Assembly: GCA_044226015.1 (NCBI GenBank)
Contig: JBGAHS010000003.1
Span: 224,001 to 288,000 of the forward strand
Direction: 5' to 3'
Source: Candidatus Obscuribacteraceae bacterium
GTDB lineage: Bacteria; Cyanobacteriota; Vampirovibrionia; Obscuribacterales; Obscuribacteraceae
Length of the DNA: 64,000 bases
Under the pieces are notes generated by a model. It saw only the letters and a program-made list of their open reading frames with translations, was not told the origin of the DNA and did no database searches. This document shows, piece by piece, positions 1-64,000 of the stretch. Each line of letters starts with the position of its first letter. Within the stretch, counting starts at the first letter, position 1. Made by a program: the position numbers and the translations under genes.

Positions 1-560
1 TCCACAACGCGGCATTACATCCAGCGTTGCACACCTACTTCAAGAAATACTTTTACGAGCCATATCATAGCGGTCTTATCTTCATGTCCGCTGGCAACGA
101 ATCGTTTCCCGACCCAACACCACCAGTTCCTTATCTGTGCGTTGTAAGTGCAGTCGATAGAGATGGCAAAATTGCCGACCTGGAAACATGGGGGTCAAAC
201 TATGGACCAGCAGTAATGTTCACAGCGCCGGGCGTGCAGATTGGTTGTTCTAACAAAGAAAATAAGCCAAAAACAACAGATGGAACATCGCTTTCCTGCC
301 CCATAGTTGCTGGCGTAGCAGCGCTCATCATGGACAAAAAACCAATGGCTCCAAACATCGAAATTCTGCGAACAATGATTGCAAGCTGCAAGAAAATCAA
401 AGGCGCTCCGGTCTTCACACCCTATTACGGCTGGGGCATGCCCGATGCCTACGCAGCAGTGACGGGCAAAGAACCGCATCCGCCAGCGGCAGAACCTGGC
501 AACTCAGCACCAGTCTACAATGCGACAGCTGGACATGCCGCTCGACGTTCAAGCAAGTAA
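1..560 (+). CDS. Subtilisin-like S8 serine peptidase, C-terminal part (runs off window start)
   Basis: SAGN oxyanion motif, APG, catalytic GTSLSCPIVAG (GTSxA/S-P-x-VAG), YGWG; frame open to the left edge. Confidence 0.85.
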   Translation, partial: HNAALHPALHTYFKKYFYEPYHSGLIFMSAGNESFPDPTPPVPYLCVVSAVDRDGKIADLETWGSNYGPAVMFTAPGVQIGCSNKENKPKTTDGTSLSCPIVAGVAALIMDKKPMAPNIEILRTMIASCKKIKGAPVFTPYYGWGMPDAYAAVTGKEPHPPAAEPGNSAPVYNATAGHAARRSSK

Positions 561-1085
561 CTACACTCAAAGGAAAATCATTTATCCAGAACATCGAATG
601 GCGACAGAGGCTCGATGTGATCGTTGATTTGTTGCGCGCAATTCGATCTCGCTTCGAAATCGGTGTGAAAATGCAACTTATCTGGTCAAACGGCGATATG
701 CACTGCATCAATGACCGAGCCACTGCAGAATGGATGGATACGACCAGGGTCGAAATATTGGAACTTTTTGCATCGATTGCAAACGAGGCCGGTATACAAC
801 CTCCTCGAACAGCGCTTCGTCCTCGCTGGTGAATTGACGGTCCGTTCGGTTGATCTGGCCTATCCCGAAAAAATTGCTTAACAAGAGTAAACTGGCGCTA
901 GGGCTTGAAAGATTTAGAGAGCATACAGCTGAACATAACTGTGTCGAGCGTGTGCAAATCAAGGCTATTTTCAAATACAGTCTCAAGTAACAGGTGCTTG
1001 CACTTTTGAATCTTGTATGAACTAACAGTTTCCGCTGGCAGGAAAGACTCCAATGTCGGGAATATTGGTTACAGAGGTGGAAAAG

Positions 1086-2831
1086 ATGAAACCAGATAGC
1101 GACAACAGGAAAACAGAGCGACCATCCGAAACGGCGGAGAGCCAATCCGAGAGTGCAGAAAAGCGCGCCGAGAGGAAGGAACGAAACGAGGCTGTGCAAG
1201 GATTTGGTAATCTGACTGAAGGAATTAAAGAGCACAGACGCAAGCAACATGAATCCGGTAAGTCTGGGATCACCGGTATGGGTGATGCGAATGGAACGTT
1301 TGGATCGGCAAAAGACATTTTGGGAAAGCGGGCGCAGAAAAACAAAGAAGAAAAATCAGAAAAGTCGGAAAAGCCACGAGAGAATTTTGTCACGACTTCC
1401 GTTAAGGCAGAGTTGTTGAAAGGTTCCAACGACGGAAGTGGCGAGAATAAAATTGCTAAGAGTGAATATAAAAACGAAAACCTTGAAAAGGATGCCGCGG
1501 ACAGTGCGGCGTATCGGGCTGAGCTACTAGACAAAGCTAGTGCGACGTTGTTGAAAGGTGCCGAAGAGAGATTTGGCAAAAAGAATGTTGATATATTGAA
1601 TATTGCAGAAGGGGACGTGGGTGCAGCGACTTCTGCATTGTTATTGGGTCCTGATATTTGCAAGTTGATGGGACCTGAGCAGACAAGTCTTACAGGAAAA
1701 AAACTTGTTGTTTTTGGCATTGCTCCTATGTTCGGCGCGGCGGAAGAAGCTCAAAAGAAAATCAGCGAAGATAACCTACAGAAGACAATACATGACGGCA
1801 GCGGCAATTTCATTGGCGGAACCGCCATTGGTGCTGTGCTAGAGAAAGCACATCCCGCAATTCTCCTAGCAGCCTTAGGTGGTGGCATTGCAGCCATAAC
1901 AAATGATCAGTTGAATTCGCCCGAGCATATGCAGCGCAACGCTGAGCTGGGGCAAATGAATGGCAGGCTCGCAAATTGCAGCAATGCCGATTTGTTGCAA
2001 TTTGCAGATCGCACAAAAGCGATGCTGGGTCCAGAGTATTACAAAGCGGCCTTCGACCTGGCTACAGGTGGAGCCGGTCTACCAGAGGGAGAGGCGGTCG
2101 CTGCAGGAGTAAAGGAAGAGACCAAGCCCCTTCTGGAGCAAATCGAGCCTGCCAAGGTTTTGGAAGGACTGAAGAATTTGGGAAAAGATGCCTGGGAAGC
2201 GCTGGGTAATTTTTGTGGTGGTTCTGAAATGCTGACCACCGAAGGCGTTAAAACTCGATCGCCGAAAATAAGCAATGAAGCCGAAGATAACATTCTGCAG
2301 ATGGCACAGCATCGCGCAGATCGAGCAAATGATTGGCAAAGGGAGCTATCCAGAGAAGTAGAATCATCAAAGGGAGAAGCGACGGGATTTCGGGGAGATC
2401 ATGATTTTCATTCACCTGTAAATGAAAAAGGCAGGCGCAAATCACATATTGATGAGAATGGGGATCTGCGCCCTGCGGACCCTGCAGGGATTTACAAAGG
2501 ACGCAAAGTTAGTGTTGCTGAGCACATTGAAGCTCAAGCTTGCCGTAGAGCAAAAGAACATTCACCCTATACAAGTTTTGCTACGAAAGATGCGGTAATT
2601 GCAAAATATGGTGGCAAAGGAATCGAACTAGACCTTGACGGATTGAGGAATGCAATAACAAAAGGGGAGTTTGGTGTAAAAATACACGAGCATGAAGACG
2701 TGGTACAGTCAATTAGAAATAGCTATTTCAAGCGATATGAGAAAATAAAATTGCTGGAGTTTGTCGAAAAGGATAAGGAGATACTGGTTGAAGGAATAAT
2801 TCCGAAGCAGTTCATAAAAATTCGCGAGTGA
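1086..2831 (+). CDS. Polymorphic toxin with C-terminal ADP-ribosyltransferase/NADase-like (R-S-E) domain
   Basis: ORF 1053..2831; likely start ATG 1086 after GAGGTGG. C-terminus has GFRGD, SPYTSF and DKEILVEGIIP; N-terminus shares a motif with 54345..56246; small ORF follows. Confidence 0.65.
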   Translation: MKPDSDNRKTERPSETAESQSESAEKRAERKERNEAVQGFGNLTEGIKEHRRKQHESGKSGITGMGDANGTFGSAKDILGKRAQKNKEEKSEKSEKPRENFVTTSVKAELLKGSNDGSGENKIAKSEYKNENLEKDAADSAAYRAELLDKASATLLKGAEERFGKKNVDILNIAEGDVGAATSALLLGPDICKLMGPEQTSLTGKKLVVFGIAPMFGAAEEAQKKISEDNLQKTIHDGSGNFIGGTAIGAVLEKAHPAILLAALGGGIAAITNDQLNSPEHMQRNAELGQMNGRLANCSNADLLQFADRTKAMLGPEYYKAAFDLATGGAGLPEGEAVAAGVKEETKPLLEQIEPAKVLEGLKNLGKDAWEALGNFCGGSEMLTTEGVKTRSPKISNEAEDNILQMAQHRADRANDWQRELSREVESSKGEATGFRGDHDFHSPVNEKGRRKSHIDENGDLRPADPAGIYKGRKVSVAEHIEAQACRRAKEHSPYTSFATKDAVIAKYGGKGIELDLDGLRNAITKGEFGVKIHEHEDVVQSIRNSYFKRYEKIKLLEFVEKDKEILVEGIIPKQFIKIRE

Positions 2832-2876
2832 ATTTAAGTGCGCGAAAGTGGTGTTTATTTCAAGGATGGATAGAAT

Positions 2877-3218
2877 ATGACTGGAGAATCGCAGAGTCAA
2901 TCGGAATGGGTGAAACCGGTGAAGGCCCATCTCTATCATGGGCAAGACCTTGTTGGAATCATCACAAATATTGCAGCAGAAGATATGTTTCAGTGGAGCG
3001 GCAACATTGAACTTATGGGAAGCGCATCTGTCTACAAGCCAATGTTTGACTATTTCAATAACGAGTCGCGGCAAAGAGAACCGGATGAGCCTGATGAAGA
3101 GGACCTCCCGTTTGACGAATCATTGATGAATAACTGGTTTATAGAGGATGAAAATGGACGGCGGGCGGTCTCTTACCCGGTAGTTTCGGTGGAAGGCGAA
3201 GTATTCTGGCGAGATTGA
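2877..3218 (+). CDS. Putative cognate immunity protein
   Basis: 113-aa acidic ORF 45 bp downstream of the toxin gene, same strand; function from context only. Confidence 0.5.
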   Translation: MTGESQSQSEWVKPVKAHLYHGQDLVGIITNIAAEDMFQWSGNIELMGSASVYKPMFDYFNNESRQREPDEPDEEDLPFDESLMNNWFIEDENGRRAVSYPVVSVEGEVFWRD

Positions 3219-3715
3219 GAGATTTCTCAATTTGCTTGTCGAATTGAATCAAGAACTGAAAACCACCAAACTAACGGTTTCCAGTTCATCTTTGTCTCGT
3301 CCATTGCAAACCAGCTAATATACTTCGTACCTTGTCGGCGGGTATAAGATGGTCGCAAACGAACCGTTCCTATAAGTATTGTTGCGTGATTTGGCGAGAA
3401 AAAATCACACAACAGCAGACAGGAGAACAACACTGCAGGCTCGGCATTTCCTGTGGGTGAGTTAATTCCCGTAGAATTCGTAACAGATGAGTGGACGTTT
3501 CAAAGAGCTTAATTCCAATGCTTCTAAATCTAATCACTCAAAGGTGTGTGAGTCTTTGGTCTACAGCGCATGTTTGGCAGTCCCTGCAAGGTTCCTGTCA
3601 AACTGTGTAATTGCGCTACAAGCTAAACTTTCCTTCATTGTGACTTCCTCTCGCTTCTGTCCTTTGTTCTTCGGATTTCTTGATGTTCTCGTCTTACCGC
3701 TAGCCCCCGGATGCC

Positions 3716-3770
3716 GGGGACACTTTGGGGACAAATACAGGACTTGAGTAGGACGAATGCGTCTTACTCT
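3716..3770 (+). promoter_or_regulatory. GACA-box promoter (11-bp-period direct repeats + -10-like hexamer)
   Basis: GGGGACA 3716, GGGGACA 3727, CAGGACT 3738; TACTCT at 3765, 20 bp after the third box. Confidence 0.7.
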
Positions 3771-3803
3771 ATTACTATCGAACGACCCCCAGAGGACAGG
3801 AAA

Positions 3804-4679
3804 ATGCAGAGAACAAGCCGCCACAGCCGACGAAACCAGAAAGGCAATATGCTGATATTCCTCACCCTGGCAATGTCTTTTCTGTCAGTTGGTCTGGCGA
3901 TGGCAGCAAGTTTTGCTGGAGTCTATTTCACACAGAGCCGCCTGCAATCATCTGCTGATGAAATCGCAATTGCTGGTGCCCGAAAGTTGAACGAATTCAA
4001 CCGCCTGGGACAAATGAATGATATGGTCGCAAGATGCCGCCAGCTGGTCTATTCATCGAACAAGCAAATGTCGGAAACAGAACAAAATCATAATGACCTC
4101 CTGATGGAAAAACTTACTCAACAACTAAACGATGAAGCACTGCAAACAGCAGAAACATTAGACACAGAGCGCCGCAAGCTTGCTGAAACTGCATCTGCAG
4201 AGGCGAAGGACACAATGAAGCAAAAGTTCAACCAGGTAAAAAATAGTTATCAGATTGCATTGCCCTGGCTCACAATTGAGTCACCGAGTCTAGTAAAAAA
4301 CGAAACCGGATCGGTCAACGGCATGCAGTCAAACGCACAGGAATTACAAGGTTTTCCAGAACTTTCTCAAGCAGACAAGTCAAACCTCATCGACGGCAAA
4401 CCAACAAGCCTCTATCGCGCAGAAAACGACGCAAGACTGCCCATTGCAAACAGCCCATCCTTCAAGTTTTCCCCCTTGCCACCAGCCGTGGGCAATGAAA
4501 TGGCGCCAGCCCGCGCGACGTTGCCAGGTGAGTTCAAAACTATCAAAGGCGATTATGCACCATGTTGCGCCCGCGCAGGACTGCAAGTCACCGTCGGAAC
4601 CGGAATTGGTCCAAACGCAAAAGGCACTTTCACCGCAATTTCAGCAGCGATTGCAAGCGGCGGTGGTCTCTGGCAGTAA
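3804..4679 (+). CDS. TadG-like Flp/Tad pilus assembly protein
   Basis: Basic leader then G|NMLIFLTLAM hydrophobic segment; RLQSSADEIAIAGA resembles the Tad motif LQxAADxAALAGA; start ATG 3804 chosen within ORF 3711..4679. Confidence 0.65.
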   Translation: MQRTSRHSRRNQKGNMLIFLTLAMSFLSVGLAMAASFAGVYFTQSRLQSSADEIAIAGARKLNEFNRLGQMNDMVARCRQLVYSSNKQMSETEQNHNDLLMEKLTQQLNDEALQTAETLDTERRKLAETASAEAKDTMKQKFNQVKNSYQIALPWLTIESPSLVKNETGSVNGMQSNAQELQGFPELSQADKSNLIDGKPTSLYRAENDARLPIANSPSFKFSPLPPAVGNEMAPARATLPGEFKTIKGDYAPCCARAGLQVTVGTGIGPNAKGTFTAISAAIASGGGLWQ

Positions 4680-4693
4680 TAAGACATTTGCTT

Positions 4694-4748
4694 GAGGACA
4701 ATTTAGGAACAACTCCGGGACAAGGAGGTGACGATCGCTAGCTACTCT
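4694..4748 (+). promoter_or_regulatory. GACA-box promoter
   Basis: GAGGACA 4694, AGGAACA 4705, CGGGACA 4716; TACTCT at 4743, 20 bp after the third box. Confidence 0.65.
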
Positions 4749-4779
4749 ATAAGAACAAAGCAACCTGGAGTAACTAGAA

Positions 4780-5382
4780 ATGGACCGCCGAATTTCATCA
4801 CTAATCAAAATGACAGTGATCTTCATCGCTCTGCTCGTTGCAAGCAGCAACCTGAGCGGATTTGCAAAAGTAGGCGACCTCTACGATTACACCATTTGCA
4901 TCACGACTCAGCACCTCGAGCGCCAATTCAAATTCAAAGGCTCGCAGTTCGAAGACAAGATTGAGCGCCTGGATGCAGATGTTTACGACAAAGACAATGA
5001 GCACAATGCTGCACCGTACAAAAGCATTTGGTACTCACAGGGAAAGCCACTGGGACTTGAGATGTTCAACCGCCTGCAAGTGGAAAAGGGTCATGGAGTC
5101 TGCATTCGCATTAAGCACAAAACCGCTAACCCATCGCAATCAGAATTAAAGGCCGCAGCTAACGCTATTCTTCGTTTGTGGGTCGACGCAAGACTCAACC
5201 AGAGCGCAGTAATTATCGTAAAGGTTCCTGGTGACTCGTTTTATTCGATAATCGAAGACCTGCGTAATCAGGGCATGGACGTTGCGCAAGAGCCGAACAA
5301 TTGGAACATAAATGAACCCATGACGCTGCTCATCGAATCTGACGCAGTTGGACAAAAGCACCAACGACTGGCATACAAATAG
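4780..5382 (+). CDS. Exported hypothetical protein
   Basis: 200 aa with N-terminal signal-like hydrophobic stretch; GGAG RBS; within the Tad-like cluster. Confidence 0.6.
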   Translation: MDRRISSLIKMTVIFIALLVASSNLSGFAKVGDLYDYTICITTQHLERQFKFKGSQFEDKIERLDADVYDKDNEHNAAPYKSIWYSQGKPLGLEMFNRLQVEKGHGVCIRIKHKTANPSQSELKAAANAILRLWVDARLNQSAVIIVKVPGDSFYSIIEDLRNQGMDVAQEPNNWNINEPMTLLIESDAVGQKHQRLAYK

Positions 5383-5404
5383 GCTTCTGCACGACGTTTT
5401 GCAC

Positions 5405-5459
5405 AAGGACAATAAAAAGACAAACACTAGACATTTGGAAGACGAATGAAAACTATGCT
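5405..5459 (+). promoter_or_regulatory. GACA-box promoter
   Basis: AAGGACA 5405, AAAGACA 5416, CTAGACA 5427; TATGCT at 5454, 20 bp after the third box. Confidence 0.6.
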
Positions 5460-5495
5460 GTATTCATTCAGCAACGAAGTCGGAGAGAGAGCAAG

Positions 5496-6002
5496 ATGTT
5501 ACGCGAAAAAACAAACAAGAGACAGAGCAGACACGCAAGTCAGCGAGGACAATCGCTCGTTGAGCTTGGAGTAGGACTTCTGGTCATGCTTCCCCTTTTG
5601 CTTTTCATGTTGAATTGCCTCTATGTGGCTATCGGAGCATCACTCAATGACTTCGTTTGCAGAGATGCTGCGCGAGCAGCAGCTTGCGGAGCGCCCTCTA
5701 GAATGCAAACAGGAACAAACCGAAAAGTAACAAGAGGTGGTCCGAAAGACCGCGTGCTCGCGATCATCAAAAAGGTCTATAACGCAGGACTTCCAATGAA
5801 AGTGAGAGAAGATGTTACTGTTACCGAAACAGTGCGTGACGTTCCGCCAGAATCAGATGGAGGCGCGATTGACGGCGAAGTCACAGTGACAACGACCATA
5901 GACATTTTCCCTCCTGTTGTTGTGCAGGGCATGAATTCAAACGTTGTACTCAAGTCTAAGCACAGCATGCCAATCACTTACACTCGCAGAGCCAATTCAT
6001 AA
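5496..6002 (+). CDS. TadE-like pseudopilin
   Basis: RG|QSLVE prepilin motif, hydrophobic helix, RDAARAAA TadE signature. Confidence 0.8.
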   Translation: MLREKTNKRQSRHASQRGQSLVELGVGLLVMLPLLLFMLNCLYVAIGASLNDFVCRDAARAAACGAPSRMQTGTNRKVTRGGPKDRVLAIIKKVYNAGLPMKVREDVTVTETVRDVPPESDGGAIDGEVTVTTTIDIFPPVVVQGMNSNVVLKSKHSMPITYTRRANS

Positions 6003-6177
6003 GTACGACGAAAAGCCATTCCAGCAAAGGTAGAAATTAGTACCAATTAGAACTTCAATACTGAACCCCCAAAATATACTGTGCGAATAGCATTCAATTC
6101 AGTCATTCAGCTGGTCTACCAAGAAAACACTAAATTATCTCGAACTGGGAATCAATTAGTTGCAAGCCGAATTACCC

Positions 6178-6232
6178 GGGGACATTTTGGGGACAATTGG
6201 AAGACAGCACTGGAACAATCGTTTCTTATTCT
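6178..6232 (+). promoter_or_regulatory. GACA-box promoter
   Basis: GGGGACA 6178, GGGGACA 6189, GAAGACA 6200; TATTCT at 6227, 20 bp after the third box. Confidence 0.7.
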
Positions 6233-6284
6233 AGTATTGCAAGCAGGAAGTCCTCCTGCACGAGAGCAAACGGAGAGAGAGACG

Positions 6285-6866
6285 ATGAATACTAGAACTA
6301 GAAAAGGCGGCATGAGAAACAAAAGAGGAGCAACTCTTTTCGAATTCGCGGCAGCTCTCTCGCTATTCTTTTGCGCAGTGCTGGTGCCGTTGATTGACAT
6401 TTCGTTTGTTCCAGCTCGATACCTACTTACCTACACAAATCTGGATAAGGTAGTTCATCGCATGGCTTTGTCAGAGAAACGCAGCCAAGCTCTCAAATTT
6501 TTGCATGAAGATGATTCATGGAAAAAAGCTGTGGAAGCCTGGGGCGTAACAGTTAAGAACGTCAGCGCCAGACTTGTGGTCTGTGACCCTACGGGAAGTT
6601 CCAGAGTCACCTTTTCAGAAGGAAATGCGGTTCCGAGATCGCTTTTGCCAAATGGATCAAAAATTGCAGACGCCAGCTGCACCTACGCACTTGAAGTCAC
6701 AACGACAGTTGATATTCCACCTCTCTACAGCAACAAATCTGGCTTACCTGGCTTTACCCAACCGATTGAATTCAAATTCAACAACAGAGCACAGTGGGAA
6801 AACTTAAGTCCAGACCCTTACAGCACAACAGATGCGAAATCGGTAAAGTATTACATCAACGAATAA
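6285..6866 (+). CDS. TadE/TadF-like pseudopilin
   Basis: RG|ATLFEF prepilin motif plus hydrophobic helix; start 6285 preceded by CGGAGAGAGAG, the same RBS context as 5496. Confidence 0.7.
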   Translation: MNTRTRKGGMRNKRGATLFEFAAALSLFFCAVLVPLIDISFVPARYLLTYTNLDKVVHRMALSEKRSQALKFLHEDDSWKKAVEAWGVTVKNVSARLVVCDPTGSSRVTFSEGNAVPRSLLPNGSKIADASCTYALEVTTTVDIPPLYSNKSGLPGFTQPIEFKFNNRAQWENLSPDPYSTTDAKSVKYYINE

Positions 6867-6928
6867 TCTCAGAAGCGAAAACAAGCAAATCTGGAATAAA
6901 CTGAAAGCGGGGAACCCGGCACACAGAA

Positions 6929-8710
6929 TTGTCAACAAAAACAACACGCAGAAAGGAAGGATACACGTCCATCGATGTGTTCAACTTTACCTGTCGTTAT
7001 TGGAAGCAGCAGCCCTGCCGTTTTACAACAATTCTGATGCTACTCGTTGCCGCTACCTTCATTGAAACAAACATGCCGAATGCGTTGTCGTCGTTTTTCG
7101 AATCTGTGCGTTTGCATCACGAGCAAAAAGAAACATGGACAAAGCTTGCTATCTTTCTTGCCACCTACTTTGGCTACACGATGCTGTTTAACCTCAACAG
7201 TCGCATCTACAACGTTTTTGAAAACAAGATTTTCATGCAAGTCTATAATGACGCATTTTCGCATGTGCAAAGCCTGTCAGAGCAATTTTTCGTCAACACT
7301 TTCACAGGAAGCATCATAACCACGGTAAAGCGAGGGCGCGATCGAATTGAAACATTCGAGGACCAAATTCTGCTGAACTTGTTTCCGACCTGCCTTGTGC
7401 TCTTTAGCAGCGTTGTTCTGCTTGCGCTAAGACTGCCAGTACTCGCGTTTGTGGTCTGTCTGTACGTGCTTTTTATCATCGCCGGTAGCATCGTTTTAGG
7501 ACTGCGCTATGCTGGTCCAGCACAAGAAGCTTACGCCAACGCTCAAGATAAATTTGGAGGTCAATTAGCTGACTCCATAGCAGGCATTGTCACTACAAAA
7601 AGTTATGCGCAAGAGAAGAGGGAAATTGAAGAATTTGAGCGCCTAACCGAATATTTGCGTCAACATAACCTGGAAGCATATCTTCGAGGCACGGCAACAG
7701 CCTTAATTCAACGAGTTCTTCTCGGTGGCATGCTGGCAATTCTGCTGGGTGGCGGAACGTGGTACTTCATGCAGGGACATGCCACCATAGATGATATGGC
7801 TTATCTTGTGATGGCGTATACAATTCTGCAATCGTATGTGCGAAATGTTGGCGATCACGTGAAGAGCCTGCTGACCTCGTCCTATGACATGCACGCAATA
7901 GTTGCTTTGATGCGCGAAAGCCCATCGGTGGCAGACAAGCCTGATGCAAAAATTCTGGACATAAACAAAGCAGAGGTTTGCTTTGACAATGTGAGTTTCA
8001 CATACCCGAATAAGGAAAAACCGGTTTTCGAGAATCTATCCATTCGAATCAAAGCCGGCGAACGTGTTGCGCTTGTTGGCGATTCGGGTGGAGGCAAAAC
8101 ATCCTTTGTAAGATTGGTACAGCGCCTCTACGACGTTGACTCTGGAAGCATAAGCATTGACGGGCAAGATATATCCGACGTAACACAGGCATCATTACGC
8201 GGCGCCATAGCCGTGGTTCCACAGGACCCCATCTTATTTCATCGCAGCATCCGAGACAATATTGCTTATGGTCGAGCAGACGCGGGCTTAGATGAGATTC
8301 GCAATGCCGCAAAACAAGCTGACATAGATGATTTTGTTATGTCGTTAGCACAGCAGTATGACACACTTGTGGGCGAACGCGGCATCAAACTATCTGGTGG
8401 CGAACGCCAGAGAGTTGCGATTGCTCGAGCAATTTTATCAAATCGCAAAATACTCATTCTTGATGAAGCGACAAGCTCGTTAGATTCTGTAAGTGAGCTA
8501 GCCGTGCAACACGCCATCCATTCGGTCACACATGGTCGCACCTCGATTATGATTGCTCACCGCTTATCGACAATTCGCGATGCTGACCGCATCTTAGTGT
8601 TCAAAGACGGTCGCATAGTCGAAGAAGGCACACACAATGAGTTGAGCCGAAAGAGCGGCGGCGTATACGCATCATTCTTTGAAATTCAATCAGGTGGCTT
8701 CGTCCACTAG
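6929..8710 (+). CDS. ABC exporter, fused TMD-NBD (MsbA/Atm1-like)
   Basis: N-terminal TM helices; Walker A GDSGGGKT, LSGGERQR, ILDEATS, AHRLST. Confidence 0.95.
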   Translation: MSTKTTRRKEGYTSIDVFNFTCRYWKQQPCRFTTILMLLVAATFIETNMPNALSSFFESVRLHHEQKETWTKLAIFLATYFGYTMLFNLNSRIYNVFENKIFMQVYNDAFSHVQSLSEQFFVNTFTGSIITTVKRGRDRIETFEDQILLNLFPTCLVLFSSVVLLALRLPVLAFVVCLYVLFIIAGSIVLGLRYAGPAQEAYANAQDKFGGQLADSIAGIVTTKSYAQEKREIEEFERLTEYLRQHNLEAYLRGTATALIQRVLLGGMLAILLGGGTWYFMQGHATIDDMAYLVMAYTILQSYVRNVGDHVKSLLTSSYDMHAIVALMRESPSVADKPDAKILDINKAEVCFDNVSFTYPNKEKPVFENLSIRIKAGERVALVGDSGGGKTSFVRLVQRLYDVDSGSISIDGQDISDVTQASLRGAIAVVPQDPILFHRSIRDNIAYGRADAGLDEIRNAAKQADIDDFVMSLAQQYDTLVGERGIKLSGGERQRVAIARAILSNRKILILDEATSSLDSVSELAVQHAIHSVTHGRTSIMIAHRLSTIRDADRILVFKDGRIVEEGTHNELSRKSGGVYASFFEIQSGGFVH

Positions 8711-9150
8711 TCGCTAGATTTGCTAGCTAACACTTTCATAATCACGAAAACAATTCCCCAAACTGTGGAAAAAATGGAACTCATCATAGTCCAAAAATAA
8801 ACGTTCAAGAAATCGTCTATCAGCCAGTCATGCGGGTCGGCAGTTCGGTAGAGCACTTTAACGGTATCACCAACCGCCGGACCAGACGAAGATGCTATGT
8901 TAGCTCTGGCTTGAATCATTTCGCCAGTCGCCGTTTGAAACCTGACAACCGGAGCTTTTGCACCCTTTGCGGTAGTCATTAGCCCGACGACCTGACCACT
9001 AACGTGGGTTGAGTTGGCTAGCATGTCGTTAACTCGATAAATCGACACAGCAGTACATATTGCAAAAACTAGAAAACACGAACCAAACACTCTCGCGAGA
9101 ATGGCGTAAACCCTCCGCGCGTCACTCTTGTTAGCAATACTGTTGCCCAT
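8707..9150 (-). CDS. DUF3592-like membrane protein
   Basis: TM - G.VV..PVVRF.T..G..VGDTVKVLY..DP - TM architecture. Confidence 0.7.
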   Translation of the reverse strand: MGNSIANKSDARRVYAILARVFGSCFLVFAICTAVSIYRVNDMLANSTHVSGQVVGLMTTAKGAKAPVVRFQTATGEMIQARANIASSSGPAVGDTVKVLYRTADPHDWLIDDFLNVYFWTMMSSIFSTVWGIVFVIMKVLASKSSD

Positions 9151-9281
9151 CTGACCCTTGCTCTGATATCTGAGTATAGTTTCTCACAATTTCAAAACAA
9201 CTCAAGAATCTGAACATAAAGTCAGTTGACGATTTAGCCGAATGCACTTCCGGCTAGAGCCGCAGCGCAAAGCGATGTGCG

Positions 9282-10403
9282 CTACTGTTTCCTTTTCTCG
9301 ACGATAAAGTTGCGTCCTTCAGCTGTAGTTACTTTTTCATACGACGGGTCAAGTTCTGTCCAACGCTTCTTGATGTCGCTAGTCATAACATGCAACTTGC
9401 CGAACCAGAGTGAGCCGTTGTTCAAACTGGGGTTCCAGCCAGCAACACTTTTCTCATACACGTCTTCTGGCACCTCCAACTGTAGATGATGCCTGGTAGT
9501 GAGATTTCTCAGCTGCCTCGTTAGATTGAAGCTGAAAGTATTGTTGCCTACGTCTAGCTGAAGAAAGTGTCGCTGTAACGGCTCACGGCTAACAATATTC
9601 ATTTCACTCAATGGTCTATCGCTTATGTAGGTATGCTCAGAGCCCTGGTATGGAACATCGAAGGTGGTTTTGCCTTTTGCATAAATCTCGGATTTCAACG
9701 CCTTATAAGCGTCAGAGGAAATAGGATGCACGCGTTGCTTTTCGTCAGTCCAGCTAAAGGCTTGCTCAACATGCTTATCATTCACAGAAACCCAATAGTC
9801 GTGGAACGTTCCGTCAGAGAAGAAATTCACCCAATCAGATTGAGTAGACAGCCTCTCTCCTACTCGATAGGCATCGTACTGGTTCTTATCTACAATCGTT
9901 GTTTTGTATTCTCTTTGAGCGAGATTGGACAAATGCTCTAATGGGTCAAGTGTATAACTCGTCTTGCCCATGGCTAGCTCAACCACATAGGTATTGTCTT
10001 GAGTTAATTCAATTGCTTTCGAACTTGCCCGCTCATAGTCACGGTCTGCAAACCCTGAGTTTATCTTATTGACCAAAGGGTCTGATTCTGATTTGGAATT
10101 CAGAACTTGCATATCACTGGGCTTGATACCATGATGCTTGAAGAAATGAAAACCAGGGTCCTTAGTCAAATACTCGATCTCATCATAGTTATCTTCCAGC
10201 ACATCGATCTTTTTCCGATCAGAACTAAGTGCAGGAAAATTCCTCTTGTATGCATCTAACTCGTCTTTGCTCAGGTGCTTATCGGAATTCAAATCCATTT
10301 TTCCCAAGTTACTGTCGTAAAACAGTTTCAGGCTCGACATCGATTTTTCGTCAGCAGCTGCTGGCTTTGTCACATCGTCCTTGTTCTCTAGCTTTTGTTC
10401 CAA
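9282..10403 (-). CDS. Hypothetical protein with EF-hand-like loop and an internally duplicated module
   Basis: DLNSDKHLSKDE EF-hand-like loop; two similar ~70-aa segments. Confidence 0.55.
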   Translation of the reverse strand: MEQKLENKDDVTKPAAADEKSMSSLKLFYDSNLGKMDLNSDKHLSKDELDAYKRNFPALSSDRKKIDVLEDNYDEIEYLTKDPGFHFFKHHGIKPSDMQVLNSKSESDPLVNKINSGFADRDYERASSKAIELTQDNTYVVELAMGKTSYTLDPLEHLSNLAQREYKTTIVDKNQYDAYRVGERLSTQSDWVNFFSDGTFHDYWVSVNDKHVEQAFSWTDEKQRVHPISSDAYKALKSEIYAKGKTTFDVPYQGSEHTYISDRPLSEMNIVSREPLQRHFLQLDVGNNTFSFNLTRQLRNLTTRHHLQLEVPEDVYEKSVAGWNPSLNNGSLWFGKLHVMTSDIKKRWTELDPSYEKVTTAEGRNFIVEKRKQ

Positions 10404-10766
10404 TTTGGTATCCTCAACTCAGTAAAAATGGCTCTCAATGTATCCACAGGTACTGTTATGCACGCTACAGATCGTCACGTGAAAACAACGTGAGCAGTGC
10501 CTAAAATCCTGCTAACGAATGTCCTCACAAAGAGAACGTCGACAGAAAAGTAGAAGAGACAACACAAAAGAACACTAGAGGATGCTGTGCTCCAGAGCGA
10601 AAAGCAGCCAGGATGGCTACACTTCCAGAGGACAACACAACAGAACAAGACCAATGAAAGAGAAGCAAAAGAAGCTGCCAGTCCAGCCTTTAGCAGACAT
10701 TCGCTGGAACCTTTTTTTGAAAATTGAATCCTAGACACAAGAAATTTGAATTGTGGAGGAATTGAA

Positions 10767-11015
10767 ATGAAAAAGCATTTGGCTCTATTGGCATTAGGAG
10801 CTTGTTTAGTTCAATTCGCCTCAGCTGCACCGGTAAGAGCCGACGATGACGACTGGAAAGATTACCGCCATCACAGGCATGAAGCACGTGAACAGATGAG
10901 AAAAGCGAATAGAGCAGCGTTTTACGGAAACTATTGGAAGGCTCGCGAGCACGAGCGCAAAGCCTATAGACAACAACGCAAAGCGCTGCATAACTACTAC
11001 GACATTGATGATTAA
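10767..11015 (+). CDS. Small secreted Arg/His-rich protein
   Basis: GGAGG RBS, MKKHLALL...VRA signal peptide, charged helical body. Confidence 0.65.
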   Translation: MKKHLALLALGACLVQFASAAPVRADDDDWKDYRHHRHEAREQMRKANRAAFYGNYWKAREHERKAYRQQRKALHNYYDIDD

Positions 11016-11042
11016 TAACAAGAATTGCAAAAGGAAAGCGAC

Positions 11043-12611
11043 TTAAATAGCGCTTTCCTTTTGCGCTTCGCTAATGTCTTTCGGCAGTTTGAACCAGAAG
11101 GTGCTGCCCTTACCATCTTCACTGCTGACACCGATGCTGCCACCAAGCTGCTCAATTATCATCTTACAAATCGGAAGACCCAACCCTGTTCCTCCTTTTT
11201 TGGTTCCGTCTTCCGTTTTGACTTGTTTGTATTTTTCGAAAATGGCATCTCTATATGCCGCAGGAACGCCACGCCCCTGGTCAATTACCTGTAATTCAAC
11301 TATTTCATCAGTCTCAATCGTTTTGATTTTTACAACGCCACCTTTGGGCGAGAACTTGACTGCATTGGATGCGAGATTGATAACTACCTGCACAAGACGA
11401 TCTTGATCTGCAAAAACCTCTGCGTTAGTTTCATCAAATTCCAGCTCTACACCCGCTGTTTTTGCGAACTCTTCAATTGCCGCAATCGATTGCTCTATTA
11501 CCGTTTCCAGATAAATAACTTTGCAGGTCATCTGCATTTTTCCGGCTTCCATTTTCTCAAGAGTCAATAAATCATTGATCAAACGAATAAGCCGAGAAAC
11601 ATTTCGTGCAGTTTTGTCTGTTTCTTTAATTACAAGTGGAGGCACTTCTCCTAAAACCCCTTCGGAAACGAGTTCTAGATAGGCCATAACATTAGTAAGC
11701 GGAGTACGCAAATCATGACTTATCATTGCAACAAATGTTTGACGCATGCGCTGAGCTTCAAGTACAGTGTCAGCCATATCGTGAAAAGAACCATCCAACA
11801 TGGTGATTTCATTCTTTCCACCGCCAAGCAGCGGATTCAATTCCTGACCTGTTTTGAACCTGTTCATGTTATCAACCATGACACCAAGTCGCGCCACAAT
11901 CGCTTTCGTAAAGTACTTCGACAAAATGAAAGCAACAACAACATTCGCCACTAATGCAAGAATGAGAATTGTTCGAATCAAGCGTCGCATGCGTTGCTGT
12001 TCTGTAGAACTCTGCGAAACAATCTTGTCCTCTTTGCTCGTCAGTTGAGAAAGCGACATTAGCATGTGATTCCAGTCTGTTTGAAAACTCTGCTTTTTCG
12101 CATTGAAAATATCGATAGAGTCCTGGATGCTTGCAGTATCCTTCACCATATCAACCGCTTCTGTTATAACCTGCAGCCCCTTGTAGAAGCCCTCATGAAT
12201 GCCTTCATAGGCTTCCGCGCAATCTTTATGCGGAGCCAATTCCTTTTTCAACCACTTAAGCGTATCGCTTGCAGTAGTCGAACGCTCTATGTACAAATCA
12301 TAGAATTTTTGGTCATGCGTAAGCGCAAACTTCGTGGCTGCTTGCAGCGATTGGTAAACCAAATACTCAAGCCTTGTTGTTTTCTGAACGATCTGCTTGT
12401 AGTGCTTCTCGCGTTCAGCCTCTTTCTCAGTCAGATCTAATTGCCAGTAAAGTATGCCGACAAAGAGAATTTCCATCAGCAACAAGCCGCCGACAATAAC
12501 ATTTAGTTGGCGGGAGATGCTAGCAGAACCAAATAACTCTCGTGCTTTAAGGAGTTTCAAGGATGTAGCCCACACCATGGACGGTGCGCAGCAGATTTCC
12601 GTCCGGATCAA
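11043..12611 (-). CDS. Membrane sensor histidine kinase (true start probably downstream of 12611)
   Basis: 2 TM, HAMP-like linker, SHDLRTPL H-box, NAVKFS, DQGRG, GTGLGL. Confidence 0.95.
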   Translation of the reverse strand: MIRTEICCAPSMVWATSLKLLKARELFGSASISRQLNVIVGGLLLMEILFVGILYWQLDLTEKEAEREKHYKQIVQKTTRLEYLVYQSLQAATKFALTHDQKFYDLYIERSTTASDTLKWLKKELAPHKDCAEAYEGIHEGFYKGLQVITEAVDMVKDTASIQDSIDIFNAKKQSFQTDWNHMLMSLSQLTSKEDKIVSQSSTEQQRMRRLIRTILILALVANVVVAFILSKYFTKAIVARLGVMVDNMNRFKTGQELNPLLGGGKNEITMLDGSFHDMADTVLEAQRMRQTFVAMISHDLRTPLTNVMAYLELVSEGVLGEVPPLVIKETDKTARNVSRLIRLINDLLTLEKMEAGKMQMTCKVIYLETVIEQSIAAIEEFAKTAGVELEFDETNAEVFADQDRLVQVVINLASNAVKFSPKGGVVKIKTIETDEIVELQVIDQGRGVPAAYRDAIFEKYKQVKTEDGTKKGGTGLGLPICKMIIEQLGGSIGVSSEDGKGSTFWFKLPKDISEAQKESAI

Positions 12612-13218
12612 CCTTTTTGCGCAATCTCTTCAACGCTGTTCGAAGTGCTTCTGTAGTGGCTTCAGAATCCGATGGCCAAACGCGGTTTAATAGCGCTTCT
12701 GCGCTAAAAACCTGGTTCGGATGCCGCATAAAAAATTCAAGCAGCTGGAACTCTTTTGGAACCAGCGTCATCGCCTCACCATTCACTGTCACACGATATT
12801 TCTGAGTGTCTATGGTGATGTTGCCAGCTTCCAGCAAGTTGCTGTTGCTGATTGCTGCGGGACGTCGCAACAGCGCGCGCACGCGAGCGCCAAGTTCTTT
12901 CATCTGAAATGGCTTTGTCAAATAATCGTCAGCACCAGTGTCAAGTCCACGCATTTTCTCATCGACATCGTCGTGACCTGTAAGCATCAAAACTGGCGTC
13001 TTACCACCCAGTTCTCTGAAGCGGCGCAAAATATCAATACCTTCCATTCTCGGAAGGTTCCAATCCAACAAAATCAAATCATATTGAAAACTACGCAGAT
13101 GATCGCTGGCCGTCAGTCCATCGTTGATATGCTCGACAGTGTGATGTTCAAACATCAAAAACGTGCGCACTGAATTAGCAAGGTCTTCATTATCTTCAAT
13201 GATGAGGATTTTCGCCAT
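12547..13218 (-). CDS. OmpR/PhoB-family response regulator
   Basis: Receiver domain (ILIIED, LDWNLP, KPF) and full winged helix ending TVHGVGY. Confidence 0.95.
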   Translation of the reverse strand: MAKILIIEDNEDLANSVRTFLMFEHHTVEHINDGLTASDHLRSFQYDLILLDWNLPRMEGIDILRRFRELGGKTPVLMLTGHDDVDEKMRGLDTGADDYLTKPFQMKELGARVRALLRRPAAISNSNLLEAGNITIDTQKYRVTVNGEAMTLVPKEFQLLEFFMRHPNQVFSAEALLNRVWPSDSEATTEALRTALKRLRKKVDPDGNLLRTVHGVGYILETP

Positions 13219-13253
13219 GTCGTCTCCGCCGGTTCAACGCCTCTGAATATACA

Positions 13254-15428
13254 TCATTTGCCTCGTTTTTGAATCAAGGCCTGCAACTGAAGCTTAATGT
13301 CATAGTCAGCTGGTTCCATTTGAGAAGCCGTCATCATTTCCGCTATTGCGCCATTCAAGTCACCAGCATCACTCAATGCATTGCCAAGCGAGACATGCAA
13401 TTTGGAGGAACCAGGGTTCAGTTTCTGAGCCAATCGATATTGCGTCACAGCTGACTGCGCATCACCCTTTTTCTCATAGATTCCAGCAAGAACACAGTGA
13501 GCATCAGCATCATTTGGCGCCAGTGACACAGCTTTTCCTGCCTCTGCAAGCGCATCATTTAGCTTCTTGTTGTTAGCCAGAGCCCATGCCATACCTGAGT
13601 GGGCAGCAGAGTTTCTCGGGTCTAACTGAATTGCGTTGGTGAACTCAACAATGGCTTCGTTCCACATTTTTTGATCGCCTAGAGCGCGAGCATATCTTTC
13701 GTGAGCGGTGGCGTCATTTGGCTCTTTCTCAAGAACAGTTTTGAACTCATCGAGAGCCGCTTTAGGTTGCCCCAGAGCCTTGAAGCACTCAGCAAGTACT
13801 ATGTGCGCTGCAACGAGACTCTCATCTATTTTCATCGCCTTACGACATTCAAACATAGCCGGACGGTACCAACCGCGCATTCGGTAGCACTCACCCAAAT
13901 ACACATGCGCAAGTGCATTGCGCTTGTTGAGACGAATTGCATGTTTGTACGATTGGAAAGCCAGGTCATGCTTGCTCATAAGTCGATAGCATTCGCCTTC
14001 CATGAAATATGCATCGCTGTGGCGAGGACGTAATTCAATTATCTTCTGGAACTCCTTCAGAGCCTCCTGATAGTCGGACATTGAGAGAAGAACTTTGCCG
14101 AGCATATAGCGAGCCTTAATGCTCTCGTCGTCGATTTGTACAACACGCCCAAACTCGATCATCGCATTAGTGTAGTCGCGCTTTTCGTAGAAGGCATCGC
14201 CAGCTTTCATGTGCTGGTCAGCTTCTTGAGCCTGCTCAGCAGATAGCGCCTTCTTACTCTCTTCATGAGATTGGTCGCCACCTTCTTCCTGATTGTCCTC
14301 TTCGGACATTTTCAGAGCGTGCTCTTCATCTTGGGGTTCAGTATCATTCATAGGAATGATATCAACTTTGCCAGCAGGCGCTTTGCCGCTGGTGCTAGCT
14401 TTGGGCTTAGCAGCCGGAACTCGCAACCATGGAGGTCTGAATGTTGGTAATTTCGGAGCTACTGGCTTCTTCGTGGCAGCGGCTGGCTTCTCTGAAGATG
14501 CGCTAGACTTCGCACTGGCGGAACTGTTTTTAGAGGCAGCAGATTTCACTGTGCTGGTGCCAGATTTTTCATGCATCTCGCCGGGCGCTGACTTCTCGCC
14601 TGAGAGCGTTTCTTTCTCAACTTGCACGGCTTTCTCGCCCGAGAGCGCCGGCATCTTGCCGGCTCCGGTGCCAAGCTCCTCTCCTGCCCTAGAACCAGCT
14701 TTTACAGGTTCTACCTTGCCTGAACTGCCAGAGCCATGGCTGGGCGACGACACCGCATGTGGTGCCGAATGCTTAACAACTGGTGCAGCTTTCTTTGGGG
14801 CAGAACCAGCCCAAATAATATCGTCACCAGAATCATTAGCTTCCTGAATAGCGGCTGACTTAGATAATTTCGAAGCCGTAGGCTTCGCAGCTTTAGCTGG
14901 TTTTATCTCAGTAAACACGACTTCGTCCACAGCATCACCGTTAGACGGCTTCACTGGCTCAGCCGTTTTCTCAGCTTTTGAGTTCTTAGCACCTTTGGCG
15001 AGCGGAAACTTCCCTGAGACTTTTGATGGTGGATTCATACCGTTGTTTTTGGATGATTCAACTGTATTAGTTTTTACTGACTCTGGCTGAGCGGGAGGCG
15101 TATCTGACTGGGAAGTCAGCTGGGTATCGCCAGCACCAACGGATGCACCACTCGGCGCTTCGCTGCTTTTTTCGACGGGATCCATATCAGAAACTTCTCT
15201 GGTTTCGTCTTTGCTCTTATCGCTAGCAGCAGATTTGTCTTTCGATTTTGCATCAGCATCTTTCTTGCTTCCATGCATCACCATTGCAAGACGAGCTTTG
15301 GCTCGGTCTCTCAGACTGGCAAGCCCTTCAGCTTTCACAGTGCCGCAATTGGCTAACGCCACACTTAATAGCAAGCTTGTTGCTAGCAGAATTCTGTTTT
15401 GATTACTTTTTTGAGCTTCAAATTTCAT
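13254..15428 (-). CDS. Exported TPR-repeat protein with long disordered N-terminal region
   Basis: Signal peptide, S/K/A/P-rich linker, about 9 TPR repeats in the C-terminal half. Confidence 0.85.
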   Translation of the reverse strand: MKFEAQKSNQNRILLATSLLLSVALANCGTVKAEGLASLRDRAKARLAMVMHGSKKDADAKSKDKSAASDKSKDETREVSDMDPVEKSSEAPSGASVGAGDTQLTSQSDTPPAQPESVKTNTVESSKNNGMNPPSKVSGKFPLAKGAKNSKAEKTAEPVKPSNGDAVDEVVFTEIKPAKAAKPTASKLSKSAAIQEANDSGDDIIWAGSAPKKAAPVVKHSAPHAVSSPSHGSGSSGKVEPVKAGSRAGEELGTGAGKMPALSGEKAVQVEKETLSGEKSAPGEMHEKSGTSTVKSAASKNSSASAKSSASSEKPAAATKKPVAPKLPTFRPPWLRVPAAKPKASTSGKAPAGKVDIIPMNDTEPQDEEHALKMSEEDNQEEGGDQSHEESKKALSAEQAQEADQHMKAGDAFYEKRDYTNAMIEFGRVVQIDDESIKARYMLGKVLLSMSDYQEALKEFQKIIELRPRHSDAYFMEGECYRLMSKHDLAFQSYKHAIRLNKRNALAHVYLGECYRMRGWYRPAMFECRKAMKIDESLVAAHIVLAECFKALGQPKAALDEFKTVLEKEPNDATAHERYARALGDQKMWNEAIVEFTNAIQLDPRNSAAHSGMAWALANNKKLNDALAEAGKAVSLAPNDADAHCVLAGIYEKKGDAQSAVTQYRLAQKLNPGSSKLHVSLGNALSDAGDLNGAIAEMMTASQMEPADYDIKLQLQALIQKRGK

Positions 15429-15429
15429 C

Positions 15430-16362
15430 TCAATTTCCCACCTGCAACCTATCAACCATTTCCAAACTGCTTATTCGGTTTATTCTAAAGGTTCTCTCGT
15501 TTCCCGCAGCATGACAGTATGCTCGTAAATAATATCGCCTTCTGGAGTAAAGCACCGACAGTGGTGTCACTTGCCGAAATTTCACTCCGTGCCCTCTGTA
15601 ATGAATGAAGAGGTCAGAACCAGAAGTGATTGACTCACCTATTCTCTGAACTTTTGAATTGCTGCTTGTGGCAAAATCTACTATCTCTTCAAACGGCTTA
15701 CTGAAGAAGGTTACTCCAGCAAGTTCGACAAGTTCGCCCAATGTGCAGTTGTCACCAAGCATGCGAAGCATTTCAACAAACACCTTCATCGCGTGAATGC
15801 TGTCTGCTTCTGCGCGGTGAAACACAACTTCTTCATCGCTATGCCCGAGGTGTTCAACAAGCGTTTTCAATCTGTGATTTTCGGTTTTATCAAACAACTG
15901 TCGCGCAAGCATCAGCGTGTCGAGCACCGGATTATCAGGCAAACTGCGACCGCAGCGCGTCAAAGCTACCTGCAAAAAACCTACATCGAAGATGGCGTTA
16001 TGCGCGACGAAAATATTCGGCAGCCCCGCATCGCTCAATTGCATCCATTCTACGAAGCCCGGAATAATCTCGCGAGCCGGAAGCTTTTGCGCAACCATTT
16101 CATCGTTAATGCCATGAACAGCAATTACTTCTTCAGGAATCTGTCGCTCGGGGTTGATTAGCTCGGTTCGAATGTCGAGAATCTCACCTTTGCTGTTGAA
16201 TTTAACAGCAGAAATCTCCAAAATTCCCGAAATAATTGGATGCCGACCGGTAGCCTCAGTGTCAAAAGCCACGAAAACGAGTTCAGACACCCGCTTAGAC
16301 AGCAGTCTGTCGTGAAGAGAAGTAGCTAAATTCGAATTTTCGAGAAGCTCTTGCATTGGCAA
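15430..16362 (-). CDS. DEDDh 3'-5' exonuclease (DnaQ-like) fused to a WYL domain
   Basis: FDTEATG, AHNAIFD, DTL, HRAEAD; C-terminal YLRAYC..ERTFRINRI WYL signature. Confidence 0.9.
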   Translation of the reverse strand: MPMQELLENSNLATSLHDRLLSKRVSELVFVAFDTEATGRHPIISGILEISAVKFNSKGEILDIRTELINPERQIPEEVIAVHGINDEMVAQKLPAREIIPGFVEWMQLSDAGLPNIFVAHNAIFDVGFLQVALTRCGRSLPDNPVLDTLMLARQLFDKTENHRLKTLVEHLGHSDEEVVFHRAEADSIHAMKVFVEMLRMLGDNCTLGELVELAGVTFFSKPFEEIVDFATSSNSKVQRIGESITSGSDLFIHYRGHGVKFRQVTPLSVLYSRRRYYLRAYCHAAGNERTFRINRISSLEMVDRLQVGN

Positions 16363-16529
16363 CCCGGATTCCTGAACAAGGTTATCATTACTTGATTTTG
16401 CTTCCTTGTCATTAGAGTGGGGTCAGATTTATTTGTCAGCATTTAATCTTGCAAAAAGAGGGTAGAATTTAGCTCGTCATCTCTAAAGCTTCTAATTCCC
16501 AACCATCACCTTAATTTCGAGCATTAAGC

Positions 16530-17291
16530 ATGAAAAAGATAGTCCCTTTACTACTAACACTCTTCTGCTCTTCACAGCTGGCTACTTATGGCTTCAGCAG
16601 CCAGGATGCCACCGGCGGAAATATCCACGAGCAGATTACAAGAGAGGCTCTCAAGGGGATAGTTTCTGAAGCTAATTTAAGGGTCATCTTGAACGCTAAC
16701 TCAGCCCAGGACGCCACGGGGTCAGAGGGTCTCGCCGAGCTGCGCCGACACTTCGGTGACGAAAAATTCGCTTCATCGCTAGGTTATGTAGACAGAGAGA
16801 AAAAACGGGCATTGAATTATGCATCAGAGTCTGACACTGACCCAGAACAGCGCGGCCGTGCCCTGGTTCATATCGGCGAGATGCTGCATTGCGTGCAAGA
16901 TTTTTATAGCAGAACAAACTATCTGGAACTGATGCTCACAAATCCGAATTACAAAAATGACCCCTATTCCATACCACTGGTCGATTGGCAGAAGGTGCCA
17001 GACGGCTACCCCGGGCTAATAAACTTCAACACAAAAGCGGGAAACATCAATGACTCAGCCAAGGTCGTAAAAGATTCTGCGAATATGGAACAAAGCAAAA
17101 AAGTCACGGAAGGCAAAATCACTTATTTCAATGTGGCTAAAGACCTGGCTGTACGCGAGACGCAAAGACAATGGAACAGTTTTGAAACAATGGTGCGCAA
17201 CCGCTGTGGAGAGCGAGCAGCGGCAGTGATAGCCGCATTGAAAGCGGCAAGTCCAGAAATCAGCAAATCCACAAAAGATGACGCCAATTAA
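16530..17291 (+). CDS. Exported HET-C/VWA7-like (Zn phospholipase C/P1 nuclease fold) protein
   Basis: Signal peptide; HEQIT, RHF, LHCVQDFYSRTNY. Confidence 0.6.
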   Translation: MKKIVPLLLTLFCSSQLATYGFSSQDATGGNIHEQITREALKGIVSEANLRVILNANSAQDATGSEGLAELRRHFGDEKFASSLGYVDREKKRALNYASESDTDPEQRGRALVHIGEMLHCVQDFYSRTNYLELMLTNPNYKNDPYSIPLVDWQKVPDGYPGLINFNTKAGNINDSAKVVKDSANMEQSKKVTEGKITYFNVAKDLAVRETQRQWNSFETMVRNRCGERAAAVIAALKAASPEISKSTKDDAN

Positions 17292-17294
17292 AAC

Positions 17295-18143
17295 TTAGGT
17301 CCAGTGCCTGCCACAATCGGGACAGTCACTGCGTCCTACGAGTTCAGTAATGTCATCGAATTCACTGCGCAAAACATCGAAACGCAAAAGGTGGTTTCCC
17401 GAGATTGTTCCAAGTTGAGTAATCAATTTGACCACCTCTGCAGCCTGGAAAGACCCTGCCAAATTGGCTACAGCACCAAGAATTCCGTAATTGAATCCAT
17501 TGGGTGGGAAGTCCTCTAAACCCAGCCTGGCAAAAACACAACGCAAACACGCTGAGCGCCCGGGAATCATGCTAAACACATGGAAGCTAAACATCATCAG
17601 CCCCGAGTGAATGAGAGGACGATTAGTATGCATGCAGCAATCTGAAGCAAGCAGCTTGTCTTGCCAGTTGTCTAGCGCCTCAACAACTACATCGGCCTCA
17701 GAAAGATGTTTGTCGGCATTGTGAGCATCAAAACTATAAAAACAATTCCGCACCTGCACATCAGGGTTCAGCTTTTGAAGCCTGCGTTTCAACACATCAA
17801 CCTTCGGCAGATTCAAATCGCTTTCATCAAAGAGTCCATGAGTACTCAAGTCACTGCCATCAACTACGGTTCCATCAATAACAGTTAATTTTCCGATGCC
17901 CGATTGTGCCAGATTCTTTGCGCAGTTTGTACCAACAGCGTTCAAACCCAGAATCACAACATGCGCTTCAAACAGTTTTTGCTGACGCTGTTCGGTCATT
18001 CCAGGTAAAGCTAATTGTGCTTTGTACCTTTGATTTTGCTCTCGGCTCAGTGACGACAAATGTTCCACTCTTACTCTTTTGGCAGTTGAATTTGGCTTTT
18101 CTAAACGCTCAATATCATACTGCACAATACAAGTAATCAGCAC
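17295..18143 (-). CDS. ThiF/MoeB-family adenylyltransferase
   Basis: QQKL..A.VVILGL..VG, SDL..H, DN, CLRC and CPDCG Zn pairs. Confidence 0.9.
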   Translation of the reverse strand: MLITCIVQYDIERLEKPNSTAKRVRVEHLSSLSREQNQRYKAQLALPGMTEQRQQKLFEAHVVILGLNAVGTNCAKNLAQSGIGKLTVIDGTVVDGSDLSTHGLFDESDLNLPKVDVLKRRLQKLNPDVQVRNCFYSFDAHNADKHLSEADVVVEALDNWQDKLLASDCCMHTNRPLIHSGLMMFSFHVFSMIPGRSACLRCVFARLGLEDFPPNGFNYGILGAVANLAGSFQAAEVVKLITQLGTISGNHLLRFDVLRSEFDDITELVGRSDCPDCGRHWT

Positions 18144-18146
18144 TTT

Positions 18147-18449
18147 CTATTCAAAGAAATCCGGTATCCTGCTAAGGCGCTCTTTAACATCCTGGTTGTG
18201 TTGGCTTTTGTTACGATAATAACAGGGGCACTTATCCTTGCAGCCACAGGTGCATTGACATTCGCCGGGTCCGCAGTAGCAGCTGCAGGTTCTCAGAAAA
18301 GCACTCTGCAAAATGGGCCAACAGAGACCCGCGCTAAGCAGAAGAGCTAATCCAATACCTAAAAGAGGGTCAATGATCAATTCCCTGTCTCCGCAAAACC
18401 GTTTTGGCAAAACGAAATCATTCTTCTTGTCGCTTCTTCGGGTGTCCAC
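18147..18449 (-). CDS. Small membrane-anchored Cys-rich (metallothionein-like) protein; start uncertain
   Basis: Hydrophobic segment then CSCYCGPGECQCTCGCKDKCPC; between tetR-like and moeB-like genes on the same strand. Confidence 0.45.
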   Translation of the reverse strand: MDTRRSDKKNDFVLPKRFCGDRELIIDPLLGIGLALLLSAGLCWPILQSAFLRTCSCYCGPGECQCTCGCKDKCPCYYRNKSQHNQDVKERLSRIPDFFE

Positions 18450-18997
18450 GCTAGTGGGTCAGCATATCTCTGACGTATCTGTTCTTGCCTTGTCAGAAAG
18501 CATACTATCAAACTAAGCATGAACTCGAAGTTCCATTGTAAATCAGCTTCGCTTGCATTGGGAAACAATTTGCGAAAAGCACTAATGAACTTCTCTCTAC
18601 AAAGAGCAAAATGGCGATCAACCATGGAGAAAATTGGTTCTGGCTCAGTTTGCATTCGTCCGAGGAAAAGTCCCAAAATCGCCCCAGCATCACCTCTCGA
18701 CTGTACCAATCTGAGAGGAGGAAGATAGAAAGCCTCTAGAACATTTTTGAGCGATGTATCGGAATTCGAGTCCAGAGCCGCTAATTGTGCCGCAACAACA
18801 GGTTGAGCGAAGCGTTCGATGACCACATCGAATAAGTCTTCTTTGCTTCCGTAATGATAAGCAACGGAGGCGACATTAACGCCCGCATCCTTGATTACGC
18901 CTCGCAGTGTTGTGCCTGCAAATCCGTAGGTGGCGAAATGGCGCTCGGCTACGTCCAGAATTGTAGATTTTGTACTGAACCTGCTACGGGATTTCAT
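18377..18997 (-). CDS. TetR/AcrR-family transcriptional regulator
   Basis: ILDVAERHFATYGFAGTTLR..AGVNVASVAYHYGSKEDL HTH. Confidence 0.95.
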   Translation of the reverse strand: MKSRSRFSTKSTILDVAERHFATYGFAGTTLRGVIKDAGVNVASVAYHYGSKEDLFDVVIERFAQPVVAAQLAALDSNSDTSLKNVLEAFYLPPLRLVQSRGDAGAILGLFLGRMQTEPEPIFSMVDRHFALCREKFISAFRKLFPNASEADLQWNFEFMLSLIVCFLTRQEQIRQRYADPLAWTPEEATRRMISFCQNGFAETGN

Positions 18998-19055
18998 TAG
19001 ATTAGTGCTCGAAAACCCCAGTCTAACTTGACCCAGAGAAACGGTCAAGCGTATG

Positions 19056-19075
19056 ATTCAATCATATGATTGAAT
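19056..19075. promoter_or_regulatory. Putative TetR operator
   Basis: Perfect 20-bp palindrome ATTCAATCATATGATTGAAT between divergent tetR-like and STAS genes. Confidence 0.7.
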
Positions 19076-19122
19076 TGACAATGAAGCCACGGCATCAGGC
19101 ATCACAGAATTTGGAGCATCCC

Positions 19123-19500
19123 ATGAATCAACTAGACCAGAGTCAGGGCACAGCCACGGTACAACGATCTGGCTCGGTGGTCAGCGTAATCGTTGAAGGA
19201 GAAATCGACGAAACTTTGACCACCTATGTACAAACCGAGATTGAACGCGAGTTATCTCGAAGCGAAAGCCAATCTTGCATCATGATTGATGGAAGAAAGA
19301 TGTGCGACCCTTCTCTTTCGCTGGTTTTGCTTATGCAATCGTTCCACTACCGCTTGCTTGATCGCATCAAGAAAAGCGCAATAATCGTCAGCGGATATCG
19401 ACTTGCTTTCCTATCGAGACTTGCGTTTGGTCAAGACGAAAAGAAATACAGAGTGTTCTATGATGATCCGGAATCAGCTCTAAAATGGCTGCAAACGTAG
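19123..19500 (+). CDS. STAS/SEC14 (SpoIIAA-like) domain protein
   Basis: IVEGEID, IDGRKM, AIIV, RVF.D..SALKWL; GGAG before ATG 19123 (ORF track starts at 19066). Confidence 0.7.
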   Translation: MNQLDQSQGTATVQRSGSVVSVIVEGEIDETLTTYVQTEIERELSRSESQSCIMIDGRKMCDPSLSLVLLMQSFHYRLLDRIKKSAIIVSGYRLAFLSRLAFGQDEKKYRVFYDDPESALKWLQT

Positions 19501-19554
19501 CCAGTCCAGGAAATAGGTGTTCACTCGTTTATTGGGCTGGCTATTGATTCGGCG

Positions 19555-21027
19555 CTAGTTACCCTTATCGTGGAAAATCGATTCGAATGATTTTTGTGCA
19601 AGTCCACCCATGCTGTTGCTCTTTGTCAAACTGTAATTCGGCAAGTCAACTCTTGTAGGGAACTGGGACGCTGCCGGTGCAGCCGGAGGAGCCTCTGCTG
19701 GCGCCTGACTGGTTTTCACAGGCGCTGCCGGCGCAGGAATTGCATCGCTTTTTGCAGTTACCGACTCTGTTGATTCCCGAGCTGTGCCTGGGTTAACAGA
19801 CTCTGTCGGCGCAGGAATTGCATCGGTTTTGACAGATTCTGTTGGTGCCGGAATAGCGTCGGGTGCCGGTACCGCACCTGTATCTACTTTCACAAGCTTC
19901 GAGCTGTCGCCTGAAACTGATGCAGCTGCATTAGGCTCCACGAGTGTGCGCTGCTGAGCTACAGCATCGCCGTATAAATTGCCAGGAGCTTGAACTACAG
20001 TGCGAGCGTTGTCACCCGCATTATTCTCTAGACTGCGAACTCCCATAACCATGTTTGTCTTTTGCCATGCATCTTCAAGAAAAGCCTTCTTCTGATAGGC
20101 GTCGGTGCCCGTAAAGAACGCGTTTGTACCAACACCTGTGATGCTCAACAACAAGGAACTATCTTTGGTCGCCAATGCTGGCCAAGCATAAGCTGCGCCT
20201 TTCGCAACATTACCTGCCAAGCCGACCATGAATCCTCCGTTGATACCTGCAAAAAGCACGTCACTTGCGGCTCGACCATCAATGGGTTTCTCGCCAGTAA
20301 GATAGTCCAGTGACTTGTAGCCACTTCCAAGAAGAAAACCATTTCCATAATTGCTGATCGTTGTGCCCTCAGCAGCCTTTATCCACTGGGCTCCACTATT
20401 CATCAGAACGAATGCACCAGCGTTTCTGACATAACCGCTAAAGTCAGTCATTTCTCTTCCAGCAAGAACATTATTCAAGGCTCCACCTGCAACGTAAGCA
20501 GCAGCCAATCCTGCTCCCACTAAGCCGGCGTGTTCTGTCAAAGCAACAACTCCTTTAGCTATCCCATAAGTTGTAGCTACGCTTGCCGCGTCAGAATATG
20601 ATTTCCTAAAATCGTAATCCCACTGATTCAAGGTCCTGCCTTTTCCTGCCTTTGCCTCTTCTAAGTCAGCCAGCTGCGCGGCGCCGAGTTCTCCAACCAA
20701 GCGCGATTCGTCCATACGAACTACACCGGCCCATGTTCTATCATCGATATTCTCCTTAGCCGTCTCAGAGTAAATGAAAGACTTAGCTTTTCTCTCGGCA
20801 GGAGAATCATTTGCAAAAGAGCCAGCAACTTCTGGCAGATCAGTGAACGTTAGTGTTCTGGCGTTTTTCTCAGCTGCAAAAACTTTGTTGAGTGATACAT
20901 CTCCATGAACTCCGTTGCTGTAGAGCTCGTCCATTACATGACGATTAAAGCGCCGGTCCTTATCTTCGTATAGGCTCTCGGCTTTCTCTTTTGGCGACTC
21001 TTGTTCCGATGCTTTATTCTCTACCAT
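19555..21027 (-). CDS. Effector-like hypothetical protein with Gly/Ala-rich hydrophobic core and Pro/Ala-rich C-terminal repeats
   Basis: No signal peptide; charged N-terminus; several G/A-rich hydrophobic stretches; DAIPAP x3; directly downstream of pilin copy 1. Confidence 0.6.
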   Translation of the reverse strand: MVENKASEQESPKEKAESLYEDKDRRFNRHVMDELYSNGVHGDVSLNKVFAAEKNARTLTFTDLPEVAGSFANDSPAERKAKSFIYSETAKENIDDRTWAGVVRMDESRLVGELGAAQLADLEEAKAGKGRTLNQWDYDFRKSYSDAASVATTYGIAKGVVALTEHAGLVGAGLAAAYVAGGALNNVLAGREMTDFSGYVRNAGAFVLMNSGAQWIKAAEGTTISNYGNGFLLGSGYKSLDYLTGEKPIDGRAASDVLFAGINGGFMVGLAGNVAKGAAYAWPALATKDSSLLLSITGVGTNAFFTGTDAYQKKAFLEDAWQKTNMVMGVRSLENNAGDNARTVVQAPGNLYGDAVAQQRTLVEPNAAASVSGDSSKLVKVDTGAVPAPDAIPAPTESVKTDAIPAPTESVNPGTARESTESVTAKSDAIPAPAAPVKTSQAPAEAPPAAPAASQFPTRVDLPNYSLTKSNSMGGLAQKSFESIFHDKGN

Positions 21028-21180
21028 GATTTCAAAGTCCTATTGATGATGCCAACCATGCATCGAATTTACTAAGCATCCCGTGAATTCCCAGTGAAAA
21101 CATATATGAACAGACATGCACTCATATCTTTCAATGAGCGTGCTGAATTGAATATTCGGGTTCTCCAAAAAGCATTTAAA

Positions 21181-21213
21181 ACCAAAAACCCCCCTTTTGG
21201 GGAGGCTCCTGGT
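21181..21213 (-). terminator. Intrinsic terminator of pilin copy 1
   Basis: Minus-strand hairpin ACCAGGAGCCTCCCC-AAA-GGGGGGTTTTTGGT followed by a T run. Confidence 0.6.
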
Positions 21214-21237
21214 TGGCGTTGGCGGGGGAAAAACCGT

Positions 21238-21741
21238 TTAGCTGAAGAGGTTGGCGTCGCGGGCAGATGCAACCAACCAGTTGATACAACCTGGTGTTGC
21301 GAGACCGCCAGTTACACCGGCAGCGCCCCAGAGCACTCTCTTCATTGCATCTTGGGTGCCGGCAGCCATGTGCATGAAGCCCATGATCATTGTCGGACCG
21401 CCCCATGCGATGCCTAAAATTTCCATACCGTTTGCGATGATGTTCAGCAAAGCTTCTAAGTTTGCCAGGTTGTTAACACGGACGGTACCTGCAGTGTTAA
21501 CACCTTGAATAACGGTTGCATCGCCACCTTGTGGTCCAATCGTACCGTTTGTAGCACCTTGTAGCATAGGAGCTGCGGCAGCGCCACCTTGCTGTGTTTG
21601 AGAGCCAGTGTAGTTGCCGGTGTTTTGAGTTTGATTACCGGTTGCAGCAGTTGAATCGAACGCATCTTGTGCTAATGCTGGTCCTGCGAGTGCTGCCATA
21701 ATTCCGAACGAAAGAGCGACGCGAGTAATAGAATTACGCAT
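21238..21741 (-). CDS. VirB2/TrbC-like pilin, copy 1 (167 aa)
   Basis: GGAGG RBS; signal peptide PALA|QD; polar N-region; two hydrophobic helices joined by a TQDAMKR loop. Confidence 0.6.
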   Translation of the reverse strand: MRNSITRVALSFGIMAALAGPALAQDAFDSTAATGNQTQNTGNYTGSQTQQGGAAAAPMLQGATNGTIGPQGGDATVIQGVNTAGTVRVNNLANLEALLNIIANGMEILGIAWGGPTMIMGFMHMAAGTQDAMKRVLWGAAGVTGGLATPGCINWLVASARDANLFS

Positions 21742-22012
21742 GCGAATAACCTCCAGGAGTTCTCGTCATTTAGTTTTTTAGTAAGGTGATTTGAAAGAGT
21801 TGCAAGTGCAACCGCGTGATTAAAATTACGCGAGAAAAGAGGTGAAGTCAAGTACCTAATTTCAATTCAGCCGACATTTAATCTTGGAAACCCAAATAAA
21901 GGCACGCAAGCCAGACAGAGACTGAATAGTTTTGCCCGAGAAAGCTTCCGCTCGGAGAGTTTCGCCAGAGCTATCAGGATCTGATAAGTAGACATTGAAC
22001 GATAAGTTTCTA

Positions 22013-22054
22013 TACCTCTGGCTGAACACAAGTTACCTCTGGCTGAACACAAGT
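22013..22054. repeat. 21-bp tandem duplication
   Basis: TACCTCTGGCTGAACACAAGT x2. Confidence 0.9.
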
Positions 22055-22150
22055 TCCTCACAAAACGCGAGTACGATCTGATTTGAAAATTGTCTTTCCT
22101 ATTATGTGCAATGAGGACCAACGCACCAGCGACGCCTCATGGGGAACAAC

Positions 22151-22738
22151 ATGGCAAAAATTTTGATCGTCGAAGACGAAACAGACCTTGCTGCATGCTT
22201 ACAAAGCGCACTAGCAAAAGATCAACACATTGTAGAAATTATCGATAACGGCGAGGAAGCGGCGCGGCATCTTTCAACGTATGGATTTGATTTGATTATT
22301 CTCGACTGGATGCTACCTGGCATGAGCGGCATAGATGTATGCAAGCGATACCGAAAAAATGGTGGCGATGCACAAGTGATGATGCTGACAGCAAGGTCAC
22401 ATGTCGACGATCGAGCTGAAGGACTCGACGCCGGAGCCGATGATTACCTGGGAAAACCATTTCACATGAAAGAGTTCCTCGCTCGGGTCAGAGCAATGCT
22501 ACGACGCAGCAACCACACTCATTCGCATCTTCTCAAAATCGGTGATATTGTGATCGATACCAGTGCTTCTCACTTAGAATCTAACGACAAGAAAAGCAAA
22601 CTTCTCAGGAAAGAGCTGGACATTCTTGTATTCCTACTGAAGTATCCCGGGCGTTCCTTCACCGCAGAGGAGTTGCTCATGGTATTGTACTCGGTGCCTT
22701 TCTTTTGCCGCCTCATAGTTCTTAGAGCGAACCAATAA
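22151..22738 (+). pseudogene. OmpR-family response regulator truncated within the DNA-binding domain
   Basis: Intact receiver; similarity to 12547..13218 stops after FTAEELL (~22680); recognition helix and GxGY wing not found in any frame downstream. Confidence 0.7.
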
Positions 22739-22833
22739 TTTCCAGATCTTTGGTGATTTGAACATCGATCACACACTGATTTAACACTTCTCTGGCAAGA
22801 TGTAAAAGCGAGCCCTAAAATTCGGTTTATCTC

Positions 22834-23904
22834 ATGCGAGCTATATTCGTGCGCGCGTCTATATTGCTGTGCCTATTTTCCGCCGCCCTGGCGTCTCAAG
22901 CGATTGCCTACGAGGAGAGATATTTGCCGCTAACAAACAATGTGCTCAGCAAACGCTTTCGTCAGCAATTACTCATTGACCCTCTCGAAAAAGGTAACGC
23001 AGTGAGCTTTGAAAAAACAAAACTATCAATTTCGGAAACTGGCCGATTGAATTGTTACGGTACAGACCAATTGGGTAAGAAATGGTCACTCACTGCAGGA
23101 AGCTGGAACGGCTGCGCATCAGTCTGGACCGCAGACCTCGACAAAAACGGCAAGAATGATCTCATTATTGCGATGCGGACACCCAGCGACGGTTACGAGC
23201 CAGGAGCACAACTAATCTTCCTCATGTTTGAAAAAAATGGTCGACCGGCGCCCTGGGCAGTGAGTGGATTCTTCGATATAGACGAGCATGGGCTGAAAGA
23301 CCTTCTCGATGTTGATGGCGACGGACATGCAGAATTGCTGAAACAAAGTATTAATGACGGCTATTGGCTCACCACCGTATACGAGTCTTTCAACGCGAAA
23401 TGGAAAAAGCTGAACAACTTTAATGGCAACGACGTGCCGCTCTATACTCGCTACACCGAAGAGGAAAACAGAACCGCTATCAAACCGCCACCCTATCGCC
23501 ATCCTTACGAACCCGACTATTCAAATGATAAATCTAATTCAGCTTTCTCACGGGGAGTTTTTGCCAGCTCAATTGATTGGAAAAAAAAGAAAGACGACCC
23601 CGTCATGTACCTTTCAAACAACCAACGCGTACGGCTCGCAAAATGCAGCGCGTCTGCCTATGTAAGCATTGACGATGAAACTGGTAGACGTATTGCATTC
23701 TTTTCCGCACGCGAGGTGACGAACAAGTTCTTGAACGAAATAAGGTCTCGCCATATGAAGGTAATTATCAAAGGAAACTCGAAGGGCGAGCTATCGAGCG
23801 AGATCGCTGCAAATGAGATAGCAGCGAAATCAAGCAATTCAGAATCAAACAATTGCGGAACCCCGCTAGACATTGCTCTTTTGAACAGCACAGAATTGCC
23901 CTGA
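22834..23904 (+). CDS. Exported protein with FG-GAP/EF-like Ca-binding loops
   Basis: Signal peptide; ADLDKNGKNDLII and DVDGDGHAELL. Confidence 0.7.
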   Translation: MRAIFVRASILLCLFSAALASQAIAYEERYLPLTNNVLSKRFRQQLLIDPLEKGNAVSFEKTKLSISETGRLNCYGTDQLGKKWSLTAGSWNGCASVWTADLDKNGKNDLIIAMRTPSDGYEPGAQLIFLMFEKNGRPAPWAVSGFFDIDEHGLKDLLDVDGDGHAELLKQSINDGYWLTTVYESFNAKWKKLNNFNGNDVPLYTRYTEEENRTAIKPPPYRHPYEPDYSNDKSNSAFSRGVFASSIDWKKKKDDPVMYLSNNQRVRLAKCSASAYVSIDDETGRRIAFFSAREVTNKFLNEIRSRHMKVIIKGNSKGELSSEIAANEIAAKSSNSESNNCGTPLDIALLNSTELP

Positions 23905-23911
23905 GGCTCAT

Positions 23912-26900
23912 CTAGAAGCCACTCGCTCCAGTGGGCTTTTTACACGCGGGGAGATCACGCCCCGACTTTATAGCGTCCTGTAGTGCATATGCAAATGCAA
24001 GAAATTTCTTGTTCGTCTCTGATTTAGGGTTCAGCTCGACTGCACGCTTCGAAACAAGAACGAGTCCATCGGATGCAGCCTTGTTTCGCAAACCGAAAAA
24101 CAAGGACTGCCTGTAGTACCTGGAAGCCAACTTGAGACGGTCTTTCTCGCTGCTTGAGCCGGGCTCTGCATAATATCTACAAATATCTCCCATCATGTTG
24201 AGGCAATCTCGTGCAATTTTTGCATCATCGTCGCTTCCGCTGCGAGAGAGCAAATCTAGAGTTTTCGAGATTTGGGGAATAGCCGATTTGAGCAAACCCA
24301 ATTGTAAGTAAAACTTGACCAAACAAAATGACTCTGTTGCAGACAAATACATTTTATCGATGGTTAGTCTCTGCAGAAACTCTTCTGGGAAATCAAAAGA
24401 AAGCTGCGCGCTAAACGCAGCCGAGGCTCTCTGACTTTTGTCCACTTGATGCTGTTCCATTAACGCAAGCGCACGTTCAGCCTCTACAAGTGACTTCAAA
24501 TTGCTGGGGTCAACTGCGACGGACAGACCAAATTCATGAAGTGCTTTATCGTAATTGCGCTTGCTCAGAAAGAGCCCGCCATACTCCATATGGGCAGCAG
24601 ACAGATTCCTTCGCCAATTCTCATTAGTAGGACTCAGAGACAAAGCACGATTATGAAGCGGAATAGAATCTTTCCAGAAACCATTTGAGCCTAACAATAC
24701 TGCAAAGTCATTTGCCAGTTTTGACTCCTTTGAACTTTCTTCAGAGCGAGGATGTGCGCGCAAGTCTTCATCAAAGAAGAGCACCTCCTCCCCTTCTGGT
24801 TGAGATTTCGCAGCCAATTCGTTGGGCAAATCGAGTTGCGGCAGAGGAGGTAATACCACGGTGGTTTCGGGCTCCGCACTCAGCGAAATAGGATAGATCG
24901 ATGGGTCAATCAGACTCGTACTTATGCACGGAACATCAACCTGCTCGGCAGTATTGATGGCTTGGGAAACACTTGGTGTATTGGTCGAATCAAAACTAAA
25001 CTCGATATAGACTTCAGCAGGAGCCCCAGCAGGCAAAGGCTTGAACGAAGACTCTCTGACACTGGCAAGAGCGATTTGGTCATTGAATTCAAAACCAGAC
25101 GATTGGCTTAAGTGAGAATTCAACAACCTTCCACTTCGGTCTACAGCGAATTGAACCTTTGCAGGCTGGTCGGAAGCAAGAGCAGATCTCTTTCGCCATA
25201 GAGTCTTCAATGATGTTGTCAGCTCTTTCATGTATGGTCCGTAGTCAAGATCACCTGCTGCCACTTGAGCAGGGACTGAACCTTTGCCAACAGAGAAGAA
25301 AAACTTTTTCAAATCAAATCCCTCAATAAATTCAAACCGAGGAATGCCTGTTTCTGCAGGCTTATGTGCAGCCGCCCAAATTTTTACTTCAAGAACAGCA
25401 TAATGACTTTCAAGAGTTTCGTCTTTTCCGTTGACAAACCCGGACAAACTCGCTTTATTCTTGGTCGCAATTTCAGCATTCTCGCCCAGCGAAAATGACT
25501 CCCCAATAGCTTTTCTGGCCACTCGAAGCGCCTCTGATTTTTGTCCGCACTCATTCAAAATACGAACATAATCCACGATTACCGCTGACATAGGTTTGTT
25601 GTCCAGTTCGAATGCCATTTTTGCTAATTGAACCGCCTCGTCGGGACTTCCATCTACCAGTGCCGTTTTGGCCGCATCGACAAGTGCCCGCGCGTAAGCA
25701 TCCTTTCTAAAATCAAAATATTCCTGGTAGGTCTTGTTTTTTGCATCAAGCTGCCGAGCCTTTTTCGCCCACTCAAATTGGTCCTTATTAGAACCGCCGA
25801 CCATAGCCAATTCGAAGGCCCATTGCGCCGACGGATTCAAACCAAAAGCACTTCTAGCAAGGTCAAAAGAGCCCGGACGATTCTGCTTCCAAAAATCGGA
25901 TAGACGCTCTTCCGCTTGAAGGTTAATTGAATTTGCGGGTTTGCTGGAATCAATTTTCTTGATTTGCTCCAGATCTTGTTTAAGTAATTCATCTGTTGGG
26001 TTCGCTGACTCAGCAGCTTCCCCTACAGAAATCGCTTCATTTACTAAACCTCGCTTTAAGAGAGCACGGCTTTGCAGAAGCAGCTTGTATGACCGAATAC
26101 TCCTTTGCTTTTCAAGCAAATCAGCCAAAATGCGATTTGCATCGGAAGAAAGCGAGGGGTCAATCTTCGTAGCTTGCTGGCACATCGAAACTGCCGTTGG
26201 GATATCATCGAGAAAGACTCTTAGCTGAGCCTCTTGAAGCATCTCTCTTGCAGACGTAGGCATTCGCTCTAGCACCTGAGAAAAGAGCTCAGGGCTGTCT
26301 GGGAAGCGGCTATACCCATCAAGACTTGCGGCAACTGCCCCTTCGTAATCACCTTTTTTCAAATAGCATGAAATAATCTCTCGGCAAATATCAACATTCT
26401 GCGGGCGCACCAGATATAAATAATTCAACGCATGTTCAAACTCTTGAAATGATAAATACTTCTTGCCAATTTCATAGTTGATTTTGAAATCGCAAGGGTC
26501 GCCTTTCTCACGAGTCACAAACAATTCTCTTGCGCGCAAGAGTTGCTCGAGCGCTGTGCGCTCATCACCTTTTTGCTCTGCTTCTTTGCTGAGTTTTAAT
26601 CGCTCTGACGAAGATGAAGGATTAACACCCATCGAAGAAAGACATTTATCAATCTTCCCCCGAACCCTTTCATGAAGTGTTTTTCCCGAGCCATCGTCTA
26701 CCCAAGATGCGGAGAAACCCGCAGGTGGTAATGCGCGATAAAGCCATTTTAGAGCAATGGAAGCGTCATTTTGCACAAAGTTTCCGCCAATCTTTTCGCA
26801 TAGAGCGTATACCTGTTCTGAGTCTCTTCCCTTCAATTCCGAATAGATTTGCTCAGCCAGCCCCTCATTTCGAAGCAATGCAGCAGCTCTCAAGCCTGCC

Positions 26901-28411
26901 ACGCTTGGCACAGTATGGTCAAGCAAAATGGTATGAAAAACAAAAACCTCGTCACCCTCCACCGTGTCTGCAACGAATAGCTTTTGCGACTGTTTTGTGA
27001 GTGATTCGGCTCGTTCCACCCGATTTGTTTTACTCAAAATACTAGCGTAAAGATCCCAAATTTTCTTAGGAGAATAAGTATGCAACCCTGGTTCAATTTC
27101 AAGCTTGAACCCTTCTTCGCGTGCAAAAAGCCAATCATCAATCGGCTGATTTTGTAATGCGATTTTTTTATCGCTTACAATTTCATTCCACTTAGTTTCG
27201 CGCAATTCGTGCTCAGCCACTCGCTCATTTTTAGGCTCTCTACTGGCACAATTACAATCATCGTAATTTTTCCATGTCGGTATTGACTCATCAAAATCCA
27301 CAGAGTCAGGAAGCGCAAGAACCGCACTTGCAGGAATATGGGGCATCGTACAGGCTGGAACAGGAACATAACTTAAAGCGAGATCAATACAAGCGCGGTC
27401 ATCAAAAAGAGGCGTTTCAAACAATTTCTCAGCGATCTTGTTTGAAGAATATGCACCGGCTGCCAACTGATCTGATACATCAGGTTCAACGCCGAATAAT
27501 TGAATTGCTTTCGTACAGTCTTCTTCAGCCTGGCTATAATTTTCGCTTTCGAGTGAGCGTCGTGCCCGCTCATATAACAAACGAGTAGCAAAGAAAACGC
27601 TATCGGCAAGTTCTGTTTCCCTGCTATTTTTTATCAAAGCACAAGCTCTGTTCAATACGTCATCGAGCGATTTTTTTCCATCTTTTACGCGCACTGCTAA
27701 GATTGCTGCGTTCAGAAAACAGCGAAGCGACAGATTGCGAACTCCAGCGCTCCAATACTTTTCAGCAGCGAGAGCTGAGTACGAACCAGCTTCGGCGTGT
27801 TGCAAATTGCGTGATGAAATGAATGCTAGTAAAGCATGGCAATCAGCCTGAGCAAGATTCAAGCTATCGTTTTCAGAAGATGCCAATCCGCTAGTGCCTT
27901 GCAGTTCATTGAAATAACTGAGCGCCTTTCGTACCTCAGATGAAGCTGAGTCCAAGTCACCCACCTTGCAGTGTAGCAAGGCTAAGTCATAGCTTAGAGC
28001 AGCCAGATTCTTCTTAGAAATTTGAACATCCGATGCATCCTTCATCGCATTCTCGAGCAGCACAACAGCAAAGCATCGGTCATCTTGAGATGACATGGCC
28101 AGCCTGTGGATGCAGCCAAGCAACATACGACGTTCTCTGGGTAATTTTTGCAAACGACGGATTGCATTCTCTAATCGATTTATACAACCATCAGCCTCAG
28201 TTACTCCTACCTTGCGAATCCCCTCGTTCCAATTCCTTGCAGATACAAGTTCATCCTTTATTGCTTGAACTTCATCACCTGACCTGGACCTCAATGTTTG
28301 CGCAGAGTCGTAAGATTCGACTGAATTCGCTGCGAAACCAGGAACAGCAATCGACAACGATTGAGCCAGAAGTGCCAGGGAGATCAAAACTCGAGGAAAA
28401 AATTTCATCAC
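23912..28411 (-). CDS. Large exported TPR-repeat protein with TonB C-terminal domain
   Basis: Signal peptide; many TPR-like helices; DYGPYM..W..VQFAVDRSG..SSG..DQIAL..FKPLP..IEFSF TonB_C motif. Confidence 0.8.
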   Translation of the reverse strand: MMKFFPRVLISLALLAQSLSIAVPGFAANSVESYDSAQTLRSRSGDEVQAIKDELVSARNWNEGIRKVGVTEADGCINRLENAIRRLQKLPRERRMLLGCIHRLAMSSQDDRCFAVVLLENAMKDASDVQISKKNLAALSYDLALLHCKVGDLDSASSEVRKALSYFNELQGTSGLASSENDSLNLAQADCHALLAFISSRNLQHAEAGSYSALAAEKYWSAGVRNLSLRCFLNAAILAVRVKDGKKSLDDVLNRACALIKNSRETELADSVFFATRLLYERARRSLESENYSQAEEDCTKAIQLFGVEPDVSDQLAAGAYSSNKIAEKLFETPLFDDRACIDLALSYVPVPACTMPHIPASAVLALPDSVDFDESIPTWKNYDDCNCASREPKNERVAEHELRETKWNEIVSDKKIALQNQPIDDWLFAREEGFKLEIEPGLHTYSPKKIWDLYASILSKTNRVERAESLTKQSQKLFVADTVEGDEVFVFHTILLDHTVPSVAGLRAAALLRNEGLAEQIYSELKGRDSEQVYALCEKIGGNFVQNDASIALKWLYRALPPAGFSASWVDDGSGKTLHERVRGKIDKCLSSMGVNPSSSSERLKLSKEAEQKGDERTALEQLLRARELFVTREKGDPCDFKINYEIGKKYLSFQEFEHALNYLYLVRPQNVDICREIISCYLKKGDYEGAVAASLDGYSRFPDSPELFSQVLERMPTSAREMLQEAQLRVFLDDIPTAVSMCQQATKIDPSLSSDANRILADLLEKQRSIRSYKLLLQSRALLKRGLVNEAISVGEAAESANPTDELLKQDLEQIKKIDSSKPANSINLQAEERLSDFWKQNRPGSFDLARSAFGLNPSAQWAFELAMVGGSNKDQFEWAKKARQLDAKNKTYQEYFDFRKDAYARALVDAAKTALVDGSPDEAVQLAKMAFELDNKPMSAVIVDYVRILNECGQKSEALRVARKAIGESFSLGENAEIATKNKASLSGFVNGKDETLESHYAVLEVKIWAAAHKPAETGIPRFEFIEGFDLKKFFFSVGKGSVPAQVAAGDLDYGPYMKELTTSLKTLWRKRSALASDQPAKVQFAVDRSGRLLNSHLSQSSGFEFNDQIALASVRESSFKPLPAGAPAEVYIEFSFDSTNTPSVSQAINTAEQVDVPCISTSLIDPSIYPISLSAEPETTVVLPPLPQLDLPNELAAKSQPEGEEVLFFDEDLRAHPRSEESSKESKLANDFAVLLGSNGFWKDSIPLHNRALSLSPTNENWRRNLSAAHMEYGGLFLSKRNYDKALHEFGLSVAVDPSNLKSLVEAERALALMEQHQVDKSQRASAAFSAQLSFDFPEEFLQRLTIDKMYLSATESFCLVKFYLQLGLLKSAIPQISKTLDLLSRSGSDDDAKIARDCLNMMGDICRYYAEPGSSSEKDRLKLASRYYRQSLFFGLRNKAASDGLVLVSKRAVELNPKSETNKKFLAFAYALQDAIKSGRDLPACKKPTGASGF

Positions 28412-28485
28412 GAAATTTTAGCAAGAATGGAAATGTGAGACAATTAGCGTCTGCAAGGAATTAGGTTGACATTCGGAGAAGCATA

Positions 28486-29457
28486 GTGCCTGAACATAAA
28501 ATTCTGTACCTGAGTCGAGCTGATATCGAGACAGTCAATCTAGGCATGAAAGAAATTATTGATGCGCTAGAGACGGCTTTCAAAGAACACGGTGAAAGAC
28601 GTGTTGAAATGCCGCCAAAGCCCGGAATTCACACCAAGCCAGATGCTTTTATTCACGCAATGCCAGCTTATATTCCCGCCCTGAAGTCTGCGGGAGTGAA
28701 GTGGGTTTCAGGATATCCAGAGAATCAACAAAAGGGGCTTCCCTACATTAGCGGTCTACTGGTTTTGAACGATACTGAAACCGGATTACCGCTATCGATA
28801 ATGGACTGCACTTGGATTACCGCAAAGCGAACGGGTGCCGCAACGGCTCTTTCCGCAAAATATCTGGCACGCAAAAACTCTGAAAGCGTAGGAATTCTCG
28901 GGTGCGGCGTTCAGGGACACAGCAATCTTGAGGCTTTGAAAGTTCTGTTTCCACTAAAGCGAATGGTTGCTTACGACCGATCAACTGAAGTGGCAGAGAG
29001 ACTCTGCAAATACGCAGAGAGCTTAGGTATAGAAGGAACGGTAGCTTCAACGCCGAAACAAGCCGTCGAAGGGCTCGACATGATTGTCACCGCTGGACCC
29101 ATTCTGAGAAATCCTCACGCCACTATACAGAGAGACTGGATGGCTGAAGGCGCGTTTGCTTCTTTAGTAGACTTCGACTCATACTGGGCACCAGATGCGA
29201 TGGCACAATCGGCAAAATTCACGACCGATGACATACCTCAACTAGAGCACTACCGAAACATTGGTTACTTCAAGAAAATCCCCCAATTGTATGGAACACT
29301 CGGTGATATGGTCGCAGGAACTAAGCCAGGCAGAGAAAATGACAGTGAGCGAAATTTTGCCTGTAATCTTGGACTCGCAATCGATGACATGGCAACGGCC
29401 CCACTGGTCTATCAACTTGCAATCGAGAAAAAAATTGGGACATGGTTAGACGCTTAG
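28486..29457 (+). CDS. Ornithine cyclodeaminase/mu-crystallin family protein
   Basis: HAMPAY, VKWVS.YP.N, TAKRTGA, GCGVQG, GLAIDD. Confidence 0.92.
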   Translation: MPEHKILYLSRADIETVNLGMKEIIDALETAFKEHGERRVEMPPKPGIHTKPDAFIHAMPAYIPALKSAGVKWVSGYPENQQKGLPYISGLLVLNDTETGLPLSIMDCTWITAKRTGAATALSAKYLARKNSESVGILGCGVQGHSNLEALKVLFPLKRMVAYDRSTEVAERLCKYAESLGIEGTVASTPKQAVEGLDMIVTAGPILRNPHATIQRDWMAEGAFASLVDFDSYWAPDAMAQSAKFTTDDIPQLEHYRNIGYFKKIPQLYGTLGDMVAGTKPGRENDSERNFACNLGLAIDDMATAPLVYQLAIEKKIGTWLDA

Positions 29458-29589
29458 AAATCCGGTAACTAAATTGAAAGGTTACTACCTTATTCGTAGA
29501 CCCAGGCAATCTTGCCGCAAAGAAACTATTAGAACAATTTCTTGCAGAAAAAGACAAAAGCGAAAACACTCAAAAGACTAAATAGCAGA

Positions 29590-29616
29590 GTAAGGGGGCA
29601 CACCCTGCCCCCTTAC
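29590..29616. terminator. Hairpin downstream of pilin copy 2 (convergent with the cyclodeaminase gene)
   Basis: GTAAGGGGGCA-caccc-TGCCCCCTTAC, 11-bp stem. Confidence 0.7.
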
Positions 29617-29647
29617 CTGTGACTACCTGACAAACTTTGTTGAGGAA

Positions 29648-30151
29648 TTAAGAGAACAAATTAGCGTCTCGTGCCGATGCTACCAACCAGTTGATGCAGC
29701 CAGGTGTTGCTAGCCCGCCAGTTACACCCGCACAGCCCCAGAGAACGCGTTTCATAGCATCCTGAGTTCCAGCAGCCATATGCATGAAGCCCATAATCAT
29801 TGTTGGTCCGCCCCAGGCAATGCCTAATATTTCCATTCCATTTGCAATGATGTTGAGCAATGCTTCGAGGTTGGCAAGGTTATTTACACGCACAGTACCT
29901 GCAGTATTAATGCCCTGAATAACAGTTGCATCATTGCCTTGCGGTCCTATGGTTCCAAAATTAGCGCCCTGCAACATCGGCGCCGAAGCGTAGCCCCCTT
30001 GCATTGTCTGCGAACCAGTGTAGAAGCCAGTGTTATTGGTTTGATTTCCCGTCGCTGCAGTCGAGTCAAATGCGTCTTGTGCTAATGCTGGACCAGCAAG
30101 GGAAAGCACAACTGCCGAAGCCATAGTAAGTTTAGCGATATTCTTGATCAT
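29648..30151 (-). CDS. VirB2/TrbC-like pilin, copy 2 (167 aa)
   Basis: Near-identical protein to copy 1 with heavily different synonymous codons. Confidence 0.6.
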   Translation of the reverse strand: MIKNIAKLTMASAVVLSLAGPALAQDAFDSTAATGNQTNNTGFYTGSQTMQGGYASAPMLQGANFGTIGPQGNDATVIQGINTAGTVRVNNLANLEALLNIIANGMEILGIAWGGPTMIMGFMHMAAGTQDAMKRVLWGCAGVTGGLATPGCINWLVASARDANLFS

Positions 30152-30340
30152 GATAGTGTTCTCTTAGTAAGTGGAAGTTAGTAAGATGCATTCAGTCAAA
30201 CGAACATCAGGTTCGTTTCCTTGATTGCCGGAGTTAGAATCGTCTGCGCTGCTGAATTTTGCGCTTCATGATTTAAGTTTACGATTTGACCTTGCCGAGT
30301 AAAAGTACCAAAAGTAATGAGCAAGTAATGCTTTAGCTGC

Positions 30341-30775
30341 ATGACCAAAAGCATCCCCGTGACACATCAACAATTAGCAAACCGAATAGCACAAAACAAA
30401 GCAGAACACCCAGATTTGTCAGCTTTGACTGACAATCCGAGTGTTCTGATGCAACATGACCTCAGTAATGGTTGGGCGCATCTATTCGGCGTGACTAGCA
30501 TGCACCGCAGCCAAGCTGAGCTATCATGTACGCTTCCATGGGGACTCTTCCTCACGCTCGTCTATGTACTCTTCGAGCTGTTTCCGAAAGAAACCGTTGA
30601 TGCTCTCAAGATAGGTTGGTTGACGCATGATATCGTAACCCGCGTAATTTCGGAGCCAATAATCCAACGAATTGTGTTCGTCCCGGTTTTGCTCTTTATT
30701 CAATACATGAACATGCATTTTGTCCAGCAGATCAACCGAACGATGCTCATGGCGGCAGTGCTGCCAATGCTCTAG
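30341..30775 (+). CDS. Hypothetical membrane protein
   Basis: 144-aa ORF with two hydrophobic segments. Confidence 0.45.
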   Translation: MTKSIPVTHQQLANRIAQNKAEHPDLSALTDNPSVLMQHDLSNGWAHLFGVTSMHRSQAELSCTLPWGLFLTLVYVLFELFPKETVDALKIGWLTHDIVTRVISEPIIQRIVFVPVLLFIQYMNMHFVQQINRTMLMAAVLPML

Positions 30776-31213
30776 CCTTTGATTGTTGATGTTAATGCAC
30801 ATGATAATCACCTACCTTCGTAAGTTGAATTCAGGCAAGAGCATCTTGCGGGAGCTCTCGTCACGCCTCTTCACTCACTCATCTTTTATTTAGTTCCCTT
30901 ACATTTCCATCATCGCGAAATTGACAAAAACCAACATCAATCCGCTGATGTAATTTCCCCCCTCGATCCAGTGAAACAGACATCCCCTTTCCGAGGGATG
31001 TCGACAAAAATGGCTTAGTTTCAAGCTTTGGAGGAAGCAAGAAATGTCGACGATCTGAACGATCGAGCTTTTTGTCAGCACATTCGGGGGGGGCCGCGTG
31101 TGTATGGTGTGCAACGAGTACGTGTTTGGAGAATTGCTCTTTGACTCAATGCATGAAGACAACAAAGTGGCGAGCCCAAGGGCTCACCACTTTGTCGGTC
31201 CATCAACACCGCT

Positions 31214-31363
31214 TTACACGGTCGTCGGTCTGCCGGTGAGAAGATCAAATACAAAGATAGCCAGTGCTAGTACGAGCAGAGCATGGATAAACCCACCGCC
31301 AATATGTGCCACAAAGCCAATTAACCAGAACGCTACGAGCAGTGAAATCAATGTGTAAAGCAT
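31214..31363 (-). CDS. lmo0937-family small membrane protein (49 aa; not in the ORF track)
   Basis: Translated by hand: MLYTLISLLVAFWLIGFVAHIGGGFIHALLVLALAIFVFDLLTGRPTTV; GAGG RBS; WLxG..GGxIHxLLVxA motif. Confidence 0.85.
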   Translation of the reverse strand: MLYTLISLLVAFWLIGFVAHIGGGFIHALLVLALAIFVFDLLTGRPTTV

Positions 31364-31478
31364 GATGTTGTTCCTCTTATCAGTTATCAAATCTTTGATG
31401 AGTTATTAGATTCACGAGAGAGAAGCAAGTTCCAAAACACATACTTTGGACAACAAACTATATCGAGAGCAATGCAGC

Positions 31479-32510
31479 CTACCCGCAAATCCATTGCAGT
31501 ACGGTCGATTTACACTGCTCAAAAAGTTGCAACGAGCGTAATGCATTATGCGCCTCTCTCGACGCGATATTCAGTTCGTCTTCAGTAGAATTTTCACTAA
31601 ACCTCGAAAGACTGAATTTAAGCCATTCCAGGAGATAAGCAAGTTCCCCATCAGCGGCAATTCGCATCGCATGCTCTGGCGGTCTGCCACCATTTGCCTT
31701 GATGTAAGCCTCATAGCAGGCTGTAAAACAGTCTTTGTCGGGCAGATTGTCTGGAAATCCACTCCAATCCAAACAGAGATTTAGCAACTCAACTGCCGGA
31801 TTCTGCAATGATGCTGATTCCCAATCTATCAACCAAGGAATACCTTCATAGGTCCAGATGACATTCTGTTGATCGAGATCCGCATGAGAGAGCACCATAT
31901 TTTCAGCTAAACGTGGAAGCGCAAGATTTGCAGCTTCCGTCCATCGATTTAGATGACAAATATTTTCTCGCAAGACGCTGCTAATCGATGAATTCATGCC
32001 TGAAATTCGACCAGCAAAAACGTCCCACAGCCCAGTTTCTATCAAACCCATCTCGTGTTTTACTTCACAATGCTGTAGTTCGAGACCATGCATAAAAGAG
32101 AGTGTTTCACCCATTTGTGCAGCCCGGAATTTATCAACGGAACCTACGCCATGCACCTGCCCATCTATCCACGGGTAAACCAAGGCAGCTTCTCCATTTA
32201 CTCGGTTTACAGACTTTCCCTCTCGCTGTACTGCCGATACGGCGTGAACACCGCTGCCAGCGAATTCTCGTCCTATTTGTTCTGTTATTTCAAAATGTTC
32301 AAGCGTAGCGGAATTCTGAATCAGCATCGCATTCAAAATCTTGAATGCGAACTTGCCCTCACTGGTTTCAACCTTCAAAACAACGTGGCGTCTCCCGCCC
32401 GAGACACGCGCAACACTTCCGAGACGCTCGCCCAGCCCGAAGTATCTACAAACCTCATCGCTCAGTATTGCCTCAGCCATCTTCTTCTTTTCAAATTGAA
32501 AATCGCCCAC
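31479..32510 (-). CDS. APH/choline-kinase-like phosphotransferase
   Basis: GG.RH.V.K, FAFK, HADLDQQNV, IDWE. Confidence 0.85.
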   Translation of the reverse strand: MGDFQFEKKKMAEAILSDEVCRYFGLGERLGSVARVSGGRRHVVLKVETSEGKFAFKILNAMLIQNSATLEHFEITEQIGREFAGSGVHAVSAVQREGKSVNRVNGEAALVYPWIDGQVHGVGSVDKFRAAQMGETLSFMHGLELQHCEVKHEMGLIETGLWDVFAGRISGMNSSISSVLRENICHLNRWTEAANLALPRLAENMVLSHADLDQQNVIWTYEGIPWLIDWESASLQNPAVELLNLCLDWSGFPDNLPDKDCFTACYEAYIKANGGRPPEHAMRIAADGELAYLLEWLKFSLSRFSENSTEDELNIASREAHNALRSLQLFEQCKSTVLQWICG

Positions 32511-32796
32511 ATCTAACTGCCGGTCGTAGCTATCATCACCATAGTTTCGCGCAATTCTAACAATTCTGTCCAGTGAAGTACAAATTGTGATTACTCAAAA
32601 AAGTGCAATAACGTCCCTCCGACCGCACCAACATTCACTAGAGGGAAAGCAAATCTGCGCGTCCCGGAAGACACCAAGAAAAGAGCGTCATTGTATGCGA
32701 CGGCGCTTTCACGTCTTTTTCACCTGGATGGATCAATTATGGTTCAGGGCAACTCAAACTCGCGTTTATGCTGGTCTGAGTATAGGAGATTGGGCA

Positions 32797-33813
32797 ATGA
32801 GTAATGAGAAAGACGTGCGACCGCATTCCGAGTCAGGCGAAGGCGACAAAGCAACACGCATAGCAGAAAATCCCACTGAAAAACTTCAAAACGACACGAG
32901 ATTTACAGGGTCAGAAGGAAAAGAGCGCTCTGACTCGAGCGCAAAGTCCAGCCGTGACATGCAAGAGCAGGGAAAGCTAGGCAATCTCAGCATTGAAGAA
33001 GCTAGTGGATACAATAAACAACCTGTCACTGATCTGCGTGGCAGAGTGCTAAAACACCAGCCTGGTCCAAACGAGATTCCCGTTCTGCTTCCAGGGCGCG
33101 ATAACAATGGCGGCGAATACAAGAAGTTCGAGCCTGCCAGGCCAGCAGACCAGAGAACACCTCCGCTAAACGCAAATGAAATATTCGACAAGGCAAAAGA
33201 GAGCACGGTGCACATTCGCACACCAATGACTGACGGTCAAATGAAGAAGGATGCCCCTGGAAGCGGGGTAGTAATCGGCAAGTCGGAAGATAAGACCTAC
33301 ATCGCAACAGTAAATCACAACGTCGCCGGCATAGATTTGGATGGTATGAAGATTCGTCCGACGGGTTCTCCTATGGTCGAAATGCCCAATGGAAAGAAAT
33401 ATCCAGCGCGGGTGCTTGAAGGAGACAAGAAAACAGACAGAGCATTGCTAGAAGTTGATACCGGTGCTGATACCAGCACAGCCTCTAAAGCAGCAACGGT
33501 TTCCGAAGCACCTCAACTGGGAGCAAGCATGTCGGTTGGTTTCCCTAGCGATAGTAAGTCTCTCTATGCTTCGCCTGGCGACGCTGTAAATACAGACGTG
33601 AATTTGCCCGCGAAAAAGGGCTACCCCGACCATATGATTCGCTACAAACAAAGAGCGGTGGATGGCAACTCAGGCGGACCTCAATTCAACTCTAAAGGTG
33701 AGGTGCAGAGCCTTTTGGAGGGCGCAGACAAGAATGGACTCTACGAAATTCTAGGAACACCACTAACTAAATCAATGGTTGACGACTGGCAGCGCAAATA
33801 CCGGTTTCGTTGA
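32797..33813 (+). CDS. Trypsin-like (S1/HtrA-type, no PDZ) serine protease with charged N-terminal extension
   Basis: GSG.VI, TVNHNV (His), DRALL (Asp), GNSGGP (Ser); AGGAG before ATG 32797; no signal peptide. Confidence 0.85.
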   Translation: MSNEKDVRPHSESGEGDKATRIAENPTEKLQNDTRFTGSEGKERSDSSAKSSRDMQEQGKLGNLSIEEASGYNKQPVTDLRGRVLKHQPGPNEIPVLLPGRDNNGGEYKKFEPARPADQRTPPLNANEIFDKAKESTVHIRTPMTDGQMKKDAPGSGVVIGKSEDKTYIATVNHNVAGIDLDGMKIRPTGSPMVEMPNGKKYPARVLEGDKKTDRALLEVDTGADTSTASKAATVSEAPQLGASMSVGFPSDSKSLYASPGDAVNTDVNLPAKKGYPDHMIRYKQRAVDGNSGGPQFNSKGEVQSLLEGADKNGLYEILGTPLTKSMVDDWQRKYRFR

Positions 33814-33860
33814 ACTATTATCGCTGATCCATTTGCGCAGCTTCCTGCTCAGTAAGCCAA

Positions 33861-33975
33861 GCTCTTCTCAGTAATCAAGCTGCTTGTACAGCTCTTCTCA
33901 GTTAGCTAGCTGCCTGTACAGCACTCCGCAGTGAGCTAGCTGCCTGTACAGCTCTTCGCAGTGAGCTAGCAGCTT
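33861..33975. repeat. Degenerate 30-bp tandem repeat (~3.8 copies)
   Basis: Unit GCTCTTCTCAGTTAGCTAGCTGCCTGTACA. Confidence 0.85.
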
Positions 33976-34089
33976 ACACATTCAGCCAGCTTACTAATTG
34001 CACGGTCAAATCACCGATTCCTGCTTTGTGAGCTACTTTGCTCAGTTTTATCGCTCAGTCGCTATACCTTCTTACAAATAGTTCGTTAG

Positions 34090-34121
34090 ACAAAAGAGAA
34101 GCCTGTGGGCTTCTCTCTTGT
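34090..34121 (-). terminator. Terminator of pilin copy 3
   Basis: AGAGAAGCC-tgtg-GGCTTCTCT hairpin with flanking A/T runs. Confidence 0.7.
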
Positions 34122-34149
34122 ATGGCTATATCGAGGGATCGTGAAAAAA

Positions 34150-34653
34150 TTAGCTGAACAGGTTAGCGTCACGAGCTGAAGCTACGAGCCAGTTGATTGC
34201 ACCTGGTGTTGCGAGTCCGCCAGTTACACCGGCTGCTCCCCAGAGTACGCGCTTCATTGCGTCCTGCGTTCCTGCTGCCATGTGCATGAAGCCCATAATC
34301 ATTGTTGGTCCGCCCCAGGCAATTCCGAGAATTTCCATTCCGTTTGCGATAATGTTCAAAAGTGCTTCCAGGTTAGCGAGGTTGTTAACGCGCACTGTTC
34401 CTGCGGTGTTCACACCTTGAATCACGGTTGCATCAGCGCCTTGTGGTCCGATTGTACCGTTGGTTGCACCTTGCAACATAGGGGCTGCGGTGCTTCCGCC
34501 TTGCTGCGTCTGTGAGCCAGTGTAATTGCCAGTGTTGTTTGTTTGCGCGCCCGTGTCAGCTGTTGAATTGAACGCGTCTTGCGCTAATGCCGGACCGGCA
34601 AGAGTCAAAACGACCGCTGATGCCATTGTTATCTTTGCCAGTGTCTTAATCAT
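34150..34653 (-). CDS. VirB2/TrbC-like pilin, copy 3 (167 aa)
   Basis: Start ATG 34653 (MIKTLAK) by alignment with copies 2 and 5; ORF track extends to 34746. Confidence 0.6.
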   Translation of the reverse strand: MIKTLAKITMASAVVLTLAGPALAQDAFNSTADTGAQTNNTGNYTGSQTQQGGSTAAPMLQGATNGTIGPQGADATVIQGVNTAGTVRVNNLANLEALLNIIANGMEILGIAWGGPTMIMGFMHMAAGTQDAMKRVLWGAAGVTGGLATPGAINWLVASARDANLFS

Positions 34654-34694
34654 GATAGTAAATTCTCTCTTTTCAAAATTTGTGGGTGTTCTTA

Positions 34695-34764
34695 ACTCGA
34701 ACTCTTCTTTAACGACCCATCCCAAACTCTTAGGAGGAACTTTCATGATATGTGACTAAGGTCA
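34695..34764 (-). promoter_or_regulatory. Upstream element shared by pilin copies 3 and 5
   Basis: 44 bp (34695-34738) identical to 47171-47214, plus TGAC-N4-GTCA at the same offset in both. Confidence 0.65.
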
Positions 34765-34773
34765 TGGTCCAGC

Positions 34774-36243
34774 TCATTCCAAATCGTTGGCGCCATCTTG
34801 CACTGAACCAGACTCAGCGGCAAGAGGCGCTTCTTCCGATACAGACGAAGGATTCGCTACGGTCCTCTTGAAACCCCAGAAAAGCATTGCCGCATAAAGC
34901 GCCCCCCACCACAAAACAGTAGTTCCGCCAGGAAAGGCGAAAAATAAAGCCAGAAGCAACAAGGAGAACCCAAGACAAATAAGCTTCTGCCTGGAGGATG
35001 GAGCCAACAAAGATGGAATCAACACATATGCGCTGATGAGCCAAATTCGCTGCATCTCGAAATCATGCATTGCCAAGGCCGTTCCAGGCTTTGACGGCAA
35101 CATCGAAAAACCAAAGGCAAAACCAAGAATCCATGGCGCTGCTAACATCGCTAAGCCAAGCAGCCATGCTCTCCTGAACAGAACAACAAAACCTGCAAAC
35201 GTCGAGACCAAATACAAATTCATCAGCAAACCAGGCTGATAGAATCCATCTACTAGCCAGTCGTCGTTTGCAGCTGGCACTCCGGGAGGTAGCTTTCGAA
35301 AAGGGCGAAAGTTCCCAAATCGAACATCTTGAGTGTTAAAAACGAAATCACCTTGCAGTTCACTTCCCCTGTATCGATGAGCTGAAGCGAGGTCGGGCAA
35401 CAAGGGTCCTAAGACTTTCGATTCTTTTAGACCAGGCAAGTAGTCTGGCACTTTAGCAGAACCAATGATACCTGCAAGAAGGTTTGCTTTACCCGAACTA
35501 GCTACGAGACAGTGGTCCACATCTACCATGCCATCGAGTGGTGGAACAGCACCCGTGTGACAATCGACCGCAGGAAAGAAAAGCTCATCAGGATTCTTCG
35601 GCTCATACCACCAGACTAACGGCTCTTGCGGCTCTGCTGTTGAGTTATTGTTAAAACAACAAAGAGCAAAGGTCCAACCTGGATACCAGCGCTCGTAAGC
35701 ATCAAAAATAGCCTGATTCAAGTCGGGTCGTTTTTCCTCAGGTACTCGTTGTAGCGCGGTCGGAATAGCCTTTGCAGAGTTCGAAAGAACAACTGTGTAG
35801 CTTCCTTTGTTAAAGACTTCAATATGAACATGACTATCCATGCCATTCGACACGGAATTGGTTTGCATCAAGACACTGTCTAAAGAATCTAGCAACGCAC
35901 TTGATGTATCACGGCAAGACTTATAAAGGTCGTGAGCAATTCCCCGGAACTGCCTGCCATCGAACATATTGTCCTGCGACATAGAGTTCGGAATGGCCGG
36001 AATTGGCAAAATCATCGCATTAGGACCAACGCCAAGGTTTCGCGCGGTGTTGGAATAATAAAGCAGATGCTTGAGCTTTCCCTTATCTTCATACTCACTT
36101 ACCCATCCAACGGTCTGCATTAGCTCGGCTGGATGGAGAGAACAACATGCTTGAGCTTGATGAATTATTCCCAGAGCCAGACCCAAAAGCATAAGGAAAG
36201 ACAATACGTACTTCTTGCCAATCATAACTCTCCAAAAACGCAA
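34774..36243 (-). CDS. Exported/membrane hypothetical protein
   Basis: Signal peptide, globular domain (NAMILPIPA, LCCF, HTG), several C-terminal TM helices. Confidence 0.7.
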   Translation of the reverse strand: MRFWRVMIGKKYVLSFLMLLGLALGIIHQAQACCSLHPAELMQTVGWVSEYEDKGKLKHLLYYSNTARNLGVGPNAMILPIPAIPNSMSQDNMFDGRQFRGIAHDLYKSCRDTSSALLDSLDSVLMQTNSVSNGMDSHVHIEVFNKGSYTVVLSNSAKAIPTALQRVPEEKRPDLNQAIFDAYERWYPGWTFALCCFNNNSTAEPQEPLVWWYEPKNPDELFFPAVDCHTGAVPPLDGMVDVDHCLVASSGKANLLAGIIGSAKVPDYLPGLKESKVLGPLLPDLASAHRYRGSELQGDFVFNTQDVRFGNFRPFRKLPPGVPAANDDWLVDGFYQPGLLMNLYLVSTFAGFVVLFRRAWLLGLAMLAAPWILGFAFGFSMLPSKPGTALAMHDFEMQRIWLISAYVLIPSLLAPSSRQKLICLGFSLLLLALFFAFPGGTTVLWWGALYAAMLFWGFKRTVANPSSVSEEAPLAAESGSVQDGANDLE

Positions 36244-36438
36244 GGGACACTATATATGGTGGCACCAGCAATAAACACAAAACAGGCTCTCAATAATAGC
36301 ATCAGAAAGCGTTTGAAGATCGAGTGCGACTTCCATGCGACACAAGTAATTTCCAAAATTCTCATTTACAAAATCGATTTATTTGAGGTGGCAGAGGAAG
36401 CCAATCGCAGGAATCCAATCTTTGGTGGAACACGAGAC

Positions 36439-36894
36439 CTATTTCGACTTGAAATTTCCTAAGAAATCAAACAAATCTTTGTTGGTATCCGTGATGTTTC
36501 GCCCGAGCTTATCGTATGCCATGCCAGCAAGCGGATTGGTTTCGATAATTTCTGCAATCGAATTGTTCTTTAGCATATCAGCAATTGAGTTATTTCCGAA
36601 GAATTCAGGAAGCGAACTTTTCTGGATTAAATCACCGAAAGCTTCGCGGAGACCAGCTGCTGGAGACGCAGCGAATTGACCGATGTCGCCTACCTTTTCG
36701 CCCACATCAGTTATGTCGAGGTCGCCGAACAACTCACTTACGGCCGAACCTGCAACTCCAAGTCCCTTCATAGCGAAGCTCTCACTTGGAGAAAGAACTG
36801 TTGAGTATGCTTCTGTAGCCAGAGTGCTGACGCCTTCACCGACGGTGCTTGCTACGTCACCAATTGCATCACCGATATCATCAAAAAAAGACAT
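36439..36894 (-). CDS. Acidic orphan protein
   Basis: GGAGG RBS; MSFFDDIGDAIGD N-terminus; preceded by a GACA-box promoter. Confidence 0.65.
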   Translation of the reverse strand: MSFFDDIGDAIGDVASTVGEGVSTLATEAYSTVLSPSESFAMKGLGVAGSAVSELFGDLDITDVGEKVGDIGQFAASPAAGLREAFGDLIQKSSLPEFFGNNSIADMLKNNSIAEIIETNPLAGMAYDKLGRNITDTNKDLFDFLGNFKSK

Positions 36895-36927
36895 TTCAAA
36901 ACCTCCAGTTCGTTATCTATGCGAACT

Positions 36928-36982
36928 AGAATAGCCACCAATTCGGACTACCTTGTCCTTAGCTTGTCCCCAAAATGTCCTC
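36928..36982 (-). promoter_or_regulatory. GACA-box promoter (minus strand)
   Basis: Reverse complement: GAGGACA (36982-76), GGGGACA (36971-65), AAGGACA (36960-54); TATTCT at 36933-28, 20 bp after the third box. Confidence 0.7.
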
Positions 36983-37026
36983 GTCGCTGAACTTTACATA
37001 GCTGCTATACTCGCACCAGAAAGGAT

Positions 37027-37356
37027 GTGTGTAGCGAGTTGTACAAACACTATTTTGCCTGCTACTCTGACGCGCCACTAGAACGCGTGACGGCGGTTTT
37101 GCAAATAGAAAATTGGACTCCGCCCTTTATATTCGATCAACACGAGAACTGGGAATATGCCTGGGCTAAAACTGATGAATTTGAAATCAACATCACGAAG
37201 TCCGATGACAACACAACCATTGAAACCTGGATGAATTCTTGCCCTTCTGGGGTCAATTACCAAATCATAATTACTGCGCTCTCTGTCCCCGAGGGGCTGG
37301 TGGATTTCTTGGAAAGCATTTTGAAATCCAGACTGACCCAGTATGCCATCGTTTAA
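37027..37356 (+). CDS. Small acidic hypothetical protein
   Basis: 109-aa ORF with AGGA RBS. Confidence 0.5.
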   Translation: MCSELYKHYFACYSDAPLERVTAVLQIENWTPPFIFDQHENWEYAWAKTDEFEINITKSDDNTTIETWMNSCPSGVNYQIIITALSVPEGLVDFLESILKSRLTQYAIV

Positions 37357-37516
37357 ACTACAGATGTTTCTTCTGAGCCCAATGTGTCAGCATCTGTGAC
37401 TTTCTCTATAGTCGGCAATGGTCACGTAGGTGGATACAAGCTCCGGACTGCTGGAAGCATGGAGATAAATAACACTGCGGTTTTGTGGCAAACCAAAGAC
37501 AAAAGCTAACAACCAA

Positions 37517-37551
37517 GCAAAAAGGAGGCGCTTGTGACACCTCCCTTCTGC
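37517..37551 (-). terminator. Terminator of pilin copy 4
   Basis: GCAAAAAGGAGGCG..CACCTCCCTTCTGC imperfect hairpin. Confidence 0.55.
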
Positions 37552-37575
37552 GGTATGAGTGAACTGTGAAAAAAA

Positions 37576-37887
37576 TTAGCTGAACAGATTAGCGTCACGA
37601 GCTGAAGCAACGAGCCAGTTGATTGCACCTGGTGTTGCGAGTCCGCCAGTTACACCGGCTGCTCCCCAGAGTACTCGCTTCATTGCGTCCTGCGTTCCTG
37701 CTGCCATGTGCATAAAGCCCATGATCATTGTTGGTCCGCCCCAGGCGATTCCGAGAATTTCCATTCCGTTTGCGATAATGTTCAAAAGTGCTTCCAGGTT
37801 AGCGAGGTTGTTAACGCGCACTGTTCCTGCGGTGTTCACACCTTGAATCACGGTTGCATCAGCGCCTTGTGGTCCGATTGTACCGTT
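37576..37887 (-). pseudogene. VirB2/TrbC-like pilin, copy 4, 5'-truncated
   Basis: Near-identical DNA to copy 3 from the stop codon to ...GTACCGTT (37887); signal peptide, N-region and promoter missing. Confidence 0.8.
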
Positions 37888-37931
37888 CCCCGCCGCCATG
37901 CGAGACAGCCCCCGCCGCCTTGCCAGACAGC
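37888..37931. repeat. 22-bp GC-rich tandem duplication at the pilin-4 breakpoint
   Basis: CCCCGCCGCCATGCGAGACAGC / CCCCGCCGCCTTGCCAGACAGC. Confidence 0.8.
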
Positions 37932-38028
37932 CTCCCTGCCAGGCCGCCAGCTAGCCACGCAGCAAGCATCAAGCCGGAAAGGCTTCGAGCCGGGCAGTTC
38001 ATTGATCCACCCCAGTTTCTACCTATAA

Positions 38029-41000
38029 ATGCAGCCCACTCTCACTTGGAATTCACCCCCTTGGCTATACCCTTCTCATGTCAGGTTGTGTTTTTTCTCT
38101 CTGGTTCCCGTGGTGAAAGATTTGGCTGAGCAGGAGCTAAAACTCCACAGAGTCCCCGAATTACTTGGACAGAGCAATTCCGAGGATGATAGTGCACTCA
38201 ATGTTTTCACGCGTTCGCTTGCCTACTCTGCAGCAGTTGGTCCGTCAATTGCCATTGGCGAACTTGCGGACAAAGTTGCAAGTAAACTGACTGACTCGCA
38301 ACAATCCATCTGCACCGACACCGTGAAGAGCGTCGCCCAGATGGCTGGAGTTCAAATCAGCCCAGAACAATATTCAATGGGCTCCGCGAAATGGCAGGCA
38401 CAGCAGTTGGGCAATGCAGTCGGCATGCTTGTACCTATGACTCTCCTACACAAATCTCTGGCGCCAGCTCTTCCAGCATCTGCCGGTTTGCGATCAGCCA
38501 GCAGCGGCTTCGCCTACGGAGCAATACTCACTCCCACCAATTTAGATTCAAGCTCCAGCTTGGCTGATTTACTCGCTGCAAAAACGGAAAAAGGAATTTT
38601 TACTTCATTGACCTTCGGTGTTATGGGCGCCAGCGCTTCCCGCATCGAGAATCTTCTAGCAAACTCCAAAGTCACAAACACAGTCGCAGCCGTACTTCCA
38701 GAGATCGCAAGCGTCCATGGCACCAAGCTAGCAGCTGGTGTTCTTAGTGCGATTCCGGGGGGAGTAGTGAGTGCTCAAACAACCGCCTGGGAAAGAGGGG
38801 ACAGAATCGCGAGCCTGCAGGACACGACAGAATCAATAGCTTCCCTGGCCTATGTCGGTGGTGTGTTCGGCGCGGCAAACTTTTTCGCTACCAAACCAGC
38901 AAGCAAGGCAAAACCAGAACAACAGGTATCTACATCTGAAATTCCCAACGTAATCGATACACACCGCTTCATTTTAGAAGAACCCGGCTCCAGAGGGAGG
39001 CTTTCAGGGGACTGGATGGAAACATTGCCCAGGTCAAAAGATGACCCCTTCAGCAATTGCTCAAGTCTTTCTCATCGAATTGGCATCTATAAAGAAGACC
39101 GAATCTCAAACTACTTTCAAGATGAACGAGAGTCAGAGTACGGGCTGAAACAGATGTACTTTGAACACAACCAACTAAAGTATTTTCCTGATCGATCGTT
39201 CGCTAGCCTGATAAAAAAGAGTCCGCTCATAGATAGACAATTCGATGACTCTAGCGCTCGAAATTCACTTCACCTCAAGTACTACAAACTCTACCCGGGT
39301 GAGCCTGGTGTGTCACTAAGGACGCGAGGATCCATTCTTCAGAGTTCAGGAATTACCGAACAAGAATTAGCTGGTCTCATAAAACAACACCTTAATACAG
39401 AAATACAGAATTCATCGCCAGACACACAGAGTAAAGCGATCGATTTCTTCCTGCGCACAGATTTTCCTCCTAGAAGACTTGTTGATCTTGTCCCTCTGGT
39501 GGATGAGAGATTGCTTCATTCGCTGACGCAGACCGAATTAAGAGTTGACCAACAGGACACTATTATTGAGAAATGGAACTCTCTAAGCGAGAAGACAAAG
39601 GAAATGCCTCTGCCTGTTCTGGCAAAGCTATTGAATTACCAAAACGCCTTAACTGAAGAACAGCTCGCTAGCCCGCACGTGCAAGAATATGCTGAACTAT
39701 TACATGAACTTGATTATCACGCTAAGGGTTACGAACATAATCTCGACGATCAATTCATTCGGTTTTATAGCGACCGGAAGCTTAGCTCAGCAGAGGCGGT
39801 TGGGGTCTTGCGCAGCTGGAAGGAACTTACTCCCGATGTAAAACTTCTTCCCAATGAAACGCTGGCTCCCATCGCATACAATTACCACTTAATGACGCCA
39901 GAGCAGCGCTTATTGCCCGTACCAGAACTGTCACGTTACACCAAGATAATTGACGATCTTCAGTTACAAGAGAATGGTGTAAAACAACTGAATAGCGAAT
40001 TTGCAGACTGGTATATCGCTAACTCACCAAGCGTTGATATGGCTCTGTTTGGCTTGAACAAATGGACCGAGTTATCGCCGGAATTGCGCAATCGTTTACA
40101 CGAGCCAGAACTCAAAGACAGAATACATGACCTACAAAGGCAATGGAAAAATCTATCACCTGAGCATCGTAGCTCAACCGGAACCAAGGCTCTTAATTGG
40201 GCTCATTTACGCGCAAATCTAGATGTACCAAGCTCAGCGATTCCAGAAGACTACTTAAGCTGGTACACAGTCAACAGACCCTCAAGAGCAGAAGCGCGTA
40301 AAGTATGGAGAGGCTGGAAAGAGTTTACTCCTGCTGTAAAAGCAATGGATGCTCCTTTGTTGTTTTTTCTGGCTGAGCACTGGAGCGATATTCCGACTGC
40401 CCAGAGGCAGCTCGAACCTAAGGAAATAATTCGGCAACTGAATTTGAGCGGCGAAATTGGCAAACCCCTGAACACAATTGACCCTGAGTTTGTGGAGTGG
40501 CATCGACAAAACGAACCAGCAAAAAAGGATTTGCGAATTCTGGAACGAACATGGGCGGACTTACGCAGTGATCTAAAAACCATGAAAGGCGATGATCTTG
40601 CTTGCATTGCCCGTATCTGGTCAAAACTAAATGACGAACAAAAGACGCGTCCACAGGCTGAACTTTTGCACTGGTCAAAATATTACGAAGCGCTAGGAAC
40701 CAAGCCACAGATCGAAGAGATAGTAAAAGAATCTCCAAGCTTCCGAAACTGGTTCGAAAAGAACAGTACCGATAACGGGCAGTCTATTCCTAACGTATTC
40801 GCTCACTGGAGCGATCTGACACGCGAACTTAGAGACCTTGGTCTAAAAGAAACCAGCGAGCTGATAGCTACTATGTTCTCTCAGCCAGGAAGAAATACGG
40901 CTGGAATAATTCGCGGATTGGAACTTACCGAACTGAGTTCAGGGAAAGACCCGGAGGCAGCTAAGAAACTGCTAGCTTCTCTTAAGAATGGCAGCTCAAT

Positions 41001-43494
41001 CACAGACTGGGTCGATGGAGAGGCTCAACGAATGGGGCTTTCGCAACTAGATCTTCTGGACAAAATGACAGCCATTTCTAGAATGAGCAGATCATTTTTT
41101 CTTGAAGATGCGCCCCTTGCTGAACTACCTAAAGAGCTTGTGGACAAGATGCTTCGTCTACCACTCTGGAAGTTGGAACCTGCTGTTTCCCTCTGGCAAA
41201 ATCAGGTGCGCCGTAACCTGGGGAATGTCTTGTTTACAGACAGAGCATCTGCAGGTCTTGAGGACGTTCCGCTTGTGAATGATGGCATCGAAGGTATCAA
41301 GAAATGGAACGAAACCGTAAACAACAGAGCATTTCTCGACGAGTTTTACTCGCAACTAGATGAGGCAACTGCAGCTGGCAGAGATGCGCAACTCAGCTCG
41401 TCTTCAAGCCCCTACATGGTAGTCAGACAATACTTCCCTGATCTCGAACCAGGATACGTAAACATCCTTGTTCAAAGCTTGCAAGGAGTAAGCCGGCCGA
41501 AAGACTATGTCGAGAGAATACAGCCTACTGAAATTAGAAATGCACTTCGGCGAATTAGTTTTTCGACTGATGCGAAACAGAACGCATTCGAAAAAACCGG
41601 TATTTTAGTTGCTGGCAACAACTCCTGGGTCAATGCTCAAACGGGTCATGACGGGCGCGCGGTGGTCGCGATGAATCTCCTTTCAGTTTTTGGGAAGCAG
41701 TGGGGACGTTGGCTCGATCTCCAGACCCTGAAGCACGCATTGAATTTAGAGGGTGACACAAAAGCCCGCGAAACACCCAACACTGATGAGCTAGACGAGC
41801 CAATAACAACGGAGCCTCTAAACGTGGCTCAAGCTGTCAGAGGCATGAGCGATGCAAGAAAGGCTGAACTTTTTGGCAGCCTCAGCGAATCACAAACGCA
41901 CACAGCAATACATGATGCCATGTGGATGCTTCAAAAAGTAAAGCGAGAACATGCCGAATGTTTATCGCAATGGTTGTTCAAATATTTTGATCGAGACCCT
42001 GCAGAATTGGGAGTTGTGAACAAAAGATGGCACCGCCTCGAAAGCTCATTTCGCACAGCTCCCTACAGATATGCGGACGTAGTGAATGCAGCAAAGTCGC
42101 ATAACTACGAGAACATTCAACATTCAGAGTTTGCAAAAGAAGCAGCCAAATGGGGCGTTTCCGAAGAGCGCTATCCTGAGTATGAACGCCGCTTTCTGGA
42201 CTCACAAAATTCACCTTTGCCATTTCCTCTAGATAAAGCATGGAAAGTAGGAACATATACAGGAAGGTTTCTGCCCCGCGCTGACGTTCGTGGTGTTTTT
42301 CTTGGACAACACTCCACCTGCTGCCAACACCCAGACAACTCAGCTGGTAATAGCGCCGCGTGGATGGGGCAAGAGCACCCTGCTGCGGGTTTCTTCGTAG
42401 TGGAAAGTGCAACAAAAAAAATTGTTGCACAGTCACTTGTTTGGCAATCAGATAACGGCGGTTTGGTTTTTGACAGCATCGAAGGCAAAAGACCAAAATT
42501 AGTTGAATTGGAAGCCGACCAAAACGCAGCTGCGCAAAACGCGTTAGCACAAAACGCGGCAGCACAGGACGAAGGCGCACAAGACGCAGCTGCGCAAAAC
42601 ATAGCCGCACCAAACATTGGAGCACAAGCAGACACAAGGAATGCAGGCGCGCAGGGTGCAAGGGCTCAAAACATAGGCGCACGACAAGCGGGCGCACAGA
42701 ATACAGGTGACACCGCAAATGGTACCACTGCCCAAGAGAAGAGCAATGAGGCAAAAGCAATCGAACACCTAAAGAAAACGGTGTCCGACATTTATGATGC
42801 AGCAGCAAAAGATCTGATCAAGGACTACTCTAGAATATCCGTCGGCGTGGGGCAAAGCGCAGGAAAAAGTATTGCTGATTTCGATCGCTGGCAAGCAAGC
42901 GAAGCCGAGGAGATCATGGAGACGCCGAAAGATTATTCCGGCTATTCAGATGCAAGAAAGAAGCAGCTTACGATAGCCACAAACGAAAATCCAGTTCAAG
43001 CAGAACCGACTACCCAGGCTAAAACGTGGACTCGTGCCGCAACGCCAACTGACCTGGTTAGTGCCAAGAAGATTGCAGAAGCAGTCTATCCAAGGGGATG
43101 GAACTTTATCTCTCCAGGAGATTGGAATAGGGTTTTGCAATCTAAAGAGAAAGGCGTGATTGGATATGCAACCATGGACACGCGTTCTCACTACATTACT
43201 GACGTTGCGGTACTGCCAGAGTATGGTGGCAAGTCCGTCTTGCTTTTGCGAGATATTCTTTCTGAAGTGAAGCGAATAGGTGGCAACTGGAAAGCGAACG
43301 CTCGCGCAAGCACTTCCTATGAGCTCTTGAAGCGAGCAGAGGCTCTCCGCTGGATCCAGATTGATAGAGAGATTCATCGTCCAGGAATAATGAGCGGCGA
43401 AGACATGTACGACATAATCTTCCATGTACCAGACAGACAAAGAAACAACAACGCGGCAGCACAAGCAAACGAAGCTACAGCTAACACGCAGTAA
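38029..43494 (+). CDS. Giant multidomain effector-like protein with C-terminal GNAT acetyltransferase-like domain (start uncertain)
   Basis: N-terminal hydrophobic G/A-rich region; Trp-containing helical repeats; STCCQHP domain; AQN low-complexity insert; C-terminal VIGYA..ITDVAVLPEY.G. Confidence 0.65.
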   Translation: MQPTLTWNSPPWLYPSHVRLCFFSLVPVVKDLAEQELKLHRVPELLGQSNSEDDSALNVFTRSLAYSAAVGPSIAIGELADKVASKLTDSQQSICTDTVKSVAQMAGVQISPEQYSMGSAKWQAQQLGNAVGMLVPMTLLHKSLAPALPASAGLRSASSGFAYGAILTPTNLDSSSSLADLLAAKTEKGIFTSLTFGVMGASASRIENLLANSKVTNTVAAVLPEIASVHGTKLAAGVLSAIPGGVVSAQTTAWERGDRIASLQDTTESIASLAYVGGVFGAANFFATKPASKAKPEQQVSTSEIPNVIDTHRFILEEPGSRGRLSGDWMETLPRSKDDPFSNCSSLSHRIGIYKEDRISNYFQDERESEYGLKQMYFEHNQLKYFPDRSFASLIKKSPLIDRQFDDSSARNSLHLKYYKLYPGEPGVSLRTRGSILQSSGITEQELAGLIKQHLNTEIQNSSPDTQSKAIDFFLRTDFPPRRLVDLVPLVDERLLHSLTQTELRVDQQDTIIEKWNSLSEKTKEMPLPVLAKLLNYQNALTEEQLASPHVQEYAELLHELDYHAKGYEHNLDDQFIRFYSDRKLSSAEAVGVLRSWKELTPDVKLLPNETLAPIAYNYHLMTPEQRLLPVPELSRYTKIIDDLQLQENGVKQLNSEFADWYIANSPSVDMALFGLNKWTELSPELRNRLHEPELKDRIHDLQRQWKNLSPEHRSSTGTKALNWAHLRANLDVPSSAIPEDYLSWYTVNRPSRAEARKVWRGWKEFTPAVKAMDAPLLFFLAEHWSDIPTAQRQLEPKEIIRQLNLSGEIGKPLNTIDPEFVEWHRQNEPAKKDLRILERTWADLRSDLKTMKGDDLACIARIWSKLNDEQKTRPQAELLHWSKYYEALGTKPQIEEIVKESPSFRNWFEKNSTDNGQSIPNVFAHWSDLTRELRDLGLKETSELIATMFSQPGRNTAGIIRGLELTELSSGKDPEAAKKLLASLKNGSSITDWVDGEAQRMGLSQLDLLDKMTAISRMSRSFFLEDAPLAELPKELVDKMLRLPLWKLEPAVSLWQNQVRRNLGNVLFTDRASAGLEDVPLVNDGIEGIKKWNETVNNRAFLDEFYSQLDEATAAGRDAQLSSSSSPYMVVRQYFPDLEPGYVNILVQSLQGVSRPKDYVERIQPTEIRNALRRISFSTDAKQNAFEKTGILVAGNNSWVNAQTGHDGRAVVAMNLLSVFGKQWGRWLDLQTLKHALNLEGDTKARETPNTDELDEPITTEPLNVAQAVRGMSDARKAELFGSLSESQTHTAIHDAMWMLQKVKREHAECLSQWLFKYFDRDPAELGVVNKRWHRLESSFRTAPYRYADVVNAAKSHNYENIQHSEFAKEAAKWGVSEERYPEYERRFLDSQNSPLPFPLDKAWKVGTYTGRFLPRADVRGVFLGQHSTCCQHPDNSAGNSAAWMGQEHPAAGFFVVESATKKIVAQSLVWQSDNGGLVFDSIEGKRPKLVELEADQNAAAQNALAQNAAAQDEGAQDAAAQNIAAPNIGAQADTRNAGAQGARAQNIGARQAGAQNTGDTANGTTAQEKSNEAKAIEHLKKTVSDIYDAAAKDLIKDYSRISVGVGQSAGKSIADFDRWQASEAEEIMETPKDYSGYSDARKKQLTIATNENPVQAEPTTQAKTWTRAATPTDLVSAKKIAEAVYPRGWNFISPGDWNRVLQSKEKGVIGYATMDTRSHYITDVAVLPEYGGKSVLLLRDILSEVKRIGGNWKANARASTSYELLKRAEALRWIQIDREIHRPGIMSGEDMYDIIFHVPDRQRNNNAAAQANEATANTQ

Positions 43495-43570
43495 AGCAGC
43501 CGGAATAATTCCTGATATCTTTCAAGCAAGAAATGTGATTTTTGAATCTCTCAACACTGTACTTTGTGCT

Positions 43571-43680
43571 GCTCGCCAGGAGCCCTGGGTACTCGCTAAG
43601 AGCGCAGGATATTCGCTAGGAGCGCAGGATATTCGCTAGGAGCGCAGGATATTCATTCGGAGCGCAGGCTTCCAGCCTGC
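43571..43680. repeat. 20-bp tandem repeat ending in a REP-like palindrome
   Basis: ATTCGCTAGGAGCGCAGGAT x~5, then GCAGGCT-TCC-AGCCTGC hairpin. Confidence 0.8.
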
Positions 43681-43789
43681 TTCCACACGCGAAAAGCGCA
43701 GCAACTCCTATTACAAAATTCTGCACATGTACACACCTGCGCCTTCACTCCATATTCACATCGGTATCAATATGATTGGGTAACCACAA

Positions 43790-44293
43790 GTGGAGATTTC
43801 GCGAATGTTAGACAGATTAGACTTCGCTCCGGCTGAAGATCAGCATGAAGAAACGGCGTCAGCCAGATTATCAAATTCAATAATGGATGAGCTTCGCCAG
43901 GTGCAAGCTTCGCAATCAACAAATGATGAACCCAACTTAGACCTGGTTGGATACCGAATCACGCCTCAACACGCACGCAATCTATGCAACGGGTTAAATC
44001 AACTTCAAAACGAGATGTGCCTGCAGGCGTGGAAAAGAGACGGCTACCGAACAAATAGTGAGTTAGACACACACGAAACATTCGGAGAAATGTGGGCTCG
44101 TGAAGAGCGAGAAATGCGTTCGTTTGAGCGCAAACATCATTATCGTCCACTCGACCCAAGAGCACCATGGAACCAAGATCCATCACGCCTGAACGCAGAT
44201 AGAACGGTGCGATGCCTTGGTCCCAACGCACCGAAGTCCAAAGGAGACGAACGATATCGCTGCTCCACAGAAAACAGTGGCGGATTCTGGTAA
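43790..44293 (+). CDS. Hypothetical protein
   Basis: 167-aa ORF, no signal peptide. Confidence 0.55.
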   Translation: MEISRMLDRLDFAPAEDQHEETASARLSNSIMDELRQVQASQSTNDEPNLDLVGYRITPQHARNLCNGLNQLQNEMCLQAWKRDGYRTNSELDTHETFGEMWAREEREMRSFERKHHYRPLDPRAPWNQDPSRLNADRTVRCLGPNAPKSKGDERYRCSTENSGGFW

Positions 44294-44437
44294 GCAGGAA
44301 ATGCCGGAGTGTGATTCAAATTCACTTACATCCTGGAATCAACGATTGTTATTGCTCTTACACACGGTGATGTAACTCCGCTTGCGGCTCCGGTATATCT
44401 CAGGGCGAGTAGCTTAGGGCAAGACATGACTCCTGGT

Positions 44438-46351
44438 CTAACGACTTAGTGCCGCTGCCTCATCTTCGTGGATTTTGGCAGCCTCTAACTCACCCTCGTC
44501 CCTCAGCAGTTGCGCCTGCAACTTGTGAGCATGAGCCGCCATTTCATTGAAGTGCTTATCGCCTTTAGGCATGTCATCTTTCATGTCCGTAAGAGCACGC
44601 AATATAACTCCAACCAACTTCCCGCTCTTCTGGCGATCGCCTCTTCTCATCATAAAGTCGCAAACCTCAAGACTAAATTCGCAATTTGCAAACCGAAGCT
44701 TGGGTTTGTCAACCAAAATTCCAAATGACCCATGTTGTTGAACCAATTGCGCACTTATTGTAATTGCGGGGTCAACTCCTCCGCCTGTCTTTTCGATTGG
44801 TTTTGAATTCCAGATTTCTTCCATCCTTTTGTAATTCTCTTTAGCTTTAGAGAAATTCTCTGTGGTGTCAGAGTCAACATTGCTTAAATAGTAGATAATA
44901 ATGTTCTTCCGAGCTTCTATTTCTTTGTCAGAAACCTGGCCTTTGGTCGCCCGGTGAATTAGTTCTATCGCCTGCTGGTAGCCCTTTTCAAAAAGCTCCT
45001 GGCTTTTAGCCCCCTCTATGTCAGCACGTCGCTCTATCAGCCTCGCCTTCAAGAGCAGGTCATGCTCATTATTTTCATCACAATAATTTGTCGCCTGGTT
45101 CAGTAAGTCAATTACAGTTTTGCGCGACCGGTTCATCAGCTGAGAAATCTCAACAGCTGTATCAACAAGTGAATTCAATTTCTCTGTCCTTACAGCTTCC
45201 TTTGGTTTAGAATCGAGGGCTTTCTGTAAAGCGTAATAACGTGATTTGAGCTCGTTCACTTTGCTTTGCTCTTGAGCCGGAGGTTTAAATTTCTTGTCAG
45301 CCTGGCCTGCATATTGCCTCTGAGACGACTGCAGCAAATGAGAAACTGCAAAAGTACAAACAATAAAAAATGTAGATAAAAGCAAGACAGATACCATCAT
45401 TGGTTTCTTAATTCGCTCTCTGCGCGCCAGAGAAAATTCCTTAACCTCGCTGTCACTCGCGGAAATCTTCTCGAGTTCAGCGGCAATGAAAGCTATGCTT
45501 TCAGGTCTCTCTTCAGGAGCTTTACGAAGACAAAGATCAAGCAACTGCGCCAACTTCAGTTGCGATTCCGTTTGCGTTTTACTCTCAAGCTTGGGAGGCG
45601 CTTCATGCATATGCTTGTACATAAACTCCATGCCACTGCTGGCGGTGAACACGTGCTCTCCTGTTAAACATTCGTACATTAAGCAGCCTAACGAATAGAT
45701 GTCAGACCGGTGATCTACTTTCGAGCCATTGCACTGCTCAGGGCTCATGTACGCCGGGCTACCTAGCAACAGATTCGATCTTGTTAAAGACAAAGAATCT
45801 GTGCCCTGGTCTGGCATCAGCAATCGTGCTATACCGAAGTCAATTACTTTTACCAGCTCACGTCCATCAGGATCCTTCGTCAAAAATATATTGCTGGGCT
45901 TTATGTCACGATGAACAATATTTTTTCCGTGAGCATGAATCAGCCCCTGGCACACCTGCTCAATAATGTTGAAAAATCTCGCGACCGGAAGTGTTGAAAG
46001 CCTAGAAAGCACCGCAGAAAGTGGCTCACCCTCAAGATACTCAAGCACATGATAGGGATTACCATCATCAGTGATACCAGAGGCAAGAATCTTCACAACG
46101 TTTACATGCTCTAGCGAAGCAAGGGCTTTAGCTTCTCGCAAGAACCGTTCATGCAATTCCTCGCTGCGAGCCCCCTCGAAATTCAGCAGCTTCACAGCCA
46201 CTTCGCGTTGAAGAATCATGTCCTTCGCATGTAACACCACCCCCATGCCACCTTGACCGATGACTGTGACTTCACTGAAACGGCCGGGCAAAAATTTCTT
46301 CTGTACTGTCACATCTTGAAGGTCTATGGAAGGGCTTAAGTTATCTTCCAT
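44438..46351 (-). CDS. Hanks-type Ser/Thr protein kinase with TM segment and helical extracellular domain
   Basis: GQGGMG, VAVK, HRDIKPSN, DFG, GSPAYMSPE, DIYSLG; TM after the kinase domain. Confidence 0.95.
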   Translation of the reverse strand: MEDNLSPSIDLQDVTVQKKFLPGRFSEVTVIGQGGMGVVLHAKDMILQREVAVKLLNFEGARSEELHERFLREAKALASLEHVNVVKILASGITDDGNPYHVLEYLEGEPLSAVLSRLSTLPVARFFNIIEQVCQGLIHAHGKNIVHRDIKPSNIFLTKDPDGRELVKVIDFGIARLLMPDQGTDSLSLTRSNLLLGSPAYMSPEQCNGSKVDHRSDIYSLGCLMYECLTGEHVFTASSGMEFMYKHMHEAPPKLESKTQTESQLKLAQLLDLCLRKAPEERPESIAFIAAELEKISASDSEVKEFSLARRERIKKPMMVSVLLLSTFFIVCTFAVSHLLQSSQRQYAGQADKKFKPPAQEQSKVNELKSRYYALQKALDSKPKEAVRTEKLNSLVDTAVEISQLMNRSRKTVIDLLNQATNYCDENNEHDLLLKARLIERRADIEGAKSQELFEKGYQQAIELIHRATKGQVSDKEIEARKNIIIYYLSNVDSDTTENFSKAKENYKRMEEIWNSKPIEKTGGGVDPAITISAQLVQQHGSFGILVDKPKLRFANCEFSLEVCDFMMRRGDRQKSGKLVGVILRALTDMKDDMPKGDKHFNEMAAHAHKLQAQLLRDEGELEAAKIHEDEAAALSR

Positions 46352-46629
46352 TCAAGCGCGCTCCTGTCACCGCTATTAACATATGCCCGCTCGACCGCTA
46401 CTGATTTACATTCTCGGGTATTTTCTTGCTTTATACGCACAAGATTCGGTGGACCACTGGATGGAAGATTGCTTCCGCTTTGTCAGCTTGTGCACAAAGG
46501 AGCCAGCAATCGACATTGGGTGCCTGGAAGAGGGACCATCAGCTTCGTCAACATGGGCTCCCCCAAATATCAAAATCTCTGAGCCAAGTCAAAATCGAAT
46601 GGACCTTCGGAAATCGCTGAATCTCCAAA

Positions 46630-46666
46630 ACCAAAGAGAAGAGCCGAGGCTCTTCTCTCTGTTGGT
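46630..46666 (-). terminator. Terminator of pilin copy 5
   Basis: AGAGAAGAGCC-ga-GGCTCTTCTCT hairpin. Confidence 0.7.
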
Positions 46667-46684
46667 ATTGAGGCGTGGTTAAAA

Positions 46685-47128
46685 TTAGCTGAACAGATTA
46701 GCGTCACGAGCTGAAGCAACGAGCCAGTTGATTGCACCTGGTGTTGCGAGTCCGCCAGTTACACCGGCTGCTCCCCAGAGTACGCGCTTCATTGCGTCCT
46801 GCGTTCCTGCTGCCATGTGCATGAAGCCCATAATCATTGTTGGTCCGCCCCAGGCGATTCCGAGAATTTCCATTCCGTTTGCGATGATGTTCAAAAGTGC
46901 TTCCAGGTTAGCGAGGTTGTTTACGCGCACTGTTCCTGCGGTGTTCACACCTTGAATTACTGTTGCGTCAGCGCCTTGTGGTCCGATTGTACCGTTGGTT
47001 GCACCCTGCAACATTGGGGGCGCACCGGTATCAGCTGTTGAATCAAACGCGTCTTGTGCTAGAGCTGGTCCGGCAAGTGTCAAAACGACTGCTGATGCCA
47101 TTGTTATCTTTGCCAGGTTCTTAATCAT
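46685..47128 (-). CDS. VirB2/TrbC-like pilin, copy 5 (147 aa; 60-bp in-frame deletion)
   Basis: Near-identical to copy 3 but reads TGAPPMLQ where copy 3 has TGAQTNNTGNYTGSQTQQGGSTAAPMLQ. Confidence 0.6.
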   Translation of the reverse strand: MIKNLAKITMASAVVLTLAGPALAQDAFDSTADTGAPPMLQGATNGTIGPQGADATVIQGVNTAGTVRVNNLANLEALLNIIANGMEILGIAWGGPTMIMGFMHMAAGTQDAMKRVLWGAAGVTGGLATPGAINWLVASARDANLFS

Positions 47129-47170
47129 GATGGTAAATCTCTCTTTTGCTTGGGTTTAAAGTGGTTGTTC

Positions 47171-47242
47171 ACTCGAACTCTTCTTTAACGACCCATCCCA
47201 AACTCTTAGGAGGAGAATTTAGAAGACATGACCAAAGTCATG
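47171..47242 (-). promoter_or_regulatory. Upstream element shared by pilin copies 5 and 3
   Basis: 44-bp identity to 34695-34738; CATGAC-CAAA-GTCATG palindrome at 47227-47242. Confidence 0.65.
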
Positions 47243-47315
47243 CCTTCCCCTTGGCGACCCAACACTCGACCAAGCCCAATATCCTTGGCAAAACAGGCTC
47301 GAACGGCGCTCTGGC

Positions 47316-47591
47316 TCACTCTGGCACGTGATGCAACCCGTCGTTGTAGTATTTGTCCTGCTCTTCTTTAGAGCGAATCTTTCTAGAATTAGCTGGCAAC
47401 GAGCCGTCGTGAACTTCGTCATCGGGATTTTTTACTCCCGGGTCATCATCCCTTTTAGATGAGCGAGAGCCCAGGTGCTGAAAAGATTGGGCTTGGACTT
47501 CATGGCTGGAAGCCTCACATAAGGGCTGAATCATGACAAGAGAACAGAAACAGCTCGATAACACAACTGCGTGTCGGAACAAATGCAGCAT
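47316..47591 (-). CDS. Small secreted hypothetical protein
   Basis: AGGAGG RBS, signal-like N-terminus, charged body. Confidence 0.5.
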   Translation of the reverse strand: MLHLFRHAVVLSSCFCSLVMIQPLCEASSHEVQAQSFQHLGSRSSKRDDDPGVKNPDDEVHDGSLPANSRKIRSKEEQDKYYNDGLHHVPE

Positions 47592-47680
47592 AAGATGCCT
47601 CCTAAAGCCGCCGCCAAGCTCAACTCGCTTTCGAGTCTAGACATTAAATCCGAAAACACATAGGGGACATTTACGGCTCA

Positions 47681-47910
47681 CCGTCAGTATCAGGTGCTCA
47701 CAGCCACTATCAGTTGTTCACTGTCACTTTCAATTGCTCACAGTCACTGTCAATTGCTCAGTCAGTATCGGTTGCTCTCCGCCACACTTAATTGCTTAGT
47801 CGTTTTCAGTTGCTCTCCGCCACACTCAATTGCTTAGTCGTTTTCAGTTGCTCTCCGCCACTCAATTGCTTAGTCGTTTTCAGTTGCTCTCCGCCACTCA
47901 ATTGCTCAGT
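47681..47910. repeat. Compound minisatellite (degenerate 20-bp units then 36-38-bp units)
   Basis: GTTGCTCTCCGCCA(CA)CTCAATTGCTTAGTCGTTTTCA x~3.7 from 47771. Confidence 0.85.
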
Positions 47911-47929
47911 AATTTTCTGCCGCGCATCC

Positions 47930-48991
47930 TCAATGTTTATGCCTATGATGAACGTCAGGATAATGCGGATGCGAATGAGTGATTGCTTCGTGGCGATGCC
48001 AATGACTGTGTTCTACGCCTGCAGCGACAGGAAAATCGTGTTCATGCTGATGATGCTCGTCGTGAGTGTGCATGTGCTCATGTTCTTCTTCCAGGTGATG
48101 GTGATCATGTGCGTGGTTCTCAGTTAAATGCAGCCAGACACCATAAGCCATGAAAATCGCAGCAGCCATAAACGACCACGTCAACGATTCGCGAAAGAGG
48201 AAGAGCGACACGATGGCACCAACAAAAGGAGCCGTCGAAAAATAAGCTCCCGTCCTTGCAGTTCCGAGTGAACGCAAAGAATTGATGAAGAGAACAAGGC
48301 TAAGTCCATAACCAACAAAACCAACTAAAAGCCCGAGCCCCAATGAACTGATGCTTGAAGAAGCACCGCCATAAAATGCCAAACAGGTATTTATTGAACC
48401 CGCCACTAAACCTTTGATTGCGGCAAGAAATCTGGCGTCGAGACTTTGAACATTTCTAGTAAGGTTATTGTCTAGCGCCCAACAAAAACACGCCGCAACG
48501 ATAGAAAGAGAACCAGCCTGGAATTGCAGGCTTGATGGTGCGCAAAGCACTACACTGCCAATGACGATTGCAAGCATTCCAATAAAAATGCGAGAATCAA
48601 AATTCTCCCGAAAGAAACACCAGGCAAACAAAGCCGTGAATACAGCTTCAAGGTTAAGCAGTAGCGAAGCTGCCGAGCCAGTGCAAGCCGAGAGCCCGTT
48701 CATCAAGAGCACGGGCGCCGCCATGCCACCACATACAATGGCAGCAAACATCCAGAGCCCTTCCTTGCTAGCAATATAACGAAACTGATCAACGAGATTT
48801 TCGCGTCGGCTCAAGAGCAGCAGCATCAATCCCAGACCCGAACCCAAATACAGAATGCCAGCAAGCAAAGCCGGTTTGAGCTCCCCGGTTAGCAACTTAG
48901 CAAATGGTGTACTTAGCCCAAAGAGAATGGCTGAAAGAAGAGCTATATTAGACGGCGGCAAATGGTGAAGCTTCATAACTCCCTCAAACAC
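47930..48991 (-). CDS. EamA/DMT transporter with His-rich C-terminal tail
   Basis: About 10 TM helices; LLLNLE, WALDNNLTR, GTARTGAYFS; H.H..DEHH.H.H..HYPD.HH.H.H tail. Confidence 0.92.
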   Translation of the reverse strand: MFEGVMKLHHLPPSNIALLSAILFGLSTPFAKLLTGELKPALLAGILYLGSGLGLMLLLLSRRENLVDQFRYIASKEGLWMFAAIVCGGMAAPVLLMNGLSACTGSAASLLLNLEAVFTALFAWCFFRENFDSRIFIGMLAIVIGSVVLCAPSSLQFQAGSLSIVAACFCWALDNNLTRNVQSLDARFLAAIKGLVAGSINTCLAFYGGASSSISSLGLGLLVGFVGYGLSLVLFINSLRSLGTARTGAYFSTAPFVGAIVSLFLFRESLTWSFMAAAIFMAYGVWLHLTENHAHDHHHLEEEHEHMHTHDEHHQHEHDFPVAAGVEHSHWHRHEAITHSHPHYPDVHHRHKH

Positions 48992-49006
48992 AGTTAGTAC
49001 TGAGTT

Positions 49007-50740
49007 TTATTTTACAGCTGAAAGTGCTTGTTGAGCTGACTCACTGAGCCGCCCTCGTTTATCATAGACAAGAGGCTTAATGTAATCAGTGTACTTCCTC
49101 ACAAGCACAGCGTTGCGAGACAACAACCTGCAGCACAAAGCTGCAATGCTGGCATCTTTGCTTACTACAAGCGCTCCAAAAATTTCGTCATCATTTTGTG
49201 GAGCGTATTGCATTTCTTCAAGACCTATCAAAGCGGCCTCGACAGTAGAGAAAACCTCTCCCTGAGAGCCCATTTGCTTGTGCAGCAGCTGAATAATGTT
49301 GATCAATTCTTTTGCAGCCGATGCTGATTCTTGCCCAAACTTTCCGAGGCACCAAACAGCCTCCAATCTTGTTTTGGAATTATCAAGACATTTGATGATT
49401 TCAGGTAAAGCTTTTTCGAACTTCAGTTCAGTGAGAGCTTTCATAGCCTCTTCTGCTTCAGTCTTCGTTGTAGCTACCGCCAGCAAAGCCTGAATTTTCT
49501 CCCCGCATCTCTCAAACAGCTCATTTATCTTTGAACACTCATCATAATCAACCATATCAGGAAGGCAATATCGCTCACAAGCAATCTCATTTATCTCTTC
49601 CATTGCTGATGCACGAACATTTTCCTTTTCAGAATCAAGACTCTGCAGAAGAAATTCAAGTCCGGCTACCATCAACGAAGGCTCGCGCAATACCTTTTTT
49701 CCTACTCCAGCAATTTTTGCAAAAGCCACGCTTGCCCCGTCTTTGCCGTTTGCATTCTTCTCTTTCTTGGCTTTGCTCGGGCGTGATTTTGTTTCAAAGT
49801 CAGCTTCAACTACTGCCTCATCGTCCACTTCCTCGGCATCTAATTCATTTTCGCTGAATTCAGCATCATCCGAATACAAAGAAATCACCTTAGCTTTATT
49901 ATGCACTTCACCAACTAAGCCTTGAAGCGAAGAGGGAAGAGCAATACCCAAGCCAAGACAGTTAGCAATAAAGAAATGCACCAGATTTGGTGCCAAAACA
50001 GTCGGCGTTTCGTCCCGACCAAATCGAATCACTTGCCCAATCTCTCCACCGCTGGCCGGGTCAAGGTCGACCCCAATAAAGTTGCCACCAAAGTCCTTCG
50101 CAAAGGGCACCCAGAGCTCGTTATAGAGCATTCGCTTTACCGGCCCCTCAGCGCCACCACCTGAATAATCGATGTCTTCAAAACTTTCATGTTCAGTAAG
50201 TACTCCATCAACACCACGTAAAGGCATAAAGAAGAAACCGCCAAACAACTTTGTCGTGACCTCTTTCTCCTGGACATCGTCATCCAGCCGATTAAAAGTG
50301 TGGTACAAACATTTATAATCTGCAGGAAGTTTTTTGCCCACCTGTGCTTCCAATTCCTCAAGTTCAGCCACCGGGGCATTTTTTGCGAAACTATGAACTA
50401 TGGCACCATCGTGCTCTTTTAACCAGAGTTTCATACAAACAAAAATGTCTTCAAGCACTGACTCTTTTGCTGAGCTGATTTTTGCATCAGCCACCGGCAC
50501 AGCATTTGAATGTGCTTCAGTATTAGCATCCGCCTCAACCTCGACGTAGCCCTTTGTTTGCTTCTCTACAATCAGCTTATCGTATTCTTTCTTCGCTTTC
50601 GACTCGGAGTCGAAGTCTTTGGATTTACTCTGCCCGCTTGTGCCAATGCGTCCCCATGTTGTGGTGACAGAACAACCATCAAGGTCAATTGCCCAGAATT
50701 TGCTAGAGCTGCCGTCTTGAAACTCAAACCGCCGTGTCAT
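49007..50740 (-). CDS. WGR + SMI1/KNR4 (SUKH) + HEAT-repeat protein
   Basis: KFW..TTWGRIG..GQ..KGY; LE..G.KLP.DY..WVPFA.D.GGN..VDLDP..G..GQV; C-terminal HEAT-like helices; start ATG 50740 with AGGAG RBS. Confidence 0.85.
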   Translation of the reverse strand: MTRRFEFQDGSSSKFWAIDLDGCSVTTTWGRIGTSGQSKSKDFDSESKAKKEYDKLIVEKQTKGYVEVEADANTEAHSNAVPVADAKISSAKESVLEDIFVCMKLWLKEHDGAIVHSFAKNAPVAELEELEAQVGKKLPADYKCLYHTFNRLDDDVQEKEVTTKLFGGFFFMPLRGVDGVLTEHESFEDIDYSGGGAEGPVKRMLYNELWVPFAKDFGGNFIGVDLDPASGGEIGQVIRFGRDETPTVLAPNLVHFFIANCLGLGIALPSSLQGLVGEVHNKAKVISLYSDDAEFSENELDAEEVDDEAVVEADFETKSRPSKAKKEKNANGKDGASVAFAKIAGVGKKVLREPSLMVAGLEFLLQSLDSEKENVRASAMEEINEIACERYCLPDMVDYDECSKINELFERCGEKIQALLAVATTKTEAEEAMKALTELKFEKALPEIIKCLDNSKTRLEAVWCLGKFGQESASAAKELINIIQLLHKQMGSQGEVFSTVEAALIGLEEMQYAPQNDDEIFGALVVSKDASIAALCCRLLSRNAVLVRKYTDYIKPLVYDKRGRLSESAQQALSAVK

Positions 50741-51205
50741 TTTCGCTCCTAATTGAGAGAAATAGAAGTCTACCTCAAGAGCAGAAGGCGCTGGCAGGCT
50801 TAATATTACCTCTTTGATTAAATGCACTGGCACACGCTGTCAAAACGAGGAAAACGCCGACCAAGGCAAGCTTACAGGAGTGCAAAGCAAGCTTTATGCA
50901 GGGACACAAACTATCTTGCGGAATTGGGATTTGCAGCCTATCAAATCCTTGCGGCATCAAGAATTTACTTCCCTCGCCATTCGAACCTATCTGTAATTCT
51001 GCCTGGTTGCCAAAGACATAAATGCACAACAATTCGGTCTGCTCGTTGAAAGCATTGAATTTACGAAGTTCAGAAACAGAAGACAAGCTTGCTGAGCCAA
51101 AACCCAAATGCTTGTCCGAAACAAGTTTACGAGACGAAGAGACTTCACGTTCGTTGCAAGTTTACCGGTTAGAATATCTGTCCAATCCCTTACCATACAT
51201 GCATC

Positions 51206-52495
51206 TTGGCTTCGGACGGTCTGCAGAAAACCTGGCTTGAAAAAACGCGCTCATCTCCCAAGATGGTGCTATTTGTTGCATCTTTCGCACTCTTTGTTGA
51301 AGAAGTACTCTACGGAATGCTTGGTCCGTTAATTCCTGATTGCCCTGCCGGCTTCAAGGATGAGCACGTTATCAGTACCCTTTACGGCGCATATGCACTC
51401 GGGCTCATCCTGTCTACACCAATTTTGGGTGTAGTTACCGATCGCTTAGGACGCAAGCAACCTATGCTCATCGGAGCAGCGGTGCTAACCGTGTCTTCCC
51501 TGCTTTTCGCTAACGGCTCAAACAACGAAATAATGTTCATCGGACGTGTACTGGAAGGCATCGGAGCAGCCTGCACATGGACAGCAGGCATGGCTCTGGT
51601 TGCAGAATATTTCATCAAAGACCGCGTCAAAGCGATGGGGTTCGCCATGTTCGGGGCCACGACAGGGTCAATCGTCGGTCCATTGCTAGGAGGCGAGCTA
51701 TTTGACTGGATGGGTTACACCCCAACGTTTTACCTTGCATTTGCTTTCCTCGCTATCAACACCGTTCTTACATACTTCTTTCTGGCGCCATCCGTGCCAC
51801 AAAAAAACGTTCCCTGGAGCAATACTTTCACTGAGCTGAAGGGAATCATCACTGACCGAAGTGTGCTTACTGCAGCTATGGCTGTGGCTCTGGCGGCAGC
51901 AAGCTGGGCGCTGATGGAACCACTTTTCCCTATGCATGTAATGCGCGTAGGGCATGCTTCAACGGCCATGGTTGGAATGCTTGTAACTATCTCCAATTTG
52001 CTTTACGCATTTCTTGCGCCGCTTGTTGGTTTCGTTTCTGATCGCATGGGAGTTAGGCAGACTGCAGTTCTCGGGCTGGTCATGACGGCAATAGTGCTTC
52101 CACTGCTTGCAATTACACCAAACATTTTCGCCGCAACGATAGTACTCTGCCATATCACAGTTTCCTACGCCTTCACCATTAACCCAACCTCAGCTGAACT
52201 TGGAGACGCCGTCGACCGCAGAGGCTCAAGTTCTTATGCAATAGCTTATGCAGTGTACAACCTGGCTTATTCCTTAGGAATGCTAGCTGTGGACGCGTAT
52301 ATCGAGTTCGTCACAGACGAGGCGCACAAACTGGACCTATTTCAAATTCTTGCAATCATGAGCGTATTATTCTTGATTTGCATTCCGATTTTTACTGCTA
52401 AAGGCAAAAACAACAGCTCTGATGCAATGCCAGCGGTAGAACCAATTCCAGTGCTGACAGACTCTGCGGAGGAGACTCTAAAAGAGAATGAATAA
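51206..52495 (+). CDS. MFS transporter (DHA1/vesicular amine transporter-like)
   Basis: About 12 TM helices; G.VTDRLGRK motif A; YA.AYAVYNLAYSLG. Confidence 0.9.
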   Translation: MASDGLQKTWLEKTRSSPKMVLFVASFALFVEEVLYGMLGPLIPDCPAGFKDEHVISTLYGAYALGLILSTPILGVVTDRLGRKQPMLIGAAVLTVSSLLFANGSNNEIMFIGRVLEGIGAACTWTAGMALVAEYFIKDRVKAMGFAMFGATTGSIVGPLLGGELFDWMGYTPTFYLAFAFLAINTVLTYFFLAPSVPQKNVPWSNTFTELKGIITDRSVLTAAMAVALAAASWALMEPLFPMHVMRVGHASTAMVGMLVTISNLLYAFLAPLVGFVSDRMGVRQTAVLGLVMTAIVLPLLAITPNIFAATIVLCHITVSYAFTINPTSAELGDAVDRRGSSSYAIAYAVYNLAYSLGMLAVDAYIEFVTDEAHKLDLFQILAIMSVLFLICIPIFTAKGKNNSSDAMPAVEPIPVLTDSAEETLKENE

Positions 52496-52543
52496 TTTCA
52501 AAAAAAGTGCGACACAGATAAAGGCAAGCAGGAGGCAACACCA

Positions 52544-54025
52544 ATGGCCGGCTCAGTAATAAGCGAACTTGCAAACACGTTTATTTCAAAGAAAGAACGT
52601 GTCTCACGGCGAGAGGTTCTCAAAGTGATGATGGCGAGTGCCGGAGCCTTGATGCTGAGCACCACATTCGGTGGCGAAGCACAATCAAAGAACCAGCGCA
52701 AAATCATCATTATCGGGGCAGGACTCGCCGGACTGGCAGCCGCTTACGAACTCGGTATAGCTGGCTACAATGTGGTCGTTTTAGAAGCAAGAGATCGGGT
52801 CGGTGGAAGAGTTCATACGCTTTACGACTTCATTCCGGGAAAACACGTCGAAGCTGGTGCAGAACTAATCGGTGCGAACCATCCAACCTGGATGGCCTAC
52901 GCAAAACAATTTAAGCTACAGATGCTTGAGCGCACAGAGTACCCCGACAGCGCCAGACCAGTGATGATTAACAACAAACTTCTAACTCCAAAAGAGGCGG
53001 GCGACCTCTGGGAGGAAGTTGATCATCAGCTAAATCTCTACAACAAGATGGCAATACCAATTGACCCGGTGCAGCCCTGGAAGAGCCCGAATGCAAAAGT
53101 CCTCGATTTCAAAACAGTAAACTCATGGATAGAAGACCTAAAATGCTCAGACCACTGCAAAATGGCAATGCGGCTGGAAGAGAGCTCAGACTCAAACGAC
53201 CCAGGTTGGGACAGCCTGCTAGGACGACTTGCCACAATCAAAGGTGGCGGGCTTGAAAAATACTGGACGGAAACTGAAGTATATCGCTGCAAAGGTGGTA
53301 ATCAGCAAATCGCTGAGAAACTGGCCGACGCTATCGGACGCAAAAACATCAGACTGGAAACTCCTGTCACAGCCGTAGACATATTCGAGAACTCTGTCAG
53401 CGTTGATTTGCACGATGGCACAAAAATTGAAGGCGACGACTTGATTCTCGCTGTTCCACCAGGAACATGGAAACGCATAACTTTCACACCGCCACTGCCA
53501 CCGCAGTTCTATCCACAAATGGCAAATCAGGTGAAGTTTCTGGCAGAAGTACGCGAGCGATTCTGGGAGCATGAGCATCGCTCGCCCGATTCACTCAGCG
53601 ACACACCTGTTGCTGAAACATGGGACGCGACAGACAAACAAGGCAATGACGGACACTTCTGTATGACAGTGTTCGCGGGAGGCAACGCCGCAGATACAGG
53701 TCGAGGCTGGCCGGCGGATCAGAGAATCGCGCACTACGCTCTAGAAATTGAGAAAATCTACCCGCGTTTCACTTCCAATTTTATTAAAGCTAACTTTATA
53801 GATTGGCCCTCAGACCCCTGGGCTCAAGCAGGCTATTCATCTCCAGCACCAGGACAAATCATGACGATGGGTCCTATTCTGCATAACGGAATCGGCAGAC
53901 TTCACTTTGCTGGCGAGCACACTAGCTTTGCCTTCGGTGGTTATATGGAAGGCGCCCTCCACTCAGGTGTTCGAACCGCCAAGAAGATAGCAGACAGAGA
54001 CTGGATGGCAGGCAAACCAATGTAG
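52544..54025 (+). CDS. Tat-exported flavin-dependent amine oxidase (MAO/L-amino-acid oxidase family)
   Basis: SRREVLK twin-arginine signal; GAGLAG, EARDRVGGR, FAGEHT, GYMEGA. Confidence 0.92.
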   Translation: MAGSVISELANTFISKKERVSRREVLKVMMASAGALMLSTTFGGEAQSKNQRKIIIIGAGLAGLAAAYELGIAGYNVVVLEARDRVGGRVHTLYDFIPGKHVEAGAELIGANHPTWMAYAKQFKLQMLERTEYPDSARPVMINNKLLTPKEAGDLWEEVDHQLNLYNKMAIPIDPVQPWKSPNAKVLDFKTVNSWIEDLKCSDHCKMAMRLEESSDSNDPGWDSLLGRLATIKGGGLEKYWTETEVYRCKGGNQQIAEKLADAIGRKNIRLETPVTAVDIFENSVSVDLHDGTKIEGDDLILAVPPGTWKRITFTPPLPPQFYPQMANQVKFLAEVRERFWEHEHRSPDSLSDTPVAETWDATDKQGNDGHFCMTVFAGGNAADTGRGWPADQRIAHYALEIEKIYPRFTSNFIKANFIDWPSDPWAQAGYSSPAPGQIMTMGPILHNGIGRLHFAGEHTSFAFGGYMEGALHSGVRTAKKIADRDWMAGKPM

Positions 54026-54344
54026 CCCAATGACCATTATTCCGTTATCTTTAAGCCATCGTTATCAAAGATATATGCAAAGCAAGCATTGCGCTGGTAC
54101 TTGGACAACCAAGGGAAACTGATACAAGATGAACAAAGAGGACCGGCACTGCCGGCACATAGGTTTGCTATGATGAATTAAGCCAGACTGATATCTCATT
54201 GCCTGGGCAACTTCACTTTCTCGGTCAAAGCAAAAAAATCAAAAAGCGAATAGAGCTAGACGAAGCCGAGCTAGCGGAGAGACTTAAGAAAACACTGATT
54301 CAAAAGGGGAATAATATAGGACAGTAGCTCTCAGGTTTGCATTA

Positions 54345-56246
54345 ATGAATCACAACACCAACGATAGCGATCATAAAGAGCGTTCGGAAAGACCCGAAAG
54401 CAAAACTGATCGTGTTGAGAAAAGAGCAGAGAACAGAGAGCGCGGCGAAGCCTGCATAGAGCTGGCAAACGGGGCTCTAAACAAAGACATTCAAGCCGCT
54501 ATTGTGGAAAAGCGTCTTTCAAGAAAGAGCGGTGCAACTGGCTATGGTGTAGCTTCTGCTGATTCACTCTTGCCTCTGGATAAAAAGAGCAAAGGCAAAG
54601 TTTCCGTACCGGAAGGAATATCAGAGACGGAATACATCGCAGCAGTAAAGCAAGCTGAGGCACAACAGCAGGAGAAAACGCCAATAGCTTTGATCGCCCA
54701 GGGCGTTGAAAACGATCCATTCAACCAACAATCGAAGATCGTTAGCGATGGCAGCAGTTCAGTATCTCGGAGTAAGTCAGTTGATGCTGGACTGGAAGAT
54801 GCTAGGCAGCAGCTGCTAAAGGATGGGGCGCCATCATCACTAGTAGACTCGCTCAAACCGGAGCCAAAGAAACTAGAGGGCTATATCAACAATACGCCAG
54901 ACGTAAAAGAAAAGATCGAGGAAAGCCCAGTTTCGATGATGGCTAAAGCTATGGAGCCTGTGACAGATAGCTTTAGCAAGTTTACTGCCGAGTCAACGAA
55001 GCACCTACATAACATGATGGAGGAAGCTAAAGAAGCCTTCGGAATTAAGCCATCGGAAAAGCCTCACAACTCAATTAGCCCGGAAGGGTTTGCCGTTCTG
55101 CAATCCGTGGAGAGCCCTAGAGATGCTTCTCATGTGCTTGCCGGGGCTGTAACCGGGTTCGACAAAACAATTAATGAGGCAATGCCAGGACTTACACCAA
55201 GAGGAGCCTTGGAAGCCACAGCAGAATTAGGAAAGCGAATTGTTGATCGTGCTTTGCATCCAGCACCTGAAGCAGTTCTAGATCAGCTAAAGCATCAATT
55301 AGACCCAATCGGAGCCTTCAAGGACGACATCGCAAAGCTTGGAAAAAAATATGATCAGATGGTTGATTGGGCCGCTGATCGAAGTCAAAAGAGTTTTTCA
55401 GAGCGCGGAGAATCGGCAGGCAAAGCCGGTCCTGATGTTTTGATGGCTGCTGAGGGAATTGTGTTCATTGCCAAATCAGGTGAATGGATCACTCGTGAGA
55501 ATGCTATTAGAGCAGGACTAGAGAAGCTCACCCCAGAAGAATTGAAAGAGCGCGGAATAACAAAAACAACAGTGGAGCACATGAAGCCCGAAGACATCGT
55601 TAATCCGATTGATAGGAACGCTTCTCCGGAAGAGAAGATTAGACAATTGCAGAAACTATCAGCTGAGAATCAGCCGTTGATTGAGGACTTCAAGAACCAG
55701 GTTGATTCCAAATATGGAAGCTTTTCATATGGAGAACCAAAAAAGCCGCAAGACATACTCGACAAACCACAAAGGCAAGAAGTACGCGAAAAGTATCCGT
55801 GGTTCGAAATTGAACATGTTAGAGACTCGCAGAGATTCACAACCGTTGTTGATAATTTGGATGCACTGCCAGCGATTGCGAAGGACCTGAAAGAAAGTGG
55901 GTTCCAGGTGATTGATGCACCTATCTCCAAAATGGAACCAAATAAACGAGGCTGGAGAATGATGCCGTTTGACCTTCGTGCGCCAAATGGTCAGCTCATT
56001 GAATATCAAGTCTTGTTCAAAGAAATGGCTGAAGCCGGTCGAGTAACTCACCCAATTCACAAAAAATGGCGTGGTAGTGAGTCATCTGAACTGTCAAAAT
56101 CAGACAAAATCTTGAAGCAGACAGACTTTGTGACTGCACGTGATACTTGTAATGCAGCTTGGGATGCGTATTTGAAGCGTACCGGACAAAACGCAGAACA
56201 CATTAGGACAATATTGGAACAAGTTCAAAACATATTGAGGCAATGA
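54345..56246 (+). CDS. Polymorphic toxin with C-terminal RelA/SpoT-like (small alarmone synthetase) domain
   Basis: K.P..I..K, VRDSQRF, GWR, GQLIEYQV, H..H..WR match SAS motifs; N-terminus shared with 1086..2831; ATGA overlap with the downstream small gene. Confidence 0.75.
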   Translation: MNHNTNDSDHKERSERPESKTDRVEKRAENRERGEACIELANGALNKDIQAAIVEKRLSRKSGATGYGVASADSLLPLDKKSKGKVSVPEGISETEYIAAVKQAEAQQQEKTPIALIAQGVENDPFNQQSKIVSDGSSSVSRSKSVDAGLEDARQQLLKDGAPSSLVDSLKPEPKKLEGYINNTPDVKEKIEESPVSMMAKAMEPVTDSFSKFTAESTKHLHNMMEEAKEAFGIKPSEKPHNSISPEGFAVLQSVESPRDASHVLAGAVTGFDKTINEAMPGLTPRGALEATAELGKRIVDRALHPAPEAVLDQLKHQLDPIGAFKDDIAKLGKKYDQMVDWAADRSQKSFSERGESAGKAGPDVLMAAEGIVFIAKSGEWITRENAIRAGLEKLTPEELKERGITKTTVEHMKPEDIVNPIDRNASPEEKIRQLQKLSAENQPLIEDFKNQVDSKYGSFSYGEPKKPQDILDKPQRQEVREKYPWFEIEHVRDSQRFTTVVDNLDALPAIAKDLKESGFQVIDAPISKMEPNKRGWRMMPFDLRAPNGQLIEYQVLFKEMAEAGRVTHPIHKKWRGSESSELSKSDKILKQTDFVTARDTCNAAWDAYLKRTGQNAEHIRTILEQVQNILRQ

Positions 56247-56518
56247 GTATGACTACTACTAAACATATCCTAGCAATGCGCTCCGCACACGGCGAAATCT
56301 CCTTATTTGACACCTTTGATAAATTCATGGCGTCATTCAAAGACGGTAAATGGATTAACGATGACATTTTTAACTTTGATGATGTTTGGGACAATTTTGA
56401 GCATATGACTGATGACGATGAAATTATCAAAATAATGGGGGAGGCAAGATCTGCCCTAGGACAACCGTTAACAACGCAACTTTGCCACTCAGAGCCCTCC
56501 GAATCGAAGTTAGCATGA
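56243..56518 (+). CDS. Putative cognate immunity protein
   Basis: Translationally coupled (ATGA) to the toxin; acidic, 91 aa; has a tandem paralog. Confidence 0.7.
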   Translation: MSMTTTKHILAMRSAHGEISLFDTFDKFMASFKDGKWINDDIFNFDDVWDNFEHMTDDDEIIKIMGEARSALGQPLTTQLCHSEPSESKLA

Positions 56519-56583
56519 CCGAGGGCTGAGTTGTTTCAAAAATGGATGAGCAAGGTACAAGCGCTATTCGAGGATCAGAAATA

Positions 56584-56829
56584 ATGACTACAGATCATAT
56601 CTAGGCGATGCGATCAGAATGCGGGGAAATTCATTTGTTTGACGAAACCGACAATTTCACCGCGGGGTTCAAAAACGGTCACTGGATTGGTGATACAATC
56701 TTTAACTTCGATGATCTTTGGGAGAATTTTAGACACATCAATGATGACGATGAAATTTTGAGACTAATGACAGAGGTCAGAGAAGCGCTAGGTCAATCAA
56801 CGAAACCAAGCAAAGGCTGGCTGATATAG
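56584..56829 (+). pseudogene. Second immunity paralog with TAG at codon 7 (or a 73-aa protein restarting at 56608)
   Basis: MTTDHI*AMRSECGEIHLFD aligns with MTTTKHILAMRSAHGEISLFD; TAG at 56602-56604. Confidence 0.65.
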
Positions 56830-56884
56830 AGAATCCAAGCGCGTTCAATCGTGGTTCTGATAATAATTTCTATGTTTCATTCAA

Positions 56885-56937
56885 TAAACTGGAATCTTAA
56901 AAGGCTTGCGTAGTATGGCTTTTAAGATTCCAGTTTA
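56885..56937. repeat. Perfect 19-bp inverted repeat with 15-nt loop
   Basis: TAAACTGGAATCTTAAAAG ... CTTTTAAGATTCCAGTTTA. Confidence 0.9.
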
Positions 56938-57202
56938 CTGGCGCCCCGCACCATATCCGGTGACTGGCTGATAATTTTCTGGTTCAAAGCATTTTTGGGG
57001 CAGCCATTGCAGTCAAGAGGCTGATATTCACTAGACTTTCAGCCTCCTTTCTCTTATTCTCCTTCTCATGAATGCCACCGGCCGCGATTTCAATTCTCTA
57101 CCGGCCGACACGAACAGCCTTGATGATCTATGCTTGGACCCAGTCAACGCGGACATTGCTCAGGTCAGTCCGGTCAACAGCCAGGTCACACGGCAGCGAA
57201 AC

Positions 57203-58381
57203 TTATGATGCCTGCTTCTTCAGTTCGCCCTTGCCTAAAGCTATTACTGTTGGAAGCATTAGAGCCGGTGCAATCGCTGACACAGCGAGTCCGTTGTGCA
57301 GGTTGGAACCATCCGCAATGACACCAACAACCCACGGCATGAATACGCCACCAGCATTCCCGAATGCGGCTAGGGCACCAAACATAGTGGCACCACCATT
57401 TGGATACTTGTCTGCAGTTATTGCCAACATCGTGGGCCACAAACAGCTCCCCGTCAGCCCAGCAAGCACGCAGCAAGCAAGAGCAAGCTCAGGCACGGGA
57501 ATGAAAGAGCCTCCTAAAAACAAGAAGACCGATGTCGCACAACCAATCGCCATTATTCGCGGAGCTGATAACTTCTGGCTCAGCGCACCAATTCCCATTC
57601 TGCCTATTGCCATACAAACAGAAAACGCGAAAAGAGCAGCGCCGCCAACCCATTGCGGATATTTCAGAGACAACTCGGCGTATGCAGGCAGCCATTGCGC
57701 CATGCCCAGCTCAGTGGCACCACCTAAAAAGATTGCCAGCAGAGCTCCTAGAAACCACTTACTCTTCAGCAGCTCGGGAAGTGGTGTTCTATCACCTTCC
57801 TCTGCAGTCATTGCAGGAAATTTCATTGGAGCGAACAACACGGTCAAAAGCACCGGAACGGCTACCAGCAGCAAACTAGCGTTTCTCCAGGAGATGCCTA
57901 CTTGGAGCGCCAGAGTTCCTGCTAGAACAGTGATCGTTGCGCCCACACAATAGAACGAATGCAGCCAGTTCATACTGGAAGTTCGACTCTCAGGGTTCAA
58001 TGCAGACACAACAGGGCTCAGCACCATATCTAAGGTTCCGGCCCCAAGCCCAAGGAGAAAGTTTGCACACAAGAGAATTTCATAGCTAGGAGACCACGAC
58101 GTGATGACCAGTCCGATGGCGAGCAACAAGTTACCAGCTATCGCAAAAGCTTTTGCCCCGACCCGATCCGCGAGAGGACCCGTAAACAAAATAGAACCCA
58201 CGAGTCCGATGAAAGTCACAGAGCCGATGCGGCCGAGCTGCTCGCTGGTCAACCCACTTCCGTGCGCACCTGCAAAAGAGTGCTGAATTGTGACTAGAAA
58301 AATTGGAAGCAAGTTAATGCCGATGGCGAGGCTCGTCATCGCGGCATAGCAGAGAATAGTTAAAATGCGCGGACGCAGCAT
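57203..58381 (-). CDS. MFS transporter (FucP/TsgA-like sugar permease)
   Basis: About 12 TM helices; GPLADRVG, NWLHSFY..G, E..W.P.Y, GR. Confidence 0.9.
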   Translation of the reverse strand: MLRPRILTILCYAAMTSLAIGINLLPIFLVTIQHSFAGAHGSGLTSEQLGRIGSVTFIGLVGSILFTGPLADRVGAKAFAIAGNLLLAIGLVITSWSPSYEILLCANFLLGLGAGTLDMVLSPVVSALNPESRTSSMNWLHSFYCVGATITVLAGTLALQVGISWRNASLLLVAVPVLLTVLFAPMKFPAMTAEEGDRTPLPELLKSKWFLGALLAIFLGGATELGMAQWLPAYAELSLKYPQWVGGAALFAFSVCMAIGRMGIGALSQKLSAPRIMAIGCATSVFLFLGGSFIPVPELALACCVLAGLTGSCLWPTMLAITADKYPNGGATMFGALAAFGNAGGVFMPWVVGVIADGSNLHNGLAVSAIAPALMLPTVIALGKGELKKQAS

Positions 58382-58387
58382 CAGTAT

Positions 58388-59068
58388 TTAGCTTATAACC
58401 TGCTCTAGCCTCGGACACTCTTTATCGAGCCATTCGCAGACTTCTAACAGCGAATTAAATACACCCTCAGCCAACTCTCGCGAAGCTGCAGATGCAGGAA
58501 GCATATCGGGCACAAGACACGAGCGCATGCCACCAGCGCGGGCAGCGAGCAGCCCACTATGTGCATCTTCGAGCACCAAACAATGCTCAGGAAGTACACC
58601 AACAGCCTCTTGCGCCTTCCTGAAAGTTTCAGGGTCAGGCTTACCCTTTGCCACCATATCGCCACCAACAACAGCAGCGAAGAAATCGGCAAGATTATGA
58701 ACATCAAGTCGTCGCTTAGCTTCGGCGGTGACTGTTGAAGTGCCAACCGCACAGACAAGACCATTGTTGCGCGCCCATACTAGCAACTCTTTGACGCCGG
58801 GCTTTAGCGATAACCCTTCTGTTTCATGAAGATGTTCGTATTGTTCAGCTGCCTTAACATGAAAATGGGCTTTGTCGAACTTGCTTCCGAACTCCTGCGC
58901 TAGAACATCTTCAGCGTCAGCAACTGTGATGCCAATCAATTTCAGGTACAGAGCATCTGTAAGGTCGAAACCCATTTCGGCAGCGACCTGTGTCCACGAT
59001 TTCTTGTACAGCCCCTCTGTGTCAAGCAGCAACCCGTCCATATCAAATATAAGTGCCTTCGGTCTCAT
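58388..59068 (-). CDS. HAD-superfamily phosphatase (CbbY/beta-PGM-like)
   Basis: FDMDGLLLDTE, GKPDP, EDAHSG. Confidence 0.93.
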   Translation of the reverse strand: MRPKALIFDMDGLLLDTEGLYKKSWTQVAAEMGFDLTDALYLKLIGITVADAEDVLAQEFGSKFDKAHFHVKAAEQYEHLHETEGLSLKPGVKELLVWARNNGLVCAVGTSTVTAEAKRRLDVHNLADFFAAVVGGDMVAKGKPDPETFRKAQEAVGVLPEHCLVLEDAHSGLLAARAGGMRSCLVPDMLPASAASRELAEGVFNSLLEVCEWLDKECPRLEQVIS

Positions 59069-59120
59069 CTTTGCCCCTTAACTAAATAGATTTCGCAATT
59101 ACAAATCAAAGAAGAACCAA

Positions 59121-59684
59121 TTAAGCTGGCATCGACACAGGCTCGTCAGCGTCAGGCGCCTTGAAAATATCGACCGCGGGGTCAGCAAAAATATTGTCAA
59201 TTTCCTCATTGCAGAAGGTGCTAACTTCTCCAATCAAAGCGGGACCACCAACAGGTTCAAACTCATGAAAGATGCCCGGAGTCATTTTGATGCGCTCGCC
59301 CGCTTTCAATTCAAAGGGAACTCCAGATTCGCGTTCAACCATTTTCCTGTTGATTTTTATTTCAACCTTTTTCCCTTTTGTTGACGCGTCATTTGGATGA
59401 CCATTCCACAAAGTAATCTTCAAGGTTCCCTGGCGACAGATGATATCTTCACGCTTGTCATTGTGAGTATGTGCAGGAGTTACCATTCCCTCTCGTGCAT
59501 ACATTATTTTCTCGCAGTATTCATCTTCATTGCAGAGCAGAATTTCCACAAGCCCTGCTTTGTTGTAATCACCAAGACCGAAATCAGTAGCAGCCCATTC
59601 TGGTTGAGGCGGCAATACCCAATTGAATTTCTTCAAATAAGAGGCCGCTTCATGGCAAAGCTTGTTTACTTCGCTTTGTTTCAT
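59121..59684 (-). CDS. D-lyxose/D-mannose family sugar isomerase (cupin)
   Basis: DFGLG, YCEK, P.H.H..K.EDII, L..GE....PG..H.F, GEVS..N; start MKQSEV at 59684 (upstream extension is repeat-derived). Confidence 0.88.
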   Translation of the reverse strand: MKQSEVNKLCHEAASYLKKFNWVLPPQPEWAATDFGLGDYNKAGLVEILLCNEDEYCEKIMYAREGMVTPAHTHNDKREDIICRQGTLKITLWNGHPNDASTKGKKVEIKINRKMVERESGVPFELKAGERIKMTPGIFHEFEPVGGPALIGEVSTFCNEEIDNIFADPAVDIFKAPDADEPVSMPA

Positions 59685-59734
59685 TTTCCTACTCCATTTC
59701 TTCCTATCAAACAAACCAAATTTACTAACCAAAA

Positions 59735-59872
59735 GTACGAATCTAAAATTTGAATCCCAAGTACGAATACCAGGTACGAATCGCGAGTACGAATCCCAGA
59801 TACGAATCAAAGCACGAATCGCAGGTACGGATCCCGGATACGAATCGCAAGTACGAATCCCAGGTACGAATC
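59735..59872. repeat. 13-bp tandem repeat (~10 degenerate copies)
   Basis: GTACGAATCCCAG-type unit. Confidence 0.85.
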
Positions 59873-59896
59873 AAAAAGGGCTCGCTGAGCCCCTTT
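59873..59896 (-). terminator. Terminator after the aldolase gene
   Basis: Minus strand GGGCTC-agc-GAGCCC-TTTTT. Confidence 0.65.
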
Positions 59897-59904
59897 CAAA
59901 TCAG

Positions 59905-60753
59905 CTAGCGATTCGCACCGACCTCTTGCCGAATTTTGCCGATTGCCTGAGCCGCTGTGGCGCCATCGTGAAGAACCGCTTGTAACGCCTGAGTCATACC
60001 AAGTGGGTCATGATGCTGAATCACATTTCGTCCATAGATAATACCGGCAACGCCTTCTTTGACTAGTTTCTCCGTATGCTCAAGCACCTCTTTGTCAGAT
60101 GCCCTTCCGCCACCACGCACGGTGACAGGAACACCGGACGCAGCTTCAATCACACGATGAAACTCCTCTTCAGGTTCTGTAGAGTCAGTTTTGATAATGT
60201 CCGCGCCGAGTTCAGCCGCCATTCTAGCTAATGTGACAACGCGTGCAGGAGCACCATCACCAACCATTCCATCTTTTGTTTTCTTGAAAGAAAGTGGTTC
60301 AATACCTAGCGGCATTCCATAACGTTCACAAGCATTCTTGACTTTCAAAATGTTTCTCACACATTGATTCAACATTTCGGGATACTCATCTACCTGCAAG
60401 AGGTTAAGCAAAATGCAAGCAGCATCCAAACGAACAGCAAGTTCGACCACTTCTTCATAGGCTTCACAGAACAATCTGGAAGAAGGCAACACATCGTTGT
60501 AGAAATTTGCAGTATCAGCCCTCATCATCAGCGCTGGCTTTGCTCGCCCGCCAACTGATTGCAGATGAGGTGCTTCACCGGGAGATAAGAGAATTGCATC
60601 TGGATTTGCTTCAGCGAGGGTCTTAACAACCTTTTTCATGTTCTCAATGCCGCCAAGAAATGCAGCGTTGTTAAACAAAGCATGATCAACAGCGACCACC
60701 AGAGTACGCTTTGACTGCGGATGGAACAGACGATTAAGACGATAAAGCATCAA
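59905..60753 (-). CDS. Class I (DhnA/LsrF-type) aldolase
   Basis: RLNRLF, VAVDH, R.AAELGADIIKT Schiff-base Lys, RGGG, GRNV.Q. Confidence 0.9.
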   Translation of the reverse strand: MMLYRLNRLFHPQSKRTLVVAVDHALFNNAAFLGGIENMKKVVKTLAEANPDAILLSPGEAPHLQSVGGRAKPALMMRADTANFYNDVLPSSRLFCEAYEEVVELAVRLDAACILLNLLQVDEYPEMLNQCVRNILKVKNACERYGMPLGIEPLSFKKTKDGMVGDGAPARVVTLARMAAELGADIIKTDSTEPEEEFHRVIEAASGVPVTVRGGGRASDKEVLEHTEKLVKEGVAGIIYGRNVIQHHDPLGMTQALQAVLHDGATAAQAIGKIRQEVGANR

Positions 60754-61066
60754 AATACTCCCAACAAGATTGCCTCGTTCTCCAGAAGCGAAGAACTCCC
60801 AAAAGGGAGTCAGATCTTAGCACGCAGAGAATAGCCCATAAGCGCCCGCGTGCATTAATTCTGGCAAGACATAGTAGTCTCGACGTGAACAACTCTTGAC
60901 TCCCGTCACTCATTGATCTACAGACTTATGCTGGGTTATGATTTTCCACCAACAAGCCATCGCAGAAACAAAACTTGATCAGAACTCAGTTTCTCCTTGG
61001 AAAGCCCTATAAGTGAAATGCTTAGCAGCAATCACAACTACTCATCAAGACACAGCAGGAGCGTTT

Positions 61067-62173
61067 ATGCTAACGATGAATCGATCACAGGAACTCTTAG
61101 CAGGGCTAGATCGCGGCGAAGCAATACCAGCTTATTTTTACACAGACCCTGCTGTAACTGAAAAAGAGTACGAGCGAATTTTCCATAAATCGTGGCAATA
61201 CATCGGTTCGAAACAACAACTTAGGAATGTGGGAGATTTTATTAGCGGCTATATCGGGAGAATTCCGGTGGTAGTCGTCCGCAATGAAAACGGAATCGAA
61301 GGCTTCGTAAATGTCTGCAGACACAGGCGTCATGAGGTCATGAAAGGTTGCGGCAACTCAAAGATAATGCAGTGCCGCTACCATGCCTGGACTTATGACC
61401 TTGAAGGCAAACTGAAAGCCGCACCACGTGCCGACCGTGAACCGAACTTCTGCCTCGATGATTTTCCAATGTTGAAAATTCAAGTCGACACACTCGGACC
61501 ATGGGTCTTCGCGAACGCGGATGAAAACGCAGCGTCATTGCATTCATTTTACGGTCCTCTGCTGGACATTATCAAAGCAAGCGGCATTGACCTGGACAAT
61601 CTTGAGCTCTGGGGAAGAAGCGAATGGGAATCTGGTGCAAACTGGAAAACCATGCTGGAAAACTATCTTGAATGCTACCACTGCCCAGTTGCTCATCCAG
61701 GATTTAGCGCAGCGATTGACGTTGATCAAGACAGCTACAAGTTAACACCACATGAGTGGTTCTCCAGCCAGGTCGGGCACGTCAAAGAGTCAGCCCTTGA
61801 GGGCAAAAGCAAGGTCAAGATTTACGATGCGCAGGGCTCGGTGCGTCAGGCACAATATCATCTACTCTGGCCCAACTTCACCATTAACATCAATCCGGGC
61901 TTTCCAAATCTATCTGTGGACGTCTGGCTTCCAATGGGTCCAAATGAAGCTAGAGGATTCTCTGAACAATTTTTTGGACCTGGAGTTGATAAGAAATGGG
62001 CTGAGGAACTCATCCATTTCAATAAAGAGGTTGGAGAGGAAGATGATGTTCTCACCAATTCAGTTCAGAAGGGACTGATAGGTGGCGTTCCATCAGTAGG
62101 CAGATTCCTCACCAATAGCGAACATTTGTGCATTCACTTTCAAAAACTAATAGTCAAAGCACTCGCTGACTAA
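61067..62173 (+). CDS. Rieske non-heme iron oxygenase alpha subunit (choline monooxygenase/CntA-like)
   Basis: CRHR..CRYHAW Rieske motif; NWK..EN..ECYHC..H and ED..VQKG catalytic motifs. Confidence 0.92.
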   Translation: MLTMNRSQELLAGLDRGEAIPAYFYTDPAVTEKEYERIFHKSWQYIGSKQQLRNVGDFISGYIGRIPVVVVRNENGIEGFVNVCRHRRHEVMKGCGNSKIMQCRYHAWTYDLEGKLKAAPRADREPNFCLDDFPMLKIQVDTLGPWVFANADENAASLHSFYGPLLDIIKASGIDLDNLELWGRSEWESGANWKTMLENYLECYHCPVAHPGFSAAIDVDQDSYKLTPHEWFSSQVGHVKESALEGKSKVKIYDAQGSVRQAQYHLLWPNFTININPGFPNLSVDVWLPMGPNEARGFSEQFFGPGVDKKWAEELIHFNKEVGEEDDVLTNSVQKGLIGGVPSVGRFLTNSEHLCIHFQKLIVKALAD

Positions 62174-63808
62174 ATGAAGACCTGGAGTCCCGCTGAGAAA
62201 AATCGCTCACAAAAGCTTGCTTTAACAGCAATTGCTCTTGCCATAGGCGCACACTCATTTCTCGCGGCACCTTCTGCACTTGCTCGCGAAGATCTCTCCG
62301 ACGCAGAGAAACAAATCGAGCAACTATCGACCGAAATACTCCTCCATGAGATAGATTTTGAGCGCTGTTATCTTCAATACAGAATGTACGGCACGAAAGA
62401 TCCAAAATACAGACGTATGCGCTACTTTCTGTTGCAATTGGCGGCTGGAAGTACAGGACTGGCGTCGAACATTCTCTTCACGAAAGTAGCAAAAGAAGCC
62501 ATTCATTCCAATGAAGCCGACTTCGGAAAAGGTGATGCTAACATCGATAGCAGCAGCACCAACAGCAACTCGGAACTAAATTCGCAAAGCAACGAGGAGA
62601 CGGCAAGCTCTCAGCCGTCGACAGCAAGCAAAGCTACGGAGACAACAACGCCAACAATTGCCACCACTGGCAACACCGAAGACTTCACGATAAAAGAGCT
62701 GAAAAGTGCTTTCATTTTGTCTATTGTTGCAACCGCACTCGACGCCTCCAGCTCACTAATTGAAATGAGCTCGAACGGCTATACAGCAATAAAGAACATA
62801 AAGAAGAAACTGAGCCCAAAAGACTCTGTAAATAATACAAAATCTCGCATCGAGACAATCGACGCTCTGTTCGCTAAGCGCCAGGAATTGATAGATCGCA
62901 ACCCCGACTCAAGTCGAAACGGCGTAAACGCAGCTGAAACACGCGTACTCAAGAATTATAGAGATTGGTGCCTGGCCGAGTACGCCGATGTTTACGCTAC
63001 AGTGAAATCATCACAATCGAGTTATAACATTTACTATGCTATCGATATGGCATCAGCAGGTTGGTATTTAGCATCTTCCGCGCTTGGGCTTAAAGCGCTA
63101 AACGCCAAGCACGAAAAACTTGGAGGACCGGCTTGCTACACGGCTATCGTCGGAGACGGGTTGGGCATCACAGCAGTACCGCTCAGCACCTGGGGTGGTA
63201 ACTGGCTTTACAGCTACTATCGCAACAAACTGAAAAAACAGTTGAAAGAAGAATTGAAAGACACCGAAATTGAAGCCAAAGCCTCTCTCGAGAATTTGAA
63301 CAAAGAGCTTGCCTCAGCTGACATAGGCTTGCTTGAGTCAACAAAATCTTTGCGCGATCGCATCGCTGTGTACGTGCTCTGGTACTCGCGCTACGATAAG
63401 AATCTCAGCAAGCAAATCGCTGAACTCAGACACCAGGCTCGCGTGGCACACCAGGGATTGATCGCAGGTCCGCTGATTTCGGGGTCCTATCTGGCGGCAG
63501 ACATTCTTGCTACAGTAGCCTTCTATGGCGTACCAAATCGTCCGAGAGCTGGGGCTACATTGACATACGCGGGTGGAGTTTCCGGCACCGCCGGAGCTGG
63601 TTTCACCATTGGCTTGACGAATTACATTCTTGCCAACGAGCTACTTCATAGACGGAAATTGAAGAAACAAAATATTCTGCCCTCACAGTTACTTGCAGAA
63701 AGACTAAAAACACTAGAAGACCTCGAAGGAATTCTGAGCAAGAACAACTCCAGGCTTCCAGATGGGAAACAAAGGGTTCCCAAAAACCCCTTTGCTGAGG
63801 CAAAATAG
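62174..63808 (+). CDS. Exported/membrane hypothetical protein
   Basis: Signal peptide, coiled coils and several hydrophobic helices. Confidence 0.65.
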   Translation: MKTWSPAEKNRSQKLALTAIALAIGAHSFLAAPSALAREDLSDAEKQIEQLSTEILLHEIDFERCYLQYRMYGTKDPKYRRMRYFLLQLAAGSTGLASNILFTKVAKEAIHSNEADFGKGDANIDSSSTNSNSELNSQSNEETASSQPSTASKATETTTPTIATTGNTEDFTIKELKSAFILSIVATALDASSSLIEMSSNGYTAIKNIKKKLSPKDSVNNTKSRIETIDALFAKRQELIDRNPDSSRNGVNAAETRVLKNYRDWCLAEYADVYATVKSSQSSYNIYYAIDMASAGWYLASSALGLKALNAKHEKLGGPACYTAIVGDGLGITAVPLSTWGGNWLYSYYRNKLKKQLKEELKDTEIEAKASLENLNKELASADIGLLESTKSLRDRIAVYVLWYSRYDKNLSKQIAELRHQARVAHQGLIAGPLISGSYLAADILATVAFYGVPNRPRAGATLTYAGGVSGTAGAGFTIGLTNYILANELLHRRKLKKQNILPSQLLAERLKTLEDLEGILSKNNSRLPDGKQRVPKNPFAEAK

Positions 63809-63837
63809 CAAGGTTCACAAAGCTGCTTGAGGCAAAC

Positions 63838-64000
63838 ATGAGCCGAAAAGAATTTGAGAAGATCCTTACAGGATTCAATGTTGAAGTGCAGAATATCGCG
63901 ATAGAAACAAGAGCACTCGTTTTTGATGTATTACCGGAAACCGTTGAAGTCGTTTGGGAAAAACAAAAAATCGCCGGACTTGGAACCGGCCCCAAGAAAC
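63838..64000 (+). CDS. DUF1801-like protein, partial (runs off window end)
   Basis: MSRKEFEKIL..RALVFDVLP..VEVVW..GTGPKK; GAGG RBS. Confidence 0.6.
   Translation, partial: MSRKEFEKILTGFNVEVQNIAIETRALVFDVLPETVEVVWEKQKIAGLGTGPKK

Follow-up and report, generated by a model that had tools for sequence, protein, structure and literature searches.

Polymorphic toxin systems such as CDI, Rhs, LXG and MuF, as set out in Zhang et al. 2012 (PMC3482391), join a constant N-terminal part to a recombined C-terminal toxin, with the toxin gene preceding its immunity gene and extra immunity copies nearby. In the Xanthomonas X-T4SS (PMC8740702) the effectors are marked by the XVIPCD, a C-terminal domain of ~120 amino acids with an alpha-alpha-beta-beta-beta arrangement, the immunity genes lie upstream, and the type IV toxin signals described are C-terminal. 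Toxin-antitoxin pairs include RelA/SpoT-like toxins, and signal-peptide-free synthetases adjoin TrwB/TrwK conjugation genes in Streptomyces, according to PMC12691689, in the main text of which Obscuribacter, Melainabacteria and Cyanobacteria are unnamed. For Vampirovibrio chlorellavorus, of the same class as the organism considered here, type IV secretion has been proposed for effector delivery (PMC4451040).

The window, the whole 64,000-nucleotide stretch of Candidatus Obscuribacteraceae DNA that was analyzed, contains two genes, A and B, of a family that shares with the PMC3482391 systems the constant N-terminal part with a recombined C-terminal toxin, the toxin-immunity order and the extra immunity copies. 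Their features are collected in Table 1.

Table 1. Features of the A and B cassettes, in window coordinates
Feature	Position	Strand	Description
Gene A, predicted toxin	1086..2831	+	581 aa; leader, shared middle module, junction motif, ART-fold tip
Class-1 leader of A	1086..1340	+	charged stretch, long helix (EKRAERKERNEA at 1158), SGKSGITG (1254), SAKDIL (1305)
Middle module of A	1533..2120	+	about residues 150-345; Gly/Ala-rich, mildly hydrophobic helices
Junction motif of A	2283..2306	+	EDNILQMA, residues 400-407; identity to other carriers switches there
Predicted ADP-ribosyltransferase-fold tip of A	2346..2831	+	
Likely immunity gene of A	2877..3218	+	113 aa, pI 4.2
Gene B, predicted toxin	54345..56246	+	633 aa; leader, different middle, RelA/SpoT-like tip
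Class-1 leader of B	54345..54575	+	EKRAENRERGEA at 54417, SRKSGATG at 54519, SADSLL at 54555
Predicted RelA/SpoT-like synthetase tip of B	55596..56246	+	
Likely immunity gene of B	56243..56518	+	91 aa, pI 4.6; 4-base overlap with the B stop
Second copy of B immunity family	56608..56829	+	73 aa
Inverted repeat after B cassette	56882..56940	.	22-nt arms, 95% complementary

The first-pass annotation had reported two reading frames with aligned N termini and unrelated middles and C termini, and both frames and both N-terminal strings are present as given in Table 1. The common leader covers ~80 residues with 40% identity over 70 amino acids. Composition-adjusted BLASTP of A against B returns a single significant segment (A 4-70, B 7-72; 28 of 70 residues identical, E 3e-6) and no further alignment outside it. 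The local score of 92 is reached by none of 20,000 shuffles (mean 33, maximum 65), so the similarity persists after the composition correction on which the annotation had made its claim depend. Among 711 hydrophilic N termini of the genome, the top three non-self scores of A belong to family members (158, 128, and 92) with the next at 67. An artefact of low complexity in charged N termini would fit the charged, compositionally biased residues 1-30 and the repeat protein P0014, a false leader hit dropped from the family as a repeat artefact, yet this is extremely improbable given the shuffles, the columns conserved at fixed spacing in a profile of 70 leader sequences omitting P0014 and P0046 (S 95%, T 91%, S 92%, A 95%) and the nearly always N-terminal position of the leader among database homologs. 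The generic leader motif patterns were drawn up post hoc from the sequences, and their enrichments are not blind tests.

The leader has zero matches over cut-off in Pfam, NCBIfam, the PDB, and the ESM Atlas. The best Pfam match with 24 leaders is JUPITER, below cut-off (E 0.005) and in 3 of the 24; PHROGs gives E 0.014 or weaker, a word-index search recovers A alone and a search for related loci returns none. The leader is predicted to be mainly helical in a low-confidence structure model (pLDDT 63), with which Foldseek finds nothing informative. A signal-peptide-like hydrophobic stretch is absent from the N termini of A and B, the 19-residue hydropathy peaking at residue 247 of A (1.38) and residue 365 of B (1.14), and no Tat motif occurs in 79 family N termini. 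Class-defining domains of Rhs, CdiA, LXG, PAAR, or MuF proteins have no Pfam or NCBIfam match in A, B, the 24 leaders, or 45 homologs. The earlier description of N termini devoid of Sec/Tat signals and of these hallmarks is retained. Compared with the systems of PMC3482391, the N terminus lacks a Pfam/NCBIfam delivery domain, an Rhs/FHA stalk is absent, exchange affects the middle in addition to the tip, and type III, VI, and VII markers are not found. The leader is probably an export signal, which would act independently of Sec.

The start of A at the ATG of position 1086 is favored by a better Shine-Dalgarno-like stretch and by alignment with homolog starts; an alternative in-frame ATG at 1053 would give a protein of 592 amino acids. 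The middle module, 56-70% identical to that of the C9 paralogue bearing a different tip, is predicted to have a translocation or stalk role. The tip had been called ART-like, in agreement with the top 20 VIA-align rows, which are all of ART fold with low scores (Z 2.6-4.9), and with R436, S493, D563, and E565 being invariant across 12 aligned tips. Recognition of this fold in the ESM Atlas is below threshold, and PDB sequence searches with the tips of A and B yield nothing relevant. As modeled, the tip has the R-S-E ADP-ribosyltransferase fold with the catalytic R, S, and E positions, and it would ADP-ribosylate a cytoplasmic target. EcPltA, pertussis S1, Scabin, and TreX are alike in fold and R...S...E positions, at 10-16% identity and Z under 5. 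Differences from these enzymes are a D-x-E catalytic loop, the lack of a B subunit gene and a cognate immunity gene, and in its logic A stands nearer to TreX, an Rhs tip, than to the AB5 toxins.

For the tip of B, an alignment of 33 tips shows conservation of 90% or more at K466, K474, R477, R493, D494, and R497, and likewise at G536, W537, R538, E553, Q555, and H569. The conserved motifs RxK..K..R, RD..R, and ExQ correspond to the RelA/SpoT synthetase layout. The RelA_SpoT profile (PF04607) matches 2 of 21 homologs of the tip and gives no hit with B itself; together with the motifs this favors the earlier RelA/SpoT-like call. The tip would move pyrophosphate onto nucleotides or tRNA. Tas1/Apk1 and the exported alarmone synthetases (PMC12691689) likewise have a RelA/SpoT-like tip and an adjacent small partner gene; in contrast to these, the carrier of B is not PAAR, LXG, or a Sec signal, and the third motif is GWR..PFD. 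The small acidic gene noted earlier behind each toxin is present in both cassettes and is doubled behind B, where the two genes are 64% identical over 64 amino acids. The second is likely a leftover of an earlier tip exchange, and the inverted repeat after it is a possible terminator.

A profile search of this and related genomes, as the annotation had envisaged, finds that the leader marks five genes in this genome, with a clear score gap below them, and the class-1 leader is present in six of seven other genomes of the genus (1-11 matches each) and in 9 of 104 genomes of the family. Among 1.84 billion database representatives there are 50 hits, one of them a repeat artefact, leaving 49 proteins. 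The accompanying catalogue of C termini and downstream genes sorts 39 tips into 21 clusters, most lacking a Pfam name; the tips matched by Pfam are EC869 CDI nuclease, WHH nuclease, XOO_2897 deaminase, DUF6932, and transglutaminase. Tip families common to these proteins and the systems of PMC3482391 are EC869 nuclease, WHH, deaminase, ART, and RelA/SpoT. Exchange is visible as sharp changes of identity along the chain: B and P0069 are 78-96% identical over residues 1-450 and then 64, 62, 36, and 39%, B and P0012 are 60 and 62% identical and then about 20%, and A and P0051 are at most 28% identical and then 72-74%. Lysozyme-like or HExxH types make up 17 of the 39 tips, and the four such loci seen are without a co-directional partner gene; two other members end in hydrophobic tails, and the genes after them are calpain-like. 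The cargo includes wall-lytic-looking as well as cytoplasm-acting domains, with no signal peptide.

A homolog of the A partner gene lies immediately behind the A-type tip in 20 of 21 loci, and one of the B partner is present at 28 of 30 B-tip loci (18 directly downstream, 10 elsewhere in the locus); within the leader family, equal tips are followed by equal next genes. Because the acidic partner genes track the tips and not the leader, A and B are placed, by sequence, in a polymorphic toxin family as predicted toxins. The tips are very probably toxic and would, in their exchangeable forms, poison competing cells, whereas the small acidic partner of each would probably protect the producer. Of the proposal that this is a new polymorphic family, the variable toxin-type tips and tip-specific partners stand; the motif put forward to define it is too narrow, as 0 of 11 database homologs of the A tip and 2 of 33 of the B tip carry the class-1 leader. 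The leader of A and B is a genus-level variant, one of many related Obscuribacterales leaders, and a homologous class 2 leader is found in 21 of 104 genomes of the family. The class-2 cargo includes LysM and protease-like domains. This family extends the polymorphic toxins by a class whose probable delivery tag is previously undescribed, in an order that is uncultured and commonly met in sludge; searches with the leader sequence could uncover new toxin and immunity domains.

Cassettes A and B are each absent from the same site in both of two closely syntenic genomes and are accessory insertions; neither has a target-site repeat. In relatives, the S8-peptidase/Tad operon next to A is present but contains no cassette. 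Being insertions, the cassettes have Tad genes as incidental neighbors, and the suggested link to these genes is not supported; nor is the one to VirB2-like pilins, as the pilin-like genes of the window match no pilin profile, and PF18895 has no match in this genome. Accessory insertion would suit proteins that stay intracellular as toxin-antitoxin or anti-phage modules, with the leader a regulatory, degradation, or sensing tag, as would the toxin-antitoxin pairs of other RelA/SpoT-like toxins and the ~270-amino acid genes in which the B tip stands by itself, next to a divergent partner gene, at 8 of 30 loci. This is unlikely: toxin genes that precede their immunity genes, duplications of the latter and CDI-type tips suit polymorphic toxins, and lysozyme-like tips and class-2 cargo make little sense within the producer. 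Similarly improbable is a leader addressed to the coupling protein of mobile conjugative elements, the family spreading as plasmid cargo. Of 31 stretches that bear a member, 4 do contain relaxase, VirD4-like, or primase genes, such genes also lie 12 kb away from a fifth member, and three open reading frames continue from primase into leader; against this, the other 27 stretches, A and B included, are without such genes, and the element stretches read have no VirB4 of their own.

The secretion-marker survey covers five genomes, 91-95% complete, with one marker family per system. VipB, VgrG, FHIPEP, and sheath are each found in none of the five, with positive controls, and WXG100 in none over cut-off; CdiB/ShlB is also found in none, with the control search likewise silent. 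The FtsK search matches mainly VirB4, and an EccC-like ATPase is not seen. By exclusion, type III, VI, VII, and contractile markers not being found, the chromosomal VirD4/VirB4 is predicted to be the best candidate exporter and, if the leader proteins are exported, is the somewhat favored route. Of 60 genomes of the order, 59 have one copy of the chromosomal VirD4, which here adjoins VirB4; both VirB4s are present in all six Obscuribacterales tested, and 21 genomes of other orders have no orthologue of the C1 VirB4. The Vampirovibrio chlorellavorus T4SS (PMC4451040) differs in being a T-type Trb system. TrbI/VirB10 matches are weak and below cut-off, pilin (VirB2), VirB6, and VirB8 profiles have no match, and a Replic_Relax relaxase-like gene within the VirD4 operon points to DNA handling. 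No family members are consistently adjacent to the machine. Genome G001, of this genus and 91% complete, encodes the two VirB4s and VirD4 yet has neither a class-1 nor a class-2 leader, and G003 (91% complete, 230 contigs) has four class-1 matches and no chromosomal VirD4 match. As for the co-occurrence of leader and secretion system that the annotation had wished to see tested, the machine is order-wide and the leader nearly genus-limited, so that their co-occurrence reflects lineage and not linkage.

The reading tentatively adopted is that A and B are polymorphic toxins exported by their leader through the chromosomal VirB4/VirD4 type IV-like machine of the order, with the partner genes protecting the producer. 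The same toxin-immunity family and leader signal might take another exit, via a Tad/secretin apparatus, an unrecognised machine, vesicles, or colicin-like release by lysis, which is possible if doubtful. Secretin routes normally require Sec/Tat entry, signals that the family proteins lack; in favor of another exit, there are two secretins in all five genomes, and Tad-like pilin genes flank the C1 VirB4, whereas the Tad genes beside A are merely the insertion site. The missing VirD4 match in G003 would agree with another exit, and by analogy with colicins (PMC3482391) the mildly hydrophobic middle modules could aid self-uptake, although no lysis gene is seen beside A or B. Export by VirB4/VirD4 would resemble the X-T4SS (PMC8740702) in having a short conserved domain on dispersed toxin genes with cognate immunity and a chromosomal VirD4 as candidate receptor. 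Unlike the XVIPCD, the A/B tag is N-terminal and predicted to be mainly helical and immunity is downstream; the C-terminal XVIPCD and upstream immunity gene that characterize X-T4SS effectors are not found in the family. A machine reading N-terminal leaders would thus differ from the described antibacterial type IV systems, and the proposal offers a testable purpose for the VirB4/VirD4 pair kept by almost every genome of the order. A wider and more speculative reading, itself rather doubtful, is that in Obscuribacterales a type IV-like machine, comprising two chromosomal VirB4s, VirD4, and Tad-like pilins, has been domesticated as a general exporter of toxins, proteases, and repeat proteins, the class 1, class 2, and LPxLxLxD-type leaders being dialects of one fast-drifting N-terminal signal; if true, this would be a new polymorphic-toxin route with an N-terminal type IV signal.

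The C1 VirB4 reading frame is interrupted in this assembly by two stop codons. That the gene is dead in this species was considered and rejected, as an independent run reads other letters at both stop codons, and a possible source run contains both forms.

The proteins encoded by two predicted toxin genes of the window, A and B, align at the N terminus only (28 of 70 residues identical, E = 3e-6 with composition adjustment), with a local score of 92 that none of 20,000 shuffles attains (mean 33, maximum 65), in agreement with the N-terminal kinship and the unrelated middles and C termini proposed in the first-pass annotation. The absence of a Sec/Tat signal and the small acidic gene behind each protein, reported there too, are also found, as sequence inspection shows no signal-peptide-like stretch in either N terminus, and one acidic gene follows A and two paralogous ones follow B. 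The window corresponds to C6:224001-288000 of the source genome, which is 8.19 Mb and 92% complete and probably belongs to Candidatus Obscuribacterales, the label of its close homologs; 93% of the words sampled from the A region are present in one independent activated-sludge run.

Coordinates of the toxin genes, their likely immunity (partner) genes and related features (window positions unless a contig, C, is named)
Feature	Position	Strand	Description
Gene A	1086-2831		581 aa
Partner of A	2877-3218
Gene B	54345-56246		633 aa
Partner of B	56243-56518
Pilin-like genes	29648-30151, 34150-34746, 37576-37899, 46685-47128	-
Pilin-like gene	21238-21741
Class-2 proteins	C11:619517-622315, C4:402479-404473, C9:520932-521789, C7:618726-619559
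Type IV-like locus (L097)	C10:63035-71720		DUF2225, small membrane gene, VirB4, 215-aa membrane gene, VirD4, Replic_Relax
Type IV-like locus (L096, L136, L134-L135)	C1:182285-211355		VirB4, Tad-like pilins, large membrane proteins, TPR proteins

The common part of about 80 residues, termed the class-1 leader, has five members in the source genome by iterated profiles (next match E = 0.039), in addition to a half-leader at C6:321860-322411 that is joined without a middle to a tip (the C-terminal predicted toxin domain) of HExxH type. A 24-sequence profile is positive in 9 of 104 family genomes including the source, with 1-11 matches each in six of the seven other genomes of the genus and, outside the genus, one strong match (G094) and one marginal match (G071); 24 genomes of other families give none. 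A search of 1.84 billion representatives gives 50 matches, one being a repeat artefact. The core of 70 sequences reads AE-K-ER-EA..L......E+R.SGKSG(A/V)TG...G(L/F).SA.DLL, and a low confidence AlphaFold2 model (pLDDT 63) has one long helix, spanning residues 17-57, and a second, short one where the SAxDLL block lies. No already described delivery domain or other entry in Pfam, NCBIfam, PHROGs, PDB or ESM Atlas matches the leader. At C1:731289-733096 a leader variant is divided from its own middle and tip in two frames. In three cases (L090:2355-5324, P0035 and P0041) a primase-like replication open reading frame continues, without a change of frame, through a class-1 leader with an HExxH tip, the leader keeping its own Met, so that fusion and read-through are both possible.

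Family members are composed of leader, middle and tip, each of which is exchanged. A and a C9 paralogue have leader and middle in common (46% over 429 columns) and differ in the tip, whereas the tip and the partner gene of B are each 52% identical to those of a GGDEF-containing C11 protein having a different N terminus. In 50-residue windows B is 78-96% identical to the database protein P0069 up to residue 450 and then 64, 62, 36 and 39%, and compared with P0012 the values are 60 and 62% followed by ~20%; A compared with P0051 shows ≤28% before the tip and 72-74% within it. A D-x-x-hydrophobic-x-M-S/A motif lies at the identity switch of A (400-407) and, as a pattern picked after inspection, occurs in 14 of 93 carriers compared with 2.3% in shuffles. 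The 39 tips fall into 21 clusters, which with the sharp identity switches bears out the proposal of swapped toxin tips on one N-terminal motif. Pfam names EC869 CDI nuclease, WHH nuclease, XOO_2897 deaminase, DUF6932 and transglutaminase tips, with weak matches to DUF6782 and ATLF metallopeptidases; others, judged by motif, are presumably PD-(D/E)xK, lysozyme-like, CdiA-C-like and caspase-like.

Within class 1 the same tip is followed by the same next gene. A homolog of the A partner is directly behind the tip in 20 of 21 loci (14 genomes), and in the 21st, where the tip is split, it is still within the locus. A homolog of the B partner is present in 28 of 30 B-tip loci (19 genomes). It is immediately downstream in 18, upstream and divergent in 8 (where the tip is mostly a standalone gene of ~270 aa), behind a broken tip in 1 and convergent in 1, leaving 2 without a partner. 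The partner profiles were iterated on the same loci that were counted. Such tip-specific partner genes place the predicted toxins among the polymorphic toxins as defined by Zhang et al. 2012 (PMC3482391), with a leader that is undescribed. Against the generality of the partner rule, no co-directional partner gene is present at four lysozyme-like or HExxH loci, types that account for 17 of all 39 tips, and calpain-like genes follow two members that end in hydrophobic tails. These two (C7:455450-460360, L003, and L045) have long helical repeats and are followed by a 472-aa calpain-like protease gene in place of the small partner; the L045 protein has two copies of the leader. Standalone B-tip genes of ~270-300 aa (L150, L152, L163, L164, L166, L167, L169 and L170) have the partner gene divergent and upstream, in some cases duplicated. 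An orphan homolog of the A immunity gene lies between two convergent giant open reading frames of ~14,400 and ~11,000 aa, C12:174188-217390 (+) and 217944-250880 (-).

The A tip is modeled as a confident fold (pLDDT 86). Every one of the best 20 among 27 VIA-align rows is a protein of ADP-ribosyltransferase fold, headed by EcPltA (Z 4.9, rmsd 3.8, 105 aligned), which is also the best Foldseek match (E = 0.015). In the Atlas the clusters matched, at 0.96 with recognition under threshold, are DUF7587/Scabin/pertussis S1. R436, S493, D563 and E565 are invariant among the tip homologs. The low but concordant scores suggest an ADP-ribosyltransferase fold, as first proposed, with a predicted activity only. 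The B tip keeps K466, K474, R477, R493-D494, R497, G536-W537-R538, E553, Q555 and H569, and 2 of 21 homologs match RelA_SpoT in Pfam (best E = 2e-7), consistent with the RelA/SpoT-like end suggested for B, which itself has no match in that search.

The N-terminal motif put forward as a trafficking domain marks a real family but is probably only a genus-level form of a wider leader, being present on 0 of 11 database homologs of the A tip and 2 of 33 of the B tip. The N termini of these 44 homologs form 16 clusters, nearly all hydrophilic. An all-against-all comparison of N termini yields a homologous class 2, EA.AGK..L...QK....LK.GGKSGIT.EFGKP.L.D, with the spacing of class 1; 21 of 104 genomes have it, and these represent 12 of 37 genera. 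Its cargo we take to be LysM, protease-like and repeat proteins; some relatives have two tandem leaders and some, presumably, annexin-like repeats. Profile comparison of class 1 (70 sequences) with class 2 (30) gives a probability of 92.7 (E = 4e-7) and a score of 37.8 compared with 8.6 +/- 1.9 (maximum 15.3) for column shuffles, and with four class-2 sequences only the probability is 49.6. A looser pattern selected after inspection, [FL][GP]x[LVIPF]x[ILF]xD, occurs in 15 of 711 hydrophilic N termini (2.1%) compared with 0.24% of internal windows. We infer a lineage-wide, fast-drifting export leader. Three window genes, 32587-33813 (+), 36439-36894 (-) and 43790-44293 (+), have hydrophilic N termini without a signal peptide; LGNLSIEE in one of them, a trypsin-like protease, and FGDLDITD in another, a small protein, resemble the generic motif.

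The suggested links to nearby Tad and VirB2-like pilin genes are not supported. In G004 and G005 Tad-like genes come straight after the S8 peptidase without an A cassette between them, and the more distant Tad operon of G002 has none either; the Tad genes beside A thus mark an insertion site. No B cassette separates the amine oxidase from the MFS gene in G003 and G007. The pilin-like genes of the window match no pilin profile, PF18895 included. They are near-identical, with a signal peptide, two hydrophobic helices and the end ARDANLFS, and number eight copies genome-wide; the same tail terminates 965-aa and 1237-aa proteins of C9 and C7. Of 31 stretches that bear a member, 4 contain relaxase, coupling-protein or primase genes, and in one of these the C2 member stands behind MobC-relaxase-VirD4-like-DnaJ genes. 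C2 (70 kb) is mobile-element-like, also containing primases, a 2883-aa protein and an integrase-like gene.

Searches of five genomes of the genus find no VipB, FHIPEP, sheath or VgrG and no WXG100 match over the cut-off; ShlB has no match in a search whose control is silent too, and secretins number two per genome. This leaves two chromosomal type IV-like loci, the C1 locus and C10:63035-71022 from the small membrane gene, VirB4, VirD4 and Replic_Relax set. By exclusion only, the best candidate exporter is a domesticated type IV-like machine. The C10 VirD4 ends in a long Pro/Gln tail; 59 of 60 genomes of the order encode a single copy. The conserved C1 locus, in which a weak TrbI match but neither a relaxase nor a coupling protein was seen, resembles a hybrid of Tad and type IV machinery. 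Both VirB4s are present in 6 of 6 Obscuribacterales tested (C1 type 72-93% identical), and no orthologue was found in 21 genomes of other orders. The C1 VirB4 is interrupted in the assembly by two in-frame stops (C1:183852-183882), where an independent run has other letters and both versions occur in the run that may be the source. Against this route, G001 has the machine without leaders of either class, G003 has leaders with no match to VirD4, and a relaxase-like gene beside VirD4 hints at DNA handling.

The leader family, the exchange of its parts, the pairing of tips with partners and the insertion of the cassettes are shown, and a mechanism can be proposed from them. A coupling protein or VirB4 may recognize the leader in the cytoplasm, and the protein would cross the envelope without Sec, its middle module aiding entry. 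The tip would poison a neighbor, A via ADP-ribosylation and B via pyrophosphate transfer, with the acidic partner binding it in kin. Recombination at the junction motif could import new tip-partner pairs, and such exchange may leave spare immunity copies, e.g. 56608-56829. In the literature covered, mostly open-access, no relevant work was found on new N-terminal trafficking domains or on Obscuribacter/Obscuribacterales with polymorphic toxins, type IV secretion or effectors; the supplements of PMC3482391, PMC8740702, PMC4451040 and PMC12691689 could include some of these proteins.

Two further proteins of the window are of note. The gene at 49007-50833 (-), 3.5 kb from B, encodes a WGR, SMI1/KNR4 (SUKH) and HEAT protein, with an immunity-type domain. 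That at 38029-43494 (+) encodes a 1821-aa protein of helical repeats with a GNAT-looking end and no match in a Pfam search, the N terminus of which is a Gly/Ala-rich hydrophobic module like that of the toxin carriers C11:283638 and C1:149877.

Follow-up and report, generated by a model that had tools for sequence, protein, structure and literature searches.

Organization of the Pilin-like Gene Array

The window analyzed here, a 64-kb stretch of DNA taken as a whole, contains five co-oriented minus-strand paralogs with gene ends at 21238, 29648, 34150, 37576, and 46685. This agrees with the original prediction, which had also given each copy its own terminator; an individual hairpin of 11-15 bp was indeed found after each of the five. 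Spacers of 7906, 3998, 2922, and 8785 bases separate consecutive copies. The features of the array are the following:

17295..18143, minus strand: thiF/moeB-family gene, an array flank conserved across the order
21180..21214, minus strand: terminator-like hairpin, 15 bp, 3' of copy 1
21238..21741, minus strand: copy 1, 167 aa, with a signal peptide of the Sec type that ends in ALA-Q
22139..29457, unstranded: cargo between copies 1 and 2 (response regulator, weak FG-GAP protein, TPR-TonB protein, ornithine cyclodeaminase)
29590..29616, minus strand: terminator-like hairpin 3' of copy 2
29648..30151, minus strand: copy 2, 167 aa, the most divergent copy
30341..33813, unstranded: cargo between copies 2 and 3 (small ORF, APH phosphotransferase, trypsin-like protease)
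34090..34121, minus strand: terminator-like hairpin 3' of copy 3
34150..34653, minus strand: copy 3, 167 aa (probable start at 34653)
34688..34766, unstranded: upstream element near copy 3, 84% identical to 47164-47242 upstream of copy 5
34774..37356, unstranded: cargo between copies 3 and 4, including ORF 34774-36243
37517..37551, minus strand: terminator-like hairpin 3' of copy 4
37576..37887, minus strand: copy 4, core only in this assembly
38029..46351, unstranded: cargo between copies 4 and 5 (1821-aa protein matching no family, small ORF, Ser/Thr kinase)
46632..46661, minus strand: terminator-like hairpin 3' of copy 5
46685..47128, minus strand: copy 5, 147 aa, with a 20-aa gap within the N-terminal segment

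Copy 1 consists of a signal peptide, a Gly/Thr/Gln-rich N-terminal segment, and a conserved core with two helices. The start of copy 3 is most likely at 34653 and not at 34746, which gives the same 167 aa as in copies 1 and 2. The element at 34688..34766, common to copies 3 and 5, is likely a promoter or leader region. A promoter scan gave a result at chance level (22 observed vs. 20.2 by chance). A sixth copy of the array lies 20,390 bases past copy 5 and two further copies are on contig C3; the whole genome holds 8 close copies.

The spacers were expected to hold unrelated genes, and Pfam assignments agree with this (response regulator, TPR-TonB, ornithine cyclodeaminase, APH phosphotransferase, trypsin-like protease, and Ser/Thr kinase), with the exception of the name "giant GNAT protein" for 38029-43494, which matched no Pfam family and no NCBIfam GNAT model. 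The weak FG-GAP protein is also present in same-genus arrays. The ORF at 34774-36243 resembles, reading the sequences by eye, a protein 62 kb away (C6:323214) in which the pilin-like domain is inserted mid-protein.

In the window, copy 4 lacks the signal peptide and the N-terminal part. Contigs of two sequencing runs, X1 (possibly the source) and X2, which belong to separate studies, continue from 37888 into a pilin-type upstream region, through a joint from 34766 to 37888 with a depth of 13.1 and 12.6, respectively. Because these contigs join 37888 to such a region, about 400 bases at the 5' end of copy 4 were probably dropped, and its truncation is probably an assembly error. A joint and loose ends also occur at 47019-47020, and the 20-aa gap of copy 5 may be an error of the same kind. 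An independent run covers 30/30 bins of 28.5-48 kb with the same cargo.

Conservation and Distribution of the Family

The near-invariance noticed in the core was confirmed: the 94 aa from DATV to the stop contain exactly three variable positions (V/I, A/C, and C/A), and the 8 copies of the genome show 0-4 differences in 102 aa, with a core 96-100% identical. The synonymous divergence of copies 1 and 2 was likewise found, their DNA being 78-83% identical to the others over the last 102 codons. Over the same codons copies 3-5 have pairwise DNA identities of 97-98% and dS of 0.08-0.11 and, judged by these values, are recent duplicates. The strong purifying selection proposed earlier is reflected in dN/dS values of at most 0.036 wherever dS is finite; selection acts on the protein while synonymous sites are near saturation. 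Across homologs, 70/88 core columns are at least 95% conserved (117/120 homologs). Codon use is ribosomal-protein-like, at or above the 99th percentile, in 6/8 copies, which supports an abundant gene product; that of copy 2 is average (61st percentile). Amplification had been attributed to dosage or N-terminal variation. The latter is real across the order; however, it is small within this genome, and dosage is therefore favored as the reason for the copies.

Obscuribacterales are uncultured, non-photosynthetic relatives of cyanobacteria. The family is present in 106/107 of their genomes, in 0/300 other genomes of the phylum, and, as one borderline case, among 151 other genomes of the class. 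Comparison of the loci shows that the array is old and order-wide: its ancestral slot, flanked by thiF on one side and a FliB-like gene on the other, usually holds a tandem array of 1-6 copies. In this genome, the slot has grown to about 53 kb and houses six copies alongside unrelated accessory genes. Neither this family nor this secretion system was described in the open-license papers searched.

Protein Architecture and Homology Searches

All 7 full-length copies have a signal peptide with a basic start, a hydrophobic stretch, and a predicted AxA-Q cleavage site. The mature chain of 143 aa is about twice the typical length of VirB2. AlphaFold2 modeled a hairpin of two helices (mature-chain residues 57-102 and 108-139) that flank a short charged loop, with pLDDT of about 81-96 over residues 71-140; the family also has a conserved extracytoplasmic motif and a conserved C-terminus. 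The helices are weakly hydrophobic, with a mean of 1.27 in 12 standalone members vs. 1.6-2.6 per helix in three TrbC proteins; the two helices of the standalone protein score 1.31 and 1.12, and fused forms 1.98.

Pfam and NCBIfam scans placed the window protein in no family, and neither TrbC (PF04956) nor T4SS_pilin (PF18895) had a match in this genome. Even with E allowed up to 100, the family profile matched none of four genuine TrbC proteins, and hhalign against TrbC gave a probability below 1% with a TrbC profile of only 4 sequences. The best TrbC match among family members covers the signal peptide only, and a T4SS_pilin match spanning the hairpin occurs in one divergent member (E 0.0029, under the cut-off). 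Weak TrbC matches at 16 loci in genomes of the order do not belong to this family. PDB sequence searches with the profiles of this and a second hairpin family described below returned 0 matches at E up to 10. Foldseek (PDB, BFVD) and VIA-align searches with the pilin model gave no match at E 0.001 and no pilin or inovirus coat among the matches listed; those listed were generic hairpins (best Z 8.1, rmsd 5.2, 87 aligned), and the protein may nonetheless have a pilin fold. The nearest named Atlas clusters are DUF3852 and DUF4134 (0.84, a lead only). The VirB2/TrbC reading of the original prediction agrees with the signal peptide and hairpin topology and gains context from the VirB4 operons and a look-alike protein inside one of them, but profile, profile-profile, and fold searches did not show membership. 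With failed profile and fold searches and weakly hydrophobic helices, homology to VirB2 is not shown.

Chromosomal VirB4 Operons

No VirB4 or other T4SS gene was found within the window, as had been noted, and the suggested genome-wide search for VirB4 detected two chromosomal VirB4 operons in the genome and in the order. Standard Pfam VirB4 and TrbC models miss the T4SS genes of this genome; its VirB4 scores best on CD1110 (monoderm-type) and TraC models. VirB4-like ATPases occur in 106/107 genomes of the order, to which close orthologs are restricted in the class sample. The operon on contig C10 has VirD4 and relaxase matches, and that on contig C1 is without VirD4, relaxase, or a linked pilin; no pilin of either hairpin family was found at the C1 operon in 5 loci. 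The VirB8 of the C1 operon is identified by fold (top 11 matches all VirB8-family, Z 11.2-14.0), and VirB3 and VirB6 are assigned by position and hydrophobicity only, one VirB6-like ortholog having a weak TrbL_4 match (E 0.0026). Of the outer-membrane core of a complete diderm T4SS (VirB9 and VirB10), VirB9 (CagX) had no match in 5 genomes. TrbI-like matches occur in 105/107 genomes, over the cut-off in 52, and are scattered and under the cut-off in this one. The C1 virB4 has two in-frame stops in this assembly. The array is unlinked to either virB4, lying 278 kb apart in genome G013. Its linkage to a C1-type operon seemed possible in genome G001, failed in G013, and was not seen in four others. 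VirB2/TrbC pilins polymerize into a pilus and some of them are cyclized; two adjacent S26 peptidases, indistinguishable from LepB, are encoded on contig C5.

A Second Hairpin Family and VIT/vWA Fusions

A second hairpin protein of the same build is encoded 0.3-2 kb upstream of the VirB6-like gene in the VirB4-VirD4 operon, at 5/5 loci covering the place. Members of this second family occur in 101/107 genomes and can likewise form tandem arrays. Among named Atlas clusters, the nearest are DUF4134 (0.90) and DUF2976 and DUF3852 (0.89). DUF2976 is a candidate VirB2 in the available text of PMC10018362. A gapless by-eye alignment of the two families was not borne out by hhalign (probability below 1%). 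Both families are fused alike to VIT/vWA proteins, forming the C-terminus at which relatives have PEP-CTERM. Nearly all long homologs (139/141) are VIT/vWA-type, with fusion partners matching TIGR02921, TIGR04477, and TIGR03788; the available part of 10.1101/2023.06.07.544157 does not mention VIT domains. Fused forms keep the N- and C-terminal motifs, and their helices diverge into ordinary transmembrane helices.

Interpretation of the Array

We consider it reasonably probable that the window genes encode the major VirB2-type pilin of a divergent chromosomal T4SS encoded elsewhere in the genome. The order-level co-occurrence of the family and VirB4 amounts to a single evolutionary event, which counts against this reading. 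The Sec signal peptide would be cut at ALA-Q, the two-helix hairpin would sit loosely in the inner membrane, and a VirB3-VirB4-VirB6-VirB8 platform could extract and polymerize it, the short variable N-terminal segment facing outward; the copies may be kept mainly for dosage. As the C10 operon has its own look-alike pilin, the C1 operon, without VirD4, relaxase, or linked pilin, would be the likelier partner, and the filament would then be used less for exporting DNA than for contact, adhesion, or uptake. A more tentative proposal, which we regard as doubtful, is that two vertically inherited T4SS machines are served by two unrelated-looking pilin families, whose domains act as C-terminal address tags that load large VIT/vWA surface proteins onto the pilus or platform, replacing PEP-CTERM/LPXTG, so that proteins would be sorted by pilin fusion.

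Another explanation, unlikely but deserving consideration, is a lattice protein of the surface or periplasm, abundant, membrane-associated, and without relation to the T4SS, whose domain self-assembles and lets VIT/vWA proteins dock through the same domain. The lack of a sequence or fold link to VirB2, the distance of the array from virB4, and the retention of end motifs in fusions with diverged helices agree with it. However, the VirB4-VirD4 operon itself includes a protein that is built alike and is fused in the same manner, neither pilin family is represented in the C1 operon at 5 loci, and the Atlas neighbors are small proteins of conjugative elements.

The domain could instead be mainly a C-terminal sorting signal for a dedicated enzyme yet to be recognized, comparable to PEP-CTERM, with standalone copies as small surface proteins sorted likewise. 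This appears improbable, although the partners of the long homologs belong to families that elsewhere are sortase or exosortase targets, and this genome encodes one homolog that has a KPEP-CTERM signal at its end and adjoins an exosortase. The hairpin tag has two helices and no basic tail, unlike the short motif, single membrane helix, and basic tail of PEP-CTERM/LPXTG; the standalone core is near-invariant; and five small or compact genomes have standalone-length copies only. Exosortase occurs in 63/107 genomes, with its own target, and was not found in the single-contig genome G004 despite 5 family matches. Exosortase and sortase were rejected as processing enzymes on this distribution mismatch and the lack of any sortase in this genome.

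The earlier suggestion that the repeats could act as recombination anchors, and would be retained for swapping cargo blocks, is not supported and appears very improbable: cargo does differ between relatives, pilin DNA is better conserved within the genus than flanking genes (76-87% vs. 65-75%), and copies 3-5 are recent duplicates, but the array is an ancestral tandem one with inserted genes (of 15 loci examined, 8 show a simple tandem array and 2 a single copy), no pilin copy accompanies three cargo homologs of relatives within the stretch examined, selection is on the protein with near-saturated synonymous sites, and the independent run shows the same cargo. Most probably, the cargo represents ordinary accessory DNA that entered between monocistronic genes, each with its own terminator.

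If the genes encode a T4SS pilin, a contact-dependent lifestyle (adhesion, predation, DNA exchange) would be predicted. The uncultured Obscuribacterales thereby gain a candidate defining surface structure, comprising a near-universal, apparently highly expressed protein and two chromosomal T4SS operons, and the protein is a target for proteomics or cryo-EM in activated-sludge enrichments. Two different hairpin families have repeatedly become fused to VIT/vWA proteins, at a place for which relatives have sortase/exosortase tags; this would be a novel way of sorting proteins, provided that the tag acts through the pilus machine.

Comparison with Known Systems

The window protein shares with VirB2/TrbC (PF04956, PF18895) and with the ICE pilin candidates DUF2976, DUF4134, and DUF3852, the latter two being pilin-like, a signal peptide and two helices around a short charged loop, and differs from VirB2/TrbC in having no significant profile match, a longer mature chain, a conserved extracytoplasmic motif and C-terminus, and weakly hydrophobic helices. 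As in PEP-CTERM/XrtN/sortase-sorted VIT/vWA proteins, the domain is at the extreme C-terminus of its fusion partners; unlike there, the tag is a two-helix domain of 90-110 aa that is also an abundant standalone gene, with no cognate sortase/exosortase pattern. Of the other sources, the available text of 10.1101/2022.07.08.499144 concerns another phylum and that of PMC5877343 type IV pili of another order. Vampirovibrio chlorellavorus, of the same class, also has a T4SS, described in the accessible part of PMC4451040 as T-type and largely plasmid-borne, whereas VirB4 here has matches of just 22-27% outside the order.

The Bartonella Trw and Anaplasma VirB2 expansions are similar in their several pilin copies and in a T4SS that perhaps only builds a pilus, and Bartonella Trw, like the C1 operon, is without VirD4 (available text of PMC12857230 and PMC4676284). 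Their copies are sequence-variable, read in these sources as antigenic or host-range variation, whereas the core here is nearly invariant; VirB9, in contrast to these systems, was not found in 5 genomes here. In the accessible text of PMC12102498, the Patescibacteria T4SS has pilins that are recognized by Pfam profiles, share on average 25% identity within one array, and often lie near virB4, whereas the Obscuribacterales copies are 96-100% identical in the core, match no profile over the cut-off, and lie far from virB4, in genomes with two VirB4 operons, one with a relaxase. Both systems are chromosomal and lineage-wide, with VirB3, VirB4, and VirB6; the best scores of the VirB4 here, on CD1110 and TraC models, are a further similarity, and the Patescibacteria arrays of 2-11 pilin genes are likewise tandem or split by non-pilin genes.

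Copies of the Array and Their Assembly

The five minus-strand paralogs of the original prediction are present in the window, ending at the following positions:
21238, minus strand, copy 1
29648, minus strand, copy 2
34150, minus strand, copy 3
37576, minus strand, copy 4
46685, minus strand, copy 5

The near-invariant core described for them was recovered, with three variable positions among the 94 aa from DATV, as was a terminator of its own for each copy (a separate hairpin of 11–15 bp). Selection is evident over the last 102 codons, where the eight close copies of the source genome (G000) show 0–4 amino acid differences and a dN/dS of at most 0.036, with dS between 0.08 and saturation. Codon use lies at or above the 99th percentile in six of the eight (copy 2 at the 61st, one copy on contig C3 at the 96th), relative to a ribosomal-protein cluster plus four housekeeping genes and against 3088 ORF windows that include some non-genes, which suggests high expression. 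Copies 3–5 differ at 2–3% of bases and have different flanks, and so are not collapsed duplicates. Contigs from four sequencing runs were mapped onto 28.5–48 kb, and both X1, possibly the source run, and X2, from another study, covered 30 of 30 bins. In each of these two, a contig continues from 37888 not into the copy 4 core but into an upstream region of pilin type; summed contig depth approximately doubles over the 5' portions of copies 3 and 5, and loose contig ends at 47020 match the type of segment absent from copy 5. On this evidence, at contig rather than read level, copy 4 probably has its full length in the organism, about 400 bases being missing from the assembly, and copy 5 may be complete too.

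The Array Protein and Its Distribution

The protein comprises a signal peptide with an AxA-Q end, a low-complexity segment (52–190 aa before the core, median 55, in 123 proteins), and then two helices that lie between a conserved motif and a conserved C-terminus. Standalone variants with a glycine-rich repeat of 100–190 aa before the core also occur (P0281, P0287, P0288, P0291, P0293, P0296, P0297). AlphaFold2, run on 87 sequences, predicted a helical hairpin, confident over residues 71–140, with a disordered N-terminus; fold searches with this model returned generic hairpins only, and Pfam, NCBIfam, and PDB sequence searches gave no match. At E up to 1, seven of the 87 members reached TrbC and two T4SS_pilin. 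Scanning 37 members one by one placed the best TrbC match in the signal peptide; matches over the hairpin came from T4SS_pilin at E 0.0029 and from CagC at E 0.055, in one member each. The family profile missed all four true TrbC proteins tried, hhalign was negative, and the standalone helices are less hydrophobic than those of TrbC and of the fused forms.

The family is found in 106/107 genomes of the order Obscuribacterales, with 1–35 matches per genome (13 in G000, eight close standalone copies and five distant or fused). A class sample gave 49/49 order genomes and one borderline match (E 6.8e-4) among 151 others, and a phylum sample 0/300 other genomes; named homologs are labelled Ca. Obscuribacterales or Melainabacteria, plus a few other labels.

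Type IV Secretion Operons and a Second Hairpin Family

As originally noted, the window holds no T4SS gene (none in 30 ORFs scanned), and the CagE/VirB4 Pfam model had no match in the G000 genome. A TraG P-loop family search detected VirB4-like ATPases in 106/107 order genomes, usually two each. In G000 they belong to two operons, on contigs C10 and C1, the former located as follows:
L114:8355–8810 and L109:5035–13022, second pilin-like family, VirB6-like, VirB4, VirD4, and relaxase genes (G000 C10)

The C10 operon, which is chromosomal, conjugation-like, and conserved throughout the order, encodes a small two-helix protein, a VirB4 of 944 aa, a single-helix protein of 215 aa, VirD4 (PF02534, E 2e-15), and a relaxase (Replic_Relax, E 5e-12). 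The C1 operon encodes a small two-helix protein, VirB4 (TraC_F_IV, E 2e-15), and proteins of 123 and 198 aa. Its virB4 (L107:7271–9976; G000 C1:183271–185976) has two adjacent in-frame TAA stops in the assembly, reflecting either a pseudogene or a consensus error; nearly all orthologs among those listed are open. The 198-aa protein, present in 104/107 order genomes, has a confidently predicted fold (pLDDT 83.5), for which the top 11 structural matches were all VirB8-family (pKM101 TraE: Z 14.0, rmsd 2.6, 127 aligned). Both operons have large multi-helix proteins upstream whose position and hydrophobicity suggest extended VirB6, just one of 11 VirB6-like orthologs giving a weak TrbL match; VirB9 was found in 0/5 genomes. 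Both gene orders are kept across the loci read. The C1-type VirB4 orthologs are 73–85% identical within the order, against 22–27% for matches on plasmids and in the rest of the class; CD1110 and TraC-F rank first among NCBIfam models, all under cut-off. Extra VirB4 paralogs, 60–66% identical to the C1 type, occur at L133:9432–12080 (G047), G064 C3:190446–193010, G045 C276, and G071 C13. Four order genomes, G039, G012, G050, and G079 (L081, L082, L087–L090), also carry ordinary conjugative genes of the T type, with TrbC and TrbI matches over cut-off; these are distinct from the order-wide system. TadE/TadG-like genes lie at 3711–6866 of the window and at L107:10669–17671, adjoining the C1 virB4 operon; Tad pili are a filament system of a separate kind.

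A second hairpin family, traced from the C-terminus of another VIT protein, has a signal peptide with an AHA-Q end, a near-invariant mature chain of 97 aa, and a glycine-rich, weakly hydrophobic hairpin. It occurs in 101/107 order genomes, often in tandem; in the C10-type operon it is located upstream of the gene for the VirB6-like protein at all five loci covering that place. Its nearest named Atlas clusters are DUF4134, DUF2976, and DUF3852 (0.89–0.90), two of which are also nearest to the array protein (0.84); DUF2976 is listed as a candidate major pilin of ICEclc (PMC10018362). The two families gave no significant alignment, so the pilin argument is one of analogy: they share build, arrays, and fusions, and of the two machines one lacks a linked pilin, which the array family could supply. 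The array behaves like a T4SS pilin array, and its product is probably a VirB2-type pilin that would be built into a filament by such a partner machine, although it cannot yet be assigned to VirB2/TrbC. A lattice protein independent of any T4SS is a distinctly less likely reading.

Fusions and the Sorting Question

Among homologs of at least 400 aa, typed by BLAST to seven local references, 139/141 are VIT/vWA-type and two resemble the C6:323214 protein. In a subset of 75 of these long homologs, taken from one of the two homolog sets, the motif was C-terminal by pattern in 69 and by eye in four further ones. Fusion partners match models for sortase, XrtN, and PEP-CTERM targets, and one G000 homolog ends in KPEP-CTERM with an adjoining exosortase. 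Exosortase occurs in 63/107 order genomes and was therefore rejected as the general enzyme for the hairpin domain. The domain may act as a tag in these fusions; that it is purely a sorting signal, in the standalone copies as well, is improbable. At L006:5214–6593 (G000 C6:323214–324593), a pilin-like domain is set mid-protein, and its host protein resembles window ORF 34774–36243, directly upstream of copy 3.

Locus Organization and Cargo

The 22 loci fetched were picked from top hits and are thus not a random sample. The two flanks, thiF on one side and a CxxCxxCC gene on the other, were both seen in 14 of them plus G000, the remaining eight showing a single flank or having been fetched for other questions. 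These 15 loci hold one to six copies between the flanks: eight are plain tandem arrays, two single-copy, and five carry cargo (G000, G065, G063, G004, G054), the interval being about 2 kb in G039 and about 53 kb in G000. The CxxCxxCC gene (L001:11003–12232; G000 C6:295003–296355) is the upstream flank in 16 loci. Most of the length of its product is covered by an under-cut-off match to flagellin lysine-N-methylase FliB (E 1.2e-10), flagellin was not found in five genomes, and the association may reflect pilin modification or mere synteny. A second array locus of the family (L002, L040, L041, L042, L045–L047), adjoining a MATE transporter or esterase gene, occurs in the genus of G000 and its neighbours, with as many as seven copies across 14 kb. 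The window also encodes, at 38029–43494, an 1821-aa protein without family match, whose N-terminal part resembles G000 C11:1116092 and whose gene contains a 5-aa repeat (42496–42626). Intergenic short tandem repeats are as follows:
33860–33979, period 30
43573–43672, period 20
47703–47933, period 38
59713–59901, period 13

Unit number varies between runs at 43577–43659 and 47767–47806.

Against seven same-genus genomes, the left flank has 65–75% DNA identity and the pilin genes a higher 76–87%. Most cargo had no match there at E 1e-10 (with up to 37 candidates scored in each genome), and no pilin copy was seen in the fetched stretches around homologs of the kinase, in two genomes, and of ORF 36439–36894, in one genome; one of these contigs stops just past the gene. 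The cargo is therefore variable between genomes, but nothing shows its movement between anchors, as had been proposed, and recombination anchoring is a very improbable reason for the repeats.

Comparison with Known Systems

Melainabacteria, Vampirovibrio, and Cyanobacteria are not mentioned in the main text of a 2025 T4SS review, and searches of open-licence literature gave no account of the array family or of an Obscuribacterales T4SS. The T4SS of Vampirovibrio is T-type and largely plasmid-borne (PMC4451040). Arrays of VirB2 are known from Patescibacteria, Bartonella, and Anaplasma (PMC12102498, PMC12857230, PMC4676284); their copies are divergent, whereas the eight close copies in G000 differ by 0–4 amino acids over the last 102 codons.
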